From a virus: a stretch of DNA of 64,000 bases. Made by a program: the position numbers and the translations under genes. The notes below the pieces were generated by a model that saw nothing but the letters and a program-made list of their open reading frames with translations, did not search any database and was not told where the DNA came from. Below, in pieces: positions 1 to 64,000 of the stretch (position 1 is the first letter of the stretch; each line of letters starts with the position of its first letter). Where the stretch lies: the IMG/VR virus record IMGVR_UViG_3300009159_000064, positions 5,253-69,252 of that record. One strand, given 5' to 3'.

Positions 1-936
1 TGGTATAACTTCTTCCTGTGAACCTTCGTGCCCTACTATTTTATGACGAGTATGAAATATTCTTATAGACTCACCATTCTCTTTGTTGCCATCATACACT
101 TCGTGTTTTTTGACTACGATATCTGGATCTGTAACATCTTTTCCAGAACCAGGCCAAACATTGAAATGGTGTCCTGGTGGTAATACTGTTTCCCCTCCAT
201 ATTTGTGCTTACCGTAGCCAGCCCTAAAGTCGGGAATATCATCTGTTTTAAGATAGGGACTTTTATCAAAAGCACTTCCATCTGGTGTAACAATATCTGC
301 AATTTTAAAAACACCATCTGCAACATAGTGCTGGGAATCCCAGTAAACATCTTTAACCTGTTCTGCTAGTTCAGGGTTTGGAATAGGCTGTAACTTTAAG
401 CCTGTACGAACAGTCCTAACTTGTTCGGGCACTTCTACTTTTTCATATGATTCTTGATATGGAAGTCTAATCTTACTCCCGCTTATGTGCCCACGAGTCA
501 TGTTTGTATTTGCAATACCTAATACGGGTTTTGGAACAAGGTGTTTTTCTATTTCGTAAGTAGAAAGGTTTGAGTTGTCTAAAGCATCTGTATAAGCATC
601 TATTGCTTTATTTGTTGCTCGTTTTGAAAGTGGTTTTCCTGCTGACCTTGCATCTGCAGACATTGAAAGTCCAGCTCTTACAGCATATTTTTCTGGGTCA
701 GCCATTCCAAGACCTTTTGTAATTGCTTGCATACGCCGTTCATGCGGCACTAGAGGATCATTTTTTGCTCCAGTTCCCGTTTCTGGACTAAAGAGCATTC
801 CTTGGGTTGGTGTTGAAGTTTCCCCAGATACCTTTGTAACTTTAAAAGGTTCGTTAGGTGTAGACATCACGTAGGACGTCATGTTTCCTTCTTCGCCAAC
901 CCAATGAGTATTTTTAAACTGAGGTCCTAAAGCCAT
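1..936 (-). CDS. Hypothetical protein starting MALGPQF, runs off left edge (>312 aa; not in ORF track)
   Basis: Open frame from ATG 936 to window edge (MALGPQFKNTHW...GHEGSQEEVIP); TATACT exactly 6 nt upstream of ATG. Confidence 0.85.
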   Translation of the reverse strand, partial: MALGPQFKNTHWVGEEGNMTSYVMSTPNEPFKVTKVSGETSTPTQGMLFSPETGTGAKNDPLVPHERRMQAITKGLGMADPEKYAVRAGLSMSADARSAGKPLSKRATNKAIDAYTDALDNSNLSTYEIEKHLVPKPVLGIANTNMTRGHISGSKIRLPYQESYEKVEVPEQVRTVRTGLKLQPIPNPELAEQVKDVYWDSQHYVADGVFKIADIVTPDGSAFDKSPYLKTDDIPDFRAGYGKHKYGGETVLPPGHHFNVWPGSGKDVTDPDIVVKKHEVYDGNKENGESIRIFHTRHKIVGHEGSQEEVIP

Positions 937-959
937 TCAACAAGTATAAACTATTTTTA

Positions 960-1133
960 CTAACCGCCATTAGAATAAAAACCTTTACCAACAAGGTTTA
1001 CTGCTGGGGCAAAGTAAACTGGTTTAAGTTTTTCCCTACATTCTAAGCAGTGAATTACATGTTGATCTTCTTTTATGTTGCGTTCTTCTTCATGAACATG
1101 GTTATTAGGGCATTTATATTGATAAGTAGGCAT
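960..1133 (-). CDS. FmdB-family zinc-ribbon protein
   Basis: MPTYQYKC..H...CLEC...GKGFY pattern; start moved to 1133, which has TATACT-N6-ATG. Confidence 0.8.
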   Translation of the reverse strand: MPTYQYKCPNNHVHEEERNIKEDQHVIHCLECREKLKPVYFAPAVNLVGKGFYSNGG

Positions 1134-1156
1134 ATAACAAGTATACTGAGTAGATG
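1131..1156. promoter_or_regulatory. Bidirectional leaderless promoter, palindromic -10 AGTATACT (1140-1147)
   Basis: TATACT reads on both strands, each 6 nt from an ATG (1154 on +, 1133 on -). Confidence 0.7.
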
Positions 1157-1375
1157 GCAACATCAAAGAAAAAAGAAACACCAGCAACTCTGGCAGCAGG
1201 CGGTGCTCCTCATCGCATATACAAAAAAGATGGAAAAGTTATTGTTGACCACCTTGGTAAAACCAAAGGTAAGTACGACAAACTTAATTTGACTGATTTG
1301 GCTGGCGCTAAAACGGTTAAAGAAGGTGTTAAAGCAACTAAAGATTGGCATAAAAAGAACCCTCATAAAAAATAA
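1154..1375 (+). CDS. Small basic hypothetical protein
   Basis: 73-aa Lys-rich ORF, leaderless start, TAATG coupling to next gene. Confidence 0.75.
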   Translation: MATSKKKETPATLAAGGAPHRIYKKDGKVIVDHLGKTKGKYDKLNLTDLAGAKTVKEGVKATKDWHKKNPHKK

Positions 1376-1986
1376 TGAGTAAACACGTTGCGGATATCCC
1401 TAAACCATTTTATTGTCATGTACAAAACGAGTTTTTGTACAATTTTGAAAAAGGTTTTGGAGAATATACAGCTTGTTTAGTCTATGGCTTATCTGCAATC
1501 CCTAATAGAGCGTGGGGTTTGTCCCTACTTCTAGAAAACGGCGCTTTAGTACAACATGTGCCCATTCACGCACTTACTTTTCGTACACCTGCCATACACC
1601 ACCACCCTCTTGACCACCTGCAAGTATGGAGTTGCTACGGACAAGACTTCACTACTCATGAATATAGCGCCCTTTCTGAATTAGCCGTGAAGGTATACAT
1701 GAAAGAAGGGGTCTGGGAGACAGGTAGATACATGTTTACTGCTGCTCCTTACGGTGATATGTACTCATCAACACCTGATCAACACAAACATTTTAATTTT
1801 GTTCGCTTAGATTGTGGTCGTATAGGGTCTTGGCCTGGTAATCGTATGCTTATATTTGATGAATCTTTTGTCAAACTGACAGAAGAACGCCCAAAATATG
1901 TTACAAATACTAAAATTTGGCATCCAGAAGGCTTTGATGTGGCTAACCCGTTTGATAAAGTGATCTCTCCAGACACTTCTCTGTAA
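1375..1986 (+). CDS. Hypothetical phage protein
   Basis: 203-aa ORF, translationally coupled, globular-looking aromatic-rich sequence. Confidence 0.8.
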   Translation: MSKHVADIPKPFYCHVQNEFLYNFEKGFGEYTACLVYGLSAIPNRAWGLSLLLENGALVQHVPIHALTFRTPAIHHHPLDHLQVWSCYGQDFTTHEYSALSELAVKVYMKEGVWETGRYMFTAAPYGDMYSSTPDQHKHFNFVRLDCGRIGSWPGNRMLIFDESFVKLTEERPKYVTNTKIWHPEGFDVANPFDKVISPDTSL

Positions 1987-2003
1987 TCATCTATACTTAG
2001 ATA

Positions 2004-2180
2004 ATGACTGACCCTAGACATCTTGGCCCTCAATTTCGTTGGAAAACTGACGAAAACCCTAAAGGTCACACTTATATAGATGATGAAGCCGTTGACATAG
2101 ATGAAATCCACAAAAATGTAGGATTTGTTGAACGTGACCCCGCTTATTTACTAGAGAAGCATAAAGCAAGGAAGAAGTAA
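2004..2180 (+). CDS. 58-aa protein starting MTDPRHLGPQF (below ORF-track cutoff)
   Basis: ATG 2004 with TATACT-N6; TAA overlaps next ATG (TAATG). Confidence 0.8.
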   Translation: MTDPRHLGPQFRWKTDENPKGHTYIDDEAVDIDEIHKNVGFVERDPAYLLEKHKARKK

Positions 2181-2572
2181 TGGCTGCACTTGAGCACCTT
2201 CAAGGAAAACAACTCTCCATGTTCCTTCCTGCCAAAGTGCTGCGTGGTATGCGTCCCCATATGGAAGACATTGACTCTGAAACGGAAGGGTGGGATGACT
2301 ATAAAGAACCAGGGGTAGCAGGCCCTGGTATGCGTAATAAAAAACGATTTATGTGGCAAGTCAAGTTAGACGAGAGCAGTGATGACAACTTATATGACTC
2401 AATCGCTTTTGAGGGAGTACATACTCCAATACTTATCCAACATTACGGTAAAAACAAAACCCGTTTAGCGGAAGGACATCATCGGGTTGCTTCCGCTTAC
2501 GATATTAATCCAGATATGGAAGTCCCCGTAGAACACGAAACTCGCACACACTTTAGACGGGATGATGTGTAA
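2180..2572 (+). CDS. ParB/Srx-like N-terminal domain protein
   Basis: LYDSIAFEGVHTPILI...LAEGHHRVASA matches ParB box I/II pattern. Confidence 0.7.
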   Translation: MAALEHLQGKQLSMFLPAKVLRGMRPHMEDIDSETEGWDDYKEPGVAGPGMRNKKRFMWQVKLDESSDDNLYDSIAFEGVHTPILIQHYGKNKTRLAEGHHRVASAYDINPDMEVPVEHETRTHFRRDDV

Positions 2573-3027
2573 TGGCTGCGCACGAAGGTATAAATTGGGA
2601 TCAGTTTTCTAATAGTCTTGAAGTACATGAACCATATCTGGGCACAGATGAAGCAGATGCACAAGAACAATGGTCGCTTGGTCGTGGAAAATGGCCTACT
2701 CCATACATAAAAGCGGTACAACCTAGGTATGAAGAAGCATATCAAGCGCTTCAATACCATCTAAAGAATGAAGTAAACCTTCCTGATCAAGTTCAGGTAA
2801 CTCATAGAGGAGATGTACCTAAAAACGCCAAAGTAAAAAGTGGTTCAATATTCCCTAATTGGTCTGGCAACAACCCAGATAGTGAGTATGGCATACATCA
2901 TTACGGACAGAGCAGTAGACTGCATATTCATTTAGTTCCTCGTGAACACATCATTGGGGTAGGTCATGAGGGTGAAGGCGAAGTGTTTTTTGACGAAGGT
3001 GCTAAAAAACCTAAAAAGAAAAAGTAA
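2572..3027 (+). CDS. Hypothetical protein, possible ADP-ribosyltransferase fold
   Basis: Ordered VTHRG ... SGS ... EGEVFF resembles the R-S-ExE ART signature. Confidence 0.4.
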   Translation: MAAHEGINWDQFSNSLEVHEPYLGTDEADAQEQWSLGRGKWPTPYIKAVQPRYEEAYQALQYHLKNEVNLPDQVQVTHRGDVPKNAKVKSGSIFPNWSGNNPDSEYGIHHYGQSSRLHIHLVPREHIIGVGHEGEGEVFFDEGAKKPKKKK

Positions 3028-3097
3028 AGCCCTTTACACGGATTTTTTTTAATTCGCCCTTATTAACCATTATTGTTGTAAGAGGTATACTTGTGTA

Positions 3098-3712
3098 ATG
3101 CCAGCACATGAACACCTTCAAAATCAATTATTCACTGGACAGGGATCAGTTGACGCTCAACGTCGCAAAAGACTCCTTGCCTCGTCACAACGAGCTATGG
3201 AAGACATTGACTTCGCTGTTGATAATAAGCCCTACCCTAAGAATGAGGCACTAGAGGCATCTGACATTAAGAGATGGGGTCCAGACCCTGATCCAGTAGA
3301 CCCTGCCAATCCAACTATTTTTAGGTTTAAAGGTGGTTGGGACCCTCACATCAATGGTGACTTCTATCGCACCAGCGAACAAGAAGGTGCTGGAGCTGCA
3401 GAGTATACCCTTGAAAACAATGATCGTGAAGACAGAGTAAATGTGTTTGGAAGTACTGAATACCATCCATATAGGTTTAATGAACTAGACATAGATGAAG
3501 ATGGTCCATTACATGGTCTTGCGCAACCAGCAACAAGCGAAGGAAATAATTGGGCAGATAGCACAAAATCACATATGTACATGTCTAAGAAAGAAAAAGC
3601 TGGTGCTAGACAAAAGAAGGATGAAGACGAAGCAGATGCTCATGCAATGATTAAAGAAAGTTTTGCTCGTGTTAGAGGGACTTATCCTGACGATAACCAC
3701 GGACGTGACTAA
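3098..3712 (+). CDS. Hypothetical protein starting MPAHEHLQNQLF
   Basis: 204-aa ORF with TATACT-N6-ATG. Confidence 0.8.
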   Translation: MPAHEHLQNQLFTGQGSVDAQRRKRLLASSQRAMEDIDFAVDNKPYPKNEALEASDIKRWGPDPDPVDPANPTIFRFKGGWDPHINGDFYRTSEQEGAGAAEYTLENNDREDRVNVFGSTEYHPYRFNELDIDEDGPLHGLAQPATSEGNNWADSTKSHMYMSKKEKAGARQKKDEDEADAHAMIKESFARVRGTYPDDNHGRD

Positions 3713-4053
3713 TGCCATCTTCAATAGAATATCAATATGATCCAGGCAACAGGTCAGTACCCCATAGGATCAATGCAAAACTAGGAACTGAGACAGTTGG
3801 GCGTTTAGAGTGGCACGGTGATCCTGAAGATATTTATAACCACGTAGAAGAAATAGAAGTAGACCCCACCATGCGTAGACAGGGCATTGCGACTGGAATG
3901 TGGAAGCATGCTCATCACATCTCTACACAGTTTGACGATGTAGCACCACCAAGGCATAGTTCAAACCGTACCAACGAAGGCGATGCTTGGGCAAAGGCAG
4001 TGGGTGGGCATGTACCTACCCGTATTCCCGCAGTGACGAAAGAAGTAGATTAG
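3712..4053 (+). CDS. GNAT-family acetyltransferase
   Basis: IEVDPTMRRQGIATGMW acetyl-CoA binding motif A (R/QxxGxA). Confidence 0.8.
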   Translation: MPSSIEYQYDPGNRSVPHRINAKLGTETVGRLEWHGDPEDIYNHVEEIEVDPTMRRQGIATGMWKHAHHISTQFDDVAPPRHSSNRTNEGDAWAKAVGGHVPTRIPAVTKEVD

Positions 4054-4735
4054 GTCTATTTAGCGGGTCGGTTGGGCGTGTCCAGTTTTTTAACTAGGTC
4101 TATCTGGTACTTCTCAGTTGTTGGCGCCTGGGTCCTCCGCCCCAGCCAACCCTAAACCTCTACTTAAGGGTGGGGGTCTAACTCTCAACCACTACTAGAG
4201 GGTTGAGACTTACGGCTACCACACGGCGTACCACTACCACCACACGGCGTACACATACCTCCATGCCACTGTAGATGGCATTGATTGACAGATCGTGTGG
4301 GCGATTATGCGCACGCATTTATTTCGCCTGCACTCAGATAGCCAGTCTGCTGTAACTAGGGCTTAGAACGCATCGTGGAGCGTCTCAGGATGTCCACGAT
4401 CCTACGAATAGGTCTATGTCCACGAGCCTGCACATGATTGGGGACTATGGGGAGCGTGTGTCACCGAGTCACTTCACCAGTAGTTGATATCGCATTGCTG
4501 GTGACATATCTCGCTACCGAGTATGTCATCCAGTATGTCATCGGTATGTCTTCTCTCATGTCTCATGGAGTGATTGACCGATCAAGTTCGGGCGAATTAA
4601 TCAGGCCTGCAAATTGGGTGCGCAGGCTCGATCAGATTCCAGACTGCGCACTGGTGGAGGCTGTCTTCATCCATGCCGAGTGTTCTCATCTTCTCCTATC
4701 GCATCGTGGAGTGTGTCAATTTGAGTTTGGGCAAA
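4054..4735. other. Non-coding repeat/hairpin-rich region between convergent gene blocks
   Basis: TAGGTCTAT x3, ACCACACGGCGTAC x2, CGCATCGTGGAG x2, ATGTCCACGA x2, GTATGTC x3, several stem-loops; higher GC than flank. Confidence 0.6.
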
Positions 4736-4736
4736 A

Positions 4737-4778
4737 AAAAATACTCAGTGAGACATTGCTGACTCACTGAGTATTTTT
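4737..4778. terminator. Bidirectional intrinsic terminator
   Basis: Perfect 16-bp IR AAAAATACTCAGTGAG / CTCACTGAGTATTTTT, 10-nt loop, just past SNF2 stop. Confidence 0.85.
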
Positions 4779-4791
4779 ACAATTCAAATTA

Positions 4792-6417
4792 TTATTTTGA
4801 TTCTGTCCATCCATAACTGGCGAGCACTGCATTCGCATTGCTGACATTCTCATCGTTGATCAAGTTGCCATCAAAGTTAAACTCAACTCCATCCAGCACC
4901 GCATTCAACACTCCGCACTTCGCATCAACGATTGCGAACAGTCGCTCATCAATCGTGAGATCACCTTCAATGCATCCGAGCATGATGTGCGAAACTACTT
5001 CACGAGTCTGACCACGACGAGCCAAGCGATCTTCACACTGCATCAAGTCTGCACTCGTCCAGCATCCTTCAGCGTTCACATGATGGCGACCACTGGTGAG
5101 TGTGATGCCAACTCCCGATGCGATGACATTGCCCACCAGCACATTCGCACTGCCACTTTGAAATGCTTCAACACTTGCATTCTTTGCCGAGTCACTCATG
5201 CCACCTTCAATGCGCACGACATTGCACATCTCGCCATTCGGCATTTCATATTTGGCGAAATGATTTACATAAGCCTGCGCAACTGCTCGGTGAGTACAAG
5301 TGATGAAGACCTGCTCATTCTCGTCCAGCAGATTCTTCACATACTGCACGACTCCAGCAACCTTGCCATGACCCACGATGTCACGCAATGTGTTAATCCT
5401 AGAAATTGCTTCAGCCTTCATCGCACGCTCTGCACTGGGTGTACCTTTCATGTCTTCAATGTATTGAAACAGATCTGCTTCAGCCTCCATGTACTTGTCG
5501 GCAATCGCTGGAGCAATTTCTATGTAGTGCTTCACACGACCCTTATTCGGGAGCGTGAGCACCTCGCTTCGCAATCTGCGAATCATGATGCCATCCTTGA
5601 GTCGTGCATGGAGTTCATCCAAGTGTGCGACTCCACGAGTACCAAAGCGATCAATTCTCGGTGCGAACTTGCCAAGAAAATAATCAAAGCCATCAAGATT
5701 ATTTGTGGCGAAGTCATTCAAGCGATCAATCACCAGCAATGTTGGGATCAGATCCTTCGGATGATTGATCAATGCTGTACCACTCATGGCAACTCTGATC
5801 GCTCCTGCTGGCAATGCTCGTGCGATCTCCACAACTGCATCAGAGCGTTTGCTACGGGTGCTCTTCATGCGATGACACTCGTCTACAACTATCGCTTTCA
5901 CAACTTCTTTCAACTGCGATTTGTAACCTTCAACTGACAAGTCGCCCATCAACAGAACATCACACTCAGGCAATGGCACTGGAGTACCACCGATGACTCG
6001 CTTTGATTTACGACCAGTCTTCGGATCTTTGACTTCAACAGTCTTTCCACCAATCACTGGAGTACCTTTGCCAGTGATCTTCTGTACATTCAGCGATGGT
6101 GCGAACATCTTGAACTCTTTGATCCAGTTCAATCGCAAGTGTGGAGGCACGACTACGAGCACTGGCTTCATCCCAGCCTCCACAGCAGACTTGATGATGC
6201 AAACAGCCTGCGCAGTTTTTCCAACACCCATCTCATCACCAATAAGGACTCCACGATTCTTGAGAACCATTTGCACAGCATCAATCTGATAATCACTCAG
6301 TGGCAATGCAGTTGATGCCATCGCAATTTCTTGCAGTGGCATCTGTGGTACTTGAACTGAATTACTTTTATTTGCGATGAAACTATTCAACGCTTGAATT
6401 GCATTTTGATTTGACAT
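4792..6417 (-). CDS. SNF2/SWI2-family helicase-like ATPase
   Basis: GDEMGVGKT, VVDECH, MSGT, GVGITL, QCEDRLARRGQ motifs. Confidence 0.9.
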   Translation of the reverse strand: MSNQNAIQALNSFIANKSNSVQVPQMPLQEIAMASTALPLSDYQIDAVQMVLKNRGVLIGDEMGVGKTAQAVCIIKSAVEAGMKPVLVVVPPHLRLNWIKEFKMFAPSLNVQKITGKGTPVIGGKTVEVKDPKTGRKSKRVIGGTPVPLPECDVLLMGDLSVEGYKSQLKEVVKAIVVDECHRMKSTRSKRSDAVVEIARALPAGAIRVAMSGTALINHPKDLIPTLLVIDRLNDFATNNLDGFDYFLGKFAPRIDRFGTRGVAHLDELHARLKDGIMIRRLRSEVLTLPNKGRVKHYIEIAPAIADKYMEAEADLFQYIEDMKGTPSAERAMKAEAISRINTLRDIVGHGKVAGVVQYVKNLLDENEQVFITCTHRAVAQAYVNHFAKYEMPNGEMCNVVRIEGGMSDSAKNASVEAFQSGSANVLVGNVIASGVGITLTSGRHHVNAEGCWTSADLMQCEDRLARRGQTREVVSHIMLGCIEGDLTIDERLFAIVDAKCGVLNAVLDGVEFNFDGNLINDENVSNANAVLASYGWTESK

Positions 6418-6509
6418 GATTTCCCCTTCTAGAGATATGTGACTTGCACCCCATAGTCTATGGGATGCAAGCCACTTTGCTACTTATTCTTCGGGACATT
6501 ACAACACTT

Positions 6510-7271
6510 TTATTGCTGATTCTTCGCACACTCCGAACCCATACCACGAGCACGAGATATCTCGTCAGTGAGTGTTCTGCCACAGATGCAACAGCGTCCG
6601 AGATTGTCAGCGAAGGCTTTCATCGCATCATCTGACTGCTCAGTTGTCATTGCTTTCAATGTCTCAATCACTCGCACTGCTTCGCTCATGCGCACCACTG
6701 GACAGGACTCAAATGTCTGACCACCGAGTATTCGCTTGAGCACCATCAAGTCACCAGTTGCACGATGACTCGCTGTCAGCGAGTAGAAGTCAAGATCATT
6801 GTTGCCAGTGTGCGAAGGTAGTGCGAAGAATACCGAGCCACACTTGCGACACTGCTCGTGAACCCAACACTCAACTTGCACTGCGAGCACCGAGCCATCT
6901 TTAGGCTCACCACATTCGCCATCCTTGTGAAAGGTCAGCCATCGCTTGTCACTGAGTAATGCAATGCCAGTGTTCGCTGACACTGGATTACCACACAGTC
7001 CACAATCCTTGCTGTAGCGATTCATGATCACTCGGTCTGCTACGACTCCAGTGTGGGCGATTGAAATACTTGGTGCTTTGCGAGTTACTGATGGCGTGAT
7101 TGCCAACAATTTCTCAATGAACTCTGACGCTTCACGACTTGATTGCAAATTGCAATTTCCAATGTAATCAATAACCGAGTTTGGATCATCTTTTACTTTT
7201 AGAAGATCAGCACGCTCGGTTACTAACTTGACGATGAAATCAGTTTGCTTCTTGGTGATAAATGTATTCAT
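6510..7271 (-). CDS. DUF6011-like zinc-binding protein
   Basis: C-terminal GRCCICGRTLTDEISRARGMGSEC plus internal CxxC...H...C motif. Confidence 0.7.
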   Translation of the reverse strand: MNTFITKKQTDFIVKLVTERADLLKVKDDPNSVIDYIGNCNLQSSREASEFIEKLLAITPSVTRKAPSISIAHTGVVADRVIMNRYSKDCGLCGNPVSANTGIALLSDKRWLTFHKDGECGEPKDGSVLAVQVECWVHEQCRKCGSVFFALPSHTGNNDLDFYSLTASHRATGDLMVLKRILGGQTFESCPVVRMSEAVRVIETLKAMTTEQSDDAMKAFADNLGRCCICGRTLTDEISRARGMGSECAKNQQ

Positions 7272-7450
7272 TATTTTCCCTTCTGTGAATTGAAGTAATC
7301 TGCCATCGCTTCAGCAGTGCCACACGCACTGCAAATCTCGGTGACATTATCTCTGCGAGAAATTGCCCCACAGTATTTTCCAGCGTGTTCACGACTCGGT
7401 ATTGGCTCTGAACATATTGGACACATTTTAATTATGATTTTGTTTTCCAT
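7271..7450 (-). CDS. Small zinc-finger protein
   Basis: CPIC...AISRRDNVTEICSACG; GAGGAGG RBS. Confidence 0.75.
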   Translation of the reverse strand: MENKIIIKMCPICSEPIPSREHAGKYCGAISRRDNVTEICSACGTAEAMADYFNSQKGK

Positions 7451-7528
7451 TTTGTTACCCTCCTCAAGGTAGGACTCCATCTTAACCACACAATCGTGGA
7501 CATTACAACACTTTCATAAACGCCAAAA

Positions 7529-7557
7529 TCCCCAGCATCGGGGGGTGATGCTGGGGA
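7529..7557 (-). terminator. Intrinsic terminator
   Basis: IR TCCCCAGCATC / GATGCTGGGGA followed by TTTT on minus strand. Confidence 0.7.
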
Positions 7558-7582
7558 CTCGGCTAACGCTGGTTGAAGGGGA

Positions 7583-8617
7583 TTAAACCAGCGTAAGTTC
7601 TCGCAATCTGTCAATCACAACTGCATCATCTTGAGCCTGCTGTCCATTGACTAGGCGATTGTAATTTCGTCCTACTCGCTTCGCATCAGTGCCTGCGATG
7701 TGCTGGTTGAATGTGGTGAACGCCTGCACAACTCCGAGCGCAGTATTCTTCCAGTTCACAACACGCTCATCTGTTGCCCACAGTGCTTGCAAACTTTCAC
7801 GCTTGCTTGTCTGCATTGTCACAGATTTCTTTGATGGTTGATCAAGTGTGCCTAAGCCCACAGTGATTGGGTACATCTGCTCTACCAGTTTAGTGAATTG
7901 ATTGTCAGTGACTGACCACGCTGACAGCGCATTCAATTCTGCAAGCATCTCATCAGATGTTTGGTAGATGATTTCAAGCGCATCTCGTACTTCTGAGACA
8001 CTGCCATCCAACATTGTTTTACCCTTATGGCGAAACTTGACTACAGATTTTGAGCCTTCTGATAATGCCATTTCCAAAGTATTATCGCAAACAACTGCTT
8101 GCATGACCCTTCTGTATGTAGTTGCAAGTGAACCATTGTGCGCAGTACTTGCCAACAGTGTTGGGCGAAATGCGAAGCCATCTTGAGTTGTGACATTCTC
8201 AGGTACAGAAATCTGAACCCAAGCCTTGCCACCCTTTTGAAGCAAACCAGCAGAATCAATTCCAAGTTCATTGGTGTCAAGAATCTGCTCAAGGTTCTTC
8301 AGCAATGCATCATCAAATTGATGGATGTTGAAGCGATCAGAGAACACACCAAACACTTCTTTTGTTTGGTCATGCATAACTGCTTTACGATTCTCAATTT
8401 GCTTGTAATCGCCTGCTTCAGTTTTGATGAACACTTCAGTCTCAACTGCTGACCAGTTGAACAATCGCCTGCGAACATCTTCAATCGGTACGAACTTGTC
8501 GTAATGGTTGCTCTCGCCTTCTTGCTCTGACTCACGCCAGTGCCATGCTGTTCCTCGCTTCAACACATTGCCAATTAAGGTCATGGTGTTGAGCCATTTG
8601 GTGGTTTCTGCTGACAT
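7583..8617 (-). CDS. DUF932-family protein
   Basis: AWH, SAGLLQKGGKAW, STAHNGS, VVCDNTL, RHKG motifs; start set at MSAETT (GGAGG RBS, promoter upstream). Confidence 0.85.
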   Translation of the reverse strand: MSAETTKWLNTMTLIGNVLKRGTAWHWRESEQEGESNHYDKFVPIEDVRRRLFNWSAVETEVFIKTEAGDYKQIENRKAVMHDQTKEVFGVFSDRFNIHQFDDALLKNLEQILDTNELGIDSAGLLQKGGKAWVQISVPENVTTQDGFAFRPTLLASTAHNGSLATTYRRVMQAVVCDNTLEMALSEGSKSVVKFRHKGKTMLDGSVSEVRDALEIIYQTSDEMLAELNALSAWSVTDNQFTKLVEQMYPITVGLGTLDQPSKKSVTMQTSKRESLQALWATDERVVNWKNTALGVVQAFTTFNQHIAGTDAKRVGRNYNRLVNGQQAQDDAVVIDRLRELTLV

Positions 8618-8660
8618 TATTTTTCCTCCTGTTTGGTAAGCACGATTGCTTACATTCATA

Positions 8661-8691
8661 AATGTAATCTTGATTATTACGAATTGCAACC
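8661..8691 (-). promoter_or_regulatory. Early sigma70-type promoter
   Basis: GG-TTGCAA-N17-TACATT. Confidence 0.7.
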
Positions 8692-8726
8692 TCAAATGTA
8701 CTTATTATTTAAGCCAACAAACATAA

Positions 8727-8751
8727 AGGCTGGGGCGATAAACCCCAGCCT
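8727..8751 (-). terminator. Stem-loop, probable terminator
   Basis: IR AGGCTGGGG / CCCCAGCCT followed by a T-rich tract on minus strand. Confidence 0.65.
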
Positions 8752-8784
8752 CATGTTCTTAGTTTTGGACATTACAACAGTTTT

Positions 8785-9351
8785 TTAAGGTAAAGGGTTT
8801 TCCATCTTGGGAGCACCAAACAAACTATTGCGGAGTTCATCAAAGATCGTGGTGATTGCTTTCATGCTGTGATCCACTTGCAAAGTTGAATATGTGTAAT
8901 CCAACGATGCTTTTTCTTGTGATGATTTTTTAAGAGCCTCATGAACTATTTGAGTGATGAGATTACGCAAGTCAGAACCATTTTCAATGAGTTTCTTGGT
9001 AATCAATTCATCAATAGGTTCAACAAGTCGTTCAAGAAACTCACCTTCATCTACTGCATCTTTGATCTTGTCAGCCCAGTCAATGTCATCTGTTACATCA
9101 GTGATCTTGTCAGCGATGTCTAACTCATCAAGTGCTTCATCAATCATTGTGTTGATTTCTGATTTCTTTACGAAATCTTCAATGTCTTGTTCTCGCACGA
9201 CATCTTCCATGTCTTTGCTGTTTACAAGTTCTACTTTATCAACATAATTATCAATGATTGCTTCAACCTTCTCCGTAAAGAATGGTGTATTGAACAGTTT
9301 CGTAATTGAAACTGAAAACGCATCTGCAAACTCTTCTGCTAAATTAGTCAT
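8785..9351 (-). CDS. Acidic helical hypothetical protein
   Basis: 188 aa, D/E-rich quasi-repeats, AAGGAGG RBS. Confidence 0.8.
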   Translation of the reverse strand: MTNLAEEFADAFSVSITKLFNTPFFTEKVEAIIDNYVDKVELVNSKDMEDVVREQDIEDFVKKSEINTMIDEALDELDIADKITDVTDDIDWADKIKDAVDEGEFLERLVEPIDELITKKLIENGSDLRNLITQIVHEALKKSSQEKASLDYTYSTLQVDHSMKAITTIFDELRNSLFGAPKMENPLP

Positions 9352-9386
9352 TATTCCTCCTTGTTGGTTTTTGTTACTGGATTGTA

Positions 9387-9428
9387 AATGTAATGGTCAG
9401 ATTGTTTGAAAGCAACCTGACCATTACA
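9387..9428 (-). promoter_or_regulatory. Early promoter embedded in a 12-bp inverted repeat
   Basis: GG-TTGCTT-N17-TACATT; arms TGTAATGGTCAG (9389-9400) / CTGACCATTACA (9417-9428). Confidence 0.7.
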
Positions 9429-9434
9429 ACAGTT

Positions 9435-10130
9435 TTAGACAGTCAATCTTCTTGCTTGAAGAACTCCAAGTGATACACCAGCCTCAAGATATTGCATCAA
9501 GTTGGTGTTCCAGTATTCGTAGGCTTTTTCCCATTGCTCGTCAGTGAGTCCCTCATTAGATGGTGGTTGAGGATCATGACCAGCGAAATCTACTACTACA
9601 TTATTTCTGAATACTTCCCAGCCTGCGTACATATTTGACTCTTCGGTGTACCACATAGCAAATGTTAATTGTGGAAACATTCCTGAGATTAATTTAATTA
9701 GATTGCTTGCTGGTGACCATGCACTGGTGAACTCAAACCTAAGACCGTTGTACTCAGGGCAAAGTGTTCCGAACTCTTTTGGATTTGTACTTGTCTCAAG
9801 ATCATCCAGCAAGTCAATACTGCACGCTCCCCACTTTGTACCATAAACTTCGCAAGCCCAGTCGTACCAGTTTTTGTGACCGTACTTTTCAAGATTTGCA
9901 TTTTCTTGTTGTTGCAGTTTTTCTTGTGCTTCTTTATCGCCATTCCATCCTGCCATTGTGTTTCTTAATTCATCAGGACATTTGACAAGACTGTTGAAGT
10001 CAAAGAATAAATTAGGTTTAACTTCTCCATCAATGATCTCTTCTTCATAACCAGTTGTTTCTTTGATGAAACGATTAAGTTCTGAGTTGTCACCTGATAT
10101 TTCTAAGTGTTGATAGCACCAATTCGGCAT
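9435..10130 (-). CDS. DUF1281/YubB (Api92-like) ferredoxin-fold protein
   Basis: MPNWC, FDFNSLV, NWYDW...YGTKW, FTSAWSP motifs. Confidence 0.85.
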   Translation of the reverse strand: MPNWCYQHLEISGDNSELNRFIKETTGYEEEIIDGEVKPNLFFDFNSLVKCPDELRNTMAGWNGDKEAQEKLQQQENANLEKYGHKNWYDWACEVYGTKWGACSIDLLDDLETSTNPKEFGTLCPEYNGLRFEFTSAWSPASNLIKLISGMFPQLTFAMWYTEESNMYAGWEVFRNNVVVDFAGHDPQPPSNEGLTDEQWEKAYEYWNTNLMQYLEAGVSLGVLQARRLTV

Positions 10131-10162
10131 TTCGTTTTCTCCTTTGTTGTTGTGGATGTATT

Positions 10163-10205
10163 AATGTAATGATCGGATTGGCACATAAACAACCCGACCA
10201 TTACA
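10163..10205 (-). promoter_or_regulatory. Early promoter embedded in an inverted repeat
   Basis: GG-TTGTTT-N18-TACATT; arms TGTAATGATCGG / CCGACCATTACA. Confidence 0.65.
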
Positions 10206-10209
10206 AAAC

Positions 10210-10431
10210 TTACGGTAGAAACCTCATATTCTCTAATTCTGTTGTGCTCAAATACTTCACAGCAGTATTGGTTAGTTCTTCGGCATCCCAAACAACATCC
10301 CAGCCAGCGTCTTGAACATCAACGATCTTACTTAAATCAAGATGAGAATCGTAAGCATCTTCTATTGTCTCTGCTTCAACAACAACACCTACATCTATCA
10401 TCTTTGATATGCGCACTATAAATTGAGCCAT
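10210..10431 (-). CDS. Small acidic protein (DpnD/PcfM-like)
   Basis: VVVEAETIEDA motif. Confidence 0.55.
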   Translation of the reverse strand: MAQFIVRISKMIDVGVVVEAETIEDAYDSHLDLSKIVDVQDAGWDVVWDAEELTNTAVKYLSTTELENMRFLP

Positions 10432-10444
10432 AAATTACTTTTCG

Positions 10445-10801
10445 TTAATAATTGTTATAGGGATTTTGTCTATCCCAGTAGTCTCGCATTTTCTGACTCT
10501 TCTGCACAGATTTGACAGTACGCAAATCAGTGGTTAAGGACATTACAGAAGATTTTAGTTTTTCTACTTCTTCTTCTAGTAATTGAATTGGATTGTTGTT
10601 AAGAGTTACACCTTCCAAAGTCAGTTTTCTAATTTCATAAGTGAGTTCTGGAAACTGAACTAACTGTTCACATAAAAGCATTACTTCATGATCTTGAACA
10701 GTGGCTGTTAAGAGTCCATCAATGACGCTGTTTATATCCTTCTTCAAGTTTCGCAACAACTGCACAAGTTGTGTTCGTTGTTCTATTGAGTATTCGTTCA
10801 T
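10445..10801 (-). CDS. Hypothetical coiled-coil protein
   Basis: ATGA overlap with upstream gene; start MNEYS. Confidence 0.65.
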   Translation of the reverse strand: MNEYSIEQRTQLVQLLRNLKKDINSVIDGLLTATVQDHEVMLLCEQLVQFPELTYEIRKLTLEGVTLNNNPIQLLEEEVEKLKSSVMSLTTDLRTVKSVQKSQKMRDYWDRQNPYNNY

Positions 10802-11235
10802 GATATTTTTATCCCCATGATGTCGTTTGCGTAGTTGCGGATGCCCGAAAGTAGTTCTTCCCTGTAAACATTCCACAAGTAATCTGATGACAATATGTAT
10901 TGCCCCAACTGGTTTAGTCGGTCGTCTGTTAATTCTTTTGCGAACCTGTATTCTGCGTCTTCGTAACCGCTATCTAAACGATTGGTGATTTCTTCACGCA
11001 ACGCTTTCACACTGAATGCGATTGAGTTTGCGTAAGTGAGGTCGTTATTTACAAACTTCTCCAGTGGTGTTCCATACTTTTCAGCAAGTTCTGTAGACAC
11101 GCTGTCTGCTCCACTTTCAATCCATGCAGATAGCAATGCAAATCCTTCGCTGTCTAGATTGTCTATGTCTACGATTGAACTGTCTTCTACGGAACAAACT
11201 GTTCCATCAGTTCTGTTGATTACCATTTTGTACAT
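10798..11235 (-). CDS. Hypothetical protein
   Basis: Start MYKMV, TAATG coupling, AAGGAG RBS. Confidence 0.75.
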   Translation of the reverse strand: MYKMVINRTDGTVCSVEDSSIVDIDNLDSEGFALLSAWIESGADSVSTELAEKYGTPLEKFVNNDLTYANSIAFSVKALREEITNRLDSGYEDAEYRFAKELTDDRLNQLGQYILSSDYLWNVYREELLSGIRNYANDIMGIKIS

Positions 11236-11564
11236 TACAATGACTCCTTTTTTAATTTTGCTATAAGCACATCTAACTGATCTTCGGAACATAAAGATGA
11301 TAAAACACCAACAAGATATTCAACGGCATTATCGCCCCAGCCTGCTCGGACTAATCGTGATATTTCGTTATATCTGTTCAGCATGACTTCGTTATCGGGT
11401 TCTTCTTGATTGTGTTCTTCTTCCCATTCGCAATATGAGCAAGTGCCATCTTCGTTGTTCCAGTTGGCGCAAACACATTCGTGATGAGGATTGATTGTTT
11501 GATTGTCATATTTAAGATCGGCATATTCTTGTTCTGACATATCTTCGGGTGCTCTACTTCTCAT
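11235..11564 (-). CDS. Acidic Cys-containing hypothetical protein
   Basis: CVC...CSYCE; tight operon packing. Confidence 0.7.
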   Translation of the reverse strand: MRSRAPEDMSEQEYADLKYDNQTINPHHECVCANWNNEDGTCSYCEWEEEHNQEEPDNEVMLNRYNEISRLVRAGWGDNAVEYLVGVLSSLCSEDQLDVLIAKLKKESL

Positions 11565-11775
11565 AAATCACCCCTTGAGATAATGCAGACAAGCGACTAA
11601 CTGCGTCAAAGCCTGCTGTGAATATAACTTCGTTCCAGTCTTGTTCAGCCTTCTCAATCGTGTACTCTTCTGTTTCGTCAAGTAACGACTTAAGCAATGA
11701 ATCAAACCAGTCTCTTTGATACTTTACTGCTACCGCTAATTCACGGCATTCCTTCTTCCACTCTTTCTTTGTCAT
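11554..11775 (-). CDS. Hypothetical protein
   Basis: TAGAAGGAGG RBS downstream of a promoter. Confidence 0.75.
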   Translation of the reverse strand: MTKKEWKKECRELAVAVKYQRDWFDSLLKSLLDETEEYTIEKAEQDWNEVIFTAGFDAVSRLSALSQGVIYEK

Positions 11776-11800
11776 AATTACCTCCTTCTAAGGTATAAAC

Positions 11801-11832
11801 AAGTTACCTACTTCAATCTGAAATAAACAACC
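11801..11832 (-). promoter_or_regulatory. Early promoter
   Basis: GG-TTGTTT-N18-TAACTT. Confidence 0.5.
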
Positions 11833-12084
11833 TCAACTGCTAATAAAGTTTTCTATTGCTACATCTGAAAGATTTGATCCTACAACTTGACGAACATACC
11901 GATCATTAAGATTGTCATAAATTATTGAGTGAACTTCTTCTAATTCTTCTAAAGCCATTGGCAGTGAATGTAAAACTCCACGCTCTTCTGCTTCTCCACT
12001 GGTGATACCCTCCATGATGATGTCTCGGTAGCAGTTCAATGCAACCTCAATTATTTCCATGTGCTTATATGTGATTGGGGACAT
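11833..12084 (-). CDS. Small acidic hypothetical protein
   Basis: 83-aa ORF in gene-dense strand. Confidence 0.65.
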   Translation of the reverse strand: MSPITYKHMEIIEVALNCYRDIIMEGITSGEAEERGVLHSLPMALEELEEVHSIIYDNLNDRYVRQVVGSNLSDVAIENFISS

Positions 12085-12122
12085 TACAACTCTTTTCTGT
12101 GATTTGGGATTTTTAGTGTACT

Positions 12123-12213
12123 GGCGAGTAGTCCCATCTCCACTCCGTCATGCTTTGACAGGACTACTCACCTATTTGATGCTCACAACAAAGGAGGTTG
12201 AATGAGCACCAAA
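12123..12213 (-). ncRNA. Candidate structured RNA with anti-SD loop
   Basis: Two hairpins whose G-U pairs fit the minus strand; the 5' hairpin contains ACCUCCUUU. Confidence 0.45.
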
Positions 12214-12234
12214 ATCTTTTAGTATTTGTTGTTT

Positions 12235-12465
12235 TTACGCCCAAGAATCCACTCTGCTTTGTAACCAAGCGATACAAGTGTTAAACCAACAAATTACTTC
12301 TTCGCAATAATTCTCATCAAGTTCACTCATTGGGGTTGATTCTCTTAAAAAATCTATAAGTCCTAACAGATCTCTTTTGGTTATCGGAGCATTACCGTTT
12401 TCATCAAACATATGAACAGATGAATTAATAAATTGAATATGAGTTTCATTATTCATTGTTTTCAT
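12235..12465 (-). CDS. Hypothetical protein
   Basis: Operon-packed ORF; start may be 12456. Confidence 0.65.
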   Translation of the reverse strand: MKTMNNETHIQFINSSVHMFDENGNAPITKRDLLGLIDFLRESTPMSELDENYCEEVICWFNTCIAWLQSRVDSWA

Positions 12466-12631
12466 TCTCCGTGTCTGCGATCATGCCGTAGTTGTGGCAT
12501 GAAAAATCTTTTATGCTGGGTGAAACAGCAAGAAGATTCTGTAACTGATGCCAAGCATTATCTTCTGCCTGCTCCTCGTTTACTCCTTCACCATTTATTG
12601 ATATTGAAAAATTGAACATGTATGTTTTCAT
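12449..12631 (-). CDS. Small acidic hypothetical protein
   Basis: 60-aa ORF, IEGE-type EEQAED motif resembling neighbouring DpnD-like genes. Confidence 0.6.
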   Translation of the reverse strand: MKTYMFNFSISINGEGVNEEQAEDNAWHQLQNLLAVSPSIKDFSCHNYGMIADTENENNE

Positions 12632-12636
12632 CGTTT

Positions 12637-12834
12637 TTAGTTCTCTTTCTCACCAACAGTTGTGAGGACATTACAACAGTCTGCGCAAGTAAATCCGTCA
12701 GGATAACCAGTGTTGTAGGCTGGCTCAATAATCATTGCATCTTTATTTGCGTAACCACAACTCATGCAAACCAAACGCTCATCATCAATGACATATCCAA
12801 TAGTTCGCTGATCACTCATCGTCTTGCTCCTCAT
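12637..12834 (-). CDS. Small zinc-finger protein
   Basis: CMSC...GYPDGFTCADC. Confidence 0.7.
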   Translation of the reverse strand: MRSKTMSDQRTIGYVIDDERLVCMSCGYANKDAMIIEPAYNTGYPDGFTCADCCNVLTTVGEKEN

Positions 12835-13009
12835 TTTCTGCGATCCAGTCGTTCAACAAATAGAAGAGAACATCGTTGCCCATTTCCACAACTCTGTTCT
12901 CTAAGTATCCTGAAAGTTCGCCCATAACAAAGTCGCACTTATCTTCCGACCAGTCAGGGTGAAACGCTTGAATGTCTGCGCCTACCCATTTCACTGTGGC
13001 TTCGTTCAT
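12812..13009 (-). CDS. Small acidic hypothetical protein
   Basis: ATGA overlap, GGAGG RBS. Confidence 0.7.
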   Translation of the reverse strand: MNEATVKWVGADIQAFHPDWSEDKCDFVMGELSGYLENRVVEMGNDVLFYLLNDWIAENEEQDDE

Positions 13010-13203
13010 TGCGTTACCTCCTCAATTCCCAAGATGGTGAAATTGCTGTCTTCATCATGCTCAGTGATTCTTTCATTTGCTTCGTAGCCATTGTCTGCCC
13101 AAATCTGTTGGGCTTCGTCAGGGCTTTGCGCTTCAACATAGTAAGCAGTGTAAGTTTGTTCGCTTACCATAATTTTGTATTTTTTAGTTGTCGTATCCAT
13201 CAT
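13006..13203 (-). CDS. DpnD/PcfM-like small acidic protein
   Basis: YYVEAQSPDEA; TAGAAGGAG RBS. Confidence 0.6.
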   Translation of the reverse strand: MMDTTTKKYKIMVSEQTYTAYYVEAQSPDEAQQIWADNGYEANERITEHDEDSNFTILGIEEVTQ

Positions 13204-13433
13204 TCTCCTTCTAACGGTTGTATGTTTTGCTTCGTACACCAGTGATCGTAACAGTCATCGCACAAATAAACATCTTCTTCGTAAATGCGCTCAGAATCTC
13301 TTTCAATGAGATAAACATTGCCATGTTGATCTGTGTCTTCAGTGATTACTTTGTCGCTTTCTATTGGTGCAAGATTCCAGTCTTCAAGCATTTCAACATC
13401 ACATCCAGTACAGATTTGCGTTGTTGCTAGCAT
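13200..13433 (-). CDS. Small acidic zinc-finger protein
   Basis: CTGC...LCDDCY. Confidence 0.7.
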   Translation of the reverse strand: MLATTQICTGCDVEMLEDWNLAPIESDKVITEDTDQHGNVYLIERDSERIYEEDVYLCDDCYDHWCTKQNIQPLEGE

Positions 13434-13693
13434 TACTTCCTCTTTTGTTTTGCTGGTGCTTTTAATGGTGATTTGAGTCTTGCAAGTTCTCGCTCTAATC
13501 CTGAGCCTTCGCAGTTGTCAAGCAGACTGTAAAGACCACTAACCCACTTCGCAACACTTACTGGTACAGGTGTTGTATTTAAGTAAGTTGCATAGTCGTT
13601 GATTACGCTCTCTACTTCTCTTGACAGCCCTGATCCTTCAACATTTTTTGTAATGTCAAGAACCTCAGTGATAAAAGTTTTGTAATCTTTCAT
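13433..13693 (-). CDS. Hypothetical protein
   Basis: Internal repeat NxEGSGLxRE x2; TAATG coupling. Confidence 0.7.
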   Translation of the reverse strand: MKDYKTFITEVLDITKNVEGSGLSREVESVINDYATYLNTTPVPVSVAKWVSGLYSLLDNCEGSGLERELARLKSPLKAPAKQKRK

Positions 13694-14010
13694 TATTGTT
13701 TCTCCTTTTGTTTTCGTTTTCTTTTGCCTTTGAAATTGTATTCATCTATCTCAACCCAATTAGATGTGTCAGTTTCTATGTACCCAGCACTGTTCATGTA
13801 TTGTGGGTGAGCAACTGCACTAATTGTGTTGGGTTCTCCACAAGTGTGGATATTTATGTCCCAGTCTTTTGAGTAAGAATAAAATAGGTCTTGTCCTTCC
13901 GTGACCCAACCATTGTCTACCAATGCCGATACATATCCTTTTACCCATACTCGTATCAACTCTAGTTCATGTTTTTCTAATACTGGAGTAATCATTTGAT
14001 TGCGAACCAC
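13693..14010 (-). CDS. Hypothetical protein
   Basis: Operon-packed ORF. Confidence 0.7.
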   Translation of the reverse strand: MVRNQMITPVLEKHELELIRVWVKGYVSALVDNGWVTEGQDLFYSYSKDWDINIHTCGEPNTISAVAHPQYMNSAGYIETDTSNWVEIDEYNFKGKRKRKQKEKQ

Positions 14011-14333
14011 CAGTCATCCTCCTTTTGCTTGTTGTCATCTGCACTTACTTGTATTTCGTATTCTAAGGATTTGTCATATTGCTCTTCTGTAACAAAGTAA
14101 CCAATCCTGTTTACAAGATGGTATCCGTTAATTATGTAAGTTCCACCATCACCATCAACATATGTCCAAATGTGATCGGTGTAGTGAGAGCGAACAAAAT
14201 CTAACTCTTCTCCATAAGTTTCAAACATAATTCCATTAAATGAAGCGTTGTCATCAAATGTGTTTTTTATTGGTTTGAACTTTTCTTCCCATAAGTCCAT
14301 AGTCAGACCTACCATTGGTTTACTGAGTGTCAT
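13992..14333 (-). CDS. Hypothetical phage protein
   Basis: FETYGEE...IWT...GYHLVNRIGY; TAGAAGGG RBS. Confidence 0.8.
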   Translation of the reverse strand: MTLSKPMVGLTMDLWEEKFKPIKNTFDDNASFNGIMFETYGEELDFVRSHYTDHIWTYVDGDGGTYIINGYHLVNRIGYFVTEEQYDKSLEYEIQVSADDNKQKEDDWWFAIK

Positions 14334-14359
14334 TGCATTCTCCCTTCTAGAGAATTAAT

Positions 14360-14390
14360 ACATTACAGAACTATTTAGTGAATTGCAACC
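14360..14390 (-). promoter_or_regulatory. Early promoter
   Basis: GG-TTGCAA-N17-TAATGT. Confidence 0.65.
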
Positions 14391-14396
14391 TGTTTA

Positions 14397-14624
14397 TTAT
14401 ATGTAGTCACAATCAACTGCGTAAAGATGGACAATCTTTCCATACTCTGTTTTCATCGCATAATACTTTCCGTATCTGTCCTTAAAACCTAACTCATCAA
14501 CGCAGTTAAGAAACTCCATGTTTTCTACATCTTTTGAAGAATAGAAATCTTCCGTGTTGTTTGCTGGAATAGATACTCCTTGCGCTATCAAATCTTGTCG
14601 CATTCTCACAACCAACATCAGCAA
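14397..14624 (-). CDS. Hypothetical protein
   Basis: GGAGG RBS; overlaps WhiB stop. Confidence 0.65.
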   Translation of the reverse strand: MLMLVVRMRQDLIAQGVSIPANNTEDFYSSKDVENMEFLNCVDELGFKDRYGKYYAMKTEYGKIVHLYAVDCDYI

Positions 14625-14908
14625 CCTCCATTCTGTTCTGCAAACTTTTCTCTTCTTCGTAAGTTGCGTCTAGTCTTATTAGTCGTGTTGCCCCAAATAC
14701 CTATGCAATGATTGTCAATGGCATATTGCAAACACGCTTTTTGAACAGAACAGTTATTGCAATAAGCAAATGCTGATTTAGCACTTTCTCCTCTGCCGAT
14801 AATAAATATGTCTTTAGGAGCATCTTTACAGTTTGCAAACTTACGCCATGATTGACCATATTTTTCGGTGACAGTAAATGCTGGTAACTCGGTTTTTCTT
14901 TTTGTCAT
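14618..14908 (-). CDS. whiB: WhiB-family transcription factor
   Basis: W...ANC...CNNC.V...CL.YA...GIWG: four Cys plus G(I/V)WG turn; start MTKRK after GAGGAGG. Confidence 0.85.
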   Translation of the reverse strand: MTKRKTELPAFTVTEKYGQSWRKFANCKDAPKDIFIIGRGESAKSAFAYCNNCSVQKACLQYAIDNHCIGIWGNTTNKTRRNLRRREKFAEQNGGC

Positions 14909-14915
14909 AATTGTG

Positions 14916-15254
14916 TTACACCTCCTCTTCAAAGAAACTCTCTGCTTCAAAGAAACCAAAGCAAGCACCATCATCATCACTAGCACCAAAGTAAAAACCT
15001 TCGGGTGCTATTCCGTTAAGGACGGTAAACAATGTGTCTACCAGTTCGTTACTCCCCGCTAAATCTTCTGCTTCTGTTCCCATGCTGTCAATGACATCGT
15101 TCCATTCGTTGTACACCTTTGCAAGCAGTTGCTTGTTGTTCTCATCAAGAACTGACATAAACTTTCGTGCCAAATCTGAGTTCTTGAGTGTGCCTTCTGA
15201 TACGACAACATTCTTCCAGTCATCGCTCAGATCATTAATTTGTTCCAGTGTCAT
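14916..15254 (-). CDS. Acidic hypothetical protein
   Basis: SEGTL...APEGFYFGASDDDGACFGF; GGAGG RBS. Confidence 0.8.
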   Translation of the reverse strand: MTLEQINDLSDDWKNVVVSEGTLKNSDLARKFMSVLDENNKQLLAKVYNEWNDVIDSMGTEAEDLAGSNELVDTLFTVLNGIAPEGFYFGASDDDGACFGFFEAESFFEEEV

Positions 15255-15781
15255 GTCAATGCCTCCACAAGTTTTTCTAAATCAGAACCCATCCACTCTT
15301 TTAATTTATCTATGTCATCTGTTTTTGCTAAGAGTGTTATCGCTGTGCTAAATACATTGCTCGTTGGCTCAATCAAAAAAGCAACTGCATATGGCATGTG
15401 CTGATTTAACGAACAAACTTCTTCCATCCATTCGTTGAATGTTTGTTTCCGTTTTGCAATAGCATCATCCCAACCACCTGTAGTCCAACCATCGGTTACG
15501 GTATCCCAACCTTTTATTTTTGTTTCAAAATATCCACGCCAATCGCTGGTGCTGATCCAGTCCCTAGTAATTTCAAGGTTGGATGGTATGTCATCACCAT
15601 ATTCAGTTATCCGAATGTGGTTGCCAATGTAGTATTTTCTTAACTCGTTATTTTCCACAACAAGTAAAGTTGATGGATGCTCCATGTCTGCTGACTCGCA
15701 AGACTCGCATAACGGAGCATCTTGAGTATGACTCCAAGTCATCTCATCATGTTCCTCATTGCACTCTACGCACTTTTCCAT
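15251..15781 (-). CDS. Zinc-finger-containing hypothetical protein
   Basis: CVEC...CESC at N-terminus; TAGAAGGAGG RBS. Confidence 0.8.
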   Translation of the reverse strand: MEKCVECNEEHDEMTWSHTQDAPLCESCESADMEHPSTLLVVENNELRKYYIGNHIRITEYGDDIPSNLEITRDWISTSDWRGYFETKIKGWDTVTDGWTTGGWDDAIAKRKQTFNEWMEEVCSLNQHMPYAVAFLIEPTSNVFSTAITLLAKTDDIDKLKEWMGSDLEKLVEALT

Positions 15782-15810
15782 TAGTGACCTCCTTCTAAGG
15801 TTGGATTAAG

Positions 15811-15841
15811 AGACTACAGGTCGTTATCGCTTTTAACAACC
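15811..15841 (-). promoter_or_regulatory. Early promoter
   Basis: GG-TTGTTA-N17-TAGTCT. Confidence 0.55.
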
Positions 15842-15985
15842 TTCTTCTTACCTATTAGTAATGGTTGATAGGTATTGTTTGAATTAGGGCAAATATGTAA
15901 TGGTGGTTCAGTAATTGTTGTATATGTGGTTATGGCTTCCGAGCAGTTCGGGCAATGCCAGTGTTCAGTTTTAGTCATATATTGG

Positions 15986-16528
15986 TTATGGCTTTAAAGC
16001 AGTCCACGGCAACCAGCCTGCGACATCATAAAGTAACTTACCAGCCTTAAGGTTAGTCAGTGGGTCAAGCAATGGTTCTTGAGTACATATATCCATTTGT
16101 TTACAGACTAGCCCAGCATATTCTTTATGATCTTGTTTCCAGTGAACCCCATTGATCTGTAATAGACCACTATCTGATCTGTGACTCCATTCGCTTACGC
16201 CTGTGATGTTGCAGTCTTTGTCTACCTTGTCCCCACCTACCCTGTTTGGGCAACAACCTGATTCTCGTAGTGCGATCTGTTTAAGTTTTCCGATCTGCTC
16301 TACCTGCCAGCCTGCTTGCAGTGCCAGTTTTGGTAGCCATGAGCAATCTCCCCATTTATAAGTGACAGCAGGCATTACAGGATTTTCGTTTAATGTTGAG
16401 TAACTGATTATGTTATTTACTTGTTTAGGCATTACAGAACTATCCTCTTCGGTTAACGCAGGGCTAACACCAAAAGATAGAAGTAGGTTGAAGATGGATA
16501 AAACAATAACTAACGGTAATTTGTGCAC
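15986..16528 (-). CDS. Secreted SLT-like lytic transglycosylase
   Basis: N-terminal signal-like segment; IALRESG catalytic Glu, DSGLLQIN, NLKAGKLLY, GWLPW. Confidence 0.8.
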   Translation of the reverse strand: MHKLPLVIVLSIFNLLLSFGVSPALTEEDSSVMPKQVNNIISYSTLNENPVMPAVTYKWGDCSWLPKLALQAGWQVEQIGKLKQIALRESGCCPNRVGGDKVDKDCNITGVSEWSHRSDSGLLQINGVHWKQDHKEYAGLVCKQMDICTQEPLLDPLTNLKAGKLLYDVAGWLPWTALKP

Positions 16529-16551
16529 TAAGCATCCTTTGTCCAGTTAAT

Positions 16552-16580
16552 AAAAAAGACCCTACAAAACACATAGGGTC
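16552..16580 (-). terminator. Intrinsic terminator
   Basis: IR GACCCTA / TAGGGTC then T6 on minus strand. Confidence 0.6.
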
Positions 16581-16602
16581 AAAGCCTGTTAAGGGCGTGT
16601 AT

Positions 16603-17028
16603 CTAGTTTACCTCATTAGACTTACCAAACATCGTTTTGTGCACATTTTCTATATCTGTAAAAGGCTTACCAGCACTGGGATACAGAGATTTATTTATTA
16701 TTTTTTCAAAGTTTTTCGTGTGAGCGACAGAACATTCTTCACAAGAGCATCCTTGTCTAAAGCGTTGTGATGATCCGTGTCGTGCAAGATGCTTGTCAGT
16801 TTTATTAAAATATGATGAGCGTTCCGTTGGAGTTAAGCCACCCCACATACCATGAACTTCTTTTTCACCAAGTTTTAAACATTCTTTCCAAACAGGACAA
16901 CTGTTGCAAACTGTTACAGCAACATCATAAAATAATCGTTGCTCTGAATATCCTTCTATCGGAGGAAACCATAAACTTCCATGCAGTTTCCTACACGCTG
17001 ATTTATCAAACCAATTAGGTGTTTCCAT
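16603..17028 (-). CDS. whiB: WhiB-family protein with C-terminal Zn-binding extension
   Basis: W...AC...CNSCPV..EC...GMWGGLT..ER followed by HG...GCSCEEC. Confidence 0.85.
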   Translation of the reverse strand: METPNWFDKSACRKLHGSLWFPPIEGYSEQRLFYDVAVTVCNSCPVWKECLKLGEKEVHGMWGGLTPTERSSYFNKTDKHLARHGSSQRFRQGCSCEECSVAHTKNFEKIINKSLYPSAGKPFTDIENVHKTMFGKSNEVN

Positions 17029-17341
17029 GTGGGTTAGCCTCTCGGTATAATACGAGGGCAATGATGGCGTAGGCGGCCAAATCCATTAAAGAGTCTTCAA
17101 TTCCTTCGTTGACTAAAGCACTACCTTTCGCAGCGTTTTGCAAACGGACAACTTTGTCATTGGCTCTTACCAGTGTTCCAATCCATGCTGGGATTCCCCA
17201 TTGCTCAGAAGAACGCACATTACCTAAAGTGTCTATGCCTATTCCGTAGTCTCTGCCTTTTCTGTCATGGAGTAAAGCCATTTCTTCCAGCACCTGAAAG
17301 AACATGGGATGACCATGCAAGTGTTCAAACATTTTGCTCAT
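17015..17341 (-). CDS. DUF1599 / nucleotide-modification-associated domain 1 protein
   Basis: KGRDYG, VRANDKVVRL, EDSLMDLAAYAII. Confidence 0.8.
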   Translation of the reverse strand: MSKMFEHLHGHPMFFQVLEEMALLHDRKGRDYGIGIDTLGNVRSSEQWGIPAWIGTLVRANDKVVRLQNAAKGSALVNEGIEDSLMDLAAYAIIALVLYREANPHGNT

Positions 17342-17784
17342 ACGTCAGGATCTGACTCAAGCCATGTTGTTAATTCATCAACATGGTAAAAGATAGGTAT
17401 ACCGACTTTCTTGGCTTCAACTATTTCTCTATCAGCACCTTGAGAAATGCCACCGAGTCGTAAAATAGCGTCACAGCGTCGCATAACCAATAAACAATAC
17501 TCAGACCAAAAAGATGGTTCATGAGGCATTACAGTATTCCACAGCATTACAAGATGGGGAACAATAGGAACGCAAACACCTGACACATATAACTCGTCGG
17601 CTGTGCGTATTGCTAAATTGGTATTCTCTATAGGGTCTGGAAATGAGTAGGGAGCAGAAATGTAGACATGGGGCAACAAAAGATGTGCCAATGTCCTTAA
17701 ACCACTTTTCTCGTTTTCGTCCAGATCAGGGTTACGAATATCTTCAGAAAAATTACGCATTGTATAACCAGACTTTTCAATCAT
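17338..17784 (-). CDS. Nucleoside 2-deoxyribosyltransferase-like protein (DUF1937/DUF4406-like)
   Basis: VYISAPYS...PH...RCDAILRLGGISQGADRE. Confidence 0.75.
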   Translation of the reverse strand: MIEKSGYTMRNFSEDIRNPDLDENEKSGLRTLAHLLLPHVYISAPYSFPDPIENTNLAIRTADELYVSGVCVPIVPHLVMLWNTVMPHEPSFWSEYCLLVMRRCDAILRLGGISQGADREIVEAKKVGIPIFYHVDELTTWLESDPDV

Positions 17785-17816
17785 TTTATCCTTATTGTGT
17801 ACAGTTTGTGTTTATA

Positions 17817-18071
17817 TTACTTAGACGACTTAGTATTCCATTCTGAGATTGCACGAACCATTGCTACCATATGCCCAGTTAGGTCTTCTGAACCATCCTG
17901 TAATGCCTGACAGTAACTATTGGTTGATGTGATAACGGCTTGGGCGTAAGTTACCTTACGGAGTAAGGAATCTACTAATTCTTTTAAATCAGCCTTATCT
18001 TCGTTTGCCCGTTCTAGAGAGTTTTGCAAATCTTGGATAACTGCATATTCGTAAATTGTGTCTGTTGCCAT
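17817..18071 (-). CDS. Coiled-coil hypothetical protein
   Basis: GAGGA RBS before MATD. Confidence 0.7.
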   Translation of the reverse strand: MATDTIYEYAVIQDLQNSLERANEDKADLKELVDSLLRKVTYAQAVITSTNSYCQALQDGSEDLTGHMVAMVRAISEWNTKSSK

Positions 18072-18128
18072 GATTTCCTCGCTTTCTATTGGGTACATAT
18101 CAAATGTACCTTACTTTGGTCAAGTTTG

Positions 18129-19565
18129 TCAGTTATCTTCGCTTAAGTCAAGTATTTCCGAGTACATAGCATCAGCCTGTTGGCGATTAAACCCACCATC
18201 GGTTAGTTGTTTGGTTGCGTTTCCCACACCGTTACCGAACAAACGACTCAAAACTCCACTGCTACCTCTTGCTTCAACTTCCAGTCTGACCATATCTCTA
18301 GTATCGGATATGTCTTTAAACTTCTCTACAAATGAGAACAATCTATCTATCTCATCGGACAATGCTGGGTCAAGCCCTTGTCCTTCAAGCTCTTCAGCAA
18401 AGCGAGCAAACAAAACACGACTTACTTGCATCTCTAACATTGCTCGTAATGCAGCTTGTAATTGATCTTTTGTTTTGATCTCAACAGGTAACTTAAAACC
18501 ACATTCTGAATTCTCACGAAACGCAGGACAACGTGCCGAGAGATAGCAACTATTGCACTGTCTTAAAAGGTTAGAATTATACCTAATTGTAGATACTGAT
18601 TCTATACTTATTTCCCCATCTTCTCCATGTTCTGCAAGGGTTTCTGCTAATGGACTTGAATACTGTTCCACTCCCATTATTGGTAATATCATCTTTTCTG
18701 TTTCGTGCCGCTTTTCTACCCCCCTTATAGCAACACTTGCACCCCCTTGTGCCACTTTTTGAGAAATTGCATTTTGGTCGGTATAGTTGCTATTGCTATC
18801 ATTATCTAATAGACCCATTTCTTGTTCATCATCGTCTTTTGTGGGGTCATAGACCCCAAAAGTTTGATTCTCCCAAGCCTTCCATGACATGATTGCAAGT
18901 TTGGCTACTTCGTTATTATCATCTTGAATGATTGCATCTATGTCTAAACCTAATCTTTGTATATCTGCTCTGTGTTTTTTGCGGGACGAATCTTTTTGTT
19001 GTGCGGGATATCTTCGCAAGCCATGACCATCCCATACTTGTGTTTCCCCATAACGAACAGCACTAGTCCAAGAACCTACTAAGGCTGAGTCCCACGGAAT
19101 AGTCTCCAGAATGTCTGGCTTAGAAGACACGGCTATTAGTTTTGCATCCCAACGAGTCATGGCATTTCTAATTTTAGAAACAGTTTTACCATTTATTGCT
19201 TTGTCGCTTATCGCTGCTTTTCCATACTTCTGACAAAGCCATGACAAGCGTTCTAGGTCGTCAGGATCATTCCATAATGGTACATACCGATCACCAAGCC
19301 AAGAGCCATCATAATCTGGGCGACCAATAATGTGGGTCAAACTCTCGTAATGCTCCCTTACAAAAGAATCGTAACGTGTTATATCCTCATCATTTTCTGA
19401 GGTATAAAGAGTTATCTCCCCGCCATTAAACATGGCGGTTAAATCTAATTCTTTCTTTTTTGGTATTGCTAAATGGGTAAGGTTTACAGCAAATCTGGTA
19501 ACACCCGAAGCAAGCAATAGTGAGCGAAATGATGACTTCTCAGAGTTAGCAAAGTATATTTTCAT
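18129..19565 (-). CDS. 478-aa protein: alpha/beta N-terminal domain, acidic linker, Cys4 C-terminal domain
   Basis: MKIYFA start; CNSCYLSARCPAFRENSEC. Confidence 0.8.
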   Translation of the reverse strand: MKIYFANSEKSSFRSLLLASGVTRFAVNLTHLAIPKKKELDLTAMFNGGEITLYTSENDEDITRYDSFVREHYESLTHIIGRPDYDGSWLGDRYVPLWNDPDDLERLSWLCQKYGKAAISDKAINGKTVSKIRNAMTRWDAKLIAVSSKPDILETIPWDSALVGSWTSAVRYGETQVWDGHGLRRYPAQQKDSSRKKHRADIQRLGLDIDAIIQDDNNEVAKLAIMSWKAWENQTFGVYDPTKDDDEQEMGLLDNDSNSNYTDQNAISQKVAQGGASVAIRGVEKRHETEKMILPIMGVEQYSSPLAETLAEHGEDGEISIESVSTIRYNSNLLRQCNSCYLSARCPAFRENSECGFKLPVEIKTKDQLQAALRAMLEMQVSRVLFARFAEELEGQGLDPALSDEIDRLFSFVEKFKDISDTRDMVRLEVEARGSSGVLSRLFGNGVGNATKQLTDGGFNRQQADAMYSEILDLSEDN

Positions 19566-20047
19566 TTCGTTTCTTTTTCTGCTCTAAAAATGCTTTGTAC
19601 TTCTATTTCCCTAACTAGGTCATCCCACATCTGCTTTTCTCTGGGCTTATCCTCTCGCCATTCTGGACGAACAAATGCTGGTAAACCAACTAAAATTGAT
19701 GGAACAGCATCCTGCATAACTAACTTGACTGTGCGTGGATCTGAGTCAACAAACCAATTTAATTTGCCATATACAGCATTAAGATCACGAATGCGGTCAC
19801 GAATACTCTCAGGTGTTGTAGTTGATATTACATCTATATGCGAGTACTTATAACCTTCTAGTTTTGCCCATCCTTGAATCAAATCTGCTCTAGTTGTACC
19901 AGTAGCCAAGATAATCATGTTTCCGTGATATTGATTGTAAAGAGCATTCCATAACCCTCTTGATTCAGGTGATGGTTGTCGGGCGCCAATGGACATTGCT
20001 TTATCCGTTGTTGGATACGCCAGTACATCAAATGTAACTACGATCAT
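19562..20047 (-). CDS. Degenerate HAD-fold protein
   Basis: IVVTFDVLA ... WFVDSDP resemble HAD motifs I and IV. Confidence 0.45.
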   Translation of the reverse strand: MIVVTFDVLAYPTTDKAMSIGARQPSPESRGLWNALYNQYHGNMIILATGTTRADLIQGWAKLEGYKYSHIDVISTTTPESIRDRIRDLNAVYGKLNWFVDSDPRTVKLVMQDAVPSILVGLPAFVRPEWREDKPREKQMWDDLVREIEVQSIFRAEKETK

Positions 20048-20523
20048 TTATTTACGTCAATGTCGTACAATCCTATTTCTTTTCGTTCTTTATGTGCTAC
20101 ATAGGATGCGCAAGGGCAGTACATACATAGGTATTGGCGTTTTGCAGGAGGAACACCAGTTTTACGTCCAATAATCTTAGATTCGTCACACCAATCTATG
20201 CATGAATCTTTAGGTCTGTTATGTGAGTTAAAGCAACGTAAAGCATCTACTTTAAGTTCATCTCTAAAGTCTTTAATATAAACATCTAATTCGCCAAGTT
20301 TGTTTGTTAATACAGTTTCCATATCTAATTTTGCTGCAGTATCTGCATCTACTCTGAATATTGAAGCATTGCAGTTTTGAGGATCTGGCACTTGAGCGTT
20401 ATGCCTATCGCATATTTCACGCAATTCCATGTCATACTCAGCAGGACCTTCATATGGCTTTAGTTTCCACATGGTGTTGTGTGTTTTACAAACTAATAAT
20501 CGTTCATCTGGTTTATCTGACAT
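20044..20523 (-). CDS. Cys-rich hypothetical protein
   Basis: CKTH, CFNSHNRP..CIDW, LCMYCP. Confidence 0.8.
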   Translation of the reverse strand: MSDKPDERLLVCKTHNTMWKLKPYEGPAEYDMELREICDRHNAQVPDPQNCNASIFRVDADTAAKLDMETVLTNKLGELDVYIKDFRDELKVDALRCFNSHNRPKDSCIDWCDESKIIGRKTGVPPAKRQYLCMYCPCASYVAHKERKEIGLYDIDVNK

Positions 20524-20573
20524 TTTGTTCCACTTTTCTAGTCGTTACCCGTACTATACACGAAGATTAGTGA

Positions 20574-20903
20574 TTATGGGTGGACAGGCCCATCTTCATG
20601 CAAAGAAGCTTGAGCGGCTGGATGCATAACTATAGATTTACGAACATCATCATAATTTATGCCACCCATGTCCGTTATTGCAACGGGGTTTGGAATAATG
20701 CCCAATAACTGACCATAGTTATGAATCATGTTGTCTGACATAGTGGACAAATGCGCATATAATTCCCCAGATCTAGGGTGCAACTTCTGGGAAGGATGCA
20801 TACCTCTGGAGACTTGACGAGAAATATCATCTCTAGTATCCATACCTTTTTGCTTGTTTATTTTGCGTTTTCTAAACTCATTCATGTCTATTAACTCACC
20901 CAT
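20574..20903 (-). CDS. Hypothetical protein (LIDMNEFRKRK, GMDTR...RQV, HPS motifs)
   Basis: 109-aa ORF in packed operon. Confidence 0.75.
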   Translation of the reverse strand: MGELIDMNEFRKRKINKQKGMDTRDDISRQVSRGMHPSQKLHPRSGELYAHLSTMSDNMIHNYGQLLGIIPNPVAITDMGGINYDDVRKSIVMHPAAQASLHEDGPVHP

Positions 20904-20909
20904 GATTAC

Positions 20910-21134
20910 TTACCAACCGTCTGTATTTTTGTCAAACTTTTGAGGGGTGTCCACACCATCGTTGTCCATGGCTACTTTGTAAGCACTTTCAGCATCTTCT
21001 TGTTCTAAATCTTTCTGTAAGTCAGGACTTAGAATTCGTTGAACTGTTGCGCCTCCGCCCATGTCAAACGTAGTCATTCCTTTTTTACTAACCTTGCGAT
21101 TAGGATTATGTCGTTCGTCTTTACCATTAGCCAT
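20910..21134 (-). CDS. Small protein starting MANGKDERHNPNRKV
   Basis: N-terminus nearly identical to that of 23227-23550. Confidence 0.8.
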   Translation of the reverse strand: MANGKDERHNPNRKVSKKGMTTFDMGGGATVQRILSPDLQKDLEQEDAESAYKVAMDNDGVDTPQKFDKNTDGW

Positions 21135-21137
21135 GAT

Positions 21138-21392
21138 TTATATTTCTTTCTCCCAATCAAATAATTGGGGTTTAGGTTCAACCAACCTAACTGTTGGCTT
21201 AGCTTTAACAAGTGCTGTTCGTCTTTTCCATTCTGAATGTGTTTCAAAATCTTTTCTTTTAGTATCTTTTCTAGGGACATACCGATCAAAAGTTTTATCG
21301 TTACCTACGTCAGTAACTTCTTCGTAGCCATTTATTGAAACACCATTAGAGTTTTTATGAGGAATTGGGCGCATTCTATGATCGTATGCCAT
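21138..21392 (-). CDS. Small basic hypothetical protein
   Basis: Start MAYDH avoids overlap; ends PQLFDWEKEI. Confidence 0.65.
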   Translation of the reverse strand: MAYDHRMRPIPHKNSNGVSINGYEEVTDVGNDKTFDRYVPRKDTKRKDFETHSEWKRRTALVKAKPTVRLVEPKPQLFDWEKEI

Positions 21393-21408
21393 AATCTTTG
21401 TAATCACG

Positions 21409-21648
21409 TTAGTCGTGAGTACACTCACCTTTAGAGCATTCATCCATAGTCCAGCCACCTTTTGTTGCTTCATGTCGTCTGAACTCTAAGTTTCTTTTTC
21501 CTAAAGCTGTAAATGGCATTTGTTTGCCAGTCTTCAAAGTTACGTGAAATGGAATCATCCCAGAAACGCCAGATTCATCCATGACGTTTATGCCTTTGTC
21601 TGAGACATCAATTGTGCTTGGGTCATTACCCTCAGAAACGTCTGTCAT
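21409..21648 (-). CDS. Hypothetical protein
   Basis: 79-aa ORF. Confidence 0.65.
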   Translation of the reverse strand: MTDVSEGNDPSTIDVSDKGINVMDESGVSGMIPFHVTLKTGKQMPFTALGKRNLEFRRHEATKGGWTMDECSKGECTHD

Positions 21649-21653
21649 GTCAG

Positions 21654-21857
21654 TTACAAACTTAGTGTTGGGTCTTTAACCTCAGCTAAAGGTGAGCGAC
21701 TAGTAATGTTGTACTGTTCGTTAATTACCATAGAGCGCTTGAGTATAGGGCCAGTTTCTACTACCCCACCACGATCTGGAGAAAGGTTTTTGAAGGTTCC
21801 GTCAGTTGCGCCTAAGCGAAGATCTGCGTTTTGAGAGCGAGAAGAGTTTACAGCCAT
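21654..21857 (-). CDS. Hypothetical protein (leaderless)
   Basis: TAAACT-N6-ATG. Confidence 0.75.
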   Translation of the reverse strand: MAVNSSRSQNADLRLGATDGTFKNLSPDRGGVVETGPILKRSMVINEQYNITSRSPLAEVKDPTLSL

Positions 21858-21869
21858 AGTACTAGTTTA

Positions 21870-22595
21870 TCACCTTGAACGTCTGTTAGATGGACCATTG
21901 ATAAACGTAAGAGAAGAATCACCAGCACCTGGTGTTGGTGGATTGTTTTTTGGTGTTCTTGGTGTTTTACTTGCTGGTGTATTTGTTTTCTTTGCCGCTC
22001 TCTTTGTTGCAAGCTCGGCTACTCTTTCTGGTGTTTTTGGGGTGTATGGTCCTCTTGGTTTTCCTGTATTCTTAGCAGGTTGTGCAGGTCCACCTAGTTT
22101 TACGTTTTGATTAAATTCATTAAAAGCGGATGCTCCAGTTGCATCGTTAATGTCACCGCCAGCTATTGCGTTTTTATTTACGCTAAAATCCTGCATTGTA
22201 GGATTAAAATTAAAATCACCACCGCCAGGATTGTTAAATGTGTTGGTTTGTGTTGTACCATCATCGGACATAGAGCTGGTTTGACTCATACCTTGAGGTT
22301 GACCTTGACCTTGTGATTGGCTTTGATTTCTTGATCTTCTTGAGTTACCCCTACCATTATTATTAAAAGGACTTAGGTAGTTATAAGGGTTAAACATGGA
22401 AGCAAGATCATTCGTCATGCCATTAGCTGCTGGTGGTGCTTGATTACTTATACCAAAGTTATAGCCACCAGAACCACTACTACCAACACTGCCCAAACCT
22501 TGCCTTGTGGGACTTGGGGTTATGTCTCGTGGATTACGCCCAGTGGCGTTGTATAGCGGAGCTACGGGAGATGCACCAAATCTGTCAGAAGCCAT
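21870..22595 (-). CDS. Low-complexity G/N/Q/P-rich protein (leaderless)
   Basis: TAAACT-N6-ATG; shares SVNK-A-AGG-IN motif with 23858-25417. Confidence 0.8.
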   Translation of the reverse strand: MASDRFGASPVAPLYNATGRNPRDITPSPTRQGLGSVGSSGSGGYNFGISNQAPPAANGMTNDLASMFNPYNYLSPFNNNGRGNSRRSRNQSQSQGQGQPQGMSQTSSMSDDGTTQTNTFNNPGGGDFNFNPTMQDFSVNKNAIAGGDINDATGASAFNEFNQNVKLGGPAQPAKNTGKPRGPYTPKTPERVAELATKRAAKKTNTPASKTPRTPKNNPPTPGAGDSSLTFINGPSNRRSR

Positions 22596-22612
22596 AGATA
22601 CAGTTTACTCTA

Positions 22613-22930
22613 TTACCAAAGGTTGTTCATAGAATAACGACCAGAACCTGTAAAAGCATCGTCATTCATCTGTGCTCTTGTAAGCATGTTTACTGCTCCA
22701 GATACCCAAGAACGGTAAGTTGGGGCGTTTCTATCAACAGATAAAATGTCCATAACACCAAGTTCTTGTTTAATAAAACCCCTACGCTCTGGCATCAACT
22801 GCTGAGGTACGACTGGGCGTATATTTCTAATTGTTTCAGGATCAGAAATAGCAACTTCCAATGCAGTATCCACTAACATCTCTTCACGAGATTGCCAAGG
22901 TCTACGAGTGCGGAAGTTATCTACAGGCAT
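22613..22930 (-). CDS. Hypothetical protein
   Basis: 105 aa, TAATG coupling. Confidence 0.75.
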   Translation of the reverse strand: MPVDNFRTRRPWQSREEMLVDTALEVAISDPETIRNIRPVVPQQLMPERRGFIKQELGVMDILSVDRNAPTYRSWVSGAVNMLTRAQMNDDAFTGSGRYSMNNLW

Positions 22931-23223
22931 TAGTAACCTGCTTTTACGTTCTTTTTTGCTTGTCTTTTAGCCCCAAACCTAGTTCTCTTTTTGTTAGCAG
23001 TGTCAATAGTAGTATCACCAATTTCTTTTTTAGCAACTACTGGAAAATATCCTTTTTGTGGAGTTGCAGGTGTAGACCCAACCTCAACAGGAGTTACACC
23101 AGGATCATCTTTCATTTGAGAGTTTTTTGGCATGTCTTTAGACATTTCGCCAACATACCCATAAGGTTTAGTTCTTGTTACAGACCGATTGGGGTGATTA
23201 CTAGTGTCTTTTCCGCCAGCCAC
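22930..23223 (-). CDS. Small basic protein starting MAGGKDTSNHPNRSV
   Basis: GTG start; variant of the shared N-terminal motif. Confidence 0.75.
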   Translation of the reverse strand: MAGGKDTSNHPNRSVTRTKPYGYVGEMSKDMPKNSQMKDDPGVTPVEVGSTPATPQKGYFPVVAKKEIGDTTIDTANKKRTRFGAKRQAKKNVKAGY

Positions 23224-23226
23224 AAT

Positions 23227-23550
23227 TTAAGATCTCGAGCTTTTTGGTAAATCTACAATAGTGCCATCTTCATATTCTTCATACCCTGAAGGTCCACTTC
23301 CATGCAAAACAGTTTTAACAAGATTTAATCCTGGAGCACTAGGATCATTTCTATACACTCTTTTACCTTTTGTATGATCGTAATCATAGTCGTAACGTGG
23401 AACAGTTCCATTTTTTGTACGCAGTTCAGATGGTAAATCTACAATAGTACCGTCTTCATACTCTTCGTAGCCTGAAGGTCCACCCTCGTGTAAAACAGTT
23501 CTAACAGGTCTACGATTAGGGTTATGTCGTTCGTCTTTACCTTGTGCCAT
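23227..23550 (-). CDS. Protein starting MAQGKDERHNPNR with internal duplication
   Basis: TVLHxxGPSGYEEYEDGTIVDLP x2. Confidence 0.8.
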   Translation of the reverse strand: MAQGKDERHNPNRRPVRTVLHEGGPSGYEEYEDGTIVDLPSELRTKNGTVPRYDYDYDHTKGKRVYRNDPSAPGLNLVKTVLHGSGPSGYEEYEDGTIVDLPKSSRS

Positions 23551-23552
23551 GA

Positions 23553-23852
23553 TTAGCTCCCCATTGGTGAGTGAAAGTTATCGCCAGGATGTTGACGATA
23601 CCATTGTCCTTCATGTTGAATATCTTTCCATTGTTCATGACCTGACCTACTAATATCCAAATCACTTTTAGTAGTAAGTCTGCGTTTATTTGCTAAATCC
23701 ATAGCATGTCGGTTTGCATCCATTTCAGCAGTTTCGCCTCTAAACTCTGCATGATGTTTACCATCAACAGTTACTATAGAGTGCATTCCACTCGTTGAGT
23801 GCTGTTGGGAAACTCCCCAACCATGATACATTCCTAATTCAAAGTCGCTCAT
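23553..23852 (-). CDS. His-rich hypothetical protein
   Basis: 99-aa ORF, AAGGA RBS. Confidence 0.7.
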   Translation of the reverse strand: MSDFELGMYHGWGVSQQHSTSGMHSIVTVDGKHHAEFRGETAEMDANRHAMDLANKRRLTTKSDLDISRSGHEQWKDIQHEGQWYRQHPGDNFHSPMGS

Positions 23853-23857
23853 ATTAG

Positions 23858-25417
23858 TTATCCTTTGTTAGTTGGTCGGCTACCACGAGATGCATTTTGC
23901 GCTCGTGGATGCCCTGATGTTGCATTACCTGAAGTGCTGGCAGTTACCCCGCCTTTACCTGAACTAGTTGCTCTACCTGAAGTAGTTGCAGTTACTGGTC
24001 CATATCCACCGCTTATCTTTTGTGTGTGTGTATTACCAACTGTTGCGCCAACTGCATTGTTTATGTTACCACCAGCATATGCACCTTTGTTAACACTGTA
24101 ATCCCCACCAGACGTAGGTGGTTCTGGAGCATTTTGTTTTGCTGGGGCAGAATACGGCGAAGCTGGTGCAGACGTTTGTGGTGCAGACGCTTGCGGTGCA
24201 GACGCTTGCGGTGCAGACGCTGTAGGTGGTTGTAATGCTTGTGGTGCTGAAGATTGTGGTGCTGAAGCAGATGGCCTAACCATTGATTGTGCCCAATTCT
24301 TTGCGCCTTGACCAAAATGACTCATTCTTTCCCTAAGGCGTGGTGGTAGCACTGTGCTTTGTTCACCATCATTAACTGTTTCTTTTTCATGATCAAACAG
24401 TTTTACTTCTGGCTCACCATTTAGATGTTCCCAAGCCTTTGGGTCGGATGGGCCAAATAGGGGTACATCTGTGCGTGGGTACCCTATTTCAGCTACTGGT
24501 TTTGGTGCAGTTCCTGCTTTTTGTTCTGCTACCGTACCAAAAATACTTTTTGGCATAGCATCAGATGAAGATGAAGATGCTGGATCACGGCGTGTAGGTG
24601 TTGTCTCTAGAGGATCTACAGGATTTGCTGCTTTTTGCTCTGCATATGTACCAAACATGTTTGGCTTTAATGCAGGAGTACTTGGGTCTTCAGTTTTTTT
24701 AGAAATCTCGGTAAACTTTTCTTTAGCCATTGGAAGAGAAATGCTATTCATGTCACTAACAGATACTTGGTTTAACGTATCTACAAGAGAAGTTTTTGGA
24801 GTTTTTGCAATTTCAGAAGTTACTGCATCTGATGGAGCACTTGTTGCATCAGCTTTTTCTTTAGATGCTTCTCTTGCAGCACGCTCTCTTGCAGTGCGAG
24901 CTGCTTGTTGTTCTGGAGTCCTTGTACGTGAAGATTTAGTTCTTGCTGGGGTAGCATCGGCGGTAGCATCGGCGGTAGCATCGGAAACTTTGCCCACTAC
25001 GGCTTCTACTGCAGGAGTCATATTCTTTCCTGCGCCGCTAGCCTTGCCTTTTTTACCTTTTTTACTTGCCATGTCAGCATCCTTTGTAATAGTAGTAGTA
25101 GTTCCTTGATACGAAGTTCCTTCAGGGTAATATTTGTTTGGTCCTATCTTGTATGAACCGCCAGCTTCTCTTACATCAGCAAGAATTTGCTCATAATCTG
25201 CTGTAGATGGATTTAACCGTCTTTTTTTCTCTTTTGCTAATTGTTCTGGAGTAATGCCTAGATTCTTTTTGTCGGTACGTGCATCCTGCCTTTTCCTTTT
25301 TGCAACTTCGTCAGGTGGCAATAAATCAATCATTTCTTGTGCCGACATCACTGGCACGCCGTCCTCATTTACCTTTGGTTTCTTTGCTTTTTTAGCCATG
25401 GGCGTTACATTCTCCAC
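23858..25417 (-). CDS. Large disordered A/P/S/T/K-rich protein
   Basis: 519-aa ORF (start may be 25399); SAPQA and ADAT repeats. Confidence 0.8.
   Translation of the reverse strand: MENVTPMAKKAKKPKVNEDGVPVMSAQEMIDLLPPDEVAKRKRQDARTDKKNLGITPEQLAKEKKRRLNPSTADYEQILADVREAGGSYKIGPNKYYPEGTSYQGTTTTITKDADMASKKGKKGKASGAGKNMTPAVEAVVGKVSDATADATADATPARTKSSRTRTPEQQAARTARERAAREASKEKADATSAPSDAVTSEIAKTPKTSLVDTLNQVSVSDMNSISLPMAKEKFTEISKKTEDPSTPALKPNMFGTYAEQKAANPVDPLETTPTRRDPASSSSSDAMPKSIFGTVAEQKAGTAPKPVAEIGYPRTDVPLFGPSDPKAWEHLNGEPEVKLFDHEKETVNDGEQSTVLPPRLRERMSHFGQGAKNWAQSMVRPSASAPQSSAPQALQPPTASAPQASAPQASAPQTSAPASPYSAPAKQNAPEPPTSGGDYSVNKGAYAGGNINNAVGATVGNTHTQKISGGYGPVTATTSGRATSSGKGGVTASTSGNATSGHPRAQNASRGSRPTNKG
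24165..24221. repeat. Coding tandem repeat, 15-bp unit x~4 (ASAPQ)
   Basis: GGTGCAGACGYTTGY repeated; also GGTAGCATCGGC x3 at 24950-24984. Confidence 0.85.
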
Positions 25418-25452
25418 TGAAGACGAATTAGACTCTCCTACTTTACCACAAG

Positions 25453-25944
25453 CTATCTCCAGCTAGGCTTAAGCGTTTTTAACTGAGCACGACGCTCTGC
25501 GTCAATATACTGTTGGTTATCCTGTTCCATTGTTCGTGGTATACCTTTAGGACCAACTTTGCCATCGTTTGTGAGAACCACTGGCATTGCTCCTGGTGGG
25601 GCAAACTTCATGCCTTTAGATTCGTATGAGATACCAGTCCATAAATTAAACTCATCTGGCCAAACGTAATCACCTGGATTTACTCTTTCGCCTTTGTGCA
25701 CACCACGAGAATATTGTCGGGCATTAGTGCGACTCAATGTTCCTAAAGTTTTATCTTGTCGTCGGTTTGCCGACATTGTGCCGAGGTATCCGTCTGGATA
25801 CGTGGTGTCTTGAAGTGTTCTGTAGCCTGCTAATTGATAATCTTTGTTATTGCGAAACATAGGAGCTGGCCCAAACATTGGTTGGGATGAAGATTCTTGC
25901 TGAGCGTTGGGTGTTTGCCAATCAGCAAAGGATTGATTAGCCAT
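25453..25944 (-). CDS. Hypothetical phage protein
   Basis: YPDGYLGT...RGVHKGER...YVWP; TAATG coupling. Confidence 0.8.
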   Translation of the reverse strand: MANQSFADWQTPNAQQESSSQPMFGPAPMFRNNKDYQLAGYRTLQDTTYPDGYLGTMSANRRQDKTLGTLSRTNARQYSRGVHKGERVNPGDYVWPDEFNLWTGISYESKGMKFAPPGAMPVVLTNDGKVGPKGIPRTMEQDNQQYIDAERRAQLKTLKPSWR

Positions 25945-26069
25945 TAGTTACCAGCGTTACTATGATCAAAAGAAGTCATGAACCCACCAGCCGCTCCACT
26001 CACTGCTGAAATAGGACGTGGTTTAGCCTTAACAACTTTCTTAGAAGCTTTCTTCTTTTTAGTAGCCAT
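25944..26069 (-). CDS. 41-aa basic protein MATKKKKASKK
   Basis: TAATG coupling at both ends; below ORF-track cutoff. Confidence 0.65.
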   Translation of the reverse strand: MATKKKKASKKVVKAKPRPISAVSGAAGGFMTSFDHSNAGN

Positions 26070-26329
26070 TAGCAATCCCATTTACGCAAAGCCAATGCTT
26101 TACGTGTTGGTTCACCATTTGGCTTCTTCATTGGACCTTCCATGCCTCCCATGCGAGCACAGAACGACTTGCGTCGTGCAGCAGACTTAGGAGATTTCTT
26201 CGCTTGCTCGGCAGAGACAGGTGGTTTGAGGTTATGTCCTTCCTTTTTAGCAGAGGCACGACCTTTAGCATTTAAACCACCTTCAGGGTTTTTACCCTCT
26301 TTTCGTTGCCATGCAGGTGACTTAGCCAT
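26069..26329 (-). CDS. DUF6321-like basic protein
   Basis: AWQRKEGKNPEGGLNAKGRAS...RRKSFCARM...ALRKWDC. Confidence 0.75.
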   Translation of the reverse strand: MAKSPAWQRKEGKNPEGGLNAKGRASAKKEGHNLKPPVSAEQAKKSPKSAARRKSFCARMGGMEGPMKKPNGEPTRKALALRKWDC

Positions 26330-26463
26330 TATTTCTTTTTTGCTTTCTTTACTGGTTTCTTGGTTAATTCTGATTCAGGTACGCAGTTAGGAACCATTTT
26401 ACCATTCTTCTTCTTCATCCCTAATTGTACATAGCCTTCCCAGCACGGTCCTTGTTTTGCCAT
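26329..26463 (-). CDS. 44-aa basic protein
   Basis: GPCWEGY..LGMKKKNGKMVPNCVP; TAATG coupling. Confidence 0.7.
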   Translation of the reverse strand: MAKQGPCWEGYVQLGMKKKNGKMVPNCVPESELTKKPVKKAKKK

Positions 26464-26464
26464 A

Positions 26465-26770
26465 TTAGTAACCATTCCGTCTTTTCTTGTTGATATCTCC
26501 GTTGTACTTCTGCCATATCATATAATTGTCTCTTGATTTTTGTTCACTGCGTTCAGCTTCATCAAAATGATTTGAGCCTATTGACATGTATGACATTGGA
26601 TTAATGCCTGAGTTTTTGTCTGGATCTTTATCTGGCAAACCACCAGTTTTAGTTCGTGGTTTTTTAGGTGGCTTTTTACTGCCACCGCCTGATGCTGTTT
26701 GTGTACTAGAGTCTTTCCACACTTTATTTTTTAAGTATGGGCCGCTAATTTCATCTAAGCGGTTTTCCAT
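26465..26770 (-). CDS. Hypothetical protein
   Basis: 101 aa, GGGSKKPPKKP. Confidence 0.7.
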   Translation of the reverse strand: MENRLDEISGPYLKNKVWKDSSTQTASGGGSKKPPKKPRTKTGGLPDKDPDKNSGINPMSYMSIGSNHFDEAERSEQKSRDNYMIWQKYNGDINKKRRNGY

Positions 26771-26772
26771 AA

Positions 26773-26961
26773 CTACTCAGTCCAAACTTCAGTTTTTCCA
26801 GCACCAGTTGGACGAGGCATTCCATAAGGAGAAGCGTCGTCATTAAGATTAGATTTTTTAGAAGGGTTATGAGAAGCATCTGTTTGTTTGCGAGCTTTTC
26901 TTCCTTTATACTCTGCCATGTCCACAATATTAGACTTTTGTGATTTACGAATATAGCCCAT
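26773..26961 (-). CDS. Small basic protein (NIVDMAEYKGRK)
   Basis: 62-aa ORF in packed operon. Confidence 0.65.
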   Translation of the reverse strand: MGYIRKSQKSNIVDMAEYKGRKARKQTDASHNPSKKSNLNDDASPYGMPRPTGAGKTEVWTE

Positions 26962-26963
26962 TT

Positions 26964-27212
26964 TTATTTGTAATATCCATCTTTGTCATATCGTTCCATT
27001 TTTTCATTATGGTCTTTAACGCCTTTAAATCCATCTTTAAGATAAGCTGCTTCAGCTCCGCTTGCTGGTATGTCCCTACCTAGTGTTTTGACAGCGCTTA
27101 ATCTTTCTCGTTCTTGTTCATGTACTTGAGTGTACAACTTACCTGCGTCTGCAGAAGTAATGCCGTGTGGATCGTCGTAGCGTCCACCATGGTGTTTTTT
27201 ATGAAAAATCAT
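26964..27212 (-). CDS. Hypothetical protein
   Basis: 82 aa, GAGG RBS. Confidence 0.7.
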   Translation of the reverse strand: MIFHKKHHGGRYDDPHGITSADAGKLYTQVHEQERERLSAVKTLGRDIPASGAEAAYLKDGFKGVKDHNEKMERYDKDGYYK

Positions 27213-27214
27213 TG

Positions 27215-27505
27215 TTACCTCAATACTGGTTTAAAGGAAATAGCCGAAATGCTTTCACCGTTCTCACCAATAATATCATCAAAACCAATAATGAAATAAA
27301 GATCTATGCCTCGTGGGGCAACAAAACCTCTTGCAATAGCGGCAGCTTTTGCACCTTGATTAACAGCACTTGCACCAATGGCTCGTATCTTAGGTAAATG
27401 CCCTGCGACAATTGATCGGGCAAGAATAGAGCCAACACTTTGAGGGTTGCTGCTTCCTGATACCTTTAAGACATCTTCAACTTTCTGATTAAGTTCTTGT
27501 GACAT
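27215..27505 (-). CDS. spoVS: SpoVS-family protein
   Basis: VLKVSGSSNPQSVG...AIGASAVNQGAKAAAIARGFVAP.GIDL...SAISF. Confidence 0.9.
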   Translation of the reverse strand: MSQELNQKVEDVLKVSGSSNPQSVGSILARSIVAGHLPKIRAIGASAVNQGAKAAAIARGFVAPRGIDLYFIIGFDDIIGENGESISAISFKPVLR

Positions 27506-27577
27506 ATAGACTCCCATTTGTAAAACATAGTTAAACAATGGTAGCACTATTGCAATACTTATGTGTTAAAGCATAAA

Positions 27578-27943
27578 CTACTGAAACTCAGCATCTTTTA
27601 AGAGTTTTAGCATGTCCTCTAAACGCATGATGGCGTATGACTCCCCTAATGCCGCTGCTCCCTTACCTGGTCGTTTTACTACAAGCAAAGGATAAGCTTC
27701 TTTAAGCCGTGCAGCTTGTTCTACGGTTGCGTTAAGCCACTCACTTAACTTAAAAGATTTTTGATTCTTACATTGAATAGCAATCTCAACAGGGCTAAGT
27801 CTTTGCTTTATGCCGTGTATATCACCAGCATCATTTTCTCCTGCAAGGGCGGTTCTGCGAGCGTTTGGGAACATGTTCTCTTTAAGGTAGTTAACAATGG
27901 CTGTCTCAAATGAGGTGCCTTTAGCTTTATGTTTATTTCCCAT
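27578..27943 (-). CDS. Holliday-junction resolvase, PD-(D/E)xK type
   Basis: KAKGTSFE...GDI...IQCKN. Confidence 0.8.
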   Translation of the reverse strand: MGNKHKAKGTSFETAIVNYLKENMFPNARRTALAGENDAGDIHGIKQRLSPVEIAIQCKNQKSFKLSEWLNATVEQAARLKEAYPLLVVKRPGKGAAALGESYAIMRLEDMLKLLKDAEFQ

Positions 27944-28104
27944 TACTCCTCCACTTGCTGATACTTAGAATAACTCATAGTAATTAACCTATCTCCTGAA
28001 GTAACACCTACCCAAGTTGGGGAATCACTGTCGCATAAACATCCCACAGTACGTTTTGTATCAGAAACAATAATGTGATTGCAGGTATTGCACTGTACTT
28101 TCAT
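27943..28104 (-). CDS. 53-aa zinc-ribbon protein
   Basis: VQCNTC...GCLCD; TAATG coupling. Confidence 0.7.
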   Translation of the reverse strand: MKVQCNTCNHIIVSDTKRTVGCLCDSDSPTWVGVTSGDRLITMSYSKYQQVEE

Positions 28105-28106
28105 AA

Positions 28107-28589
28107 TCAGGGTAGGAATCTAGAAGCACGATTTTCTTTAGGTGCAAGACTAATTCTTCGGCTTAACTCTCGTGAAAGGACTTGAGCACCACGTTCACAC
28201 CTATCAAAAACCGTGTCTACTAACTTACGGTAAGCACGAGCCTGTGTGTAGGTTTCTTGTTGTGTTTGGACTTTTTCTTCAACATCTCTTTTTGCTTTAG
28301 CTATAGTCACTAGTTCACCTTTAATTTTGTTGTCCCATTGTTCAATAAGGGTGCAAGCTTTTATGTACTCAAAAGTGTTTAACTCACGTTCTTCTATAAT
28401 TTCTGCTGAGACTAATTGAGACTTAGTGTAGTTAACCCATGCCATAAACTCTGAATACAAGGACATAAGATCAATTTCCGAAATGTCTCCTAAGTTTCTA
28501 GGAACTACTGGTAATAAACCGTGTGGCTTTTCAGGCAACATAAAGTTGTGTAAAAATTTGTCCATCTCTGGTGTCTCATCTATAATCAT
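28107..28589 (-). CDS. Coiled-coil protein, possible recombination mediator (UvsY-like)
   Basis: All-helical, in RecA operon; function inferred from context only. Confidence 0.45.
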   Translation of the reverse strand: MIIDETPEMDKFLHNFMLPEKPHGLLPVVPRNLGDISEIDLMSLYSEFMAWVNYTKSQLVSAEIIEERELNTFEYIKACTLIEQWDNKIKGELVTIAKAKRDVEEKVQTQQETYTQARAYRKLVDTVFDRCERGAQVLSRELSRRISLAPKENRASRFLP

Positions 28590-29464
28590 CTTTCGCTCCA
28601 ACATGTTTTCTTAAAAGGACAATACTTACAACCACTACAACTTGAAGACTCTGCCCACGCTGGGCGCATTGGTGGAATCTTCTGCTGTAAGGCTACTAGC
28701 AAAAGTTGACAACTATCCAATATAGGTTGAATTAATTCTGGAAGATACTTAATAGAAAACTCTTTAACTTCTTGAGAAGGCTTCCACTCATAAATAAAGG
28801 TTAAATCATGAATACCAGTACAGTGCATGTACAACATACCTTGACGAATATGGCTTGCAAATGGTTGGCGAATCTTCTTCCATAGACCGTCTATACCCAT
28901 AGCTGGGTTAGTTTCGTACTCTTTGTATAAGTCTAAGGCTTCAAACCTAATAGTGCCTAAACCTACGGATTTAATTTCAATTAAAGTTCTACCTTTTTTG
29001 TCTGAAACTATTCCATCAGCACTACCTATAATCCCGTAGGGTTCGCTTTTTAGAGGAACTTCAGCATACGCCAAATGTTCTGATGCATTGCATTCTGGAC
29101 AATTTCTTGGTGATAGGTCCCACCACTTGTGTGAACATGAACCACACCTCCATTGACCTTCTAATACTCCTGCATCCCATAGCCATTTCTGCCACTTTGC
29201 GTGAATAGCGTGTCCTTCTTCAAATACGTTTAGTCTTTGGAAAGAAAAGGTTTCATCGGAATCAACTTCTCCTTTTATCTTGTACCAAGTAGCTCGTGGA
29301 CACCAGTCTCTTTTAGCCAAATCACTGGGGTGAAACATAGTTGTATCTCTATGTTTATCTTTTTCTTTTTTAGACTTTAATAGCTGAACAGCAACAAGAG
29401 GAATAATGCGTCCATTCATTTTTAACAAATTCTTATAGTTGTGCATGTCTCCAGAGTTAGTCAT
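28586..29464 (-). CDS. Cas4-like PD-(D/E)xK exonuclease
   Basis: HPS...WCPR, GHAIH, GSADG, IEIKS, Q..LY, C..CKYCPF..C; inserted CGSC/CPEC. Confidence 0.85.
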   Translation of the reverse strand: MTNSGDMHNYKNLLKMNGRIIPLVAVQLLKSKKEKDKHRDTTMFHPSDLAKRDWCPRATWYKIKGEVDSDETFSFQRLNVFEEGHAIHAKWQKWLWDAGVLEGQWRCGSCSHKWWDLSPRNCPECNASEHLAYAEVPLKSEPYGIIGSADGIVSDKKGRTLIEIKSVGLGTIRFEALDLYKEYETNPAMGIDGLWKKIRQPFASHIRQGMLYMHCTGIHDLTFIYEWKPSQEVKEFSIKYLPELIQPILDSCQLLLVALQQKIPPMRPAWAESSSCSGCKYCPFKKTCWSER

Positions 29465-29795
29465 TAGTTGTTAACTCCAAAAAATCGTCCTCAATAATAA
29501 CTACATAACGGCGGTTAGCAAGATCAAACTGTAATATCGGTATTCTATCTTCCAGTAATGCACGATCTCTAAGCTCCCTTAAATCCAATTCTTTTAATGT
29601 AATTGTTTTTTTGTTCTCTGTCAGTTTATTCTCAATAAGATATTCATGACTTCTAACGTCATTCTTTCTAAGCCAGCCAGCTCCAGAGCGTGCATTACGT
29701 GACCCGTTGTAAGTATTTGCTGTTCTTTTCTCTTGTTTCTTAGAGGATTTCATTATCCTCGTGTGTCTATCGGGATCTCTCCCTATGACGGTCAT
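29457..29795 (-). CDS. Small PD-(D/E)xK nuclease, resolvase-like
   Basis: QEKR.A...SGAGW..KNDV...LIENK. Confidence 0.7.
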   Translation of the reverse strand: MTVIGRDPDRHTRIMKSSKKQEKRTANTYNGSRNARSGAGWLRKNDVRSHEYLIENKLTENKKTITLKELDLRELRDRALLEDRIPILQFDLANRRYVVIIEDDFLELTTND

Positions 29796-30814
29796 CTGAC
29801 AACTTTGTAATAGGCTTCAATATCAGTCTTTAGAGATGCTTGTAACTGAAGATCTTCTCTAAAAGCTTCTAGCATCTTGTCTTTACCTTGCCATCTTTGC
29901 CCAGCATAGTCATAGTAAGCGCCAGCACGAGTAATAATCTCAGTAACTGCAGCGATGTTAAGCATATCCTTTAGGGTGTCAAAAGAACCAAGAGAAAAAC
30001 CTTGAGTGTTTGTAAAGTAAAAGTCAACTACAGCCTGTTGCGATGGCTTATATGTTTTGTTCTTTAGGGTTCTAGCTTTGATGGTTTGACCAATAATTTC
30101 ATCTTTATCTTTAAGCCATTCATCTCTACGAACCTCAACCCTAACAAAGTAACTAAAGTTTTTAGCAAGACCGCCTGGAGTAGTTCTATTGTCTCCCCAC
30201 ATCACACCAATCTTCTGACGCCATTGATTAATCATTAATCCAGTGCATGATCGTTCTTTATCTACCATTGATCTCTTCTGTGCTTCTGAAGCTTTGCGAA
30301 AAAACTTTGATGTAATACGAGCGCCTAACCCAACAGTAAACTCATCCATAGCACGCTCTGACTCATCAGATGGTACAAGTGCAGGTAGAGAGTCAATAAC
30401 AACGCAATCAGCAGCTCTGTTGTGCATTAACTCAATAACAAGGTTGTATGCTTGCTCCATATTATTTGTCTCAATGACCCATAAACGAGACAGGTCAACC
30501 CCAATTGCTTGGGCATAATCTGGTACAAACTCTTCAGCAGCTACCCATACAGCAGTCCATTCAGGATCTAAGGCTTGATTTGCTGCAATGGTCTTAAAGG
30601 CTATTGCTGTCTTTCCCGATGACTCATCACCAATAATCTCAGACCATTGATTAGAAGGCCAGCCTCCACCAAGCATCAAGTCATAGGCAAGAATACCAGT
30701 GGTAGTACGTTCTAAGCGTTGATGCATAGCATCGGCACGTAAAATAGAAACATCATTTTGTTTCTTGTTTATTTTATTAATTATTGCTGATATTGATTCG
30801 TAATTAGTTTCCAT
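29792..30814 (-). CDS. recA: RecA/UvsX recombinase
   Basis: GDESSGKT, VVIDSLPAL, INQWRQKIGVMWG..TTPGG. Confidence 0.95.
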   Translation of the reverse strand: METNYESISAIINKINKKQNDVSILRADAMHQRLERTTTGILAYDLMLGGGWPSNQWSEIIGDESSGKTAIAFKTIAANQALDPEWTAVWVAAEEFVPDYAQAIGVDLSRLWVIETNNMEQAYNLVIELMHNRAADCVVIDSLPALVPSDESERAMDEFTVGLGARITSKFFRKASEAQKRSMVDKERSCTGLMINQWRQKIGVMWGDNRTTPGGLAKNFSYFVRVEVRRDEWLKDKDEIIGQTIKARTLKNKTYKPSQQAVVDFYFTNTQGFSLGSFDTLKDMLNIAAVTEIITRAGAYYDYAGQRWQGKDKMLEAFREDLQLQASLKTDIEAYYKVVR

Positions 30815-30824
30815 TTTGTGCTCC

Positions 30825-31199
30825 TCATACTGACCAGGATGTCTGATCTGCTTGCTCATATATACCATTCCAACCACATTCAAAACATCTTGGTGCTGGT
30901 GCGTGTCCTAATGAGCCACCATTTGATCTACTGAATACATTTTTACTAGCGCAACGAGGACATGTCAAAGAACCTTCTCTACGATGAGCCTCTCCACCTT
31001 TCCAATTCCTAATAGCCGTACCCATGTCAGTTTGCCCTGTTGGGTCACTCTGTGGAGCTACTGACTCTACACGTTGTATAGCAACAGCTTCTGCCTGTTG
31101 GCGTAGGGCTGGCAAAATTACGTTCCGAGTAACTGGAGGTAATGAAGAACTTTCTTGTGAACTATTTCCTGTTAACTTTTTATCCCACCATGAAGACAT
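30825..31199 (-). CDS. Zinc-ribbon hypothetical protein
   Basis: CPRC...RCFECGW. Confidence 0.75.
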   Translation of the reverse strand: MSSWWDKKLTGNSSQESSSLPPVTRNVILPALRQQAEAVAIQRVESVAPQSDPTGQTDMGTAIRNWKGGEAHRREGSLTCPRCASKNVFSRSNGGSLGHAPAPRCFECGWNGIYEQADQTSWSV

Positions 31200-31601
31200 C
31201 TAATCCCAATCCTCTCGTTCTTCGTCGTCGTCGTCCCTATCACAATCATCATCGTACTCCACCGTGTACATTAAAGCAACCTTATTGTTAGATATTAACT
31301 TCTGAATTAACGACATACTGTAAGACATGATTACAGTTTTAGCGCTTTCAATCATGGCTGGAGTTTGACCTTCTGTAGAATTTGTTTTCTCTAGCACTTG
31401 TGAAAACCACTCAACAGACTCAACAATTTCATCAAAAATACCAAAATGATGTAATGTTTCCCATTGTTGTTCTATAAGACCTAGTTCTAATTCCTCAACA
31501 TCTTTAGATGCTGGGGCAAAACCTAATTGATTAGCAACATCTTGACCTGTCTGTGATGACAGCATTAGACAAAAATTGCGTTTACTTAAGATAGTTGTCA
31601 T
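31200..31601 (-). CDS. Hypothetical protein with acidic tail
   Basis: ATGA overlap with polymerase. Confidence 0.75.
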   Translation of the reverse strand: MTTILSKRNFCLMLSSQTGQDVANQLGFAPASKDVEELELGLIEQQWETLHHFGIFDEIVESVEWFSQVLEKTNSTEGQTPAMIESAKTVIMSYSMSLIQKLISNNKVALMYTVEYDDDCDRDDDDEEREDWD

Positions 31602-33646
31602 TGTTTAGCCTCCGCCCAACTACGTGCTGCATGGCACGAAACTTTTAATGTGACACCCATGATAGTCTTATTGTGACCCATTGCGTTTATTAGCGTAGAT
31701 ATAGCTGATTCTTCTTCATCTTCTGGAGATATGGCTACCAATTCGTCGTGTACCTGCACAAGCATCTTAGAATTTGTAGAGCGAAAAGCCAAGTCAACAT
31801 CAATCATTGCCTGTTTACAGATGTCGGCAGCACTACCTTGAATAATAGCGTTAATAGCTTGACGCTGTGCTCTTGAAACCAACTCAGAAGAACGAGAAGT
31901 CAAATCAAGTAGTCTTCGTCTTCTACCGCTTATGGTAGCCGTGTACCCACGTTTGGTGGCAGTAGCAATGGCTACCTGTTTCCATCTAGTTAACCCCGAA
32001 AAGCTCTTATAATAAGAAGCCAATATCTCCTCAGCATGCTCCGCAGTAATACCTGTAACACGTGCAAGCTTGTTAGAACCTCCGCCATACGCTGTAAGGA
32101 AGTTAACTCCCTTACCTATTTGTCGTTCTTCAGAAGTTATTTCTGTAATATCTTTTTTAAAGACAGCTGCTGCTGTTGCTGTATGAATGTCCTCGTTGTT
32201 TCTAAAAATCTCTAACAAACGCTTGTCTTGACTAAACATAGCCATTACACGTAATTCAATCTGATCGTAGTCAGCTACAAGCATGGTGTACCCATCTGGT
32301 GGAACAAACAATCCTCTAATGCTTGAATCACGAGGAACATTCTGTAAGTTTGGTGAGGACGAAGACAAACGCCCAGTCGCTGTTCTATGTAAATTAAAAG
32401 ATGGGTGTAACTTATTATTGTTAAGTTTTGGAAGAAGTCCATCTACATATGTGTTCTTTAGCTTCTGAGTTTCAGACCAAGTAAGAAGTAACGGAATAAT
32501 AGGGTGCTTACCCTGAAGACTCTCCAAAGACTCTGTGTCCACGGATGGTGCTCCTTTTGGTGTTTTCTTGGTGGGTTTTAAACCTAACCCACCATCTCTC
32601 TTTTTGTTAAATAAAAACAACTGCTTGTCCTTATTTGAATCTGGATTGAATCCAGGGTAAGCGACCTCTGACAACAAAAGAAGAGTGTCATTCAACTTGT
32701 TGTCTAATTCTTTTCTTAGCTGCTTTAGAGCGTAGCTATCTACAGTAATGCCCTCTTGCTCCATAGACATAAGAACACGCATAACTTCCATGTCTTGTTC
32801 CATTACTGGAATTAATGAAGACTCGGTTTTTAGCTTTGCCATTAACTTTATGTAGAGCATCCATGTCCAACGAGCATCTAAATGCACATAACGAGAAGCC
32901 ATACTAAATGGAACTGAAGTAATAATTTTGCCCAACTTACCTTCTTTGGCATAAGGTGAATGGGTACCAAAATTCATGGATATTAAATTGGTTAAAGAAA
33001 AGCTAGATGAGTTCTCGTCGCAAACATGTTGCAAGATCATGGTGTCACGATAAGGACCATGTGGCAACTCTCCATAATACTTTTGGATGGATAAAGCGTC
33101 AAACTTTACGTTGTGCCCAACTTTGGTAGCATCACTAAAGAATATGGGGCGTAAAGTCTCAAAAACATCGTAGCGAGAAAGTTGCGCTGGTGGAGCGGAA
33201 TGCGTAGCAGGTATATGGTATTTAGTCTTTGCGGTAGATACCAAACCGTTTTTAAGAACCTTGCGATACTCCAATGGTGGAAGAACAGTACCATCGCCTA
33301 CTTGTTCAGGAACTAATATCTCTCCTACTGAATGCCCCATTGGTATAGCCCATGAATGTCCATGTGTTGCTATGCCTAACCAAAATACCTCATTACGAAA
33401 AGGGTCAAGTGCAAGAGTTGAAAGATATCGTTGGCGAATTGCTTCAGTTGATCTAGCTACCACATCCTCACTAGGGTTCTTAAGAGTTGCGATGTGTTCT
33501 TTACACTCATTTTTAAAAAGTGTATTAACATCATCGTGACGCTCAAGAACCCCACGTGATTCAATGTCAAAGGCAAAAGCCTTAAACTCTGTAACTGTCT
33601 CTACTATCTTCTGCAATTCTTCAACGGTGTGAACCGTCTTGTGCAT
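31598..33646 (-). CDS. polA: Family A DNA polymerase with 3'-5' exonuclease
   Basis: FDIES, GHNVKFD, TATGRLSSSSPNLQN, ADYDQIELR, KGVNF..AYG, QVHDEL. Confidence 0.95.
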   Translation of the reverse strand: MHKTVHTVEELQKIVETVTEFKAFAFDIESRGVLERHDDVNTLFKNECKEHIATLKNPSEDVVARSTEAIRQRYLSTLALDPFRNEVFWLGIATHGHSWAIPMGHSVGEILVPEQVGDGTVLPPLEYRKVLKNGLVSTAKTKYHIPATHSAPPAQLSRYDVFETLRPIFFSDATKVGHNVKFDALSIQKYYGELPHGPYRDTMILQHVCDENSSSFSLTNLISMNFGTHSPYAKEGKLGKIITSVPFSMASRYVHLDARWTWMLYIKLMAKLKTESSLIPVMEQDMEVMRVLMSMEQEGITVDSYALKQLRKELDNKLNDTLLLLSEVAYPGFNPDSNKDKQLFLFNKKRDGGLGLKPTKKTPKGAPSVDTESLESLQGKHPIIPLLLTWSETQKLKNTYVDGLLPKLNNNKLHPSFNLHRTATGRLSSSSPNLQNVPRDSSIRGLFVPPDGYTMLVADYDQIELRVMAMFSQDKRLLEIFRNNEDIHTATAAAVFKKDITEITSEERQIGKGVNFLTAYGGGSNKLARVTGITAEHAEEILASYYKSFSGLTRWKQVAIATATKRGYTATISGRRRRLLDLTSRSSELVSRAQRQAINAIIQGSAADICKQAMIDVDLAFRSTNSKMLVQVHDELVAISPEDEEESAISTLINAMGHNKTIMGVTLKVSCHAARSWAEAKQ

Positions 33647-33649
33647 TAC

Positions 33650-34375
33650 TTACCGAGCGTCAGTAATCTCTGCGGCAATTTCCAAAAGGTCACTGCGGTT
33701 AGGGATTGAAATAATCTCAGGTGTGTAGCAATTGCGGTGTAGGACTACCATCTCTTCTTCGGTGTACCCGACCATTGACCAATCTGTTAGGTCACGATCA
33801 TGTACTTTCTGAATGATGGTTTGAGTTTGTGCACCCTTGCCAGTCTTTGATACTGCCCAATAACTCTTGGATAGTGGGCCTTGAACTGGGTGGGTGTGGA
33901 AGTTTTTGAGTTGATCAATTAGACGAACTCCTACTTCAAATGACTTAACAGATGTGTCTCCTTCATCACCAAGTACTGCAATGTTAAATGCAAACTTTGT
34001 TGATGGGCGATTTCCTGAGTCGCAAAGTGGACAACCATCTTGGTGGTCAGCTAAGCAAACAAAAGATTTTTGACCTGCACGACCATCAATCCAGTGTGTA
34101 CGGAATGATGCGTAAGGCTCATCTTCTAGGAACTTAATAATCTGTGGTTCTTCGGTAACCTTAAAGCGTTGAGCAAACGCTGATGTTGATTCTTGCACTT
34201 TTTGTGCAGCACCCCAACCACGCTTGATAACACTTTTCTTAGCTGGATCACTAACTGGTGTTTCTACTCTTGATTTTTGTGCAAGAGGTGAACTCTTTGT
34301 TTCAGCAGCTGGTGGAGTGTCAAACTCCACTTCGTCTGTGTCAAAGTCTTCGTCATATTTATTTGGCATTGGCAT
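33650..34375 (-). CDS. Single-stranded DNA-binding protein
   Basis: H...C...CPLC Zn site, IKFLEDEP, acidic terminus, adjacent to polymerase. Confidence 0.7.
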   Translation of the reverse strand: MPMPNKYDEDFDTDEVEFDTPPAAETKSSPLAQKSRVETPVSDPAKKSVIKRGWGAAQKVQESTSAFAQRFKVTEEPQIIKFLEDEPYASFRTHWIDGRAGQKSFVCLADHQDGCPLCDSGNRPSTKFAFNIAVLGDEGDTSVKSFEVGVRLIDQLKNFHTHPVQGPLSKSYWAVSKTGKGAQTQTIIQKVHDRDLTDWSMVGYTEEEMVVLHRNCYTPEIISIPNRSDLLEIAAEITDAR

Positions 34376-34412
34376 TGTTTTTTTCCTTTGTGCTTGTGTT
34401 TGTTTTTATGTT

Positions 34413-34838
34413 TTAATTTTTCCAATTATCTTTTATGTGTTGCCTTAGTTTATTCCATGCCGTAGCTGGTACCACACTAGGGTTGCTATCCCCTAAATAA
34501 GTATCAACTGCGAACAATATTAAGTCTACCTGCTTCTTGGTGTAAAGCCTACGTCCTTTTAAAGATTTTCCTGGAGCTTGTATACCAACAGGTAGTTGTG
34601 TTCTATAGGTTGTAGGAGGTATTATGCCTCTTGATTCCCATGCTCGTATAGTAACAGCTTTTCTTCCTATTACTTTGGCTAACTGTCCTACTGTATAAAC
34701 TTCAACCCTCTCCCCACGTAAAATGTAAGTAGCAGGTTTGATTCCCGCAAAAGGATCATCAATACGTTTTTGTTTGCGTACTGTCCTATTACGTGGAGGT
34801 TTTTTACCTGGGTAATCCTCTATGCCTTTAATGCCCAC
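34413..34838 (-). CDS. MerR-like HTH DNA-binding protein
   Basis: YTVGQLAKVIGRKAVTIRAWESRGIIP...RRLYT. Confidence 0.8.
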   Translation of the reverse strand: MGIKGIEDYPGKKPPRNRTVRKQKRIDDPFAGIKPATYILRGERVEVYTVGQLAKVIGRKAVTIRAWESRGIIPPTTYRTQLPVGIQAPGKSLKGRRLYTKKQVDLILFAVDTYLGDSNPSVVPATAWNKLRQHIKDNWKN

Positions 34839-35239
34839 GTTTCTTTCTCCACATATAAAGTTTTAACTTTTTCTTGAATTTCTTCATTGTCCCATGCTAA
34901 ACCAAGTAATTTATCTTCACTGAGTACTTCAATCACTTCTTTAACAGTATCCCAATGACCATTCTCTTTTGCCCAAGCTTCAGCTGCTGAGGTATTAAAT
35001 GTTTTGGAAACACGTCGCTCTCTTTTAATCTCAAAACCTGAAGTGTTTATCCAAAGGTTGCCTTTGTCGTCAGGCTTTCCGTGAGCAATGAGCATGTCAT
35101 TTAATTCTTTTTTGTAAGCATCTACACGCTTTTGTGTAGTCTCTAACATTGTTTTATGATTTTGAAACTCAGTAACTAATTTAACAGCATACGCTTCATC
35201 AAAAGTTGACTCTGGTTTTTCTCTAACTATTTTGTCCAT
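34820..35239 (-). CDS. Hypothetical protein
   Basis: Coiled-coil N-terminus; replication operon. Confidence 0.75.
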   Translation of the reverse strand: MDKIVREKPESTFDEAYAVKLVTEFQNHKTMLETTQKRVDAYKKELNDMLIAHGKPDDKGNLWINTSGFEIKRERRVSKTFNTSAAEAWAKENGHWDTVKEVIEVLSEDKLLGLAWDNEEIQEKVKTLYVEKETWALKA

Positions 35240-35240
35240 C

Positions 35241-36785
35241 TCATACCTCACTGTTGGTTATAAACTCGGATAAAGCACCTAATGTAAGTTTGTAGTCACC
35301 TTTAACATCGTAACCACCATCTATAAATGCTTTATTGATATTTCTCTTCTCTTGCAACATTTCATATTGTCTTTCCTCAATGCTACCCTTCATAACGAAA
35401 GAAACAACATTGACGTGTGGAAATTTTGAAGACAATCTGATAATACGTGCTTCTCTTTGATCTAGTTTGCCAGCAGACCAAGGAAGGTCATAAGAAATAA
35501 GGTAGTTAGCAACTGGTAGATCTACACCATAGCCACCTGCATCTGAAGATAAAAACAATCTAACATTTGGGTCTTGAGAAAATTGCTGTTTGGAGTTGTC
35601 TCTATCTAGCATACTCATTCCTCCCATAAACAAAACGCTTCTTGCAACGTGTTTAGTGGCTTCTTGAATAAGTCGTAAGTTCTCTTTAAAGAAGGAGAAG
35701 AGAACAACTTTATTAGCTGGGTTCTGTTCTAGTACATCTTCTATGTACTGTATCACTGCTTCTAACTTAGGTGTACCTGATGTGGGTGGCAAGATTCCTT
35801 GATTGATTAATTTGTTAGCGTACTCACTTCCATGAGTATTGGTTGCATCTGCATATTGTTTTGCAGACCAATGAACTAAGGATGGGTTGTCACAAAACAT
35901 TCTAAGGACAATTAGTTTTGACATGATGTCACCTTGGGCTTCTTTATTTCCCGATGATCCATAATAGTGACTCCAGATATCAAAACTTCTACCTGCCTGC
36001 GTCATAGCTTTTTGAATGGAGTTCAGTAAATCATTAGCTATCTTTCTATACACAACTGCACCAGCAGTGTCAAAAGGAACGGGTATTACTTGTTGTATAA
36101 CTTGTGGCAATTGATCGGCAATGTCTTCTCTAGTTTTGCGAATCATTACCCCTTCCATGCTCTGGTGTAACCGTTTTAGGTTACGGTATCTATTTGGCTT
36201 ACCATAGTGATCTCGGACAATAAAAGTCCTATCAAACACATCTACTTTGCCAAGAACTTTGGGGTCAACAAACTCCATAATAGAAAACAGTTCTTCTGGT
36301 TTGTTCTCAATTGGCTGTCCTGTCAAAGCAAACCTGTAGTGATACCTCTTGCCAATGCGCTTTATTAAACGTGACCTTCTTGCTTTGGCAGATTTGATAA
36401 TGGTTGCTTCATCTACAACTATGGCATCAAAGGTATGTTTGTCAAAGTCAGCTATATCGTTCTTTAAAGATTCGGAATTGACAATAACATAAGTGGAACT
36501 AAGTGAGGTTCTCCATTGTTTCTTGCGAGTGCTGATTGTACCATCAATGACCGTGCACGAAGAATCCGTAAAGCGTTTTATCTCACGCTCCCATTGATAT
36601 TTTAGGGAAGACGGAACAACAATCAATGTTTTCTTTATTTCTTGTTGATCTTTCAAAGACTCTAGTGCGGAAAGAGTTGTAATGGTCTTACCAGCGCCCA
36701 TGACTAAGGCCAATAGCATTTGACCTCTGTCAACCATTGAGTCTGAAGCTTCCTGCTGAAAAGGGTATAAGTTACCTTTAAACAT
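35241..36785 (-). CDS. SNF2-family helicase
   Basis: MGAGKT, VVDEAT, LTGQPIEN, GGYGVDL, QREARIIR. Confidence 0.9.
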   Translation of the reverse strand: MFKGNLYPFQQEASDSMVDRGQMLLALVMGAGKTITTLSALESLKDQQEIKKTLIVVPSSLKYQWEREIKRFTDSSCTVIDGTISTRKKQWRTSLSSTYVIVNSESLKNDIADFDKHTFDAIVVDEATIIKSAKARRSRLIKRIGKRYHYRFALTGQPIENKPEELFSIMEFVDPKVLGKVDVFDRTFIVRDHYGKPNRYRNLKRLHQSMEGVMIRKTREDIADQLPQVIQQVIPVPFDTAGAVVYRKIANDLLNSIQKAMTQAGRSFDIWSHYYGSSGNKEAQGDIMSKLIVLRMFCDNPSLVHWSAKQYADATNTHGSEYANKLINQGILPPTSGTPKLEAVIQYIEDVLEQNPANKVVLFSFFKENLRLIQEATKHVARSVLFMGGMSMLDRDNSKQQFSQDPNVRLFLSSDAGGYGVDLPVANYLISYDLPWSAGKLDQREARIIRLSSKFPHVNVVSFVMKGSIEERQYEMLQEKRNINKAFIDGGYDVKGDYKLTLGALSEFITNSEV

Positions 36786-37698
36786 GTAACCACCATGGAA
36801 ACACCGATGCTTTAGAAATAGCTTCATGTATCTCTGAGTCTGTCATATCACCAATATCTTTTGCTGTTGTGTGAGCATACTTCAACCATAGTACTGGCTG
36901 TCTAAATGCTGGAAGACTTAAATATAATTTTTGGGCAGAAGCAATACCAGCGCTGTCATTATCTAATGCAATTATAAGTTTGTTTACATGATAGGACATC
37001 AACTCTATTTGCTTCTTACTAACATGCGCACCAAACGAAGCAATACCACAACAACCACTAACGGCAGTATGGATGCGCACAACATCAAGGGGAGACTCAA
37101 CCAAGATGCATGTATCACAATCCGCTTTGTCCATACCGAATAAGGTATTGGATTTAATAACACCAACAGGGTAGTTTAAAACTTTATCCTTTGATTTAGT
37201 CTGCCAACCCAATAGTTCTCCAAGTGGTGACACTATTGGTATTATCCATGCGTTATCTTTCGCATCCCATCTAATGCCATACCTGCGTATTGCTTCTCTA
37301 TCTAGATTGCGAGATGTCAACATGTCATCGGAGGGCACTTGAAACTTACTGAAAGTAAACCAGTCAACTTCGGCTGTAGGTTTCTCAACAGATATTGGGT
37401 TTAATAATCGAGACAACCCTCCTTGAATAAGAAATTCGTGTACTGCAACAATAGAATCAGGTTCTCCAGTAAGGTCAGAAACCAAATGAGATAGTGTGCC
37501 ACGAGCACCACATGAGTAACATAACCATAAACCGCTTGAAGCATTCATGGACCATGATGGCGATCTATCTGCTTTGCCAGTGTTCTTTAGGTGAACTGGG
37601 CAACGTGCAGATATCTCAGTATCACCTACTCGTACAACATCAACTCCTAGTTGCCTAAGAACTTCTGCAAGATCAGTAGTACCATGAATCGCTGTCAT
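36778..37698 (-). CDS. DNA primase (Zn finger + TOPRIM)
   Basis: CPVH...CYSCG; VESPLD; ALDNDSAG; KDIGDM; start uncertain. Confidence 0.9.
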   Translation of the reverse strand: MTAIHGTTDLAEVLRQLGVDVVRVGDTEISARCPVHLKNTGKADRSPSWSMNASSGLWLCYSCGARGTLSHLVSDLTGEPDSIVAVHEFLIQGGLSRLLNPISVEKPTAEVDWFTFSKFQVPSDDMLTSRNLDREAIRRYGIRWDAKDNAWIIPIVSPLGELLGWQTKSKDKVLNYPVGVIKSNTLFGMDKADCDTCILVESPLDVVRIHTAVSGCCGIASFGAHVSKKQIELMSYHVNKLIIALDNDSAGIASAQKLYLSLPAFRQPVLWLKYAHTTAKDIGDMTDSEIHEAISKASVFPWWLHV

Positions 37699-38932
37699 CA
37701 TTATCATCATCCTCTCCAACCTCTGTAAAGTCCATGTTATTCCAATCCCAGTTAATTCTGATCTCACCTAATGGAGCAGAACGAGCAAGTACTACACGGA
37801 TAATAGATTGATTGTCTATGTCAGGATCAGACTCCACACCAACGATTAGGTCTGAGTCTTGGGCAAAAGAAGATGTGTATCCAATTGAATCAGCAGTGAT
37901 GCGCCTTGACTTCTTGTTACCTAACTTCCAAGACAGTACCTGTGTTGTCCCAATGACTGGAATGTCAGAATTTTGTGCAAGTCGCTTAAGTGAGCGAGTG
38001 ATGTTAGTTAATGCTTGAGGAGATCCTTTGGGTTCACCATTCTCATCGTCCATTAAGTAAACACCGTCAACAAATAAGATGTCGGGCTTAAACTCTTTTA
38101 CCTTTGCGGCAAGCGCACTAACCGTTGTCAGAGATGATGTATCTTCTGTAACAATAAATGGGTGCATGTTCTTTCTCATGCGTAAGGTGTCCGTTATCTT
38201 TGCTAGTTCATTATTGGTGAGTGAACCACGAAGAATATTTGTGTACGAGACTTTAGAAACAATTGCGTCGTAACGTGCTGCTTGCTCTTCTGCTGACATT
38301 TCAAACGATACAAATAACGGAGATTTTCCGTGAAGGTGAGCAGCGTTAGCCATGATTAGCGTCATCAATGACTTACCCTTTTTAGCTTCACCTACAAAGG
38401 TAATCAACTGCTGTGGTCTAAAGCCAGATGTTATTCTGTCAAGACCCAGTAACCCAGTAGGTATACCACGTAAGGCATTAGGTGTACTTTGTAATTCTTT
38501 GTACTTGTCAACTCGTTGTTCCCAAGTGTCAATCAAGTTAATATCACGAAGTCGTGCAGTCTCTGCTGAGGCTAACTGCACACCCTTAGATAATTCAAGA
38601 AGTGCTTTTGCTGTATCCCCTGATTCCAAAGATGGTACAGCTAAAGCCATCGCCTCTAGCAAATTGCGATGTCTGTATGAGTTATAAACCTCATCAATTA
38701 GCGCAGTGAATGGTTCTTCTTCCGCACTGATTAAACGAATATCACCAAACTCTTGGCTTAGTGCACGCTTTGTTGGCACCTCTCCATGATCTCGCCAAAA
38801 GGTGACAACCCATGACCATACCTTTGACCACTCTTTGGTAAAGTGATCTTCTTTAACTCCAGACTTTAAAGCAACAGTTAAGTCTTTAGTTTGTATTACC
38901 TTGCTGATTAAGAGATGTTCTGCACTAGCCAT
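37673..38932 (-). CDS. dnaB: DnaB-like replicative helicase
   Basis: GIPTG...GEAKKGKS, SFEMS, FVDGVYLM, QDSD. Confidence 0.9.
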   Translation of the reverse strand: MASAEHLLISKVIQTKDLTVALKSGVKEDHFTKEWSKVWSWVVTFWRDHGEVPTKRALSQEFGDIRLISAEEEPFTALIDEVYNSYRHRNLLEAMALAVPSLESGDTAKALLELSKGVQLASAETARLRDINLIDTWEQRVDKYKELQSTPNALRGIPTGLLGLDRITSGFRPQQLITFVGEAKKGKSLMTLIMANAAHLHGKSPLFVSFEMSAEEQAARYDAIVSKVSYTNILRGSLTNNELAKITDTLRMRKNMHPFIVTEDTSSLTTVSALAAKVKEFKPDILFVDGVYLMDDENGEPKGSPQALTNITRSLKRLAQNSDIPVIGTTQVLSWKLGNKKSRRITADSIGYTSSFAQDSDLIVGVESDPDIDNQSIIRVVLARSAPLGEIRINWDWNNMDFTEVGEDDDNDDSDSWYY

Positions 38933-39372
38933 TATGCTGACCACGCAGTCTTAGTAGAAACAACTGTTGACCTAAACCCAATAATCTTTGCGTGCTCTTC
39001 ATCAGATGTGTACACCTTCTTTATTGATGGAAAAAATCTTAAGTCGTGTGCTAGTTCTTCAATCGTTGCGTAGGCAAAAACTGAAGTAGATATCCCTTTT
39101 CTAACTAACCACTTCTCAATACTGTCAACAAGATACCCTGGCAATAGAGTATAAACAACTATCCCTACCTGATATCTACTAATTAAATCAATAGCATGTT
39201 TGATAGGAACATCATTAGTCTGCCATTGTGCTAGATACTGGTCCCAGTTCTTACCAGCTTGAGCAACAATTGATCTTGCTTTTTTTATACCTGTAGGTTC
39301 TGAAGCTAGTACTCCCTCAAACATTGTGGCTTGAGATATCGGAGAAAAATCAGATAGGTCATTCCCCTGCAT
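38932..39372 (-). CDS. Degenerate HAD-fold hypothetical protein
   Basis: MFEGVLA ... VYTSD; similar layout to 19562-20047. Confidence 0.45.
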   Translation of the reverse strand: MQGNDLSDFSPISQATMFEGVLASEPTGIKKARSIVAQAGKNWDQYLAQWQTNDVPIKHAIDLISRYQVGIVVYTLLPGYLVDSIEKWLVRKGISTSVFAYATIEELAHDLRFFPSIKKVYTSDEEHAKIIGFRSTVVSTKTAWSA

Positions 39373-40005
39373 AATGCTCCATTGCACGATAGTCCTTGCC
39401 CAAGAACGGCAAAACACAACAGCACTCACTTAAAATTGACTTAACACGAGGTCCGTAAATATCGCTTAAACGCGATAATGGAATTTCGCTAGTGATGATC
39501 GTTATCAACTGCTGTTCGTATCTGCTGTTCAGCATTGACGTAATCGCTTTCTTTGTAAAGTCGGTCATTCTTTCTGAACCTAAGTTGTCCAACACTAAAA
39601 TGTCATAAACAGAGTGAATGTACTTAAGCATGTGCTCATCTCCGTACATCTCTGAAGCTCGTGGTCTGGATTCATCTCGTCATAGGATGCTTCTACAAAC
39701 TTTTCTGCTGTAATAAAGAAGCCACTTAAAAAGTTGTTTAGTACAACTTCCCTAAGCACTCCGCAAGCAACATGAGTTTTACCACTGCCAGAACCGCCAA
39801 ACAAATACAAACCTTCGCCACATTCTCTATTGTGTTCAATGTTGTCAATCCACTGTTGAGAGTATGTAACAACATCGGGACTACCTAATTTGGTGTCATA
39901 ATCATTTAATGTTTTTTTAACAAACCGTTTGGGTATGTGCGCATTTTTAAGTCGCTCTTCAGGTTGCCTATTGCGCCAGTACTTGGCAGATCTCCACTCA
40001 GTCAT
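39359..40005 (-). CDS. dnaC: DnaC/IstB-like helicase loader ATPase, split by a 1-nt frameshift near 39655
   Basis: Walker A GGSGSGKT in 39595-40005; Walker B LVLDNLG and GKDYR in 39359-39649. Confidence 0.85.
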
Positions 40006-40399
40006 TACTACCCCTTTTCAGTCTCTTGTCCACAGTGTATTCCGAGTAATCAAATTTTGCTATCGGAGTGTCAACTTTCTTCTTTAATGAATCTAACCTC
40101 GATGCAAAGCCTTTCCAAGTAGGAACATCTTGGGGTAACGGAGTCTGCTTTATCTCATGAGCAAACATGTCAATCATTTTGTAAATCTGCTCAACAGTTA
40201 CTCCCTTGCTTTTTAGAGTTTTAAAGATTTTCATCAAAGCTATGCCGTTGATTGGAGCATTCAAAGTCATGGCTGACCCTGTAGTCACATCTCTGAAGTA
40301 GTTAACCATCCCACCGTTGTACGGTTTCTTCTCAACAGGAAATTTAATAACAGGTTCATCTGCTCCTATAGTTTTGCCGCCCCAATCGTCATTCTTCAT
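39998..40399 (-). CDS. Hypothetical protein
   Basis: Lies between initiator and DnaC; start MKNDDW. Confidence 0.7.
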   Translation of the reverse strand: MKNDDWGGKTIGADEPVIKFPVEKKPYNGGMVNYFRDVTTGSAMTLNAPINGIALMKIFKTLKSKGVTVEQIYKMIDMFAHEIKQTPLPQDVPTWKGFASRLDSLKKKVDTPIAKFDYSEYTVDKRLKRGSND

Positions 40400-40556
40400 T
40401 CCAAGTAGGCTTTCCTTTTGGACCAACAAAACGAACTCTAATTTTTTTACCGTTTTCTACTGGGGTTAAAGACATCCGTGAAGACAATACTTCCTTGCCC
40501 TTTTCATTTAATTCTTTGATGCTGTACTCCCACATCCATACCATTCCTTTTGCCAT
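40389..40556 (-). CDS. Small hypothetical protein
   Basis: AGGAG RBS before MAKGM. Confidence 0.65.
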   Translation of the reverse strand: MAKGMVWMWEYSIKELNEKGKEVLSSRMSLTPVENGKKIRVRFVGPKGKPTWNEE

Positions 40557-40558
40557 GA

Positions 40559-41137
40559 TCAAACTCTCCTGTCGTTTATACGAAGTTGCTGTGCCCAACG
40601 AGTGTCCGTTGAGTATAGATCCAGTTGCGTAAGTTTTTTAGAACTTGCTTTTTTACTTTTTTCATTCTTAGTATTATTGTTCTCTCTTATTTGGGTGACA
40701 CTGGAGTCACTCAATATGAGTGTCTCTGGAGTCACCACAGTAGTGTCCCTGGAGACACCCCTCAGACCCCCAGTGTCTCTGGAGTCACCCCCATTAAGTA
40801 GTGCTTCTGCGGCTGCCGTATTGTACGTAATTACGTACACATTTGGCATGTTCTTTCCGTATCTACCCATCTTTACAGTCTTGCGGATTACTCCAATTTC
40901 AACAAGTCTGTGCATAGCCCGAATAACAGTTCGGCGGTTATACCCAGTGTCTCTTGCAAGAACATCGTAAGTGGTAGATAAAGTTTGATCGTGAGTATTC
41001 ATGTAAACAATTGCGCATGTCAAAACATGTAAAGCAACAGAATCCCCTTTCATATGTTTAACTACCCAACTAGGTATAGATACCCAAAATCCTCCTAGTT
41101 GTGTATTTTCTCCAGTGTGCACTTTTTTTATTCCCAT
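40559..41137 (-). CDS. Winged-HTH replication initiator-like protein
   Basis: TYDVLARDTGYNRRTVIRAMHRLVEIGVI...NVY; internal iterons; upstream of dnaC/dnaB. Confidence 0.75.
   Translation of the reverse strand: MGIKKVHTGENTQLGGFWVSIPSWVVKHMKGDSVALHVLTCAIVYMNTHDQTLSTTYDVLARDTGYNRRTVIRAMHRLVEIGVIRKTVKMGRYGKNMPNVYVITYNTAAAEALLNGGDSRDTGGLRGVSRDTTVVTPETLILSDSSVTQIRENNNTKNEKSKKASSKKLTQLDLYSTDTRWAQQLRINDRRV
40695..40788. repeat. Four 16-bp iteron-like repeats (putative origin)
   Basis: GTGWCHCTGGAGWCAC at 40695, 40720, 40743, 40773, next to an AT-rich tract (about 40630-40692). Confidence 0.8.
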
Positions 41138-41139
41138 AT

Positions 41140-41171
41140 GGTTGTTTCCTCTCTGATAGTCATGTTATGCT
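41140..41171 (+). promoter_or_regulatory. Plus-strand promoter divergent from the initiator gene
   Basis: GG-TTGTTT-N18-TATGCT with TG extension; same consensus as the early promoters. Confidence 0.55.
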
Positions 41172-41177
41172 CGTATT

Positions 41178-41291
41178 ACGTAAACAGTTCCCTTCTCCTG
41201 TTTACTATTGCGAGTTACTTAGTAACTGCGCAAGGTTCATATTGTGGTGGGGCGCTGGTTACCCTTCTTTATCGGCGCTCCACCCTGAACT
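41178..41291 (+). ncRNA. Candidate antisense sRNA with three hairpins
   Basis: Stems 41180-41205, 41208-41233, 41246-41284; G-U pairs favour + strand; two CCCUUCU loops. Confidence 0.5.
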
Positions 41292-41297
41292 ACTCGT

Positions 41298-41927
41298 TCA
41301 GCAATATGCTGATTTGTTCAAGAACTCCAAAACAGTTTCTTTGTCTCCAACAACTGTGTTTGCTTCTTCACCATGTACTTCAGTAAGCACCCAGAAGCTT
41401 TTAAAGATCGTTGGGGCTACATCCTGTGTAGGTAAAGGGGTATCAGCTTTTGTCGCTTCCTGGGGCTTCCTAGGGGCCTCTGGAAGGTCATTAGCTTCTT
41501 GATTGCTTACTAGAAGCGGAACCAAGCCATTGCACAAATCAAGAGACTCCATGCCTAAAGAATTGGCATAGGTTATTAGCTCGTACACAAGAGCAGTAGG
41601 TTCACCAGTGCTCACTTCTTCGTCCCACAGAACAAGTACAGAAAAATGACCGTATCCATCACAAGCGTCTTTAACAAGGTTGTCAACTTTAAGAACACGT
41701 TGAGCCGCTGCTTCTACTTTAGGGTGTACTTTCCCGTCTTCATGCATGATAGAAAATTCAATCTCGTGCGAAATCAACCAATCTAAAACTCGTGCTTGAC
41801 CATCAGTTGGCTTACCAGTCCACAGATAAACAAACTCATCTGCGATTGCTGAAATATCTGATAACCCAGTTTCAATGACATTAGCACTAGCGTTGCCTGT
41901 ACCACCAATTATGTAATACCTTCTCAT
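41298..41927 (-). CDS. Hypothetical alpha/beta protein
   Basis: YYIIGGTGNA glycine loop; AGGAG RBS. Confidence 0.75.
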   Translation of the reverse strand: MRRYYIIGGTGNASANVIETGLSDISAIADEFVYLWTGKPTDGQARVLDWLISHEIEFSIMHEDGKVHPKVEAAAQRVLKVDNLVKDACDGYGHFSVLVLWDEEVSTGEPTALVYELITYANSLGMESLDLCNGLVPLLVSNQEANDLPEAPRKPQEATKADTPLPTQDVAPTIFKSFWVLTEVHGEEANTVVGDKETVLEFLNKSAYC

Positions 41928-41943
41928 TTTATTCTCCTATTGT

Positions 41944-42198
41944 TTATTTTAAAGACTTGTGATGTGCCATATCCCCTAGATAAGTTACGCAACGTAGTAC
42001 GGTGTGACAAAGCCCAGCAAGGGTTGCTATAACTAATCCACCAATCCACATATTGTCAATGTCTACAATGAAAGAAGCTCCGTATGACATTGCAACTCCA
42101 GCAAGAACCTTAACCCAAGGCATTGCTTCTTTAGGCAAAAGTAAATCAACAATTTGTAACACTTTGTAAACGGCTAGTGCACCTAGTATGTAGTTCAT
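41944..42198 (-). CDS. Small membrane protein (holin-like)
   Basis: Three hydrophobic segments, basic C-terminus. Confidence 0.55.
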   Translation of the reverse strand: MNYILGALAVYKVLQIVDLLLPKEAMPWVKVLAGVAMSYGASFIVDIDNMWIGGLVIATLAGLCHTVLRCVTYLGDMAHHKSLK

Positions 42199-43835
42199 GT
42201 TTCTCCTGGGATCCAATCGTAGTTAATTGCTGTGTCTATGGATGTGTCCAGTAGCATAGTGACTGGGAATAGATTTGGCAACAACCTAGTAATTGTTTCT
42301 TGAGTTTTTGTACGGTTGGGCGAATAAGTAGAATAAGATGCGTATTGGCTACCAGACCATTGATGATCTGCCAAGTTGTTTTGATAAACAAAACCGCCAA
42401 AGTCTGAGTCCCCATTAAAGAAGTTGCCGTAAGTATTAGGTTCTAACATCCATTCTGATACCACTGTTGATTGCCCAGCACCTAGTCCAAGGATAAGTAC
42501 TGGAAAGTACGTAGCAGTAGTTGATATGTTTGGGTTTAATATTACTTTCCTACCTGTAGGAGATAAGTTGGTTGCCACTACTTGATTAGTCTGAGAAGTT
42601 GTTGCCCAATTAGACCAAGAGGTAGATGCAGAAGCATATTGTGCTCCCCAAATAAAACCAGCAGAAGCTGTTGTGATTTGAATAGATGACCAGTATTCGG
42701 TGTCAGCTTTTATAGGAACACCAACTGTTGACAACAAGGAAAATTGAGCTGAGGCACTTCCTGTATTAGATACAGTTATGTATTTACCATTTTTGGTATA
42801 ACTAACTGAAGCGGTCTGAGATGATAATTCCCATTTCTTAGTTCCAGATTCTATTACAAATAAAGAGTCAGCAATAAGGTTTGCTTTGCCAGCATGCACA
42901 TTAAATTTATAACGAGGGCTTGAAGTAGACTTAACAACGTCCACCTCAGATCCACTGATAGCAATTAAAGTCTGTTTAACAGCATCTAGCGTACCTTTAC
43001 GTTTACGGTAATAAGTAAGGTCTTTAAGTAATTGCCTTACCCTTGATGTACCTAAATCTTGAGGGGTAACCTCTAATCCAAACATCTTTGATAGTTGTTC
43101 AATGGACTCAGCCTCAGTAACTTCTGGGTCATACTGCTTAACAACAGAATCAATTAGTGTTCTAGTTCTATCAAACTCAAAACCAAATATATCTAAAAAG
43201 CGATATAGGTAGCCTCTGTTCAAACCTTCTGGGTCTGTGTCTCTTCCATAGATGTCTTGTTGACGATGATTAGATGGGATACGACTCCACAGAGAATCCG
43301 TAGTTTGATGTGTAAAAGGAACTAACTCTTGTAATGTGGCAACTCTTTCATACCAATTAACTCCAGTGCTGCCAGTTCCATTTTGATTCCAATGCAAGAA
43401 CAAAGAATAGTACGCCCACTGTCCAGATGGCAAATTAGTGTGAGTATACGAAAAAGTAGTGTCACTAAATATTTGCCTTTTTATTAATATTCCATCAGCA
43501 ACAGTTTCAGGTGCCCCAGTTGACGAATATACAATTACTACTCCTTGTATATTTGTTTGTGTTGCTACATTTAATGCAGGGTTTGTTATTAAAAAGTTAG
43601 ACCAGGATAGTTGTACTGAAGTATGAGTTGTAGCTATTGCCTCAAAAGCAGCTGTTACAACGAGAGCGCCAACTGGGGCTATGAAGCCATCAGCACGTAA
43701 TGAACTATCACTATCAACACGTGTTAATCCTGTTGGAGCATCAGTTTCAGTTCCACGAACATAAGAACCAAACGGGTTAGCGTCAGGGCTAGCGCCTGTA
43801 TCAACTCGTCGTATTCTAAAAGATTTATACGCCAC
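42195..43835 (-). CDS. Baseplate wedge/tail protein (P2 gpI-like core)
   Basis: LYRFLDIFGFEFD...YRKRKGT; follows baseplate J. Confidence 0.75.
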   Translation of the reverse strand: MAYKSFRIRRVDTGASPDANPFGSYVRGTETDAPTGLTRVDSDSSLRADGFIAPVGALVVTAAFEAIATTHTSVQLSWSNFLITNPALNVATQTNIQGVVIVYSSTGAPETVADGILIKRQIFSDTTFSYTHTNLPSGQWAYYSLFLHWNQNGTGSTGVNWYERVATLQELVPFTHQTTDSLWSRIPSNHRQQDIYGRDTDPEGLNRGYLYRFLDIFGFEFDRTRTLIDSVVKQYDPEVTEAESIEQLSKMFGLEVTPQDLGTSRVRQLLKDLTYYRKRKGTLDAVKQTLIAISGSEVDVVKSTSSPRYKFNVHAGKANLIADSLFVIESGTKKWELSSQTASVSYTKNGKYITVSNTGSASAQFSLLSTVGVPIKADTEYWSSIQITTASAGFIWGAQYASASTSWSNWATTSQTNQVVATNLSPTGRKVILNPNISTTATYFPVLILGLGAGQSTVVSEWMLEPNTYGNFFNGDSDFGGFVYQNNLADHQWSGSQYASYSTYSPNRTKTQETITRLLPNLFPVTMLLDTSIDTAINYDWIPGET

Positions 43836-45633
43836 TAGTAGAGACTCCTCCACTAATTGTTACTGCTAGTTCGGTTAGTAGAAGTAATTCTGTGTCAGCT
43901 GCTTGCACACCTTGAACATTTGGAGATGCCGATGCTGTATCTATAACACTGGAAGAACCAGTAGTAAACCTAGTTATGTTTGCGTAGTCAACACCGTCAA
44001 CATTTAGTATAGTTCTGTACAGAGTTCCTAATGAAATTGTTTGACCAAACGAAATATCGTCAAAATTAAATAAAGTTTTGATAGCAGTTCTTATGTTGTC
44101 TTCTACCAACTCTTGAACATAGCTAGGAAGAATGGCTACAGAACAACTAATCTTTGCTAAGGCAAGTACTACAGAAGGCATAACAACAGAGTTGACACCT
44201 ATCATTTCACGAGGTTGAATGTAGTCGTAGATCAAATCTCGATACGTTGAATCTAGATACAAAGGACTAGTTGTCGGTGTTCCTGTTAATGTTCCATCAT
44301 AATCATCTGGAGTGTTTAAGGCAAATATCTTAACTTGTGCATTCTTAAACGTAGCAACAGATGAAACGCTAGCCGATGCAACACTGGCAGATGTTAGAGC
44401 GTAAGTAAAGGTATTACTTGTAGTTCCTGTTACTACATATGTACCATCAAACGTATCATCAACTCCAAACACTCCAACATACTCTCCATTTGAAAGAGAG
44501 TGGGTAGTAGAAGTAGTCAAGGTTGCAACAGTTGCTGTTTTTGCTTTGTTACTGATAACCCCTTGTTTTGCAACTGCTCCTGTAACTACCTTTGCTTTTG
44601 TTTTAGTAATACCTGGAACACGTAAAGTTAGTTCTTCATAATCTTGCAGAGAAACTGCTCTATCTTGAGATCTAAAAGAAGTTGGTATGTTTGCTTTTAG
44701 TGAAGTTATGCTCTCAGCGTTTGCTCCACCAAAAGCTCTCAAGGTGTTTGGGGTAATGACAATGCCATCGTAAGCTGGTCCATAAGCATTGGTTAAAGAC
44801 TCAAAAGCGTTGACTGAGTTGGCTGGTACGTTACCCGCTGAACCTCTACTCCTACGGTAAGTAATAGTTACGATTGCATTTACTGTAGGTATTTTTCCAT
44901 GTACACCATTACCAAAATGCAATTGAATTGAATCGTCTGATTGAAGATCGGCTGAGTAAACTTTATCAGAGTTAGTACTCTCTATTAAACGATCAACTTG
45001 AGAGTATCCAACAACTGCACCAAAAATTCCTTCAGCTACTGTTACATCAATAGAGTCTTTAACAATGCCAATTCTAGATAAAGTAAATTTTTGTGAGAGT
45101 TGCCCGTTGCTAGTAAAAGACTCTGTAAAGTTTTCGCCTTCAGTTAACCGTAGGGTTGCTGAAGTTGCCTTAGCATATGTTGAATACCCAGAAATTGTAG
45201 TTCCGCTTGCATTAAAAGCTATTGCTGTGTTAGATGTGAACACTACTGGATCAGCAGTTTCTACTATGGGTTTAGCTAAAAATCTTGTGTTTGCTGGTAT
45301 TAAAATAGGGTTTACATCTGTTGCAAGTGATGCAGCAGCATTTAAACTGATTGTAGTTTGAGCAGGAGTTCTCCCATGGGGGATGTAGTCTAGTAAACTT
45401 GCAATTGCTAAAATTGACGAACGTCGTGACGCTGTGTCTAAGAAAGCTTCTTTTGCTGCTTGATCTACATAGTAATGTAAGATGTCACCCATATAAGCAA
45501 CTAAATCAACAAATAACATTCCAAAATCAGAATTGTCTCTTGATGACCATTCTGGGAAAATAGAAGATGCACGTGCTAATAGGTCAGAGCGAATAGATAC
45601 ATAATCTCGGTTGGTGTAATCAAATGTGCTCAT
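43825..45633 (-). CDS. Baseplate J / T4 gp6-like wedge protein
   Basis: DYTNRDY...DFG...FGNGVHGKIP...GSAGNV...QDRAVSLQDY. Confidence 0.9.
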   Translation of the reverse strand: MSTFDYTNRDYVSIRSDLLARASSIFPEWSSRDNSDFGMLFVDLVAYMGDILHYYVDQAAKEAFLDTASRRSSILAIASLLDYIPHGRTPAQTTISLNAAASLATDVNPILIPANTRFLAKPIVETADPVVFTSNTAIAFNASGTTISGYSTYAKATSATLRLTEGENFTESFTSNGQLSQKFTLSRIGIVKDSIDVTVAEGIFGAVVGYSQVDRLIESTNSDKVYSADLQSDDSIQLHFGNGVHGKIPTVNAIVTITYRRSRGSAGNVPANSVNAFESLTNAYGPAYDGIVITPNTLRAFGGANAESITSLKANIPTSFRSQDRAVSLQDYEELTLRVPGITKTKAKVVTGAVAKQGVISNKAKTATVATLTTSTTHSLSNGEYVGVFGVDDTFDGTYVVTGTTSNTFTYALTSASVASASVSSVATFKNAQVKIFALNTPDDYDGTLTGTPTTSPLYLDSTYRDLIYDYIQPREMIGVNSVVMPSVVLALAKISCSVAILPSYVQELVEDNIRTAIKTLFNFDDISFGQTISLGTLYRTILNVDGVDYANITRFTTGSSSVIDTASASPNVQGVQAADTELLLLTELAVTISGGVSTSGV

Positions 45634-46028
45634 AAAGAAGAGTCCTCGTTTAGATCAGATGGAATAAGTACTTGAATAATTGCTTGGCGTGTTCCAAATG
45701 TTGGAAGTTTGTACTCTACTGCAATATTAACAGTTGAGTCATCTAAGGAACTAGGTCCTAAGATATACATATTAGATATTTGCGCTCCAGAAATGTTTTT
45801 TTGCAAACCACTCAAAGCCTCTAGTTTAAATTCTTCAAAAAATAATGAATCAAAATTTTCAAAAACTAAAGCGTCGGTGTTAGCGCCATATGATGGTGTC
45901 ATTGGTCGCTCAAACATAGAGGTTAGTAAATAATCTGTAATCTTTTGTTTAATTATTTCGTCCGTGGTCTTAGCCGAGGCAAGCCTTCCAGAAGAATCTA
46001 TTTGCATAGGTATTTTTAAAATTGACAT
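45630..46028 (-). CDS. gp25-like baseplate wedge / sheath initiator
   Basis: LLTSMFERPMTPSYG. Confidence 0.85.
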   Translation of the reverse strand: MSILKIPMQIDSSGRLASAKTTDEIIKQKITDYLLTSMFERPMTPSYGANTDALVFENFDSLFFEEFKLEALSGLQKNISGAQISNMYILGPSSLDDSTVNIAVEYKLPTFGTRQAIIQVLIPSDLNEDSSL

Positions 46029-46030
46029 AT

Positions 46031-46288
46031 TTATCCTTGAACTATGGGGTTGACATTTAGAATAAACATATTTGTGTATTCTCTACTATCAGTAGCAACA
46101 ACTACTTGAGTTCCTATTGCAGGAACTGGCCATACTCCATCAACTTTTTGTCTACCAATAAAAGATATATCCAAAGCAATCTCTGGTCCAAATTTAGAAG
46201 GAATACGAACTTTGATCTCACCAGTAATTTCATCAGATGAAGAGACTATGGCTCTGTGTATATACGGACCAAAAATTTCAGTATACAT
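46031..46288 (-). CDS. Short baseplate spike (gp5/gpV OB-fold only)
   Basis: GEIKVRIP...VPAIGTQVVV. Confidence 0.7.
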   Translation of the reverse strand: MYTEIFGPYIHRAIVSSSDEITGEIKVRIPSKFGPEIALDISFIGRQKVDGVWPVPAIGTQVVVATDSREYTNMFILNVNPIVQG

Positions 46289-47441
46289 GAGCAAACTCTC
46301 TTTCTGTTTTCCACAAGTTGTTAACAAGTATAGATTCAGGAGCCTCTTTGTAGATAGAGTCATTACCTATAACTAACGGTTCTTCATTAGTTGAATCGGT
46401 TTTTAACTTAAGTGTTGTAATGTAATGTTTATTATTGATATGATGTGTAGCTTCTTCAATAATCCAGTAGCCATCAAATTTAGAATCATATGGGCCAATA
46501 TTTACTAATCGTCCAGGCATAGCGTTAGAAACACCTATTACAGATGCTGTTGCTACCATTGGGTAAGACTCTCTAGTATATTTTCTTACGTACTCTTTTA
46601 GAGAATCCTGAGTTGTTGTGTTTATTATAATTTCATTAACAAATTTAGTTTTAAACTTGCTTCCAAGACCACTGTTCTTATCTTGAGTAGATGAATAGGA
46701 TATTTCTTTTCCTAAATTGTCTAAAGATTTAACTATCCAATCAGAGGCGTTGCCTTCTGGCGTAACTTGTCCAAAAACACCTTTAAACTCGTATATGTTT
46801 CCAGGAAGCCTTTCTGCGCCCTTAGCTCCATTTAAAGTTTGTAGGGGTATTGCTGGAAGCAATTTAAAGTATGAAGAAAAAGAATCGTAGACATTTATAT
46901 GTGTTCCATGCGCTGTGACAGTGTATCCAATTCTATTAGCTGCAGATACAAGAAACTCCCAGTCACTAATTTCATTTTGGCTTAGTAGTGGAAATACATA
47001 AGTATTGTCAGGGACAGAATAAGAAAAACCGTACTTTTCTGCCATAATAGATGTTAATTGTTTTATTGTTTTTTTCTCGTAAGTTTTGTTTTTAATAGCT
47101 TTCATTTCGTAGCTACTCCCAAAACAAACAACTTTAGCCATTTGAATTAATGAGTCATTCACTGTACCCATTTTTGTACGTGCTTCTATTTCTACATAGG
47201 CTACATACCCTGTAAATTGTATTAAATTTGCTTCGTTATTTCCAAGAAGTATTTTTACGGGTAGACCTATATAGGAGGTAACTGCAACACCAGGAAAGCC
47301 TGCATAAGTAATGGTAGCCATATCATGTTTATTCTCAGAAAAAGATAGGTCAACAGAAGCTATTTGAGAGTATGGTACTGTGCCTTGCTCTATAATCACA
47401 TCTAAGATTGGAACTTCGGGAAAAGCATTTGAAAAAATCAT
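46278..47441 (-). CDS. Baseplate hub (gp27/gpD-like)
   Basis: FTGYV, Q.EISDWEFL, FDGYWIIEEATH. Confidence 0.8.
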   Translation of the reverse strand: MIFSNAFPEVPILDVIIEQGTVPYSQIASVDLSFSENKHDMATITYAGFPGVAVTSYIGLPVKILLGNNEANLIQFTGYVAYVEIEARTKMGTVNDSLIQMAKVVCFGSSYEMKAIKNKTYEKKTIKQLTSIMAEKYGFSYSVPDNTYVFPLLSQNEISDWEFLVSAANRIGYTVTAHGTHINVYDSFSSYFKLLPAIPLQTLNGAKGAERLPGNIYEFKGVFGQVTPEGNASDWIVKSLDNLGKEISYSSTQDKNSGLGSKFKTKFVNEIIINTTTQDSLKEYVRKYTRESYPMVATASVIGVSNAMPGRLVNIGPYDSKFDGYWIIEEATHHINNKHYITTLKLKTDSTNEEPLVIGNDSIYKEAPESILVNNLWKTEREFAHVY

Positions 47442-47683
47442 AGAGGTATACGTATTATGTCGTTAGCTGTTAAATCAAAACTAAATTCTAATTGAGGATT
47501 TAAATCTAGTAATCTCCAATGCTGAGAACTGTCTCCATAAAGTTTAGCTGCTAATACCTCTATTGTGTCACCTGGTCTAACTATATAATTTTGCACAGAT
47601 AGACTACTTTGATTTTTGCGTATAGCAATGACTGATCCATCGTCATTTATTGCAGTGGTGTATCGGGAAAGGGAGTTAATCAT
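47438..47683 (-). CDS. LysM / tail X baseplate protein
   Basis: YIVRPGDTIEVLAAKLYGDSSQHWRLLDLNP. Confidence 0.85.
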   Translation of the reverse strand: MINSLSRYTTAINDDGSVIAIRKNQSSLSVQNYIVRPGDTIEVLAAKLYGDSSQHWRLLDLNPQLEFSFDLTANDIIRIPL

Positions 47684-49452
47684 GGAGCAGGAACTTTAAA
47701 CGTAATGCCTCTAAATAAAACATTATCACCACATGCTACTTTTTGTTCAACATGAGCAGTTTGAGCTACTGGATAAGTTGTTCCATCAACTTCTAATTGC
47801 AGGTCAATGTTTAATTCTACCCAAAATTTGTCTTCAATAAATGGGCGAGGAATATTTGAATCAATTGTGCCATCTGAGTATAAACTCCATTTAGCATCTG
47901 CTTGCGAGCCAAAAATAGCTGGTCCTGGGCTTACTTTGCCAATAATGTGAGAAAAAATAGTCTTATTAAAAACTTTATATTGCTCAAACATTTTTCCACT
48001 GCCTACAGCTAGTGTTAATGGGTTTGCTTTCGTACCCCATTTGGCAAGAGCACTATCAGAAGGCGCTCCTGCAGTTAAGGTGTAGGGAGCAGGTGCGTTA
48101 ATACTAGAAAATCCTCGTGTGCCATTAGAAGAAACATAAGAATGCCACCACATTTTTATAGTCCCATTCCAAATAAAGTTGGCTGTTTTCCCTACAGCTT
48201 TATCTAAAGTATTATCTATAAAAAATTTACCTTCATCTGATACTAATAGTTGAAAATTAAAATTGTGTTCAGTTTTGTTTGTTGGTAGTATTATTTGTAA
48301 AAGACTAAGATCGCTACCATCATGAACTATTTTTGAATAAAGGTTTTTAGTTCCGTCTTTATTTTGTCTGTAAAGGGCTATTTGTGACTCTGATAAATTT
48401 GAAAGATCTGGTTCTGCACTGGAATCTGCTCCATCACCACTGAATCCTCCAACATTAGAAGTAAGCATTGTTTGTTTTTTAGCAAAACCAATGTACAGTG
48501 CTTGTATTTGCAAAGTAACTGTTGCTTGTGTTGGTATAAATGTGTTAGTAAACTTGTGAATATTTACCGAACTCTGAGTAACAAAACCTTCAACCATCAT
48601 TAAATTAGATAGCATAATGCGCACTGGAGAAGGAACTAAAAAAGCTGTGTTCCCTATGTTTGGGTTGTTTTTAAGATCACCAGAATTTGCAGACCAGTAA
48701 TCATTGCCAGTTTTTATGCTGTCCTCTTTATCCTGATCATCAGACTTATCATTGTTTTTTGGAGGGTCTTTAGGGTTATTCTTTGCATTTCTTGCATTGG
48801 TTTCTACTATGTTCTGGAGAGTTGATATTGTTTCTTTATTTATTCCCTGACCAATAATAGAATCTAAAACAAATATGTCAGCAAGAACCCCTATCTGACA
48901 AACCCATGATTTGTCATAATCTGCAGTCATGTATTTTTGTACAGAATTCATGTCAAAAGCATCGGTGTTGACACGTTTAGATGTTTTAGTAGAACCACCT
49001 TTTGTATTGGGTAGATATGTTCCTGAAGCTACTTCCGCTTCTCTGTTAAACAATAACCTTAAAGTGTAGCTAGATTGTCCAGGAACGGGTACCGTCAATT
49101 GACCTGGATCTTGGTTAAAAAAGAATTGAGTGTTTATAGCGTTACCATCAACAGTACGTTCAAAAGATTCTGGTTGAAATTGAAAGTTACATCGTCTATT
49201 TTTGATATCGCTAGCGTCCCCCATTTTAGCGTAGAACTCATTTAATCTACGAATATACCCACGCACTGGTTGATATGTTCTATTACTCATTGTTCTTGCT
49301 GTTGCACCAGGCCAAATAAACGCTGGATTGTCAAGTTCCCCTTGTTGAGGTTCTTGTAGGTTTCCAGTAATTCTATAATTAGAAGAACTACTTGGTATTG
49401 TTTTTGAACTCTTTGCTTCTATTTGTCTTTCCCATTCATCAGCAGATGGCAT
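47680..49452 (-). CDS. Tail tube initiator-like structural protein
   Basis: NFQFQPE...LLFNRE...EGFVTQ..V...F...IP.QATV; position after tape measure. Confidence 0.65.
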   Translation of the reverse strand: MPSADEWERQIEAKSSKTIPSSSSNYRITGNLQEPQQGELDNPAFIWPGATARTMSNRTYQPVRGYIRRLNEFYAKMGDASDIKNRRCNFQFQPESFERTVDGNAINTQFFFNQDPGQLTVPVPGQSSYTLRLLFNREAEVASGTYLPNTKGGSTKTSKRVNTDAFDMNSVQKYMTADYDKSWVCQIGVLADIFVLDSIIGQGINKETISTLQNIVETNARNAKNNPKDPPKNNDKSDDQDKEDSIKTGNDYWSANSGDLKNNPNIGNTAFLVPSPVRIMLSNLMMVEGFVTQSSVNIHKFTNTFIPTQATVTLQIQALYIGFAKKQTMLTSNVGGFSGDGADSSAEPDLSNLSESQIALYRQNKDGTKNLYSKIVHDGSDLSLLQIILPTNKTEHNFNFQLLVSDEGKFFIDNTLDKAVGKTANFIWNGTIKMWWHSYVSSNGTRGFSSINAPAPYTLTAGAPSDSALAKWGTKANPLTLAVGSGKMFEQYKVFNKTIFSHIIGKVSPGPAIFGSQADAKWSLYSDGTIDSNIPRPFIEDKFWVELNIDLQLEVDGTTYPVAQTAHVEQKVACGDNVLFRGITFKVPAP

Positions 49453-52076
49453 TATGTTGTCCTCAACAATTCTTGTTTAAGATCTTTATCTATTAATCGG
49501 GCTAATTCTTGAGCCATACGGTATGCGTCAGACGGATTGCTTCCAGTAGAGGTTACATATATGTTAGGCGCTATTGTAACACTAGTGTTTCCACCAATTT
49601 TTACGTTTGGTTTATTGTTACGTTTTGGTGTTGTTAGATCTTCAGGATCTCCAACAGCTGCAGACATTCCTGGAAGCACTCCTGCAGTATTCCATGTATC
49701 ACGTTCTGGAAACTGACCAACACCCTCTTTAGTCCCCTTAGCCTCCATTGTTGTTCCGTCACCTAAGCTAATGGCTACGTGATGTGCGGCTGCTCCTTCT
49801 TCTTTCCTAAACAACAACGCTCCCTTTTGTTTTTTGGCTTCCTCTGGAGTTAACTCACCACCAGTCTTTTTAGTAAACTGGTACAAACCCTCAGCGTTTG
49901 TATTACCAAAACCAGGGGCTTCGTAACCAGATTGTTTAGCTGCCCAAACAACAAGACCACTGCAATCAAATGCAGAAGGATCAGGGTTTGATAAATCTCT
50001 GGCTGTGCCATAAGCATATGTATCTCCCTCCGCTTTTAGAGCTTGGTTTACAAACGCTTCAGCTTTGTTCGTCGCAACAGTTTCTAGTTTTGACACACCT
50101 GGAGTAGCCCCAGTGCTGGGAGTTGGTGCATTGGTTGAACCCAGCATGGATCCTTTACTACTAATTCCTGCACCACCTGCTGCTCCATCAGCAAGTAACG
50201 ATTGTAAGTTGGTTGATTCAATTTGTTGTGAAGCACTTGTAGTAAATGAACTTTGAACGCTGTTTAAACCTGCTTGATATTCAGCCCTAGTTCTGGGAAG
50301 TTCAGCAGGTTGTACGTGCCATGGTTCTCCGTGTTCACCACCAAAAGCTTTTAAGCCATATTTTGCTGCATTTTTTTCTACCCAATCTATATCTCCAGAT
50401 AAGTCTGCAGCAAGCCCTAACTCGTGCATTGATGTTCCTGGAGGAGCAACTGGCGCTCCAGAGACATGTCGGTATTGTTTGCCGTTCCAAGTTGCATCAC
50501 CATCGTCGCCCTCACGAACTTCTGTATATCGGGAGAGGAACAAAGCTTTTTGTTCTGCTTCAGATCGTGCACCGCTAGCCAATCCAACTTTTGGGTTGTC
50601 TTGAAACATTTTAAGCAATCTGTTTTTAAATGATGCATTTAATGGAGAAAACTCAGGGGAGTTAACAAGGTCGGCTAACGGTATTTGGCCGTTCTTAAGA
50701 GGAATAGTTGCGCCTTTTGTATTGTCTTCATTAACGGGGTCACCCATTGTTTTGGCACCAAAACCCATCAATGCTGCACCAGCAACAGCGCCAACACCAG
50801 TCCAACCAGCAGCACCTGCTATTGCAGCTCCACCAGCTATCATAAGTCCACCAGTTACTTTTCGTCCAACGCTTCCTCGTGTTTTTATGTTTGTCCCAAC
50901 AATACCTTTTAGAGCTTCTTCTAAACCTCCAAGTGCCCTAGTAACTGCTTGAGTATTTTTTTCAAATTGGGCTAAATTATCAGCATTTCTTGCGTAATAA
51001 TTTTCATCACGTTTTTCTGACACCCTTGCAGTTTCCTCTGCTTGCGTAGCATAGTTGTCTTCAATACCCATAATTCTACGATCAGCAGCTTTGGAACCAT
51101 CGTAAAGAGTGCTTTTTCCAGTTTTCTTTTTATATGTTTGAGCTTGTTGCGCATAGTCTAAGTATTGGTCAACCATGTCTTCAGGTACTCCAGAAGCCAA
51201 AAGCATTGCTCTGGTATTTGAACCTTGTTGTTTGGCGCCTTTTAATACCCTGTCATTAAGCAAACCTGTTCGTTGCACTACTTGTTGCATTACCTCAAAT
51301 GATGATCGTTGCTTACCTCCAAGACCATACATACCAGTACCAAGCATCATGGTCATACGGTTGTTGGCAGCAGGTCCAGCTAAAGTTGCGGCTTGTTGCG
51401 CTAGTTGATCTGTACCAATTGAGTAGCCAGAAGAAGCTCGCATTGCGGAAAAACCAGCAGCATTTTTTTGTGCGTTGATACCAGTTGATGCTTGTAACGA
51501 AAGTAAGGTACTTATTCCTCCATAGCCTAAACGCTGATCAGTCAAAGGAGTACGCATCTGGCTAACGTACTGCATTTGTGAAATACCCTTAGTTTGCTGG
51601 TAGTAAACACCTAATTTATCTGCACTCATAGAACGAGAAAGATTATTATCCATTCGGGCATTCATTGCACCAATAGTCGCCGTAACTGCTTGTAACCCAT
51701 ATGATGCTGCTCTACCATAAGGGTTAATTCCTGCTTGTCCACCGCCACCACCGCCACCATTCCCTGGTTCTGGCGTTGCAGGAATAGTACCGCTAATAAC
51801 TGTATTATTCTGAATCAAAGTCATATGAGCTGGAGGTGTTATAGCTCCAGTAGTTGGGTTAGCCCCTCCACCGCCTATTCCTGCTACTCCGCCAAGTCCT
51901 TTTATCCTTTGTAAAGCGGCCAAGGTAGCGTTTAATTTTCTATTAACGCTAGTTAAAGTCGTATCTAATGCCTTAAAATCGGTACGAATGGTTGTAATAC
52001 CTTTAACCAGTTTCTCCATCTGGTCAACGTCAACTTTAAATTTAGCTTTTAAGTCACCTAAGTTTTTTTCTGCCAT
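49452..52076 (-). CDS. Tape measure protein with M15 peptidase and NlpC/P60 domains
   Basis: A/G-rich helical N-terminus; SMHELGLAADL...EPWHVQ; FDCSGLV...HHVAISLG. Confidence 0.85.
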   Translation of the reverse strand: MAEKNLGDLKAKFKVDVDQMEKLVKGITTIRTDFKALDTTLTSVNRKLNATLAALQRIKGLGGVAGIGGGGANPTTGAITPPAHMTLIQNNTVISGTIPATPEPGNGGGGGGGQAGINPYGRAASYGLQAVTATIGAMNARMDNNLSRSMSADKLGVYYQQTKGISQMQYVSQMRTPLTDQRLGYGGISTLLSLQASTGINAQKNAAGFSAMRASSGYSIGTDQLAQQAATLAGPAANNRMTMMLGTGMYGLGGKQRSSFEVMQQVVQRTGLLNDRVLKGAKQQGSNTRAMLLASGVPEDMVDQYLDYAQQAQTYKKKTGKSTLYDGSKAADRRIMGIEDNYATQAEETARVSEKRDENYYARNADNLAQFEKNTQAVTRALGGLEEALKGIVGTNIKTRGSVGRKVTGGLMIAGGAAIAGAAGWTGVGAVAGAALMGFGAKTMGDPVNEDNTKGATIPLKNGQIPLADLVNSPEFSPLNASFKNRLLKMFQDNPKVGLASGARSEAEQKALFLSRYTEVREGDDGDATWNGKQYRHVSGAPVAPPGTSMHELGLAADLSGDIDWVEKNAAKYGLKAFGGEHGEPWHVQPAELPRTRAEYQAGLNSVQSSFTTSASQQIESTNLQSLLADGAAGGAGISSKGSMLGSTNAPTPSTGATPGVSKLETVATNKAEAFVNQALKAEGDTYAYGTARDLSNPDPSAFDCSGLVVWAAKQSGYEAPGFGNTNAEGLYQFTKKTGGELTPEEAKKQKGALLFRKEEGAAAHHVAISLGDGTTMEAKGTKEGVGQFPERDTWNTAGVLPGMSAAVGDPEDLTTPKRNNKPNVKIGGNTSVTIAPNIYVTSTGSNPSDAYRMAQELARLIDKDLKQELLRTT

Positions 52077-52078
52077 GA

Positions 52079-52228
52079 TTACTCCGATCTACGCCAACGG
52101 CTCATTGCCGCCCAATAAGTGCGCTGACGCACTGTCATCATTTTGATATCGGTGAGCGAAAAGCCCTTGTAAACAGATGCTATTGAATCGTATTCCCAGT
52201 AAGTCCTTACTAGATTAGCCAAATAAAA
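52079..52228 (-). CDS. Tail assembly chaperone frameshift extension (G-T type)
   Basis: +1 frame relative to 52215-53009: YWEYDSIASVYKGFSLTDIKMMTVRQRTYW; no obvious RBS. Confidence 0.7.
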   Translation of the reverse strand, partial: FYLANLVRTYWEYDSIASVYKGFSLTDIKMMTVRQRTYWAAMSRWRRSE

Positions 52229-53009
52229 GTGAGGCCCAGTTTAGCATTATTGGAAAAGGTTTTTCGCAATGGGCACAGTGGGCTTCCACCTCCTTGATTT
52301 CTGGGCCAGGTTGTGCTGCAAGTAACTTATCAATGATTGTGGCACGGTCTTTCATACCTAAGCTTTTAGCCCATTTCTCAGTATCTGCAGGAGGAGTAAC
52401 CCCTTCCCACAAAGCGCAACGAGATATTAAAATGGTGTTTTGCTCTGGAATAGTTTTTGCTTTCTTACTAACTGCTTGACTATCTCCACCTGTAACTAGG
52501 CGAAATGCCTGCTCTTGTCCGTTTCGTAGTTTAATTACTAATGGTTTTTGCGGGTTACTTTTAGGTTGTTTAATAGGAAACTCCGACATGCTAATAAGCA
52601 CATCATTAGATTTCTTACAATGAGGACAATTGATTTGGTACTCACGGTGTTCCCCATAAGTGGCTCTTACCGTTGCCAAGAATAAAGAGTCTCGATCTCC
52701 TAGAATAAGAGAATCAATTAATGCAGGTTTATCTGCAACTATTAAGTTACCAACAGACAAAACACTTCTTTTCAAAAGTGCTGCCATGTATTGAGCGTAT
52801 AGTAAATCACCATCAGCATCTAATGCCGCTAATGCTTCTTCATCTTCACCAGTTAATTCTTTAACTGTAGCTGTGGTTTCCCATTCCATAGATTCCGCAT
52901 TTTTAATACCGCAAAATAGTTCTAAAGTGGTATTTGGTGTGGATACTATTTGTGGTACTGGATCAGCTATAGCAGCGTTTATTGCTGCTGCATCATTTTG
53001 TATTACCAT
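52215..53009 (-). CDS. Tail assembly chaperone / T4 gp26-like hub assembly protein
   Basis: VKELTGEDEE, GDRD.L.L..RATYG, CPHC, CAHC; between tube and tape measure. Confidence 0.75.
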   Translation of the reverse strand: MVIQNDAAAINAAIADPVPQIVSTPNTTLELFCGIKNAESMEWETTATVKELTGEDEEALAALDADGDLLYAQYMAALLKRSVLSVGNLIVADKPALIDSLILGDRDSLFLATVRATYGEHREYQINCPHCKKSNDVLISMSEFPIKQPKSNPQKPLVIKLRNGQEQAFRLVTGGDSQAVSKKAKTIPEQNTILISRCALWEGVTPPADTEKWAKSLGMKDRATIIDKLLAAQPGPEIKEVEAHCAHCEKPFPIMLNWASLLFG

Positions 53010-53029
53010 TTTGTGCTCCTAGTTGTTAT

Positions 53030-53644
53030 TTAATTTAGACTGTCAATATCCGCAACGTCATTGCCCCATGCTACTGCAAAACCTTCATGATGAATATTAA
53101 GCTGTTGAATCATAATTCCGTTGTCTCCAGCGTTAAGATCACTAAGACCATAAGCTCCAGGCCAGCAGTTAAATATTTTAAAAGCTAATTTAACATTTCC
53201 AGGGTTAACTGGAGTTGTTGTTTGATTGTCGTATTGGTATTGAACGCCTTGCGCAGTAAATGGGTGATCATATACTTTAACAACTATGTTGCAACGGTAG
53301 TTAGATGCATCGCCAGAAGCTCCTCCTGCAAAACCGCCTTTACCTCCGTCAATCCATGAGTGCATAAACTTCTGCCACTGGTACAACTGATCTTGAGTGG
53401 CAAAAGCACCTCTTGCAAAAGAAATTGGTGGGAAATCTGATTGACCCATCATCTTATGAGGGTGGGTGTTCATTCCACCTTCACGGTAAGCTATAAGTTC
53501 GTTTTGAACGGATAGTCCACCCATTTGTGCAAACCCTAAATCGCCTATACCACTAGTAAGGGTTTTTAAAGTGTCGTCAAGGGGAGTGAATCTAACCGTA
53601 AATTTAAAGTTACGTAGAGGATCAGTTCGTGTTGTTTGTGCCAT
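53030..53644 (-). CDS. Tail tube protein (gp19-like)
   Basis: DPLRNFKFTV, YREGG, F.RG, NCWP, HEG. Confidence 0.9.
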   Translation of the reverse strand: MAQTTRTDPLRNFKFTVRFTPLDDTLKTLTSGIGDLGFAQMGGLSVQNELIAYREGGMNTHPHKMMGQSDFPPISFARGAFATQDQLYQWQKFMHSWIDGGKGGFAGGASGDASNYRCNIVVKVYDHPFTAQGVQYQYDNQTTTPVNPGNVKLAFKIFNCWPGAYGLSDLNAGDNGIMIQQLNIHHEGFAVAWGNDVADIDSLN

Positions 53645-53652
53645 GGTATCTC

Positions 53653-55197
53653 CTATATAGATGTTGCTGTTGACCCACCAGTAAATTGACTGATGGTGAT
53701 TACGATAAATTCAGCAGGAGTTTGTAAGGCAACCCCAACTTCGATGTTTACTATTCCATCTTCTACTGATAGTGCCGTGTTGTTTGCTGAACTACATGTA
53801 ATGTAGAAAGCTTCTCCAGTAGATTTTCCTTTTAATCCACCAGTTCCCCAGAAGTTTGTAAGAATAGATGAGATTTTTACTGTAAGGTCAGACCACAAAC
53901 GCTCATCATTTGGTTCAAATAGAGCGTATGCTGTTGAGTCTTTAAGTGTTTGCTTAAGGAAGTTTAAAGAACGACGCACCGTAATAAACTTATCTGCAGT
54001 GTTTCGTGCTTGTGTGCGAGCGCCATTTATGATAACGCCAACTCCAGGGACTGTACTAAACAAGTTAATTTGTTCTGTTTTGTACAATGAACCTTGCTCT
54101 GCTTCAGTAAGGGTTGTTACTAAACCAAAGACATTGCGCACATCTAAACCGTAACCAGCTGGGGCTTTAGCAACACCACGAGATACCTCAGAACGAATCA
54201 TTGCTCCAACCACTGCACCACCAGGGAAGGTAGTACGGACAGCTGCGGCACCTGATTTGGTTGGGTCAAACATTTTAAGGGCTGGTCCGTATACAGCAGC
54301 GTAGCTGGATTGAGTATACCCAGATACAGCCGCCGATAGAGCAGATTTAGTGGTTGCTGCCAGTGGTGTGTCTACAACTAGGAAAGAATTTCCTCTTGTA
54401 GCCATTTTGTCTATACCATCATTAACAATAGTTGTAGACGTTTGCCCGACTAAGTTAAAAATCAAAGGTTGCTTGTTAGTATCGTAGTTGTCTAACGTAG
54501 CAGCCCAGTCAACAGAGTCAATTGATCCACCTCCGTCTGATCCAGAAGCAAAGGTTTTTGAAACAACTACTACGCTGCTTGTCAAACCACTGATAGTCAG
54601 CTGAGCACCTGCGGCAACTGTAGCAACGCTTGCTGTTGTGACGTATGACGAATATAAGTCAAGAACTGTACCGATGTACCTGTTCTCTGAAGGATCTACA
54701 GATAGACCAGACCATTCCTCTACTTGTACACCACTTAGTTTTACTGTCACTGTAAACAATGAGTCTTTAGTAAACTTAGGTGTTGTTGTCGGAGTGACCA
54801 GCGTAGTGGTATCAAACGTGTAATCAACTGTTAAAGAGTTACCCCAAACACCAGCTGATTTAGCATTTAATCTCCAGATGTCTGCGGCAGCACCAGCAGT
54901 TGGAGTTCCTTGAATATTGCTGGTTGCAAGCACTGCTGAAGAATCGGCAACACGAGCAACATAGGCTGTCTGTCCACCGTTAGCAAAGAAATGGTAAACA
55001 GCGTAACCTAGATCATAATCATTGTTTAAAGCGCCAAAAATACTTGTGTACTGTGTCCAGCTAGTAATAGCTATTGGCGTAGTTGGACCTCGCTCTGCCG
55101 TTCCTAGAAAAGCAGCAGATGTTACTCCTGTGTTAGCTGTAATGTTGGTAGTAAACGTGGATTCTGATACGTATACTCCTGGGCGCTCATATGCCAT
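53653..55197 (-). CDS. Tail sheath protein
   Basis: RPGVYVSE, RGP, KAPAG, VRR, FEPND, PAEFI. Confidence 0.95.
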   Translation of the reverse strand: MAYERPGVYVSESTFTTNITANTGVTSAAFLGTAERGPTTPIAITSWTQYTSIFGALNNDYDLGYAVYHFFANGGQTAYVARVADSSAVLATSNIQGTPTAGAAADIWRLNAKSAGVWGNSLTVDYTFDTTTLVTPTTTPKFTKDSLFTVTVKLSGVQVEEWSGLSVDPSENRYIGTVLDLYSSYVTTASVATVAAGAQLTISGLTSSVVVVSKTFASGSDGGGSIDSVDWAATLDNYDTNKQPLIFNLVGQTSTTIVNDGIDKMATRGNSFLVVDTPLAATTKSALSAAVSGYTQSSYAAVYGPALKMFDPTKSGAAAVRTTFPGGAVVGAMIRSEVSRGVAKAPAGYGLDVRNVFGLVTTLTEAEQGSLYKTEQINLFSTVPGVGVIINGARTQARNTADKFITVRRSLNFLKQTLKDSTAYALFEPNDERLWSDLTVKISSILTNFWGTGGLKGKSTGEAFYITCSSANNTALSVEDGIVNIEVGVALQTPAEFIVITISQFTGGSTATSI

Positions 55198-55232
55198 GAT
55201 AACTCCTATTGATAATTAATGTGGGCTGTATA

Positions 55233-55901
55233 TTACTCATTGAAAGCTGTTAGTTGATAATCTATTGTACTATTAATTGTGGACACTGGTTTAACAGAGG
55301 TGAGGGATGTGTAATCTCCATCAGCTATCTCTGAAGACATTTTTAAAGTATATACCTTACGAAATATTCGTTTTCTAAAACCAGACTCCTGATCTAAGAG
55401 GTCGGCATTGGTCCAATCCAACAGATCAAACCTTCGTGCAGTGTTGTCTGCTTGAATATGTATGGAATTATACCTAAAAGGAACAACGTGGGATAGAAAG
55501 CGTGAGGTCAGTTGGCGGTCATGTAGGGCAGTACGACAGTATGTAGACACTTGATAAAGTAAGTCAACTGGAATAAAGTCCATTGTTGTCTTAAAATTGG
55601 TTGTGCTTCCACCAGAAACACTAGCGCTAACACTTGGCCAATAGTTAAAGAAGGCGGGGTTACCCGACCAACCACCAGCATTTCCTGAGTAAATCAAGGT
55701 ATCTGAATGCTGACGGTCTGTAGCATGAAGGATATCAATAAGCTCAATTGTGATAAAAGGGTATTTACGCTCAGTTTCTGATTCTGGGTATCTAAAGAAG
55801 ACATCTACAGGTCGGCTACCATCTCTATCGTCGCTTACAGAGCAACCACTAAACCTAAGTTTAATAGCTTCATCCTCTGCTAATAGGAATCCAGTCTTCA
55901 T
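55233..55901 (-). CDS. Tail terminator / neck protein
   Basis: YPFITI...PVDLLYQV; immediately upstream of sheath. Confidence 0.65.
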   Translation of the reverse strand: MKTGFLLAEDEAIKLRFSGCSVSDDRDGSRPVDVFFRYPESETERKYPFITIELIDILHATDRQHSDTLIYSGNAGGWSGNPAFFNYWPSVSASVSGGSTTNFKTTMDFIPVDLLYQVSTYCRTALHDRQLTSRFLSHVVPFRYNSIHIQADNTARRFDLLDWTNADLLDQESGFRKRIFRKVYTLKMSSEIADGDYTSLTSVKPVSTINSTIDYQLTAFNE

Positions 55902-56293
55902 TTTTTATTACCTAAAAACTCGTTAATTCTGGTGTTAATGGCTTTACCCATAGTTTTATCAACCTTAAGGATTTCATGCCTTAAAAGGGATTTTGCTGGG
56001 GGACCATATTCTAAAGAAGCAGCAATAGCTTTAGATTTACCTTTTACTGCGTAGTTAAATGTAAGGTTTTTAGGATCCCAAAGAATATTAAAATCTTCTG
56101 CTATGTCCTTCCAAGCCGCTTCTTTTTCAGGAAGTTCTTTTTTTATTCGCTCCGTATCTGACAAGATAATTGGATCAATAATTTGAGCAAGATGTTTGTC
56201 CATATTTATAAACAACTCAGCTAAGTAGCTAATTGGAGAAGGACAGCCTGAGATTATAGGACTAGAGGATGCGCTTGAAGATGTGCCACTCAT
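55898..56293 (-). CDS. Hypothetical neck-region protein
   Basis: LEYG motif; AAGGAG RBS. Confidence 0.6.
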   Translation of the reverse strand: MSGTSSSASSSPIISGCPSPISYLAELFINMDKHLAQIIDPIILSDTERIKKELPEKEAAWKDIAEDFNILWDPKNLTFNYAVKGKSKAIAASLEYGPPAKSLLRHEILKVDKTMGKAINTRINEFLGNKK

Positions 56294-56355
56294 AGGCGCT
56301 CCTTGTGTTCTATAGGCGTTGTATTACTTAGCGCTCGCTAAGTATTTACAGTTTA

Positions 56356-56886
56356 TCAGGAAAGAGAAGGTAGCGCCGAAGGCCAAGGGAAGTCAGTAAC
56401 AGCCAATGCTGCTGGACCTGGATCGTTGGGCATTTCGTCATCTACGTACACTTCAATGCCTTCAACTACTACAAGCACATCATCTTTTACACGACCACGA
56501 ACACGGTACATCGTAACACTGTAATAACGAGCGTCGTACATAAACATATCATTTAAATGTCTTTGGTATTCATATGGCTCAGGTACACCTGCGTCACGCA
56601 TGTCAGCAATAGACATAACTACGTTTACTACCTGTACTGGCTGTCTTCCTTCAGGAATGGCTCTTTTAGTATCTTCAGTTTCGGTAATCATAAGTACTGG
56701 AATAGATATATTATCCCTATACTTCTTACCACCATTCCCGCCTACACCTTCGTCGTAAACATCGTCGTATGTGCTTCCCACATTTGAAAAAGGTATAAAG
56801 CTAAACCATGATATGGTTTCTCCAACGTGTCGTTGGTATTGACGATAGTTTTTGCGAATATGCGCAAGTTCTCTACGACCATCCAT
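56356..56886 (-). CDS. Head closure / stopper-like protein
   Basis: Position in head-tail block; beta-rich sequence. Confidence 0.55.
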   Translation of the reverse strand: MDGRRELAHIRKNYRQYQRHVGETISWFSFIPFSNVGSTYDDVYDEGVGGNGGKKYRDNISIPVLMITETEDTKRAIPEGRQPVQVVNVVMSIADMRDAGVPEPYEYQRHLNDMFMYDARYYSVTMYRVRGRVKDDVLVVVEGIEVYVDDEMPNDPGPAALAVTDFPWPSALPSLS

Positions 56887-56889
56887 AAG

Positions 56890-57723
56890 TTACATCCCGT
56901 AGATTGCGGCAGAGTTTATGCTAACTCCAGGCTCAATATCTACAAAAACATTGTTAAGTTGCTTATCGGCTGGCTCTTCAATAACAATCATTCCCTCACT
57001 TATCTCAGGGAACAAGCGTTCAATAGGTCCATATTCTCCAAGTTCTTTAGACTTGTAAATAGGAACAAACCTATTTGTGCTTCTAGACACACGACGCAAA
57101 TTCATTACTTCAATTCTTTCAAGACCAATGTTTAGAGATTTAGCTTGGCGTTCGTATGCTTTTGACCAATAATCAAGTAAGCTTTGAACCATTCGGAAGC
57201 GTTGACTTGCTGGGATATGCACTGATTCTGATGTTGTAATGTCAATGTCTCGGCTGTACTCGGTCAGTAAACCCCAAAGAGATTCAACAACACAGTGCAT
57301 ACCAATAGTGTCAATAACAATTGCAGACATGCTTTCAAGAGGTAAATCTAAATTGTATATATGCTGTTCTATTGAATGACTAGCATAAAACTCAAGGTCT
57401 GAAGGAAGAACCCATTCATAATAGTAACCTTCAACTAGGATACTGGCGCTGGCTGAAGGTGTTGTATTAAACCGTAGAATACCGTTTCGGGCATCTAGAG
57501 AGTAATAAGAACTTGCAGACGTATCAGAAGTTATTGTAACTGGGGCGTTGTTTACGTATGTAGCAACCCATAATGAGTCAGAGTCTATGTTTGGACTTCC
57601 TAGTTCATAAGTACGCCCAACCGCATCAAAGGATACTTGAAAGAATTTAGGAAAATCTCTTAAGAAGTTTCTAGCAATTGTTGTAATGGTAGAAACAGTT
57701 GCAGCATCATATGTTGTCGTCAT
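56890..57723 (-). CDS. Head-tail adaptor-like protein (leaderless)
   Basis: TAAACT-N6-ATG; DIDITTSESVHIPASQRF. Confidence 0.6.
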   Translation of the reverse strand: MTTTYDAATVSTITTIARNFLRDFPKFFQVSFDAVGRTYELGSPNIDSDSLWVATYVNNAPVTITSDTSASSYYSLDARNGILRFNTTPSASASILVEGYYYEWVLPSDLEFYASHSIEQHIYNLDLPLESMSAIVIDTIGMHCVVESLWGLLTEYSRDIDITTSESVHIPASQRFRMVQSLLDYWSKAYERQAKSLNIGLERIEVMNLRRVSRSTNRFVPIYKSKELGEYGPIERLFPEISEGMIVIEEPADKQLNNVFVDIEPGVSINSAAIYGM

Positions 57724-57740
57724 GCTAATAGTTTACTTTA

Positions 57741-57893
57741 TTATTGATCGCCAGAACCAGAACCAGGAACTGTATCTTGAAGTTCTTGATTCATTGCTGG
57801 CTGTTGTTCTCTAAACCTGCCAACAGTCACTCTGCGTACTCTTGTAATGTCAGCGACAGTCCCTGTAGGGATTGGGATAAGTCGTTCGCTCAC
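57741..57893 (-). CDS. 50-aa hypothetical protein
   Basis: GTGA overlap with upstream stop; MSERLIPIPTG...GSGSGDQ. Confidence 0.6.
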   Translation of the reverse strand: MSERLIPIPTGTVADITRVRRVTVGRFREQQPAMNQELQDTVPGSGSGDQ

Positions 57894-58531
57894 AATCCAA
57901 CAAGCAAAAATGGATTTAGTGGGGCATCAGATGCCACAGTGTACACTCCCAAGTTTTGCCATACTCCAGTGTGCTTTACATACAAAGAAGATTGACCAGA
58001 AGCTGGGGTGTCTCCAGTACGGATATACAAATCGCCATCAACACCAACAGATGGTGGAACACCAGTTCCACTGCGGATGATTGTAGATACAAGTTTGCGT
58101 TTGTCAACAACACTGTTATTACCAAAGGTTTCACCAGACTTACGGAAAAGCGCATACAGCACAATTTGAGTTGAAGCTACAGTCGGAAACACAGGGTTAG
58201 TTGCGCTAGCTGTTCCAATGATGGTGTTTAAACTAAACACACCAGAACTATTTTGGGCAACAACTAAATCAAAACGTGGGTCAGCTCCAGCTGCTGTAAA
58301 GCTTAAAGTAGCCCCAGCGACAGAGCCGTAAACACCATCAATGAGTACTTCACCAGTAGCAACAATTGCTGTACCGTTTCCAGTAGCATTAAACGTGGTG
58401 GAAAACCCAGAAAGTATGGCATATCTGCCATTACCTAAAATATTAAAATCTAATGAGTCAGGCTCTGCTTGGTCTAAACTTTGGATTGATACACCAAATT
58501 CTTTTGCGTTGGGTACTGTAAATCCTGTCAT
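57890..58531 (-). CDS. Minor virion / fibre-like protein
   Basis: PRFDLVV, G.G.P...GVDGDLYI, ends PFLLVGL. Confidence 0.65.
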   Translation of the reverse strand: MTGFTVPNAKEFGVSIQSLDQAEPDSLDFNILGNGRYAILSGFSTTFNATGNGTAIVATGEVLIDGVYGSVAGATLSFTAAGADPRFDLVVAQNSSGVFSLNTIIGTASATNPVFPTVASTQIVLYALFRKSGETFGNNSVVDKRKLVSTIIRSGTGVPPSVGVDGDLYIRTGDTPASGQSSLYVKHTGVWQNLGVYTVASDAPLNPFLLVGL

Positions 58532-58541
58532 TGTCTAAACC

Positions 58542-58799
58542 TCAAAGTGTGTCGTAGATATTTCCTGACCTTTTAAGATAGTTGAACAGTTCACGTGGAA
58601 GCTTATAGCGTTGCCCATCATTAAATGAATAGCTTGTATGACTCCAAAACATAACCCAACTACCCTTTACCCTTGCGGATACAAAGTCGTCTTTGGTGTT
58701 TGGATCCAATACTTCTGCTTCATCTCTAGCAATTTCATATAAACTTTGATCTTGTTCTTGCTCAACGAATTCTTTAATTTCTTTTTTTGTACGTACCAT
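58542..58799 (-). CDS. Small capsid-associated protein
   Basis: Directly downstream of major capsid; F..GQRYKLP. Confidence 0.6.
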   Translation of the reverse strand: MVRTKKEIKEFVEQEQDQSLYEIARDEAEVLDPNTKDDFVSARVKGSWVMFWSHTSYSFNDGQRYKLPRELFNYLKRSGNIYDTL

Positions 58800-58830
58800 G
58801 TCTTGTCCTTTTTGTGTGTTGATTTGATTC

Positions 58831-58856
58831 TATGGGTGGGGTTTCCCCCACCCATA
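58831..58856 (-). terminator. Stem-loop after major capsid gene
   Basis: 11-bp perfect stem TATGGGTGGGG / CCCCACCCATA with GAAA loop on minus strand; no strong U-tract. Confidence 0.65.
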
Positions 58857-58870
58857 ATTTCAAAGATTAA

Positions 58871-59950
58871 TTAAGCGATTGCTCCACCCTTGGTGTTAAT
58901 CACAACACGGGATTCTGCGGTAATCATACCGAAGCCCCAGATTGCGTACCAAGCAAGACCATGCTCACGACCAAAGTCAATGACACCACCGTCACGGAGT
59001 TCTACTGGCAAAGCAATAGCGTGTCCGAAAGCGTTGTCACCAATCATGATGGCGCTGTATGATGTTGCTGTTGGTGCTTGTACACCAGTTGTTGCTGACA
59101 CGAGGTCGGCAGGTCCTTGACCTTGTACAACTTGAGTTGTCTCAATGAACACTACGTCATAGAGGCGACCAATTTCACCGAGCATGAAGTTACCTGGAGC
59201 AGCATACTTTGTTACTTCAATGAATTCAGGCCAGTCACGAAGCGCACGGCTCTGTGATGGGTGAACGAAGCAGACGTATGTGTCGCCAAGACGTGGGATG
59301 TTTTGACCAGCAAGTACCTCAACAGCATCTTTAATTGCTGCTGGTGATAGGTAACCTGGGCTGCTGTATGTGCCTACAGTACCTGCATCGTATGGCGAAA
59401 TCGTTGTACGAGCACCCGACGCAACGTTGCGACCAAACACTACGCTTGGAGGAACCGCAGAACCACCAGCGAACGGAACAGCATTTGTGTAAAGCGTGTT
59501 ACGAGCTTGGATGTCCATTGATTGTGCCATGTGGCGACCAAGCAAACGACTTGATGATGCCATGACATCATCAAATGATGCGTTAAGAAGAAGTTCAGTA
59601 ACTGCAAGAGCCTGACCTTGTTCACCAACTGTGATTTGAATCTGTGATGCTGATAGAGCAACTGGCTCCATACGTACACCTTCAGTGAGCACTGCTCCAG
59701 TGGTTTGGTCTGTTGACAAGTTTGAATAGCGCATGAAGTTAATTGTCAAACCAGGCATTACACCAAGTTCAGTCTTCTTAACTGCAAACTGCTCAAAACG
59801 AAGAACAGGCATTGCTTGGAACAAAATCTCTTTTGACCAAATTTGTTGAATTGCTGGTGAGAGTGTTGCATCACTTGAGTAGCCTGTCGTGGTAATTGAA
59901 CCAAGACCTGCTCCTGTAATTGCTCCACCTACTGGACCTGGAATTGCCAT
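58871..59950 (-). CDS. Major capsid protein (N4-gp56-like)
   Basis: WSKEILFQAMP.LRFEQFA, LTEGV, HP.Q..L, GEIG.L.DV.FIET. Confidence 0.9.
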   Translation of the reverse strand: MAIPGPVGGAITGAGLGSITTTGYSSDATLSPAIQQIWSKEILFQAMPVLRFEQFAVKKTELGVMPGLTINFMRYSNLSTDQTTGAVLTEGVRMEPVALSASQIQITVGEQGQALAVTELLLNASFDDVMASSSRLLGRHMAQSMDIQARNTLYTNAVPFAGGSAVPPSVVFGRNVASGARTTISPYDAGTVGTYSSPGYLSPAAIKDAVEVLAGQNIPRLGDTYVCFVHPSQSRALRDWPEFIEVTKYAAPGNFMLGEIGRLYDVVFIETTQVVQGQGPADLVSATTGVQAPTATSYSAIMIGDNAFGHAIALPVELRDGGVIDFGREHGLAWYAIWGFGMITAESRVVINTKGGAIA

Positions 59951-59988
59951 AACTTATCTCCTAGTATTTAGTTGAATATATCGGGACC

Positions 59989-60795
59989 TTAAAAACGACC
60001 TTTATTAGGTCGAGAACTTAATAGCCTGTCTCTCATTTTAACATACTGGTCCATCGTCATGTTTCGGATGTCATCCGAATTAAGCGTTTGGTATTCCTGT
60101 TGGTTTTCCATTGGTCCAGACGAAGGTGACGTAACTGAAACGCCTTTGATTTGGCGTGGTTGCGTCGCTTGTTGGACACTTTGAAGTATAGCAGCACTAC
60201 GCTGACGGAGAATATCAACAGAAGCGTCAACCTCAGCTGGAGTGTTTCCAGACACAAGATCAATCAATTCAGGAATAATATTCTCTTGCTCTTCATGCAA
60301 TTTGCGTTGACGGTAAGTCTCTAACTCACGCAATTCTCGCTCTTTATCAAGCAAAGCTTGCTGAGACTTACGCTCTTCTTCAATAGCAGAAAAACGCAAT
60401 TGCCATTCAGCGTCAATGTTCTTAATCTTGGTATTAAACTCATCTTCTGTTTTTGCAAGAAGTTGCTTAGAAGTAAGTTCTTCAAATTCACGTTGTTTGC
60501 GAATTTCCTCTTCTTTACGAGCAATGCTCTGTGCTTCTTTGATAGCTGTTTCACGGTCTTGAGCAAGAACTTTAAGTTGCTCTTCCATTGCTTTTGAGCG
60601 CAAATCAGAATCTTCAAGACGTTTGTACATCTTGTCTTTTTCTTGTTTGCGAATATTCTCTACCTCTGCCTCAGTAAATATTTTACCTTGGACTGGGGTA
60701 ACTTGATTATTCGGTGCTACCTGCTGTGCTGCATCATTAAATGCATCCATTGCTTGCGCAGGTATAGTGATTTCGTCTGTCTCTCGCTTTGCCAT
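59989..60795 (-). CDS. Capsid scaffolding protein
   Basis: Coiled coil between portal and capsid; C-terminal IRNMTMDQY...R.RLL. Confidence 0.8.
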   Translation of the reverse strand: MAKRETDEITIPAQAMDAFNDAAQQVAPNNQVTPVQGKIFTEAEVENIRKQEKDKMYKRLEDSDLRSKAMEEQLKVLAQDRETAIKEAQSIARKEEEIRKQREFEELTSKQLLAKTEDEFNTKIKNIDAEWQLRFSAIEEERKSQQALLDKERELRELETYRQRKLHEEQENIIPELIDLVSGNTPAEVDASVDILRQRSAAILQSVQQATQPRQIKGVSVTSPSSGPMENQQEYQTLNSDDIRNMTMDQYVKMRDRLLSSRPNKGRF

Positions 60796-60846
60796 AATTT
60801 TCTCCTGTGTGTTGTTTAGCGAATATTAACGGTTATGGTATACGTG

Positions 60847-62541
60847 TTATTTATCTTCGTCAGGTACACGACGCTGTGCAAATCTTGCGCCATATGCCCG
60901 ACTAGTCATTTTATTAATTAGATCTTCCTCAATCGGTGGAATACCACCAACACCTGGAAGCGGTCCACCCGATGAAGGATTTCCCGCACTAGATACATTA
61001 GCACCTCCAGCGGAGGTCGTTTGCATGCCAGACGCATCTGGTAGCAATCCAGTAGCAAGCATCACGGCTTGACCAATTTGAGCACGAACCATGTCCAATG
61101 CTCCTTGATCAATAGCATCATCCATAAGCTCGTCAAATATCTCAATCATCTTTTCATTAGGGAACTCTTCTCCAAGAGAGCGCAAAGCACCCTTCTTAGA
61201 TTCAATACCTAATGCCATTTTTGCCTGAGCTTCATTTAACTTAATAAGAGCATCAACAGGCAAAGGCTCAGGCCAATGAATAGTTGTCTTATAAGTAGTT
61301 GGATCTAATGGGTCTAATTGCGTTAATTGATCAGCTTCTGGCATTGCAGATTGAGATGCGTCATATACCAGTAGTTCTGGTTGAAATACAGCAGCAGTTC
61401 TAATAATGATTTCGTTAAGTTTCTCAAGACCATTTGTAAAGTGGACTTTTTTCATTTGATAACGATTCATCAAAGGCTGGTACTGAATGGCTAGAGCTAC
61501 TCCAGAAGTATTAGATACTGGCTGAAACTGTCCAAGAGCAGTTTCTGGAACACCAGTAATCTCGTGCATTGCACGCTTGATTAACTGGATGTATTCAAGA
61601 GCACCAGCCATTTCACCACGAGATTCCAAGTTAAATACTTGTGCATCCTTTGGTAAACCAGCCCAAACCTTCTTAGGTCCACGCTCTAATTGACTTGCTT
61701 TAGCACCAGTGATAATTGTTACTGGTGCTGCATGATAGTTAATGATGTCAGAAACTTCAGTCATCTTTTCGTTAAGTTCACGATTGAGCTGAATAACATC
61801 CCAAATGTCAGATTGTCCCCAAGGTGATGAGGTTATAGTCACATTAGGGATATGGACAACTGGAACCATTCCTAGAGGGTTAGGGTATGAATCTACTAGT
61901 TCGTCATTAACAAACTGTTGTACTGACTCATCTGTAAGTATCTCTGTAAATGTGTAAACCTGGCGAGTGCCTTCAGGAGAAGTACCCCAAAAACGATACT
62001 TAAGTTTAAAGCGCAACAACCTTTCTCGGTCATGCGGGTGGTATTCAGGAAAACAATGTGCTGGGTTTAGCGGAAGTATACGAATACGACCAGCACGCAT
62101 AACTCCAGCACCGTCTGCGTAAGGTTCGTCATAAGCAACTTTAACAAAACAATCTCCAGTAACACTGGCTAATTGCCCCATTTGCCATAGCAAATAATGT
62201 TTGTTATTTTGGTTGTCCCATACTTCATGTAGAAGACGAGGGATTATTGCTTGATTCTGTTCTGGTACTTTAAACTGAATGCCTTTGCCAAAGCAAAAGT
62301 TTGTGATGAAATCCGACATTGTTCGGACATAATTCATCGTTATATTGTTATCGCCCATTTCACGACGATAAGACCAATGGTGTCCAAGGTACCAAGCCCA
62401 AGCCGCTGAGTAGCGGTTTAGGCGTGGACCATGAACCTCAAATTCTTCGTCTGCTAATTCAACCAAACCTAAAGGGCTGATAGCAACAGTTAAGTCGCTA
62501 GATGCAGCCCTATAGGAGGGTGACCAAAAATCAATAGGCAT
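60847..62541 (-). CDS. Portal protein (SPP1 gp6-like)
   Basis: NY...D...F.G, VTGD, NPLG.VPVVH.PN, SGVAL, W..PLP. Confidence 0.9.
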   Translation of the reverse strand: MPIDFWSPSYRAASSDLTVAISPLGLVELADEEFEVHGPRLNRYSAAWAWYLGHHWSYRREMGDNNITMNYVRTMSDFITNFCFGKGIQFKVPEQNQAIIPRLLHEVWDNQNNKHYLLWQMGQLASVTGDCFVKVAYDEPYADGAGVMRAGRIRILPLNPAHCFPEYHPHDRERLLRFKLKYRFWGTSPEGTRQVYTFTEILTDESVQQFVNDELVDSYPNPLGMVPVVHIPNVTITSSPWGQSDIWDVIQLNRELNEKMTEVSDIINYHAAPVTIITGAKASQLERGPKKVWAGLPKDAQVFNLESRGEMAGALEYIQLIKRAMHEITGVPETALGQFQPVSNTSGVALAIQYQPLMNRYQMKKVHFTNGLEKLNEIIIRTAAVFQPELLVYDASQSAMPEADQLTQLDPLDPTTYKTTIHWPEPLPVDALIKLNEAQAKMALGIESKKGALRSLGEEFPNEKMIEIFDELMDDAIDQGALDMVRAQIGQAVMLATGLLPDASGMQTTSAGGANVSSAGNPSSGGPLPGVGGIPPIEEDLINKMTSRAYGARFAQRRVPDEDK

Positions 62542-62572
62542 TTAAATCCTTGCTAGAAAGGTAATAAAGATA

Positions 62573-62797
62573 TTACTTCTTTTTTGCTGGTTTTGCTGCC
62601 ACTGCTTTTGTTGCTAAATCAATCAATAGTGCTGTGTTCTTGTCACCAATCTTTGTTGAAAGGTAAGATAGAGCAAATGCTGCTGCTGGGAGCAGAACTG
62701 CAACTACTTCTGTGGAAAGATTATACTTAGTTGCACCATAGGTTAATAAACCTAATAACGCTCCTTTGGCTGTTGCATCTACATGAGCTGTCTTCAT
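62573..62797 (-). CDS. Small membrane protein
   Basis: Two hydrophobic segments, basic tail, AAGGAG RBS. Confidence 0.65.
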   Translation of the reverse strand: MKTAHVDATAKGALLGLLTYGATKYNLSTEVVAVLLPAAAFALSYLSTKIGDKNTALLIDLATKAVAAKPAKKK

Positions 62798-62826
62798 GAT
62801 ATTACTCCTTTTTGTCGGTTTGTTAA

Positions 62827-63453
62827 TTATACAGGTTTGCGCTTTGTTTCGTACTCCTGTAAATACGCATGATACGGTGGTCCCGTATATGGATCAAACT
62901 TAGCAGATATTGTGAGAGCTTTTATGGCATTTGTTTTTGCCTTACTCGTAGTTTGAATCTGCCCATGAGTCATGGCTTGTAAAGCGCCTAAAGCATATGA
63001 AGAACCGCTACCGACAGAGTACAAACCACTCATATCTGAATACCACGAGTAGTCGCCATCAACTAAGTATATTGTGCCATTTATAGCCATTATGATTATT
63101 GAGCCATGTTCTGCTATGTGGTCTTTATCTTCTTTATCTGGTACCGAGTAACCATGAAAGTCAAAACATTCTCGTAATGCTGGTATAAATTTGGCAGTAA
63201 CAAACTGATCTAACTTTTTACCCTTGGTATGAGGAGTAGGGGTTGGGGGTTGAAAGACATGTTGCAACAGGTTAATTGCTCGTAAATCTCCAGCAGTACC
63301 CATTATGTATTTTCCGTTGATAGCTATCTTTGAAGAACTCTCACGAAGTGTTCCTATTTGTGAGATGTTCCCATCTTTGTATACATCACTAATTCTAGAG
63401 TCAGCGCAAATTAAAGCAAAGCCATCTCCTTGAATTGCAGCAATGGTTGTCAC
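62827..63453 (-). CDS. HslV/proteasome-beta-like Ntn threonine protease
   Basis: N-terminal TTI, ADSR, KI, GTAGD, GSGS.YALGAL, DPYTG. Confidence 0.85.
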   Translation of the reverse strand: MTTIAAIQGDGFALICADSRISDVYKDGNISQIGTLRESSSKIAINGKYIMGTAGDLRAINLLQHVFQPPTPTPHTKGKKLDQFVTAKFIPALRECFDFHGYSVPDKEDKDHIAEHGSIIIMAINGTIYLVDGDYSWYSDMSGLYSVGSGSSYALGALQAMTHGQIQTTSKAKTNAIKALTISAKFDPYTGPPYHAYLQEYETKRKPV

Positions 63454-63455
63454 TT

Positions 63456-64000
63456 TTACTCTGCTTTATATTCTTTGCCTCGGTACAAAGCCCATCCGTC
63501 ATAAATAGGTATTACATCATAACTGAACCTATGTGTACCAGAGTCTTCATAAGCCACTACACCCATTCCTTGTTGCCAATTTTCATAGCGAACAAGAGGA
63601 CGACCATCTAAATCTACACCGCCTCTAGTAGAAGGGATAGCGCCATCAATACGAGCGAGACAACCAGGCGACGCCGCCATGATCGTTCTAGGACCATCAA
63701 AGTCTTCTCTAGTCTTGAAAGCTGTTTCAATTCTGTGGATGTGTCCATAGATTACGCTCGTTTTCTCTGCATTTAGGTATACGTGTGCCGTTGACCCTGA
63801 TGACTTAACACGGTCACCGTGTATAACTCTTAGTTTTTCATTGATCCAGTAATCTGATGCAGGGTACCCTGGACGGTACTCAACACCAAACTCATCCATG
63901 CGACAAAGATATGGAACGCTTAAGACTGGCCATGAATCTGGCGTATTACCTTTTCTTAAACCATAAGCAGCACCAGCGTTAACTAGTAGATACTTTGGCA
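63456..64000 (-). CDS. Calcineurin-like metallophosphoesterase, 5'-truncated by window edge
   Basis: IHG, YGHIHR, PGCL, NWQQG; frame open to position 64000. Confidence 0.8.
   Translation of the reverse strand, partial: PKYLLVNAGAAYGLRKGNTPDSWPVLSVPYLCRMDEFGVEYRPGYPASDYWINEKLRVIHGDRVKSSGSTAHVYLNAEKTSVIYGHIHRIETAFKTREDFDGPRTIMAASPGCLARIDGAIPSTRGGVDLDGRPLVRYENWQQGMGVVAYEDSGTHRFSYDVIPIYDGWALYRGKEYKAE

What the first reader, a model, noticed from the sequence alone, without database searches (positions are those of the whole stretch)
4608..17074. A ~12.5-kb early block purged of several restriction palindromes: staged entry or anti-restriction system
Seen by manual scan (not computed): no AGCT between 3601 and 18388, no ACGT between 3845 and 17342, no GGCC between 4607 and 17075, no CCWGG between 4131 and 21928, and no GGWCC between 4135 and 20444. 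All occur repeatedly in 1-4.6 kb and beyond 22 kb, where AGCT is very frequent. GATC, CATG, TGCA and GTAC are retained, so this is not general palindrome loss. The block matches the early-promoter region, starts at the putative terminus and ends at the nucleotide-modification-like cluster. Established: T5 (first-step transfer) and T7 (slow entry, Ocr) expose a leading segment first. Inference: this segment enters unprotected and encodes functions that shield the site-rich remainder; I am not aware of this being described for actinobacterial myoviruses.
Basis: partly seen in the sequence, partly recalled or inferred. Interest (0 to 1): 0.85.

Follow-up and report, generated by a model that had tools for sequence, protein, structure and literature searches.

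The report
Restriction-site-free leading arm of an actinophage
One 12.5-kb end-proximal block of early genes in an uncultured freshwater actinobacterial phage has lost every copy of many short restriction-enzyme target words that are common in the rest of the genome, most likely because this block is the DNA that meets the host's restriction enzymes before the phage's protection is in place.

Summary
In window 4605-17074 there are 0 AGCT, ACGT, GGCC, CCWGG and GGWCC sites (about 103 expected from the rest of the contig). A synonymous-codon shuffle gives 29±4.5 AGCT and 28±4 ACGT. GCWGC, GGNCC and RAATTY are purged too. A partly purged ramp runs to about 20.5-22 kb.

The contig is a 73%-complete fragment of a roughly 97-kb freshwater myovirus with WhiB genes.

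All 10 related contigs that I examined whole, and 4 of 4 closer relatives, carry the same syntenic purged block, but with lineage-specific motif sets.

The block starts sharply at a conserved non-coding element. That element shares a motif with the terminal repeats of the cultured relatives BRock and LuckySocke. The far boundary is graded.

T5's first-step-transfer DNA shows a weaker version of the same signature.

Best reading (0.6): this is a leading, first-exposed genome arm, as in T5 and T7-like phages. Entry order and the shielding function are inferred, not shown. The principle is already published (T5; Autographiviridae, 2025). This is a striking new case in a new phage group.

The parts
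4097..4210 (.). Conserved non-coding element at the sharp (proximal) edge of the purged block. It contains TTAAGGGTGGGGGTCT at 4165-4180 and is a candidate terminal (DTR/packaging) element.
   Evidence: 78-87% nucleotide identity to the same position in G001, G003, G004 and G005, where neighbouring proteins are only 40-55% identical. The motif matches nt 26-43 of BRock's 221-bp terminal repeat (16 of 17 with G004; score 29, against null maxima of 28 and 25 in 400 random windows each). It also matches the same position in LuckySocke's 344-bp repeat.
4211..4791 (.). Non-coding junction between the element and the 3' end of the helicase gene. It is repeat-rich and lies inside the purged zone.
   Evidence: Sequence. 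The only ORF here (4438-4770, +) has no homologue and looks spurious. The single GGCC at 4604 reads G>A in contigs of 3 other runs.
4605..17074 (.). Core purged block: zero AGCT, ACGT, GGCC, CCWGG, GGWCC, GCWGC, GGNCC and RAATTY.
17075..21927 (.). Graded transition zone. Purged motifs reappear at about 2 per kb (17-20 kb) and then at normal density. CCWGG and GGWCC stay absent up to 21928 and 20444.
4792..6417 (-). SNF2-family helicase/translocase, the last gene of the block, transcribed toward the junction.
   Evidence: Pfam SNF2-rel_dom 2e-22 and Helicase_C; phrog_62. 46-48% identical homologues at the same place in 4 relatives.
6510..7271 (-). DUF6011-containing protein.
   Evidence: syntenic in relatives.
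7271..7489 (-). Small zinc-ribbon-like protein.
   Evidence: Weak Pfam hits below cut-off. 63-76% identical in relatives.
7583..8695 (-). DUF932 / TIGR03299 'phage/plasmid-like protein'. Used as the marker to fetch relatives.
   Evidence: phrog_1221 1e-73; TIGR03299 1e-58; PF06067 in homologues.
8785..9351 (-). Very acidic 188-aa protein (net charge -24) with no homologue in the 4 relatives compared. One of several acidic small proteins in the block.
   Evidence: No family hit. The AF2 model is unusable.
9435..10130 (-). Acidic protein with a DUF1281_C (Api92-like ferredoxin-like) domain.
14618..14989 (-). WhiB-like regulator 1.
   Evidence: phrog_472 1.5e-16.
16603..17061 (-). WhiB-like regulator 2, the first gene of the fully purged core.
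   Evidence: phrog_472 1.4e-15.
6494..12677 (-). Family of promoter-like sites (A-rich stretch, then TGTTGTAATGTCC on the minus strand). Exact copies at 6494, 7498, 8767, 12079 and 12666; diverged copies at 9419, 10538 and 11230.
   Evidence: The core TGTAATG on the gene strand has 12 of its 17 contig copies in the block, and is similarly enriched in 8 of 8 genomes.
17015..19565 (-). DUF1599 protein, DUF7768/deoxyribosyltransferase-like protein, a 93-aa ORF and a 478-aa protein that PHROGs calls queuine tRNA-ribosyltransferase. These lie in the transition zone.
   Evidence: The 478-aa protein has no Pfam, NCBIfam or PDB-sequence hit.

Best explanation
The block is the end-proximal, early-expressed arm of a linear genome of the ~97-kb class. 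The phage is an uncultured freshwater actinobacterial myovirus.

The block begins at a conserved non-coding element that most likely marks the physical terminus, with a short direct terminal repeat as in the cultured relatives BRock and LuckySocke.

This arm is the DNA that host Type II restriction enzymes can reach before the phage's protection is in place. It enters first, or is exposed longest. Any mutation that creates a target word for a restriction enzyme circulating in the host population is therefore lethal here, but tolerated in DNA that arrives later. Over time this has removed every copy of 8 or more short palindromic words from about 12.5 kb. The pressure fades with distance from the end, giving the 17-22 kb ramp.

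Products of the block then shield the remainder. Candidates are the many acidic small proteins and the conserved SNF2 translocase / DUF6011 / Zn-ribbon / DUF932 set. How they would do this is unknown.

Words that are absent genome-wide (CCGG, CGCG, TCGA; AGCT in most relatives) would belong to enzymes that this shield does not cover.

Shown here: the purge, its independence from codon usage, its conservation with changing motif sets, the sharp-versus-graded boundary asymmetry, the conserved boundary element, and the block-specific promoter-like motif.

Inferred: the position of the terminus, the order of entry, the early timing, and the existence and identity of the shield.
For: 1. Size of the effect. 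0 sites of five motifs in 12,470 bp. The same five motifs total 470 sites in the remaining 56.8 kb (n values; profile), so about 103 are expected. The codon-shuffle null never comes near zero for AGCT or ACGT (minima 16 and 14 in 1000 shuffles).

2. Palindrome specificity. In unbiased scans of all 4-, 5- and 6-mers, the words that fall to zero are palindromes or contain one. The two most depleted of 133 4-mer classes are AGCT and ACGT. None of the asymmetric Type IIS or Type III words in the 179-motif panel ranked among the 14 most depleted, apart from GCAGC, which equals GCWGC.

3. Conservation of the phenomenon, not of the words.
- 10 of 10 related contigs examined whole (G000-G009; capsid 83-87% identical where the gene is present) have a syntenic block of about 12-18 kb with two or more motifs at gap p<1e-3.
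- Example sets: TTAA, CCWGG and GGWCC in G005 and G003; these plus ACGT and GGCC in G001; AATT, ATAT, TATA and TTAA in G002 and G009.
- 4 of 4 closer relatives (DUF932 77-82% identical, loci of 12 kb or more) share this window's set.
- AGCT is absent genome-wide in six of the relatives (G001, G005, G006, G007, G008 and G004; one site in G003), but is purged only in the block here.

4. Superset rule. Words avoided genome-wide are also avoided in the block: TCGA 1 vs 43.7, CGCG 0 vs 20.1 and CCGG 0 vs 8.5 in the codon shuffles.

5. Boundary asymmetry.
- On the junction side the last sites of the different motifs fall within 358-2981 bp of each other in 7 of 8 genomes. They fit one common edge at p>0.05 in 5 of 8 (G001 p=0.05, G000 p=0.022, G004 p=4.5e-4).
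- On the far side they spread over 4.6-8.8 kb, and a common edge is rejected in 8 of 8.
- Summed statistic: 63 on the junction side versus 227 on the far side, df 43 each.

6. Terminal element. A non-coding element 78-87% identical between genomes sits exactly at the sharp edge. It shares TTAA(A/G)GGTGGGGGGTC with nt 26-43 of the experimentally defined ends of BRock (221-bp repeat) and LuckySocke (344-bp repeat). The relatives' large terminase is 45-47% identical to BRock's over its full length. In BRock and LuckySocke a block of small genes also abuts that end.

7. Early-type content. Two WhiB genes, many small acidic ORFs, lower conservation than the replication and structural genes (40-55% vs 70-87%), and a promoter-like motif concentrated in the block in 8 of 8 genomes.

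8. Positive control. T5's first-step-transfer DNA, annotated in its record as entering first and with its pre-early genes pointing toward the end, shows the same direction of effect. AGCT is 22 vs 59.5, CCWGG 2 vs 11.9, GCWGC 11 vs 26.

9. Published experiments (passages read).
- T5-like phages are restricted by Type I and II systems only if sites lie in the FST DNA (PMC10644984; bioRxiv 10.1101/866236).
- In Marinomonas Autographiviridae only Type I motifs in the first-injected region matter (PMC12455610, abstract and Discussion).
Against: - No direct evidence for termini, entry order or timing. All 22 runs that hold the sequence are kept as contigs only, so neither read starts nor depth could be read.
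- The resemblance to the cultured phages' terminal motif is short (16 of 17 bases, empirical p about 0.003 or lower) and was found post hoc.
- BRock itself shows no strong purge in its terminal block.
- The block's genes point toward the putative end, so transcription cannot pull the DNA in as in T7.
- There is no T5-like non-coding 'injection stop' region at the distal edge. The largest intergenic gap between 16.5 and 23 kb is at most about 180 nt.
- No homologue of a known anti-restriction protein was recognised in the block.
- Staged DNA entry is not established for any contractile-tailed actinophage (my recollection, not a search).
- In the closer relatives a few isolated sites do occur inside the block: GCWGC at 7609 in L071, ACGT at 3800 and 4920 in L078.
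Confidence: 0.6

Rival explanations
1. Unmodified early block. The bulk of the genome is shielded by a phage-made DNA modification, made by the DUF1599 / deoxyribosyltransferase-like / TGT-like cluster at the distal edge. The block is left unmodified, for example because host RNA polymerase must read it at once. The block therefore has to avoid sites by sequence.
For: - The cluster lies at the distal edge in every relative.
- Sites are freely tolerated outside the block.
- No DNA methyltransferase of three Pfam families was found in 5 of 5 genomes, so any chemical shield would have to be of another kind.
Against: - No mechanism is known that would exempt one contiguous 12-18 kb stretch from a base modification.
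- The TGT-likeness rests on one PHROG hit only. There is no Pfam TGT, QueC or QueD (PTPS) in 5 of 5 genomes, 3 of them at least 94% complete. There is no NCBIfam or PDB-sequence hit either.
- Genome-wide zero words show that the remainder is not generally shielded.
- T5 has unmodified DNA according to the passages read, yet shows the same kind of regional depletion.
- The motif-specific, graded distal edges fit a time or distance gradient better than a modified/unmodified switch.
Confidence: 0.15
2. Mosaic origin. The early block circulates as a module among phages of different hosts and carries the site-avoidance history of other hosts. There is no link to the order of entry.
For: - Block proteins are far more diverged between relatives (40-55%) than the rest (70-87%), and many ORFs are genome-specific.
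- GC is raised at 4-7 kb.
- Motif sets differ between relatives.
Against: - The block's avoided set is a superset of the genome-wide set in each genome examined, not a different set.
- The block sits at the same syntenic place, with the same sharp edge at the same conserved element, in all 10 contigs.
- Within one genome different motifs have significantly different distal edges. A single recombination joint cannot produce that.
- Codon usage does not explain the loss.
Confidence: 0.1
3. Self-nuclease avoidance. The phage makes early site-specific nucleases that destroy host DNA while only the leading arm is in the cell, and the arm lacks their target words. Davison proposed this idea for T5 A1.
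For: The idea is set out for T5 in bioRxiv 10.1101/866236 (passages read). It would also give a block-limited loss of palindromes.
Against: - It needs staged entry too, so it is a variant of the best explanation rather than a true alternative.
- Eight or more words, differing between close relatives, would need many phage nucleases.
- No nuclease family was recognised among the block proteins scanned. The only PDDEXK-like hit is outside the block at 27578-27943.
Confidence: 0.08
4. Chance, base composition or codon and amino-acid usage.
For: GGCC alone (gap p=0.03), and CCWGG or GGWCC alone under the codon null (1-1.5%), are individually weak.
Against: AGCT and ACGT are at 0 against 29 and 28 in the codon-preserving shuffles, with minima of 16 and 14 in 1000. 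Poisson p is 6e-19 and 1e-13. The pattern recurs in 10 of 10 relatives.
Confidence: 0.01

Closest known systems
Bacteriophage T5 first-step-transfer (FST) DNA and its restriction insensitivity (Davison & Brunel 1979, as cited in the papers read; T5 record NC_005859)
   Same: - An end-proximal segment of pre-early or early small genes, transcribed toward the genome end.
- Restriction acts only on sites within that segment, and sites elsewhere are tolerated (passages in PMC10644984 and 10.1101/866236).
- T5's FST shows a measurable depletion of AGCT, CCWGG and GCWGC.
- The shielding protein is unknown in T5 as well.
   Different: - T5 is a siphovirus of E. coli with a 10.2-kb terminal repeat and a long non-coding injection-stop region. 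Here the relatives' terminase and cultured kin point to a short repeat (221-344 bp), and no non-coding stop region exists at the distal edge.
- The purge here is far more complete: zero for 8 or more words with 13-42 expected, whereas no 4-5-mer falls to zero in T5.
- The segment is longer (about 13-18% of the genome against 7.9%) and its edge is graded.
- No A1 or A2 homologue was recognised.
Leading (first-injected) region of Autographiviridae: T7 with Ocr, and Marinomonas murciaviruses (PMC12455610, NAR 2025)
   Same: Selection by R-M systems is concentrated on the first-injected DNA. Anti-defence genes are encoded there. The paper states outright that R-M systems act as sub-genomic filters (Discussion read).
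   Different: - Those are podoviruses with transcription-driven entry and early genes pointing inward. The demonstrated case concerns one Type I motif.
- Here many Type II-like palindromes are involved, the genes point outward, the phage is a myovirus of Actinobacteria, and nothing has been shown by experiment.
Genome-wide restriction-site avoidance in phages (Rusinov et al. 2018; seen only as a citation in papers read)
   Same: Loss of short palindromic Type II target words. This genome also shows genome-wide loss of CCGG, CGCG and TCGA.
   Different: The feature here is regional, with a sharp edge at a putative terminus. Whole-genome counts would miss it: AGCT is at random-expected density over the contig as a whole.
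Leading regions of conjugative plasmids (depleted in R-M targets and rich in anti-defence genes; cited in PMC12455610's Discussion)
   Same: The first-entering DNA is depleted of restriction targets and encodes establishment functions. DUF932 (TIGR03299, 'phage/plasmid-like protein') also occurs on plasmids and integrated elements. That last point is my recollection apart from the family name.
   Different: Plasmid leading regions enter as single-stranded DNA by conjugation. Here the carrier is a virion with double-stranded DNA.
Streptomyces phages BRock and LuckySocke (Borockvirus and kin), the nearest cultured relatives
   Same: - Capsid 60%, portal 55% and terminase 45-47% identical.
- A terminal block of small genes abuts a short terminal repeat carrying the shared TTAAAGGT(G/A)GGGGGTC motif.
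   Different: - The block genes are not homologous and point inward.
- BRock shows no strong regional purge.
- GC is 52%, and the hosts are soil Streptomyces.

Membership tests
T5-type first-step-transfer segment | Segment lies at the physical genome end that enters the cell first | tested here: inconclusive
   Only indirect evidence: a conserved boundary element with a motif shared with the defined ends of BRock and LuckySocke, and the sharp-versus-graded boundary asymmetry. No reads were available to map ends.
T5-type first-step-transfer segment | Restriction targets absent from the segment but present and tolerated elsewhere | tested here: met
   Same direction of effect in T5 itself.
T5-type first-step-transfer segment | Segment is part of a long (about 10 kb) direct terminal repeat | not testable with these tools
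   Depth is one figure per Logan contig. The cultured kin have short repeats of 221 and 344 bp, which argues against a long repeat.
T5-type first-step-transfer segment | Long non-coding, repeat-rich injection-stop region at the inner edge | tested here: not met
   Genes are tightly packed from 16.5 to 23 kb, with the largest gap at most about 180 nt. In T5 the iss is annotated at 9140-10149.
T5-type first-step-transfer segment | Homologues of the A1 and A2 DNA-transfer proteins | tested here: inconclusive
   No such PHROG or Pfam hit among the block proteins scanned. The smallest ORFs were scanned against Pfam only.
T7-type transcription-coupled entry with an early anti-restriction gene | Early genes transcribed inward from the leading end, so that RNA polymerase pulls the DNA in | tested here: not met
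   If the junction is the end, all block genes (minus strand, 17061 down to 4792) point toward it.
T7-type transcription-coupled entry with an early anti-restriction gene | Recognisable Ocr/ArdA-type DNA mimic or SAM hydrolase in the leading region | tested here: inconclusive
   No family hit. Several very acidic proteins are present, with net charge -10 to -24. The AF2 model of the 188-aa one has pLDDT 41.6. LuckySocke has an annotated ArdA-like gene beside its terminal block.
Phage 7-deazaguanine (DpdA) DNA modification system | TGT-family DNA transglycosylase | tested here: inconclusive
   phrog_887 at 1.5e-35 for the 478-aa protein. No Pfam TGT hit in 5 of 5 genomes. No NCBIfam or PDB-sequence hit.
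Phage 7-deazaguanine (DpdA) DNA modification system | preQ0 synthesis genes (QueC, QueD and others) | tested here: not met
   PF06508 and PF01242 are absent from 5 of 5 genomes, 3 of them at least 94% complete. QueE and FolE were not searched.
Phage self-methylation (mono- or multispecific DNA methyltransferases) | A DNA methyltransferase gene | tested here: not met
   PF00145, PF01555 and PF02086 are absent from 5 of 5 genomes. G000 itself is only 73% complete.

The most novel reading that the evidence does not exclude
A whole lineage of abundant freshwater actinobacterial myoviruses delivers its genome in a staged or slow, polar fashion. A 13-18 kb leading arm, transcribed toward the end, is exposed alone. 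It encodes a broad, so far unrecognised shield against Type II restriction, and perhaps uses its conserved SNF2 translocase to bring in the rest.

If so, the per-motif lengths of the purged zone would be a sequence-only ruler of exposure time. The motif sets would be a read-out of the restriction enzymes circulating in uncultured hosts (probably Nanopelagicales-like).
Probability: 0.35. Interest if true: 0.75.

Novelty: new variant of a known kind. Interest (0 to 1): 0.62.

Why it matters
1. The signal is exceptionally clean. The direction and extent of genome exposure to restriction can be read from sequence alone, in phages that have never been cultured. The same largest-gap scan could be run on any phage with fixed ends to predict which end leads.

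2. The block is a defined 12.5-kb search space for new inhibitors of Type II restriction. T5's equivalent function was still unidentified in the papers read here.

3. The rapidly changing motif sets between close relatives show an arms race with the restriction repertoire of abundant freshwater Actinobacteria. AGCT is purged block-only here but genome-wide in kin. TTAA, GATC and ACGT come and go. The motif sets name the likely specificities: AluI-, HaeIII-, EcoRII-, AvaII/Sau96I-, TseI/Fnu4HI-, MseI- and ApoI-like. These enzyme names are recalled, not taken from a tool.

4. Whole-genome avoidance statistics miss this kind of selection entirely.

Tried and rejected
- Nucleotide search of the block and of a replication stretch against 50,697 phage records found no match.

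- Helicase-seeded search of viral contigs gave one distant 53%-GC contig without this purge. It has its own AATT and TTAA gaps and is the same record as L002.

- Distant DUF932 loci (34-38% identity; L024-L027, 4 of the 27 loci L001-L027 held). L024 and L026 gave no flagged gap, L027 a 3.7-kb CTAG gap, and L025 gaps of at most 6.7 kb. The phenomenon is therefore not a property of DUF932 neighbourhoods in general.

- BRock's terminal block shows only mild, GC-compatible depletion (TTAA 5 vs 21.7, AGCT 24 vs 50.8).

- Read laying. All runs are contigs, so no depth step, read starts or ends could be seen. A long terminal repeat could be neither confirmed nor excluded. No habitat or abundance claim is made from these rows, beyond the fact that the runs are labelled freshwater or lake metagenomes.

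- Generic sigma-70 promoter and terminator scan of 3.5-23 kb gave no more hits than shuffles.

- Rfam gave no hit in the window at gathering thresholds.

- ESM Atlas for the acidic 188-aa protein returned only unnamed viral clusters at 0.84. Its AF2 model had pLDDT 41.6, so no fold search was run.

- The + strand ORFs in the junction regions of relatives look non-coding. They are not proposed as first genes.

- A first boundary statistic was contaminated by partly purged and nested motifs, and was replaced.

- Supplementary files of papers were not opened. S5 Table of PMC8594841 and the supplements of PMC10644984 may hold per-region site counts for T5-like phages.

- Davison 2015 (PMC4743489) is not held. 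Statements about the 1979 T5 work rest on passages.

- My three literature searches listed no paper describing regional site avoidance in actinobacterial or freshwater phages. For one search I read only the titles and the starts of the abstracts.

Full report
WHAT THE WINDOW IS

The window is bases 5253-69252 of a single 69,252-bp viral contig. It is 41% GC with no end repeat, and CheckV rates it 73% complete. Nearly all genes lie on the minus strand.

PHROG and Pfam scans give this layout:
- 41-63 kb: portal, major head protein, tail sheath and baseplate.
- 28-39 kb: DnaB-like helicase, primase, a second SNF2-like helicase, SSB, DNA polymerase I, UvsX-like recombinase and a Cas4-like exonuclease.
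- 17-20 kb: a DUF1599 / deoxyribosyltransferase-like / '478-aa TGT-like' cluster.
- 17.06 kb down to 4.79 kb: two WhiB-like regulators, many small and often very acidic ORFs, a DUF1281_C protein, a DUF932/TIGR03299 protein, a zinc-ribbon protein, a DUF6011 protein and, last, an SNF2-family helicase.
- 4053-4791: a non-coding junction that separates this array from a small + strand module (1375-4053).

The nearest cultured phages are Streptomyces myovirus BRock and its kin (capsid 60% identical) and Bacillus phage BCD7. The 22 public runs listed as holding the block are labelled freshwater or lake metagenomes, or plain metagenome.

Synteny with relatives of 92-98 kb shows that the contig lacks about 27 kb, including the large terminase.

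CHECK OF THE OBSERVATION

All five gaps are as reported.

In 4608-17074, observed counts against the expectation from the rest of the contig and from a Markov model of the block are AGCT 0 (41.9 / 38.8), ACGT 0 (29.6 / 22.8) and GGCC 0 (7.9 / 11.4). GATC, CATG, TGCA and GTAC are normal.

Shuffling synonymous codons within the block's genes 1000 times gives AGCT 29.2±4.5 (minimum 16), ACGT 27.6±4.2 (minimum 14), GGCC 8.1, CCWGG 4.5 and GGWCC 4.2. Codon and amino-acid usage therefore do not explain the loss.

Pooled, the five words occur 0 times in 4605-17074. Their density is then about 2 per kb from 17 to 20 kb and 6-14 per kb beyond. On the other side it is already normal up to 4131.

A panel of 179 recognition-type words adds GCWGC (0 vs 22.8), GCNGC (1 vs 29.6), GGNCC (0 vs 13.4) and RAATTY (0 vs 12.7).

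Unbiased scans of all 4-, 5- and 6-mers show that the words falling to zero are palindromes or contain one. One non-palindromic word, CCAGA/TCTGG (2 vs 31.4), is unexplained.

CCGG, CGCG and TCGA are absent or nearly so over the whole window. In the block they stand at 0, 0 and 1, against 8.5, 20 and 44 in the shuffles.

Contigs from the probable source run and from a second study, at about 97% identity, bridge both edges, so the block is not a chimera.

RELATIVES

I therefore used the DUF932 protein and an alignment of its homologues to fetch loci from IMG/VR and from metagenome contigs. I pulled nine related contigs whole.

Four of them, G001 and G003-G005, are syntenic gene for gene with this contig. 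The replication and structural proteins are 70-87% identical and the block proteins 40-55%.

Every one of the 10 contigs examined whole (G000-G009) has a syntenic block of about 12-18 kb with very large site-free gaps. The words differ between contigs:
- G005 (98,060 bp, complete): TTAA 0 of 387 sites in 18.2 kb (p=1e-32), plus CCWGG, GGWCC, CASTG, GCWGC and GTYRAC.
- G003 and G006: similar to G005. G006 also lacks ACGT.
- G001: ACGT, TTAA, GGCC, CCWGG, GGWCC and GCWGC.
- G004, G007 and G008: CCWGG, GGWCC, GCWGC and others.
- G002 and G009 (more distant, 48-49% GC): AATT, ATAT, TATA, TTAA and GGWCC.

AGCT is absent from the entire genome in six of these relatives (one site in G003; present in G002 and G009). 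Here it is missing only from the block.

Four closer relatives (DUF932 77-82% identical; L071, L074, L075, L078) share this window's own set, with sites in the flanks and only isolated sites inside. These four, with L084, L085 and L087, are the 7 loci of 12 kb or more that I examined out of the 22 returned.

Distant DUF932 loci (34-38% identity) and BRock show no comparable block.

In each genome the block's avoided set includes the words avoided genome-wide.

THE TWO EDGES DIFFER

On the junction side, the last sites of the different purged words fall within a few hundred to about 3000 bp of each other in 7 of 8 genomes. They are compatible with one common edge at p>0.05 in 5 of 8.

On the other side they are spread over 4.6-8.8 kb, and a common edge is rejected in 8 of 8. 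The summed statistic is 63 versus 227, at 43 degrees of freedom each. The gamma null used is approximate.

The distal edge falls around the DUF1599 / TGT-like cluster in all genomes, but at different points for different words.

WHAT LIES AT THE SHARP EDGE

The first ~110 nt of the junction (window about 4097-4210) is 78-87% identical at the nucleotide level across relatives whose flanking proteins are only about half identical. The last CCWGG and GGWCC sites lie inside this element.

It contains TTAAGGGTGGGGGTCT. BRock's record has a 221-bp exact terminal repeat whose bases 26-43 read TTAAAGGTGGGGGGTCT. The match to G004 is 16 of 17, with score 29 against null maxima of 28 and 25 in 400 random windows each.

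LuckySocke has a 344-bp repeat with TTAAAGGTAGGGGGGTC at the same distance from the equivalent end.

In both cultured phages a roughly 10-12 kb block of small genes abuts that end. The relatives' terminase is 45-47% identical to BRock's.

This makes the junction the best candidate for the physical terminus. It remains an inference from a short motif.

THE BLOCK AS A TRANSCRIPTION CLASS

An A-rich stretch followed by TGTTGTAATGTCC lies upstream of several block genes, with five exact copies, all in the block and all on the gene strand. The core TGTAATG on the gene strand is concentrated in the block in 8 of 8 genomes, for example 14 of 25 in G005 and 18 of 29 in G004. Some copies are coding coincidences inside the WhiB genes.

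A generic sigma-70 scan was uninformative.

WHAT COULD PROTECT THE REST

No DNA methyltransferase (three Pfam families) and no Pfam TGT, QueC or QueD were found in 5 of 5 genomes. The 478-aa protein is TGT-like only by PHROG. A chemical shield is therefore unsupported, though not excluded.

No known anti-restriction family was recognised in the block. Its many acidic proteins are candidates only. The one structure prediction tried was unusable.

COMPARISON WITH WHAT IS KNOWN

The T5 record annotates bases 1-10219 as the first-step-transfer DNA that enters first, with dmp, A1 and A2 pointing toward the end and an injection-stop region at 9140-10149. I compared T5 1-9600 with 60-110 kb. AGCT is 22 vs 59.5, CCWGG 2 vs 11.9 and GCWGC 11 vs 26. 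None of five common 6-bp sites occurs in the FST, but only 0.4-1.9 of each is expected. This is the same kind of signal, much weaker.

Passages read in PMC10644984 and bioRxiv 10.1101/866236 state that Type I and II systems (and CRISPR) hit T5-like phages only through sites in the FST DNA, and that the protecting function is unidentified.

PMC12455610 (abstract and Discussion read) shows the same for a Type I motif in the first-injected region of Marinomonas podoviruses. It argues that R-M systems act as sub-genomic filters on leading regions, including those of plasmids.

The concept is therefore known. What is new here:
- the phage group (contractile-tailed, actinobacterial, uncultured);
- the completeness and multiplicity of the purge;
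- its conservation with fast-changing word sets;
- the graded inner edge without a stop region;
- genes that point outward, so entry cannot be pulled by transcription.

VERDICT

The best explanation is a leading, first-exposed genome arm under concentrated restriction pressure, followed by protection of the remainder (confidence 0.6).

Rivals:
- an unmodified early block beside a modified remainder (0.15);
- mosaic origin (0.1);
- avoidance of the phage's own early nucleases (0.08), which also needs staged entry;
- chance or composition (about 0.01).

Novelty: a new variant of a known kind. Interest: 0.62.

Noticed in passing
window 4608-17074: The non-palindromic word CCAGA/TCTGG is strongly depleted in the block (2 vs 31.4 expected), and ACCAGA and ATCTGG are at 0 vs 8.6 each. 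This might be a Type IIS or Type III target, or a functional motif. It is not among the top words in G005 or G001.
   Followed up: partly
whole window: CCGG (0), CGCG (1) and TCGA (8) are avoided across all 64 kb. The relatives add AGCT and, in some, GATC genome-wide.
   Followed up: partly
contig ends (window 64000 and upstream of window 1): The contig is a 73%-complete fragment. About 27 kb that is present in G005 between its 40.1 and 66.9 kb, including the large terminase, is missing.
   Followed up: yes
window 40719-40789: Three copies of an 18-nt repeat (AGTGTCTCTGGAGTCACC-like) at 23- and 30-nt spacing, upstream of the replication module. They look like iterons and may mark a candidate origin.
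   Followed up: no
window 24165-24272: Five tandem 15-nt units (GGTGCAGACGCTTGC-like) inside the 519-aa ORF 23858-25417. This ORF has no family hit, and only G004 has a homologue.
   Followed up: no
window 21097-21138, 23186-23227, 23513-23554: A shared 42-nt stretch at the 5' ends of three small minus-strand genes, giving them the same N-terminal peptide.
   Followed up: no
window 27215-27547: A SpoVS-family protein (Pfam 1.7e-19) that is 90-92% identical across relatives. This makes it one of the most conserved proteins of the lineage.
   Followed up: no
window 4604: The only GGCC near the proximal edge reads G>A in contigs of three other runs (X2, X6, X10). In those strains the site-free zone starts about 470 bp earlier.
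   Followed up: partly
L074 and L075 (closer relatives): GATC is absent from the block part of these loci (first sites at 6034 and 5899), but is retained at 51 sites in this window's block. This is another word whose regional purge differs between close relatives.
   Followed up: partly
L067 (LuckySocke 101870-102541): An annotated ArdA-like antirestriction gene lies next to LuckySocke's terminal small-gene block.
   Followed up: no
junctions: G005 76883-78019, G001 4512-5606: The non-coding junction is 1.1 kb long and 86% identical between G005 and G001 over 1170 nt. That is far more conserved than the adjacent genes. It has no Rfam match in this window's version.
   Followed up: partly
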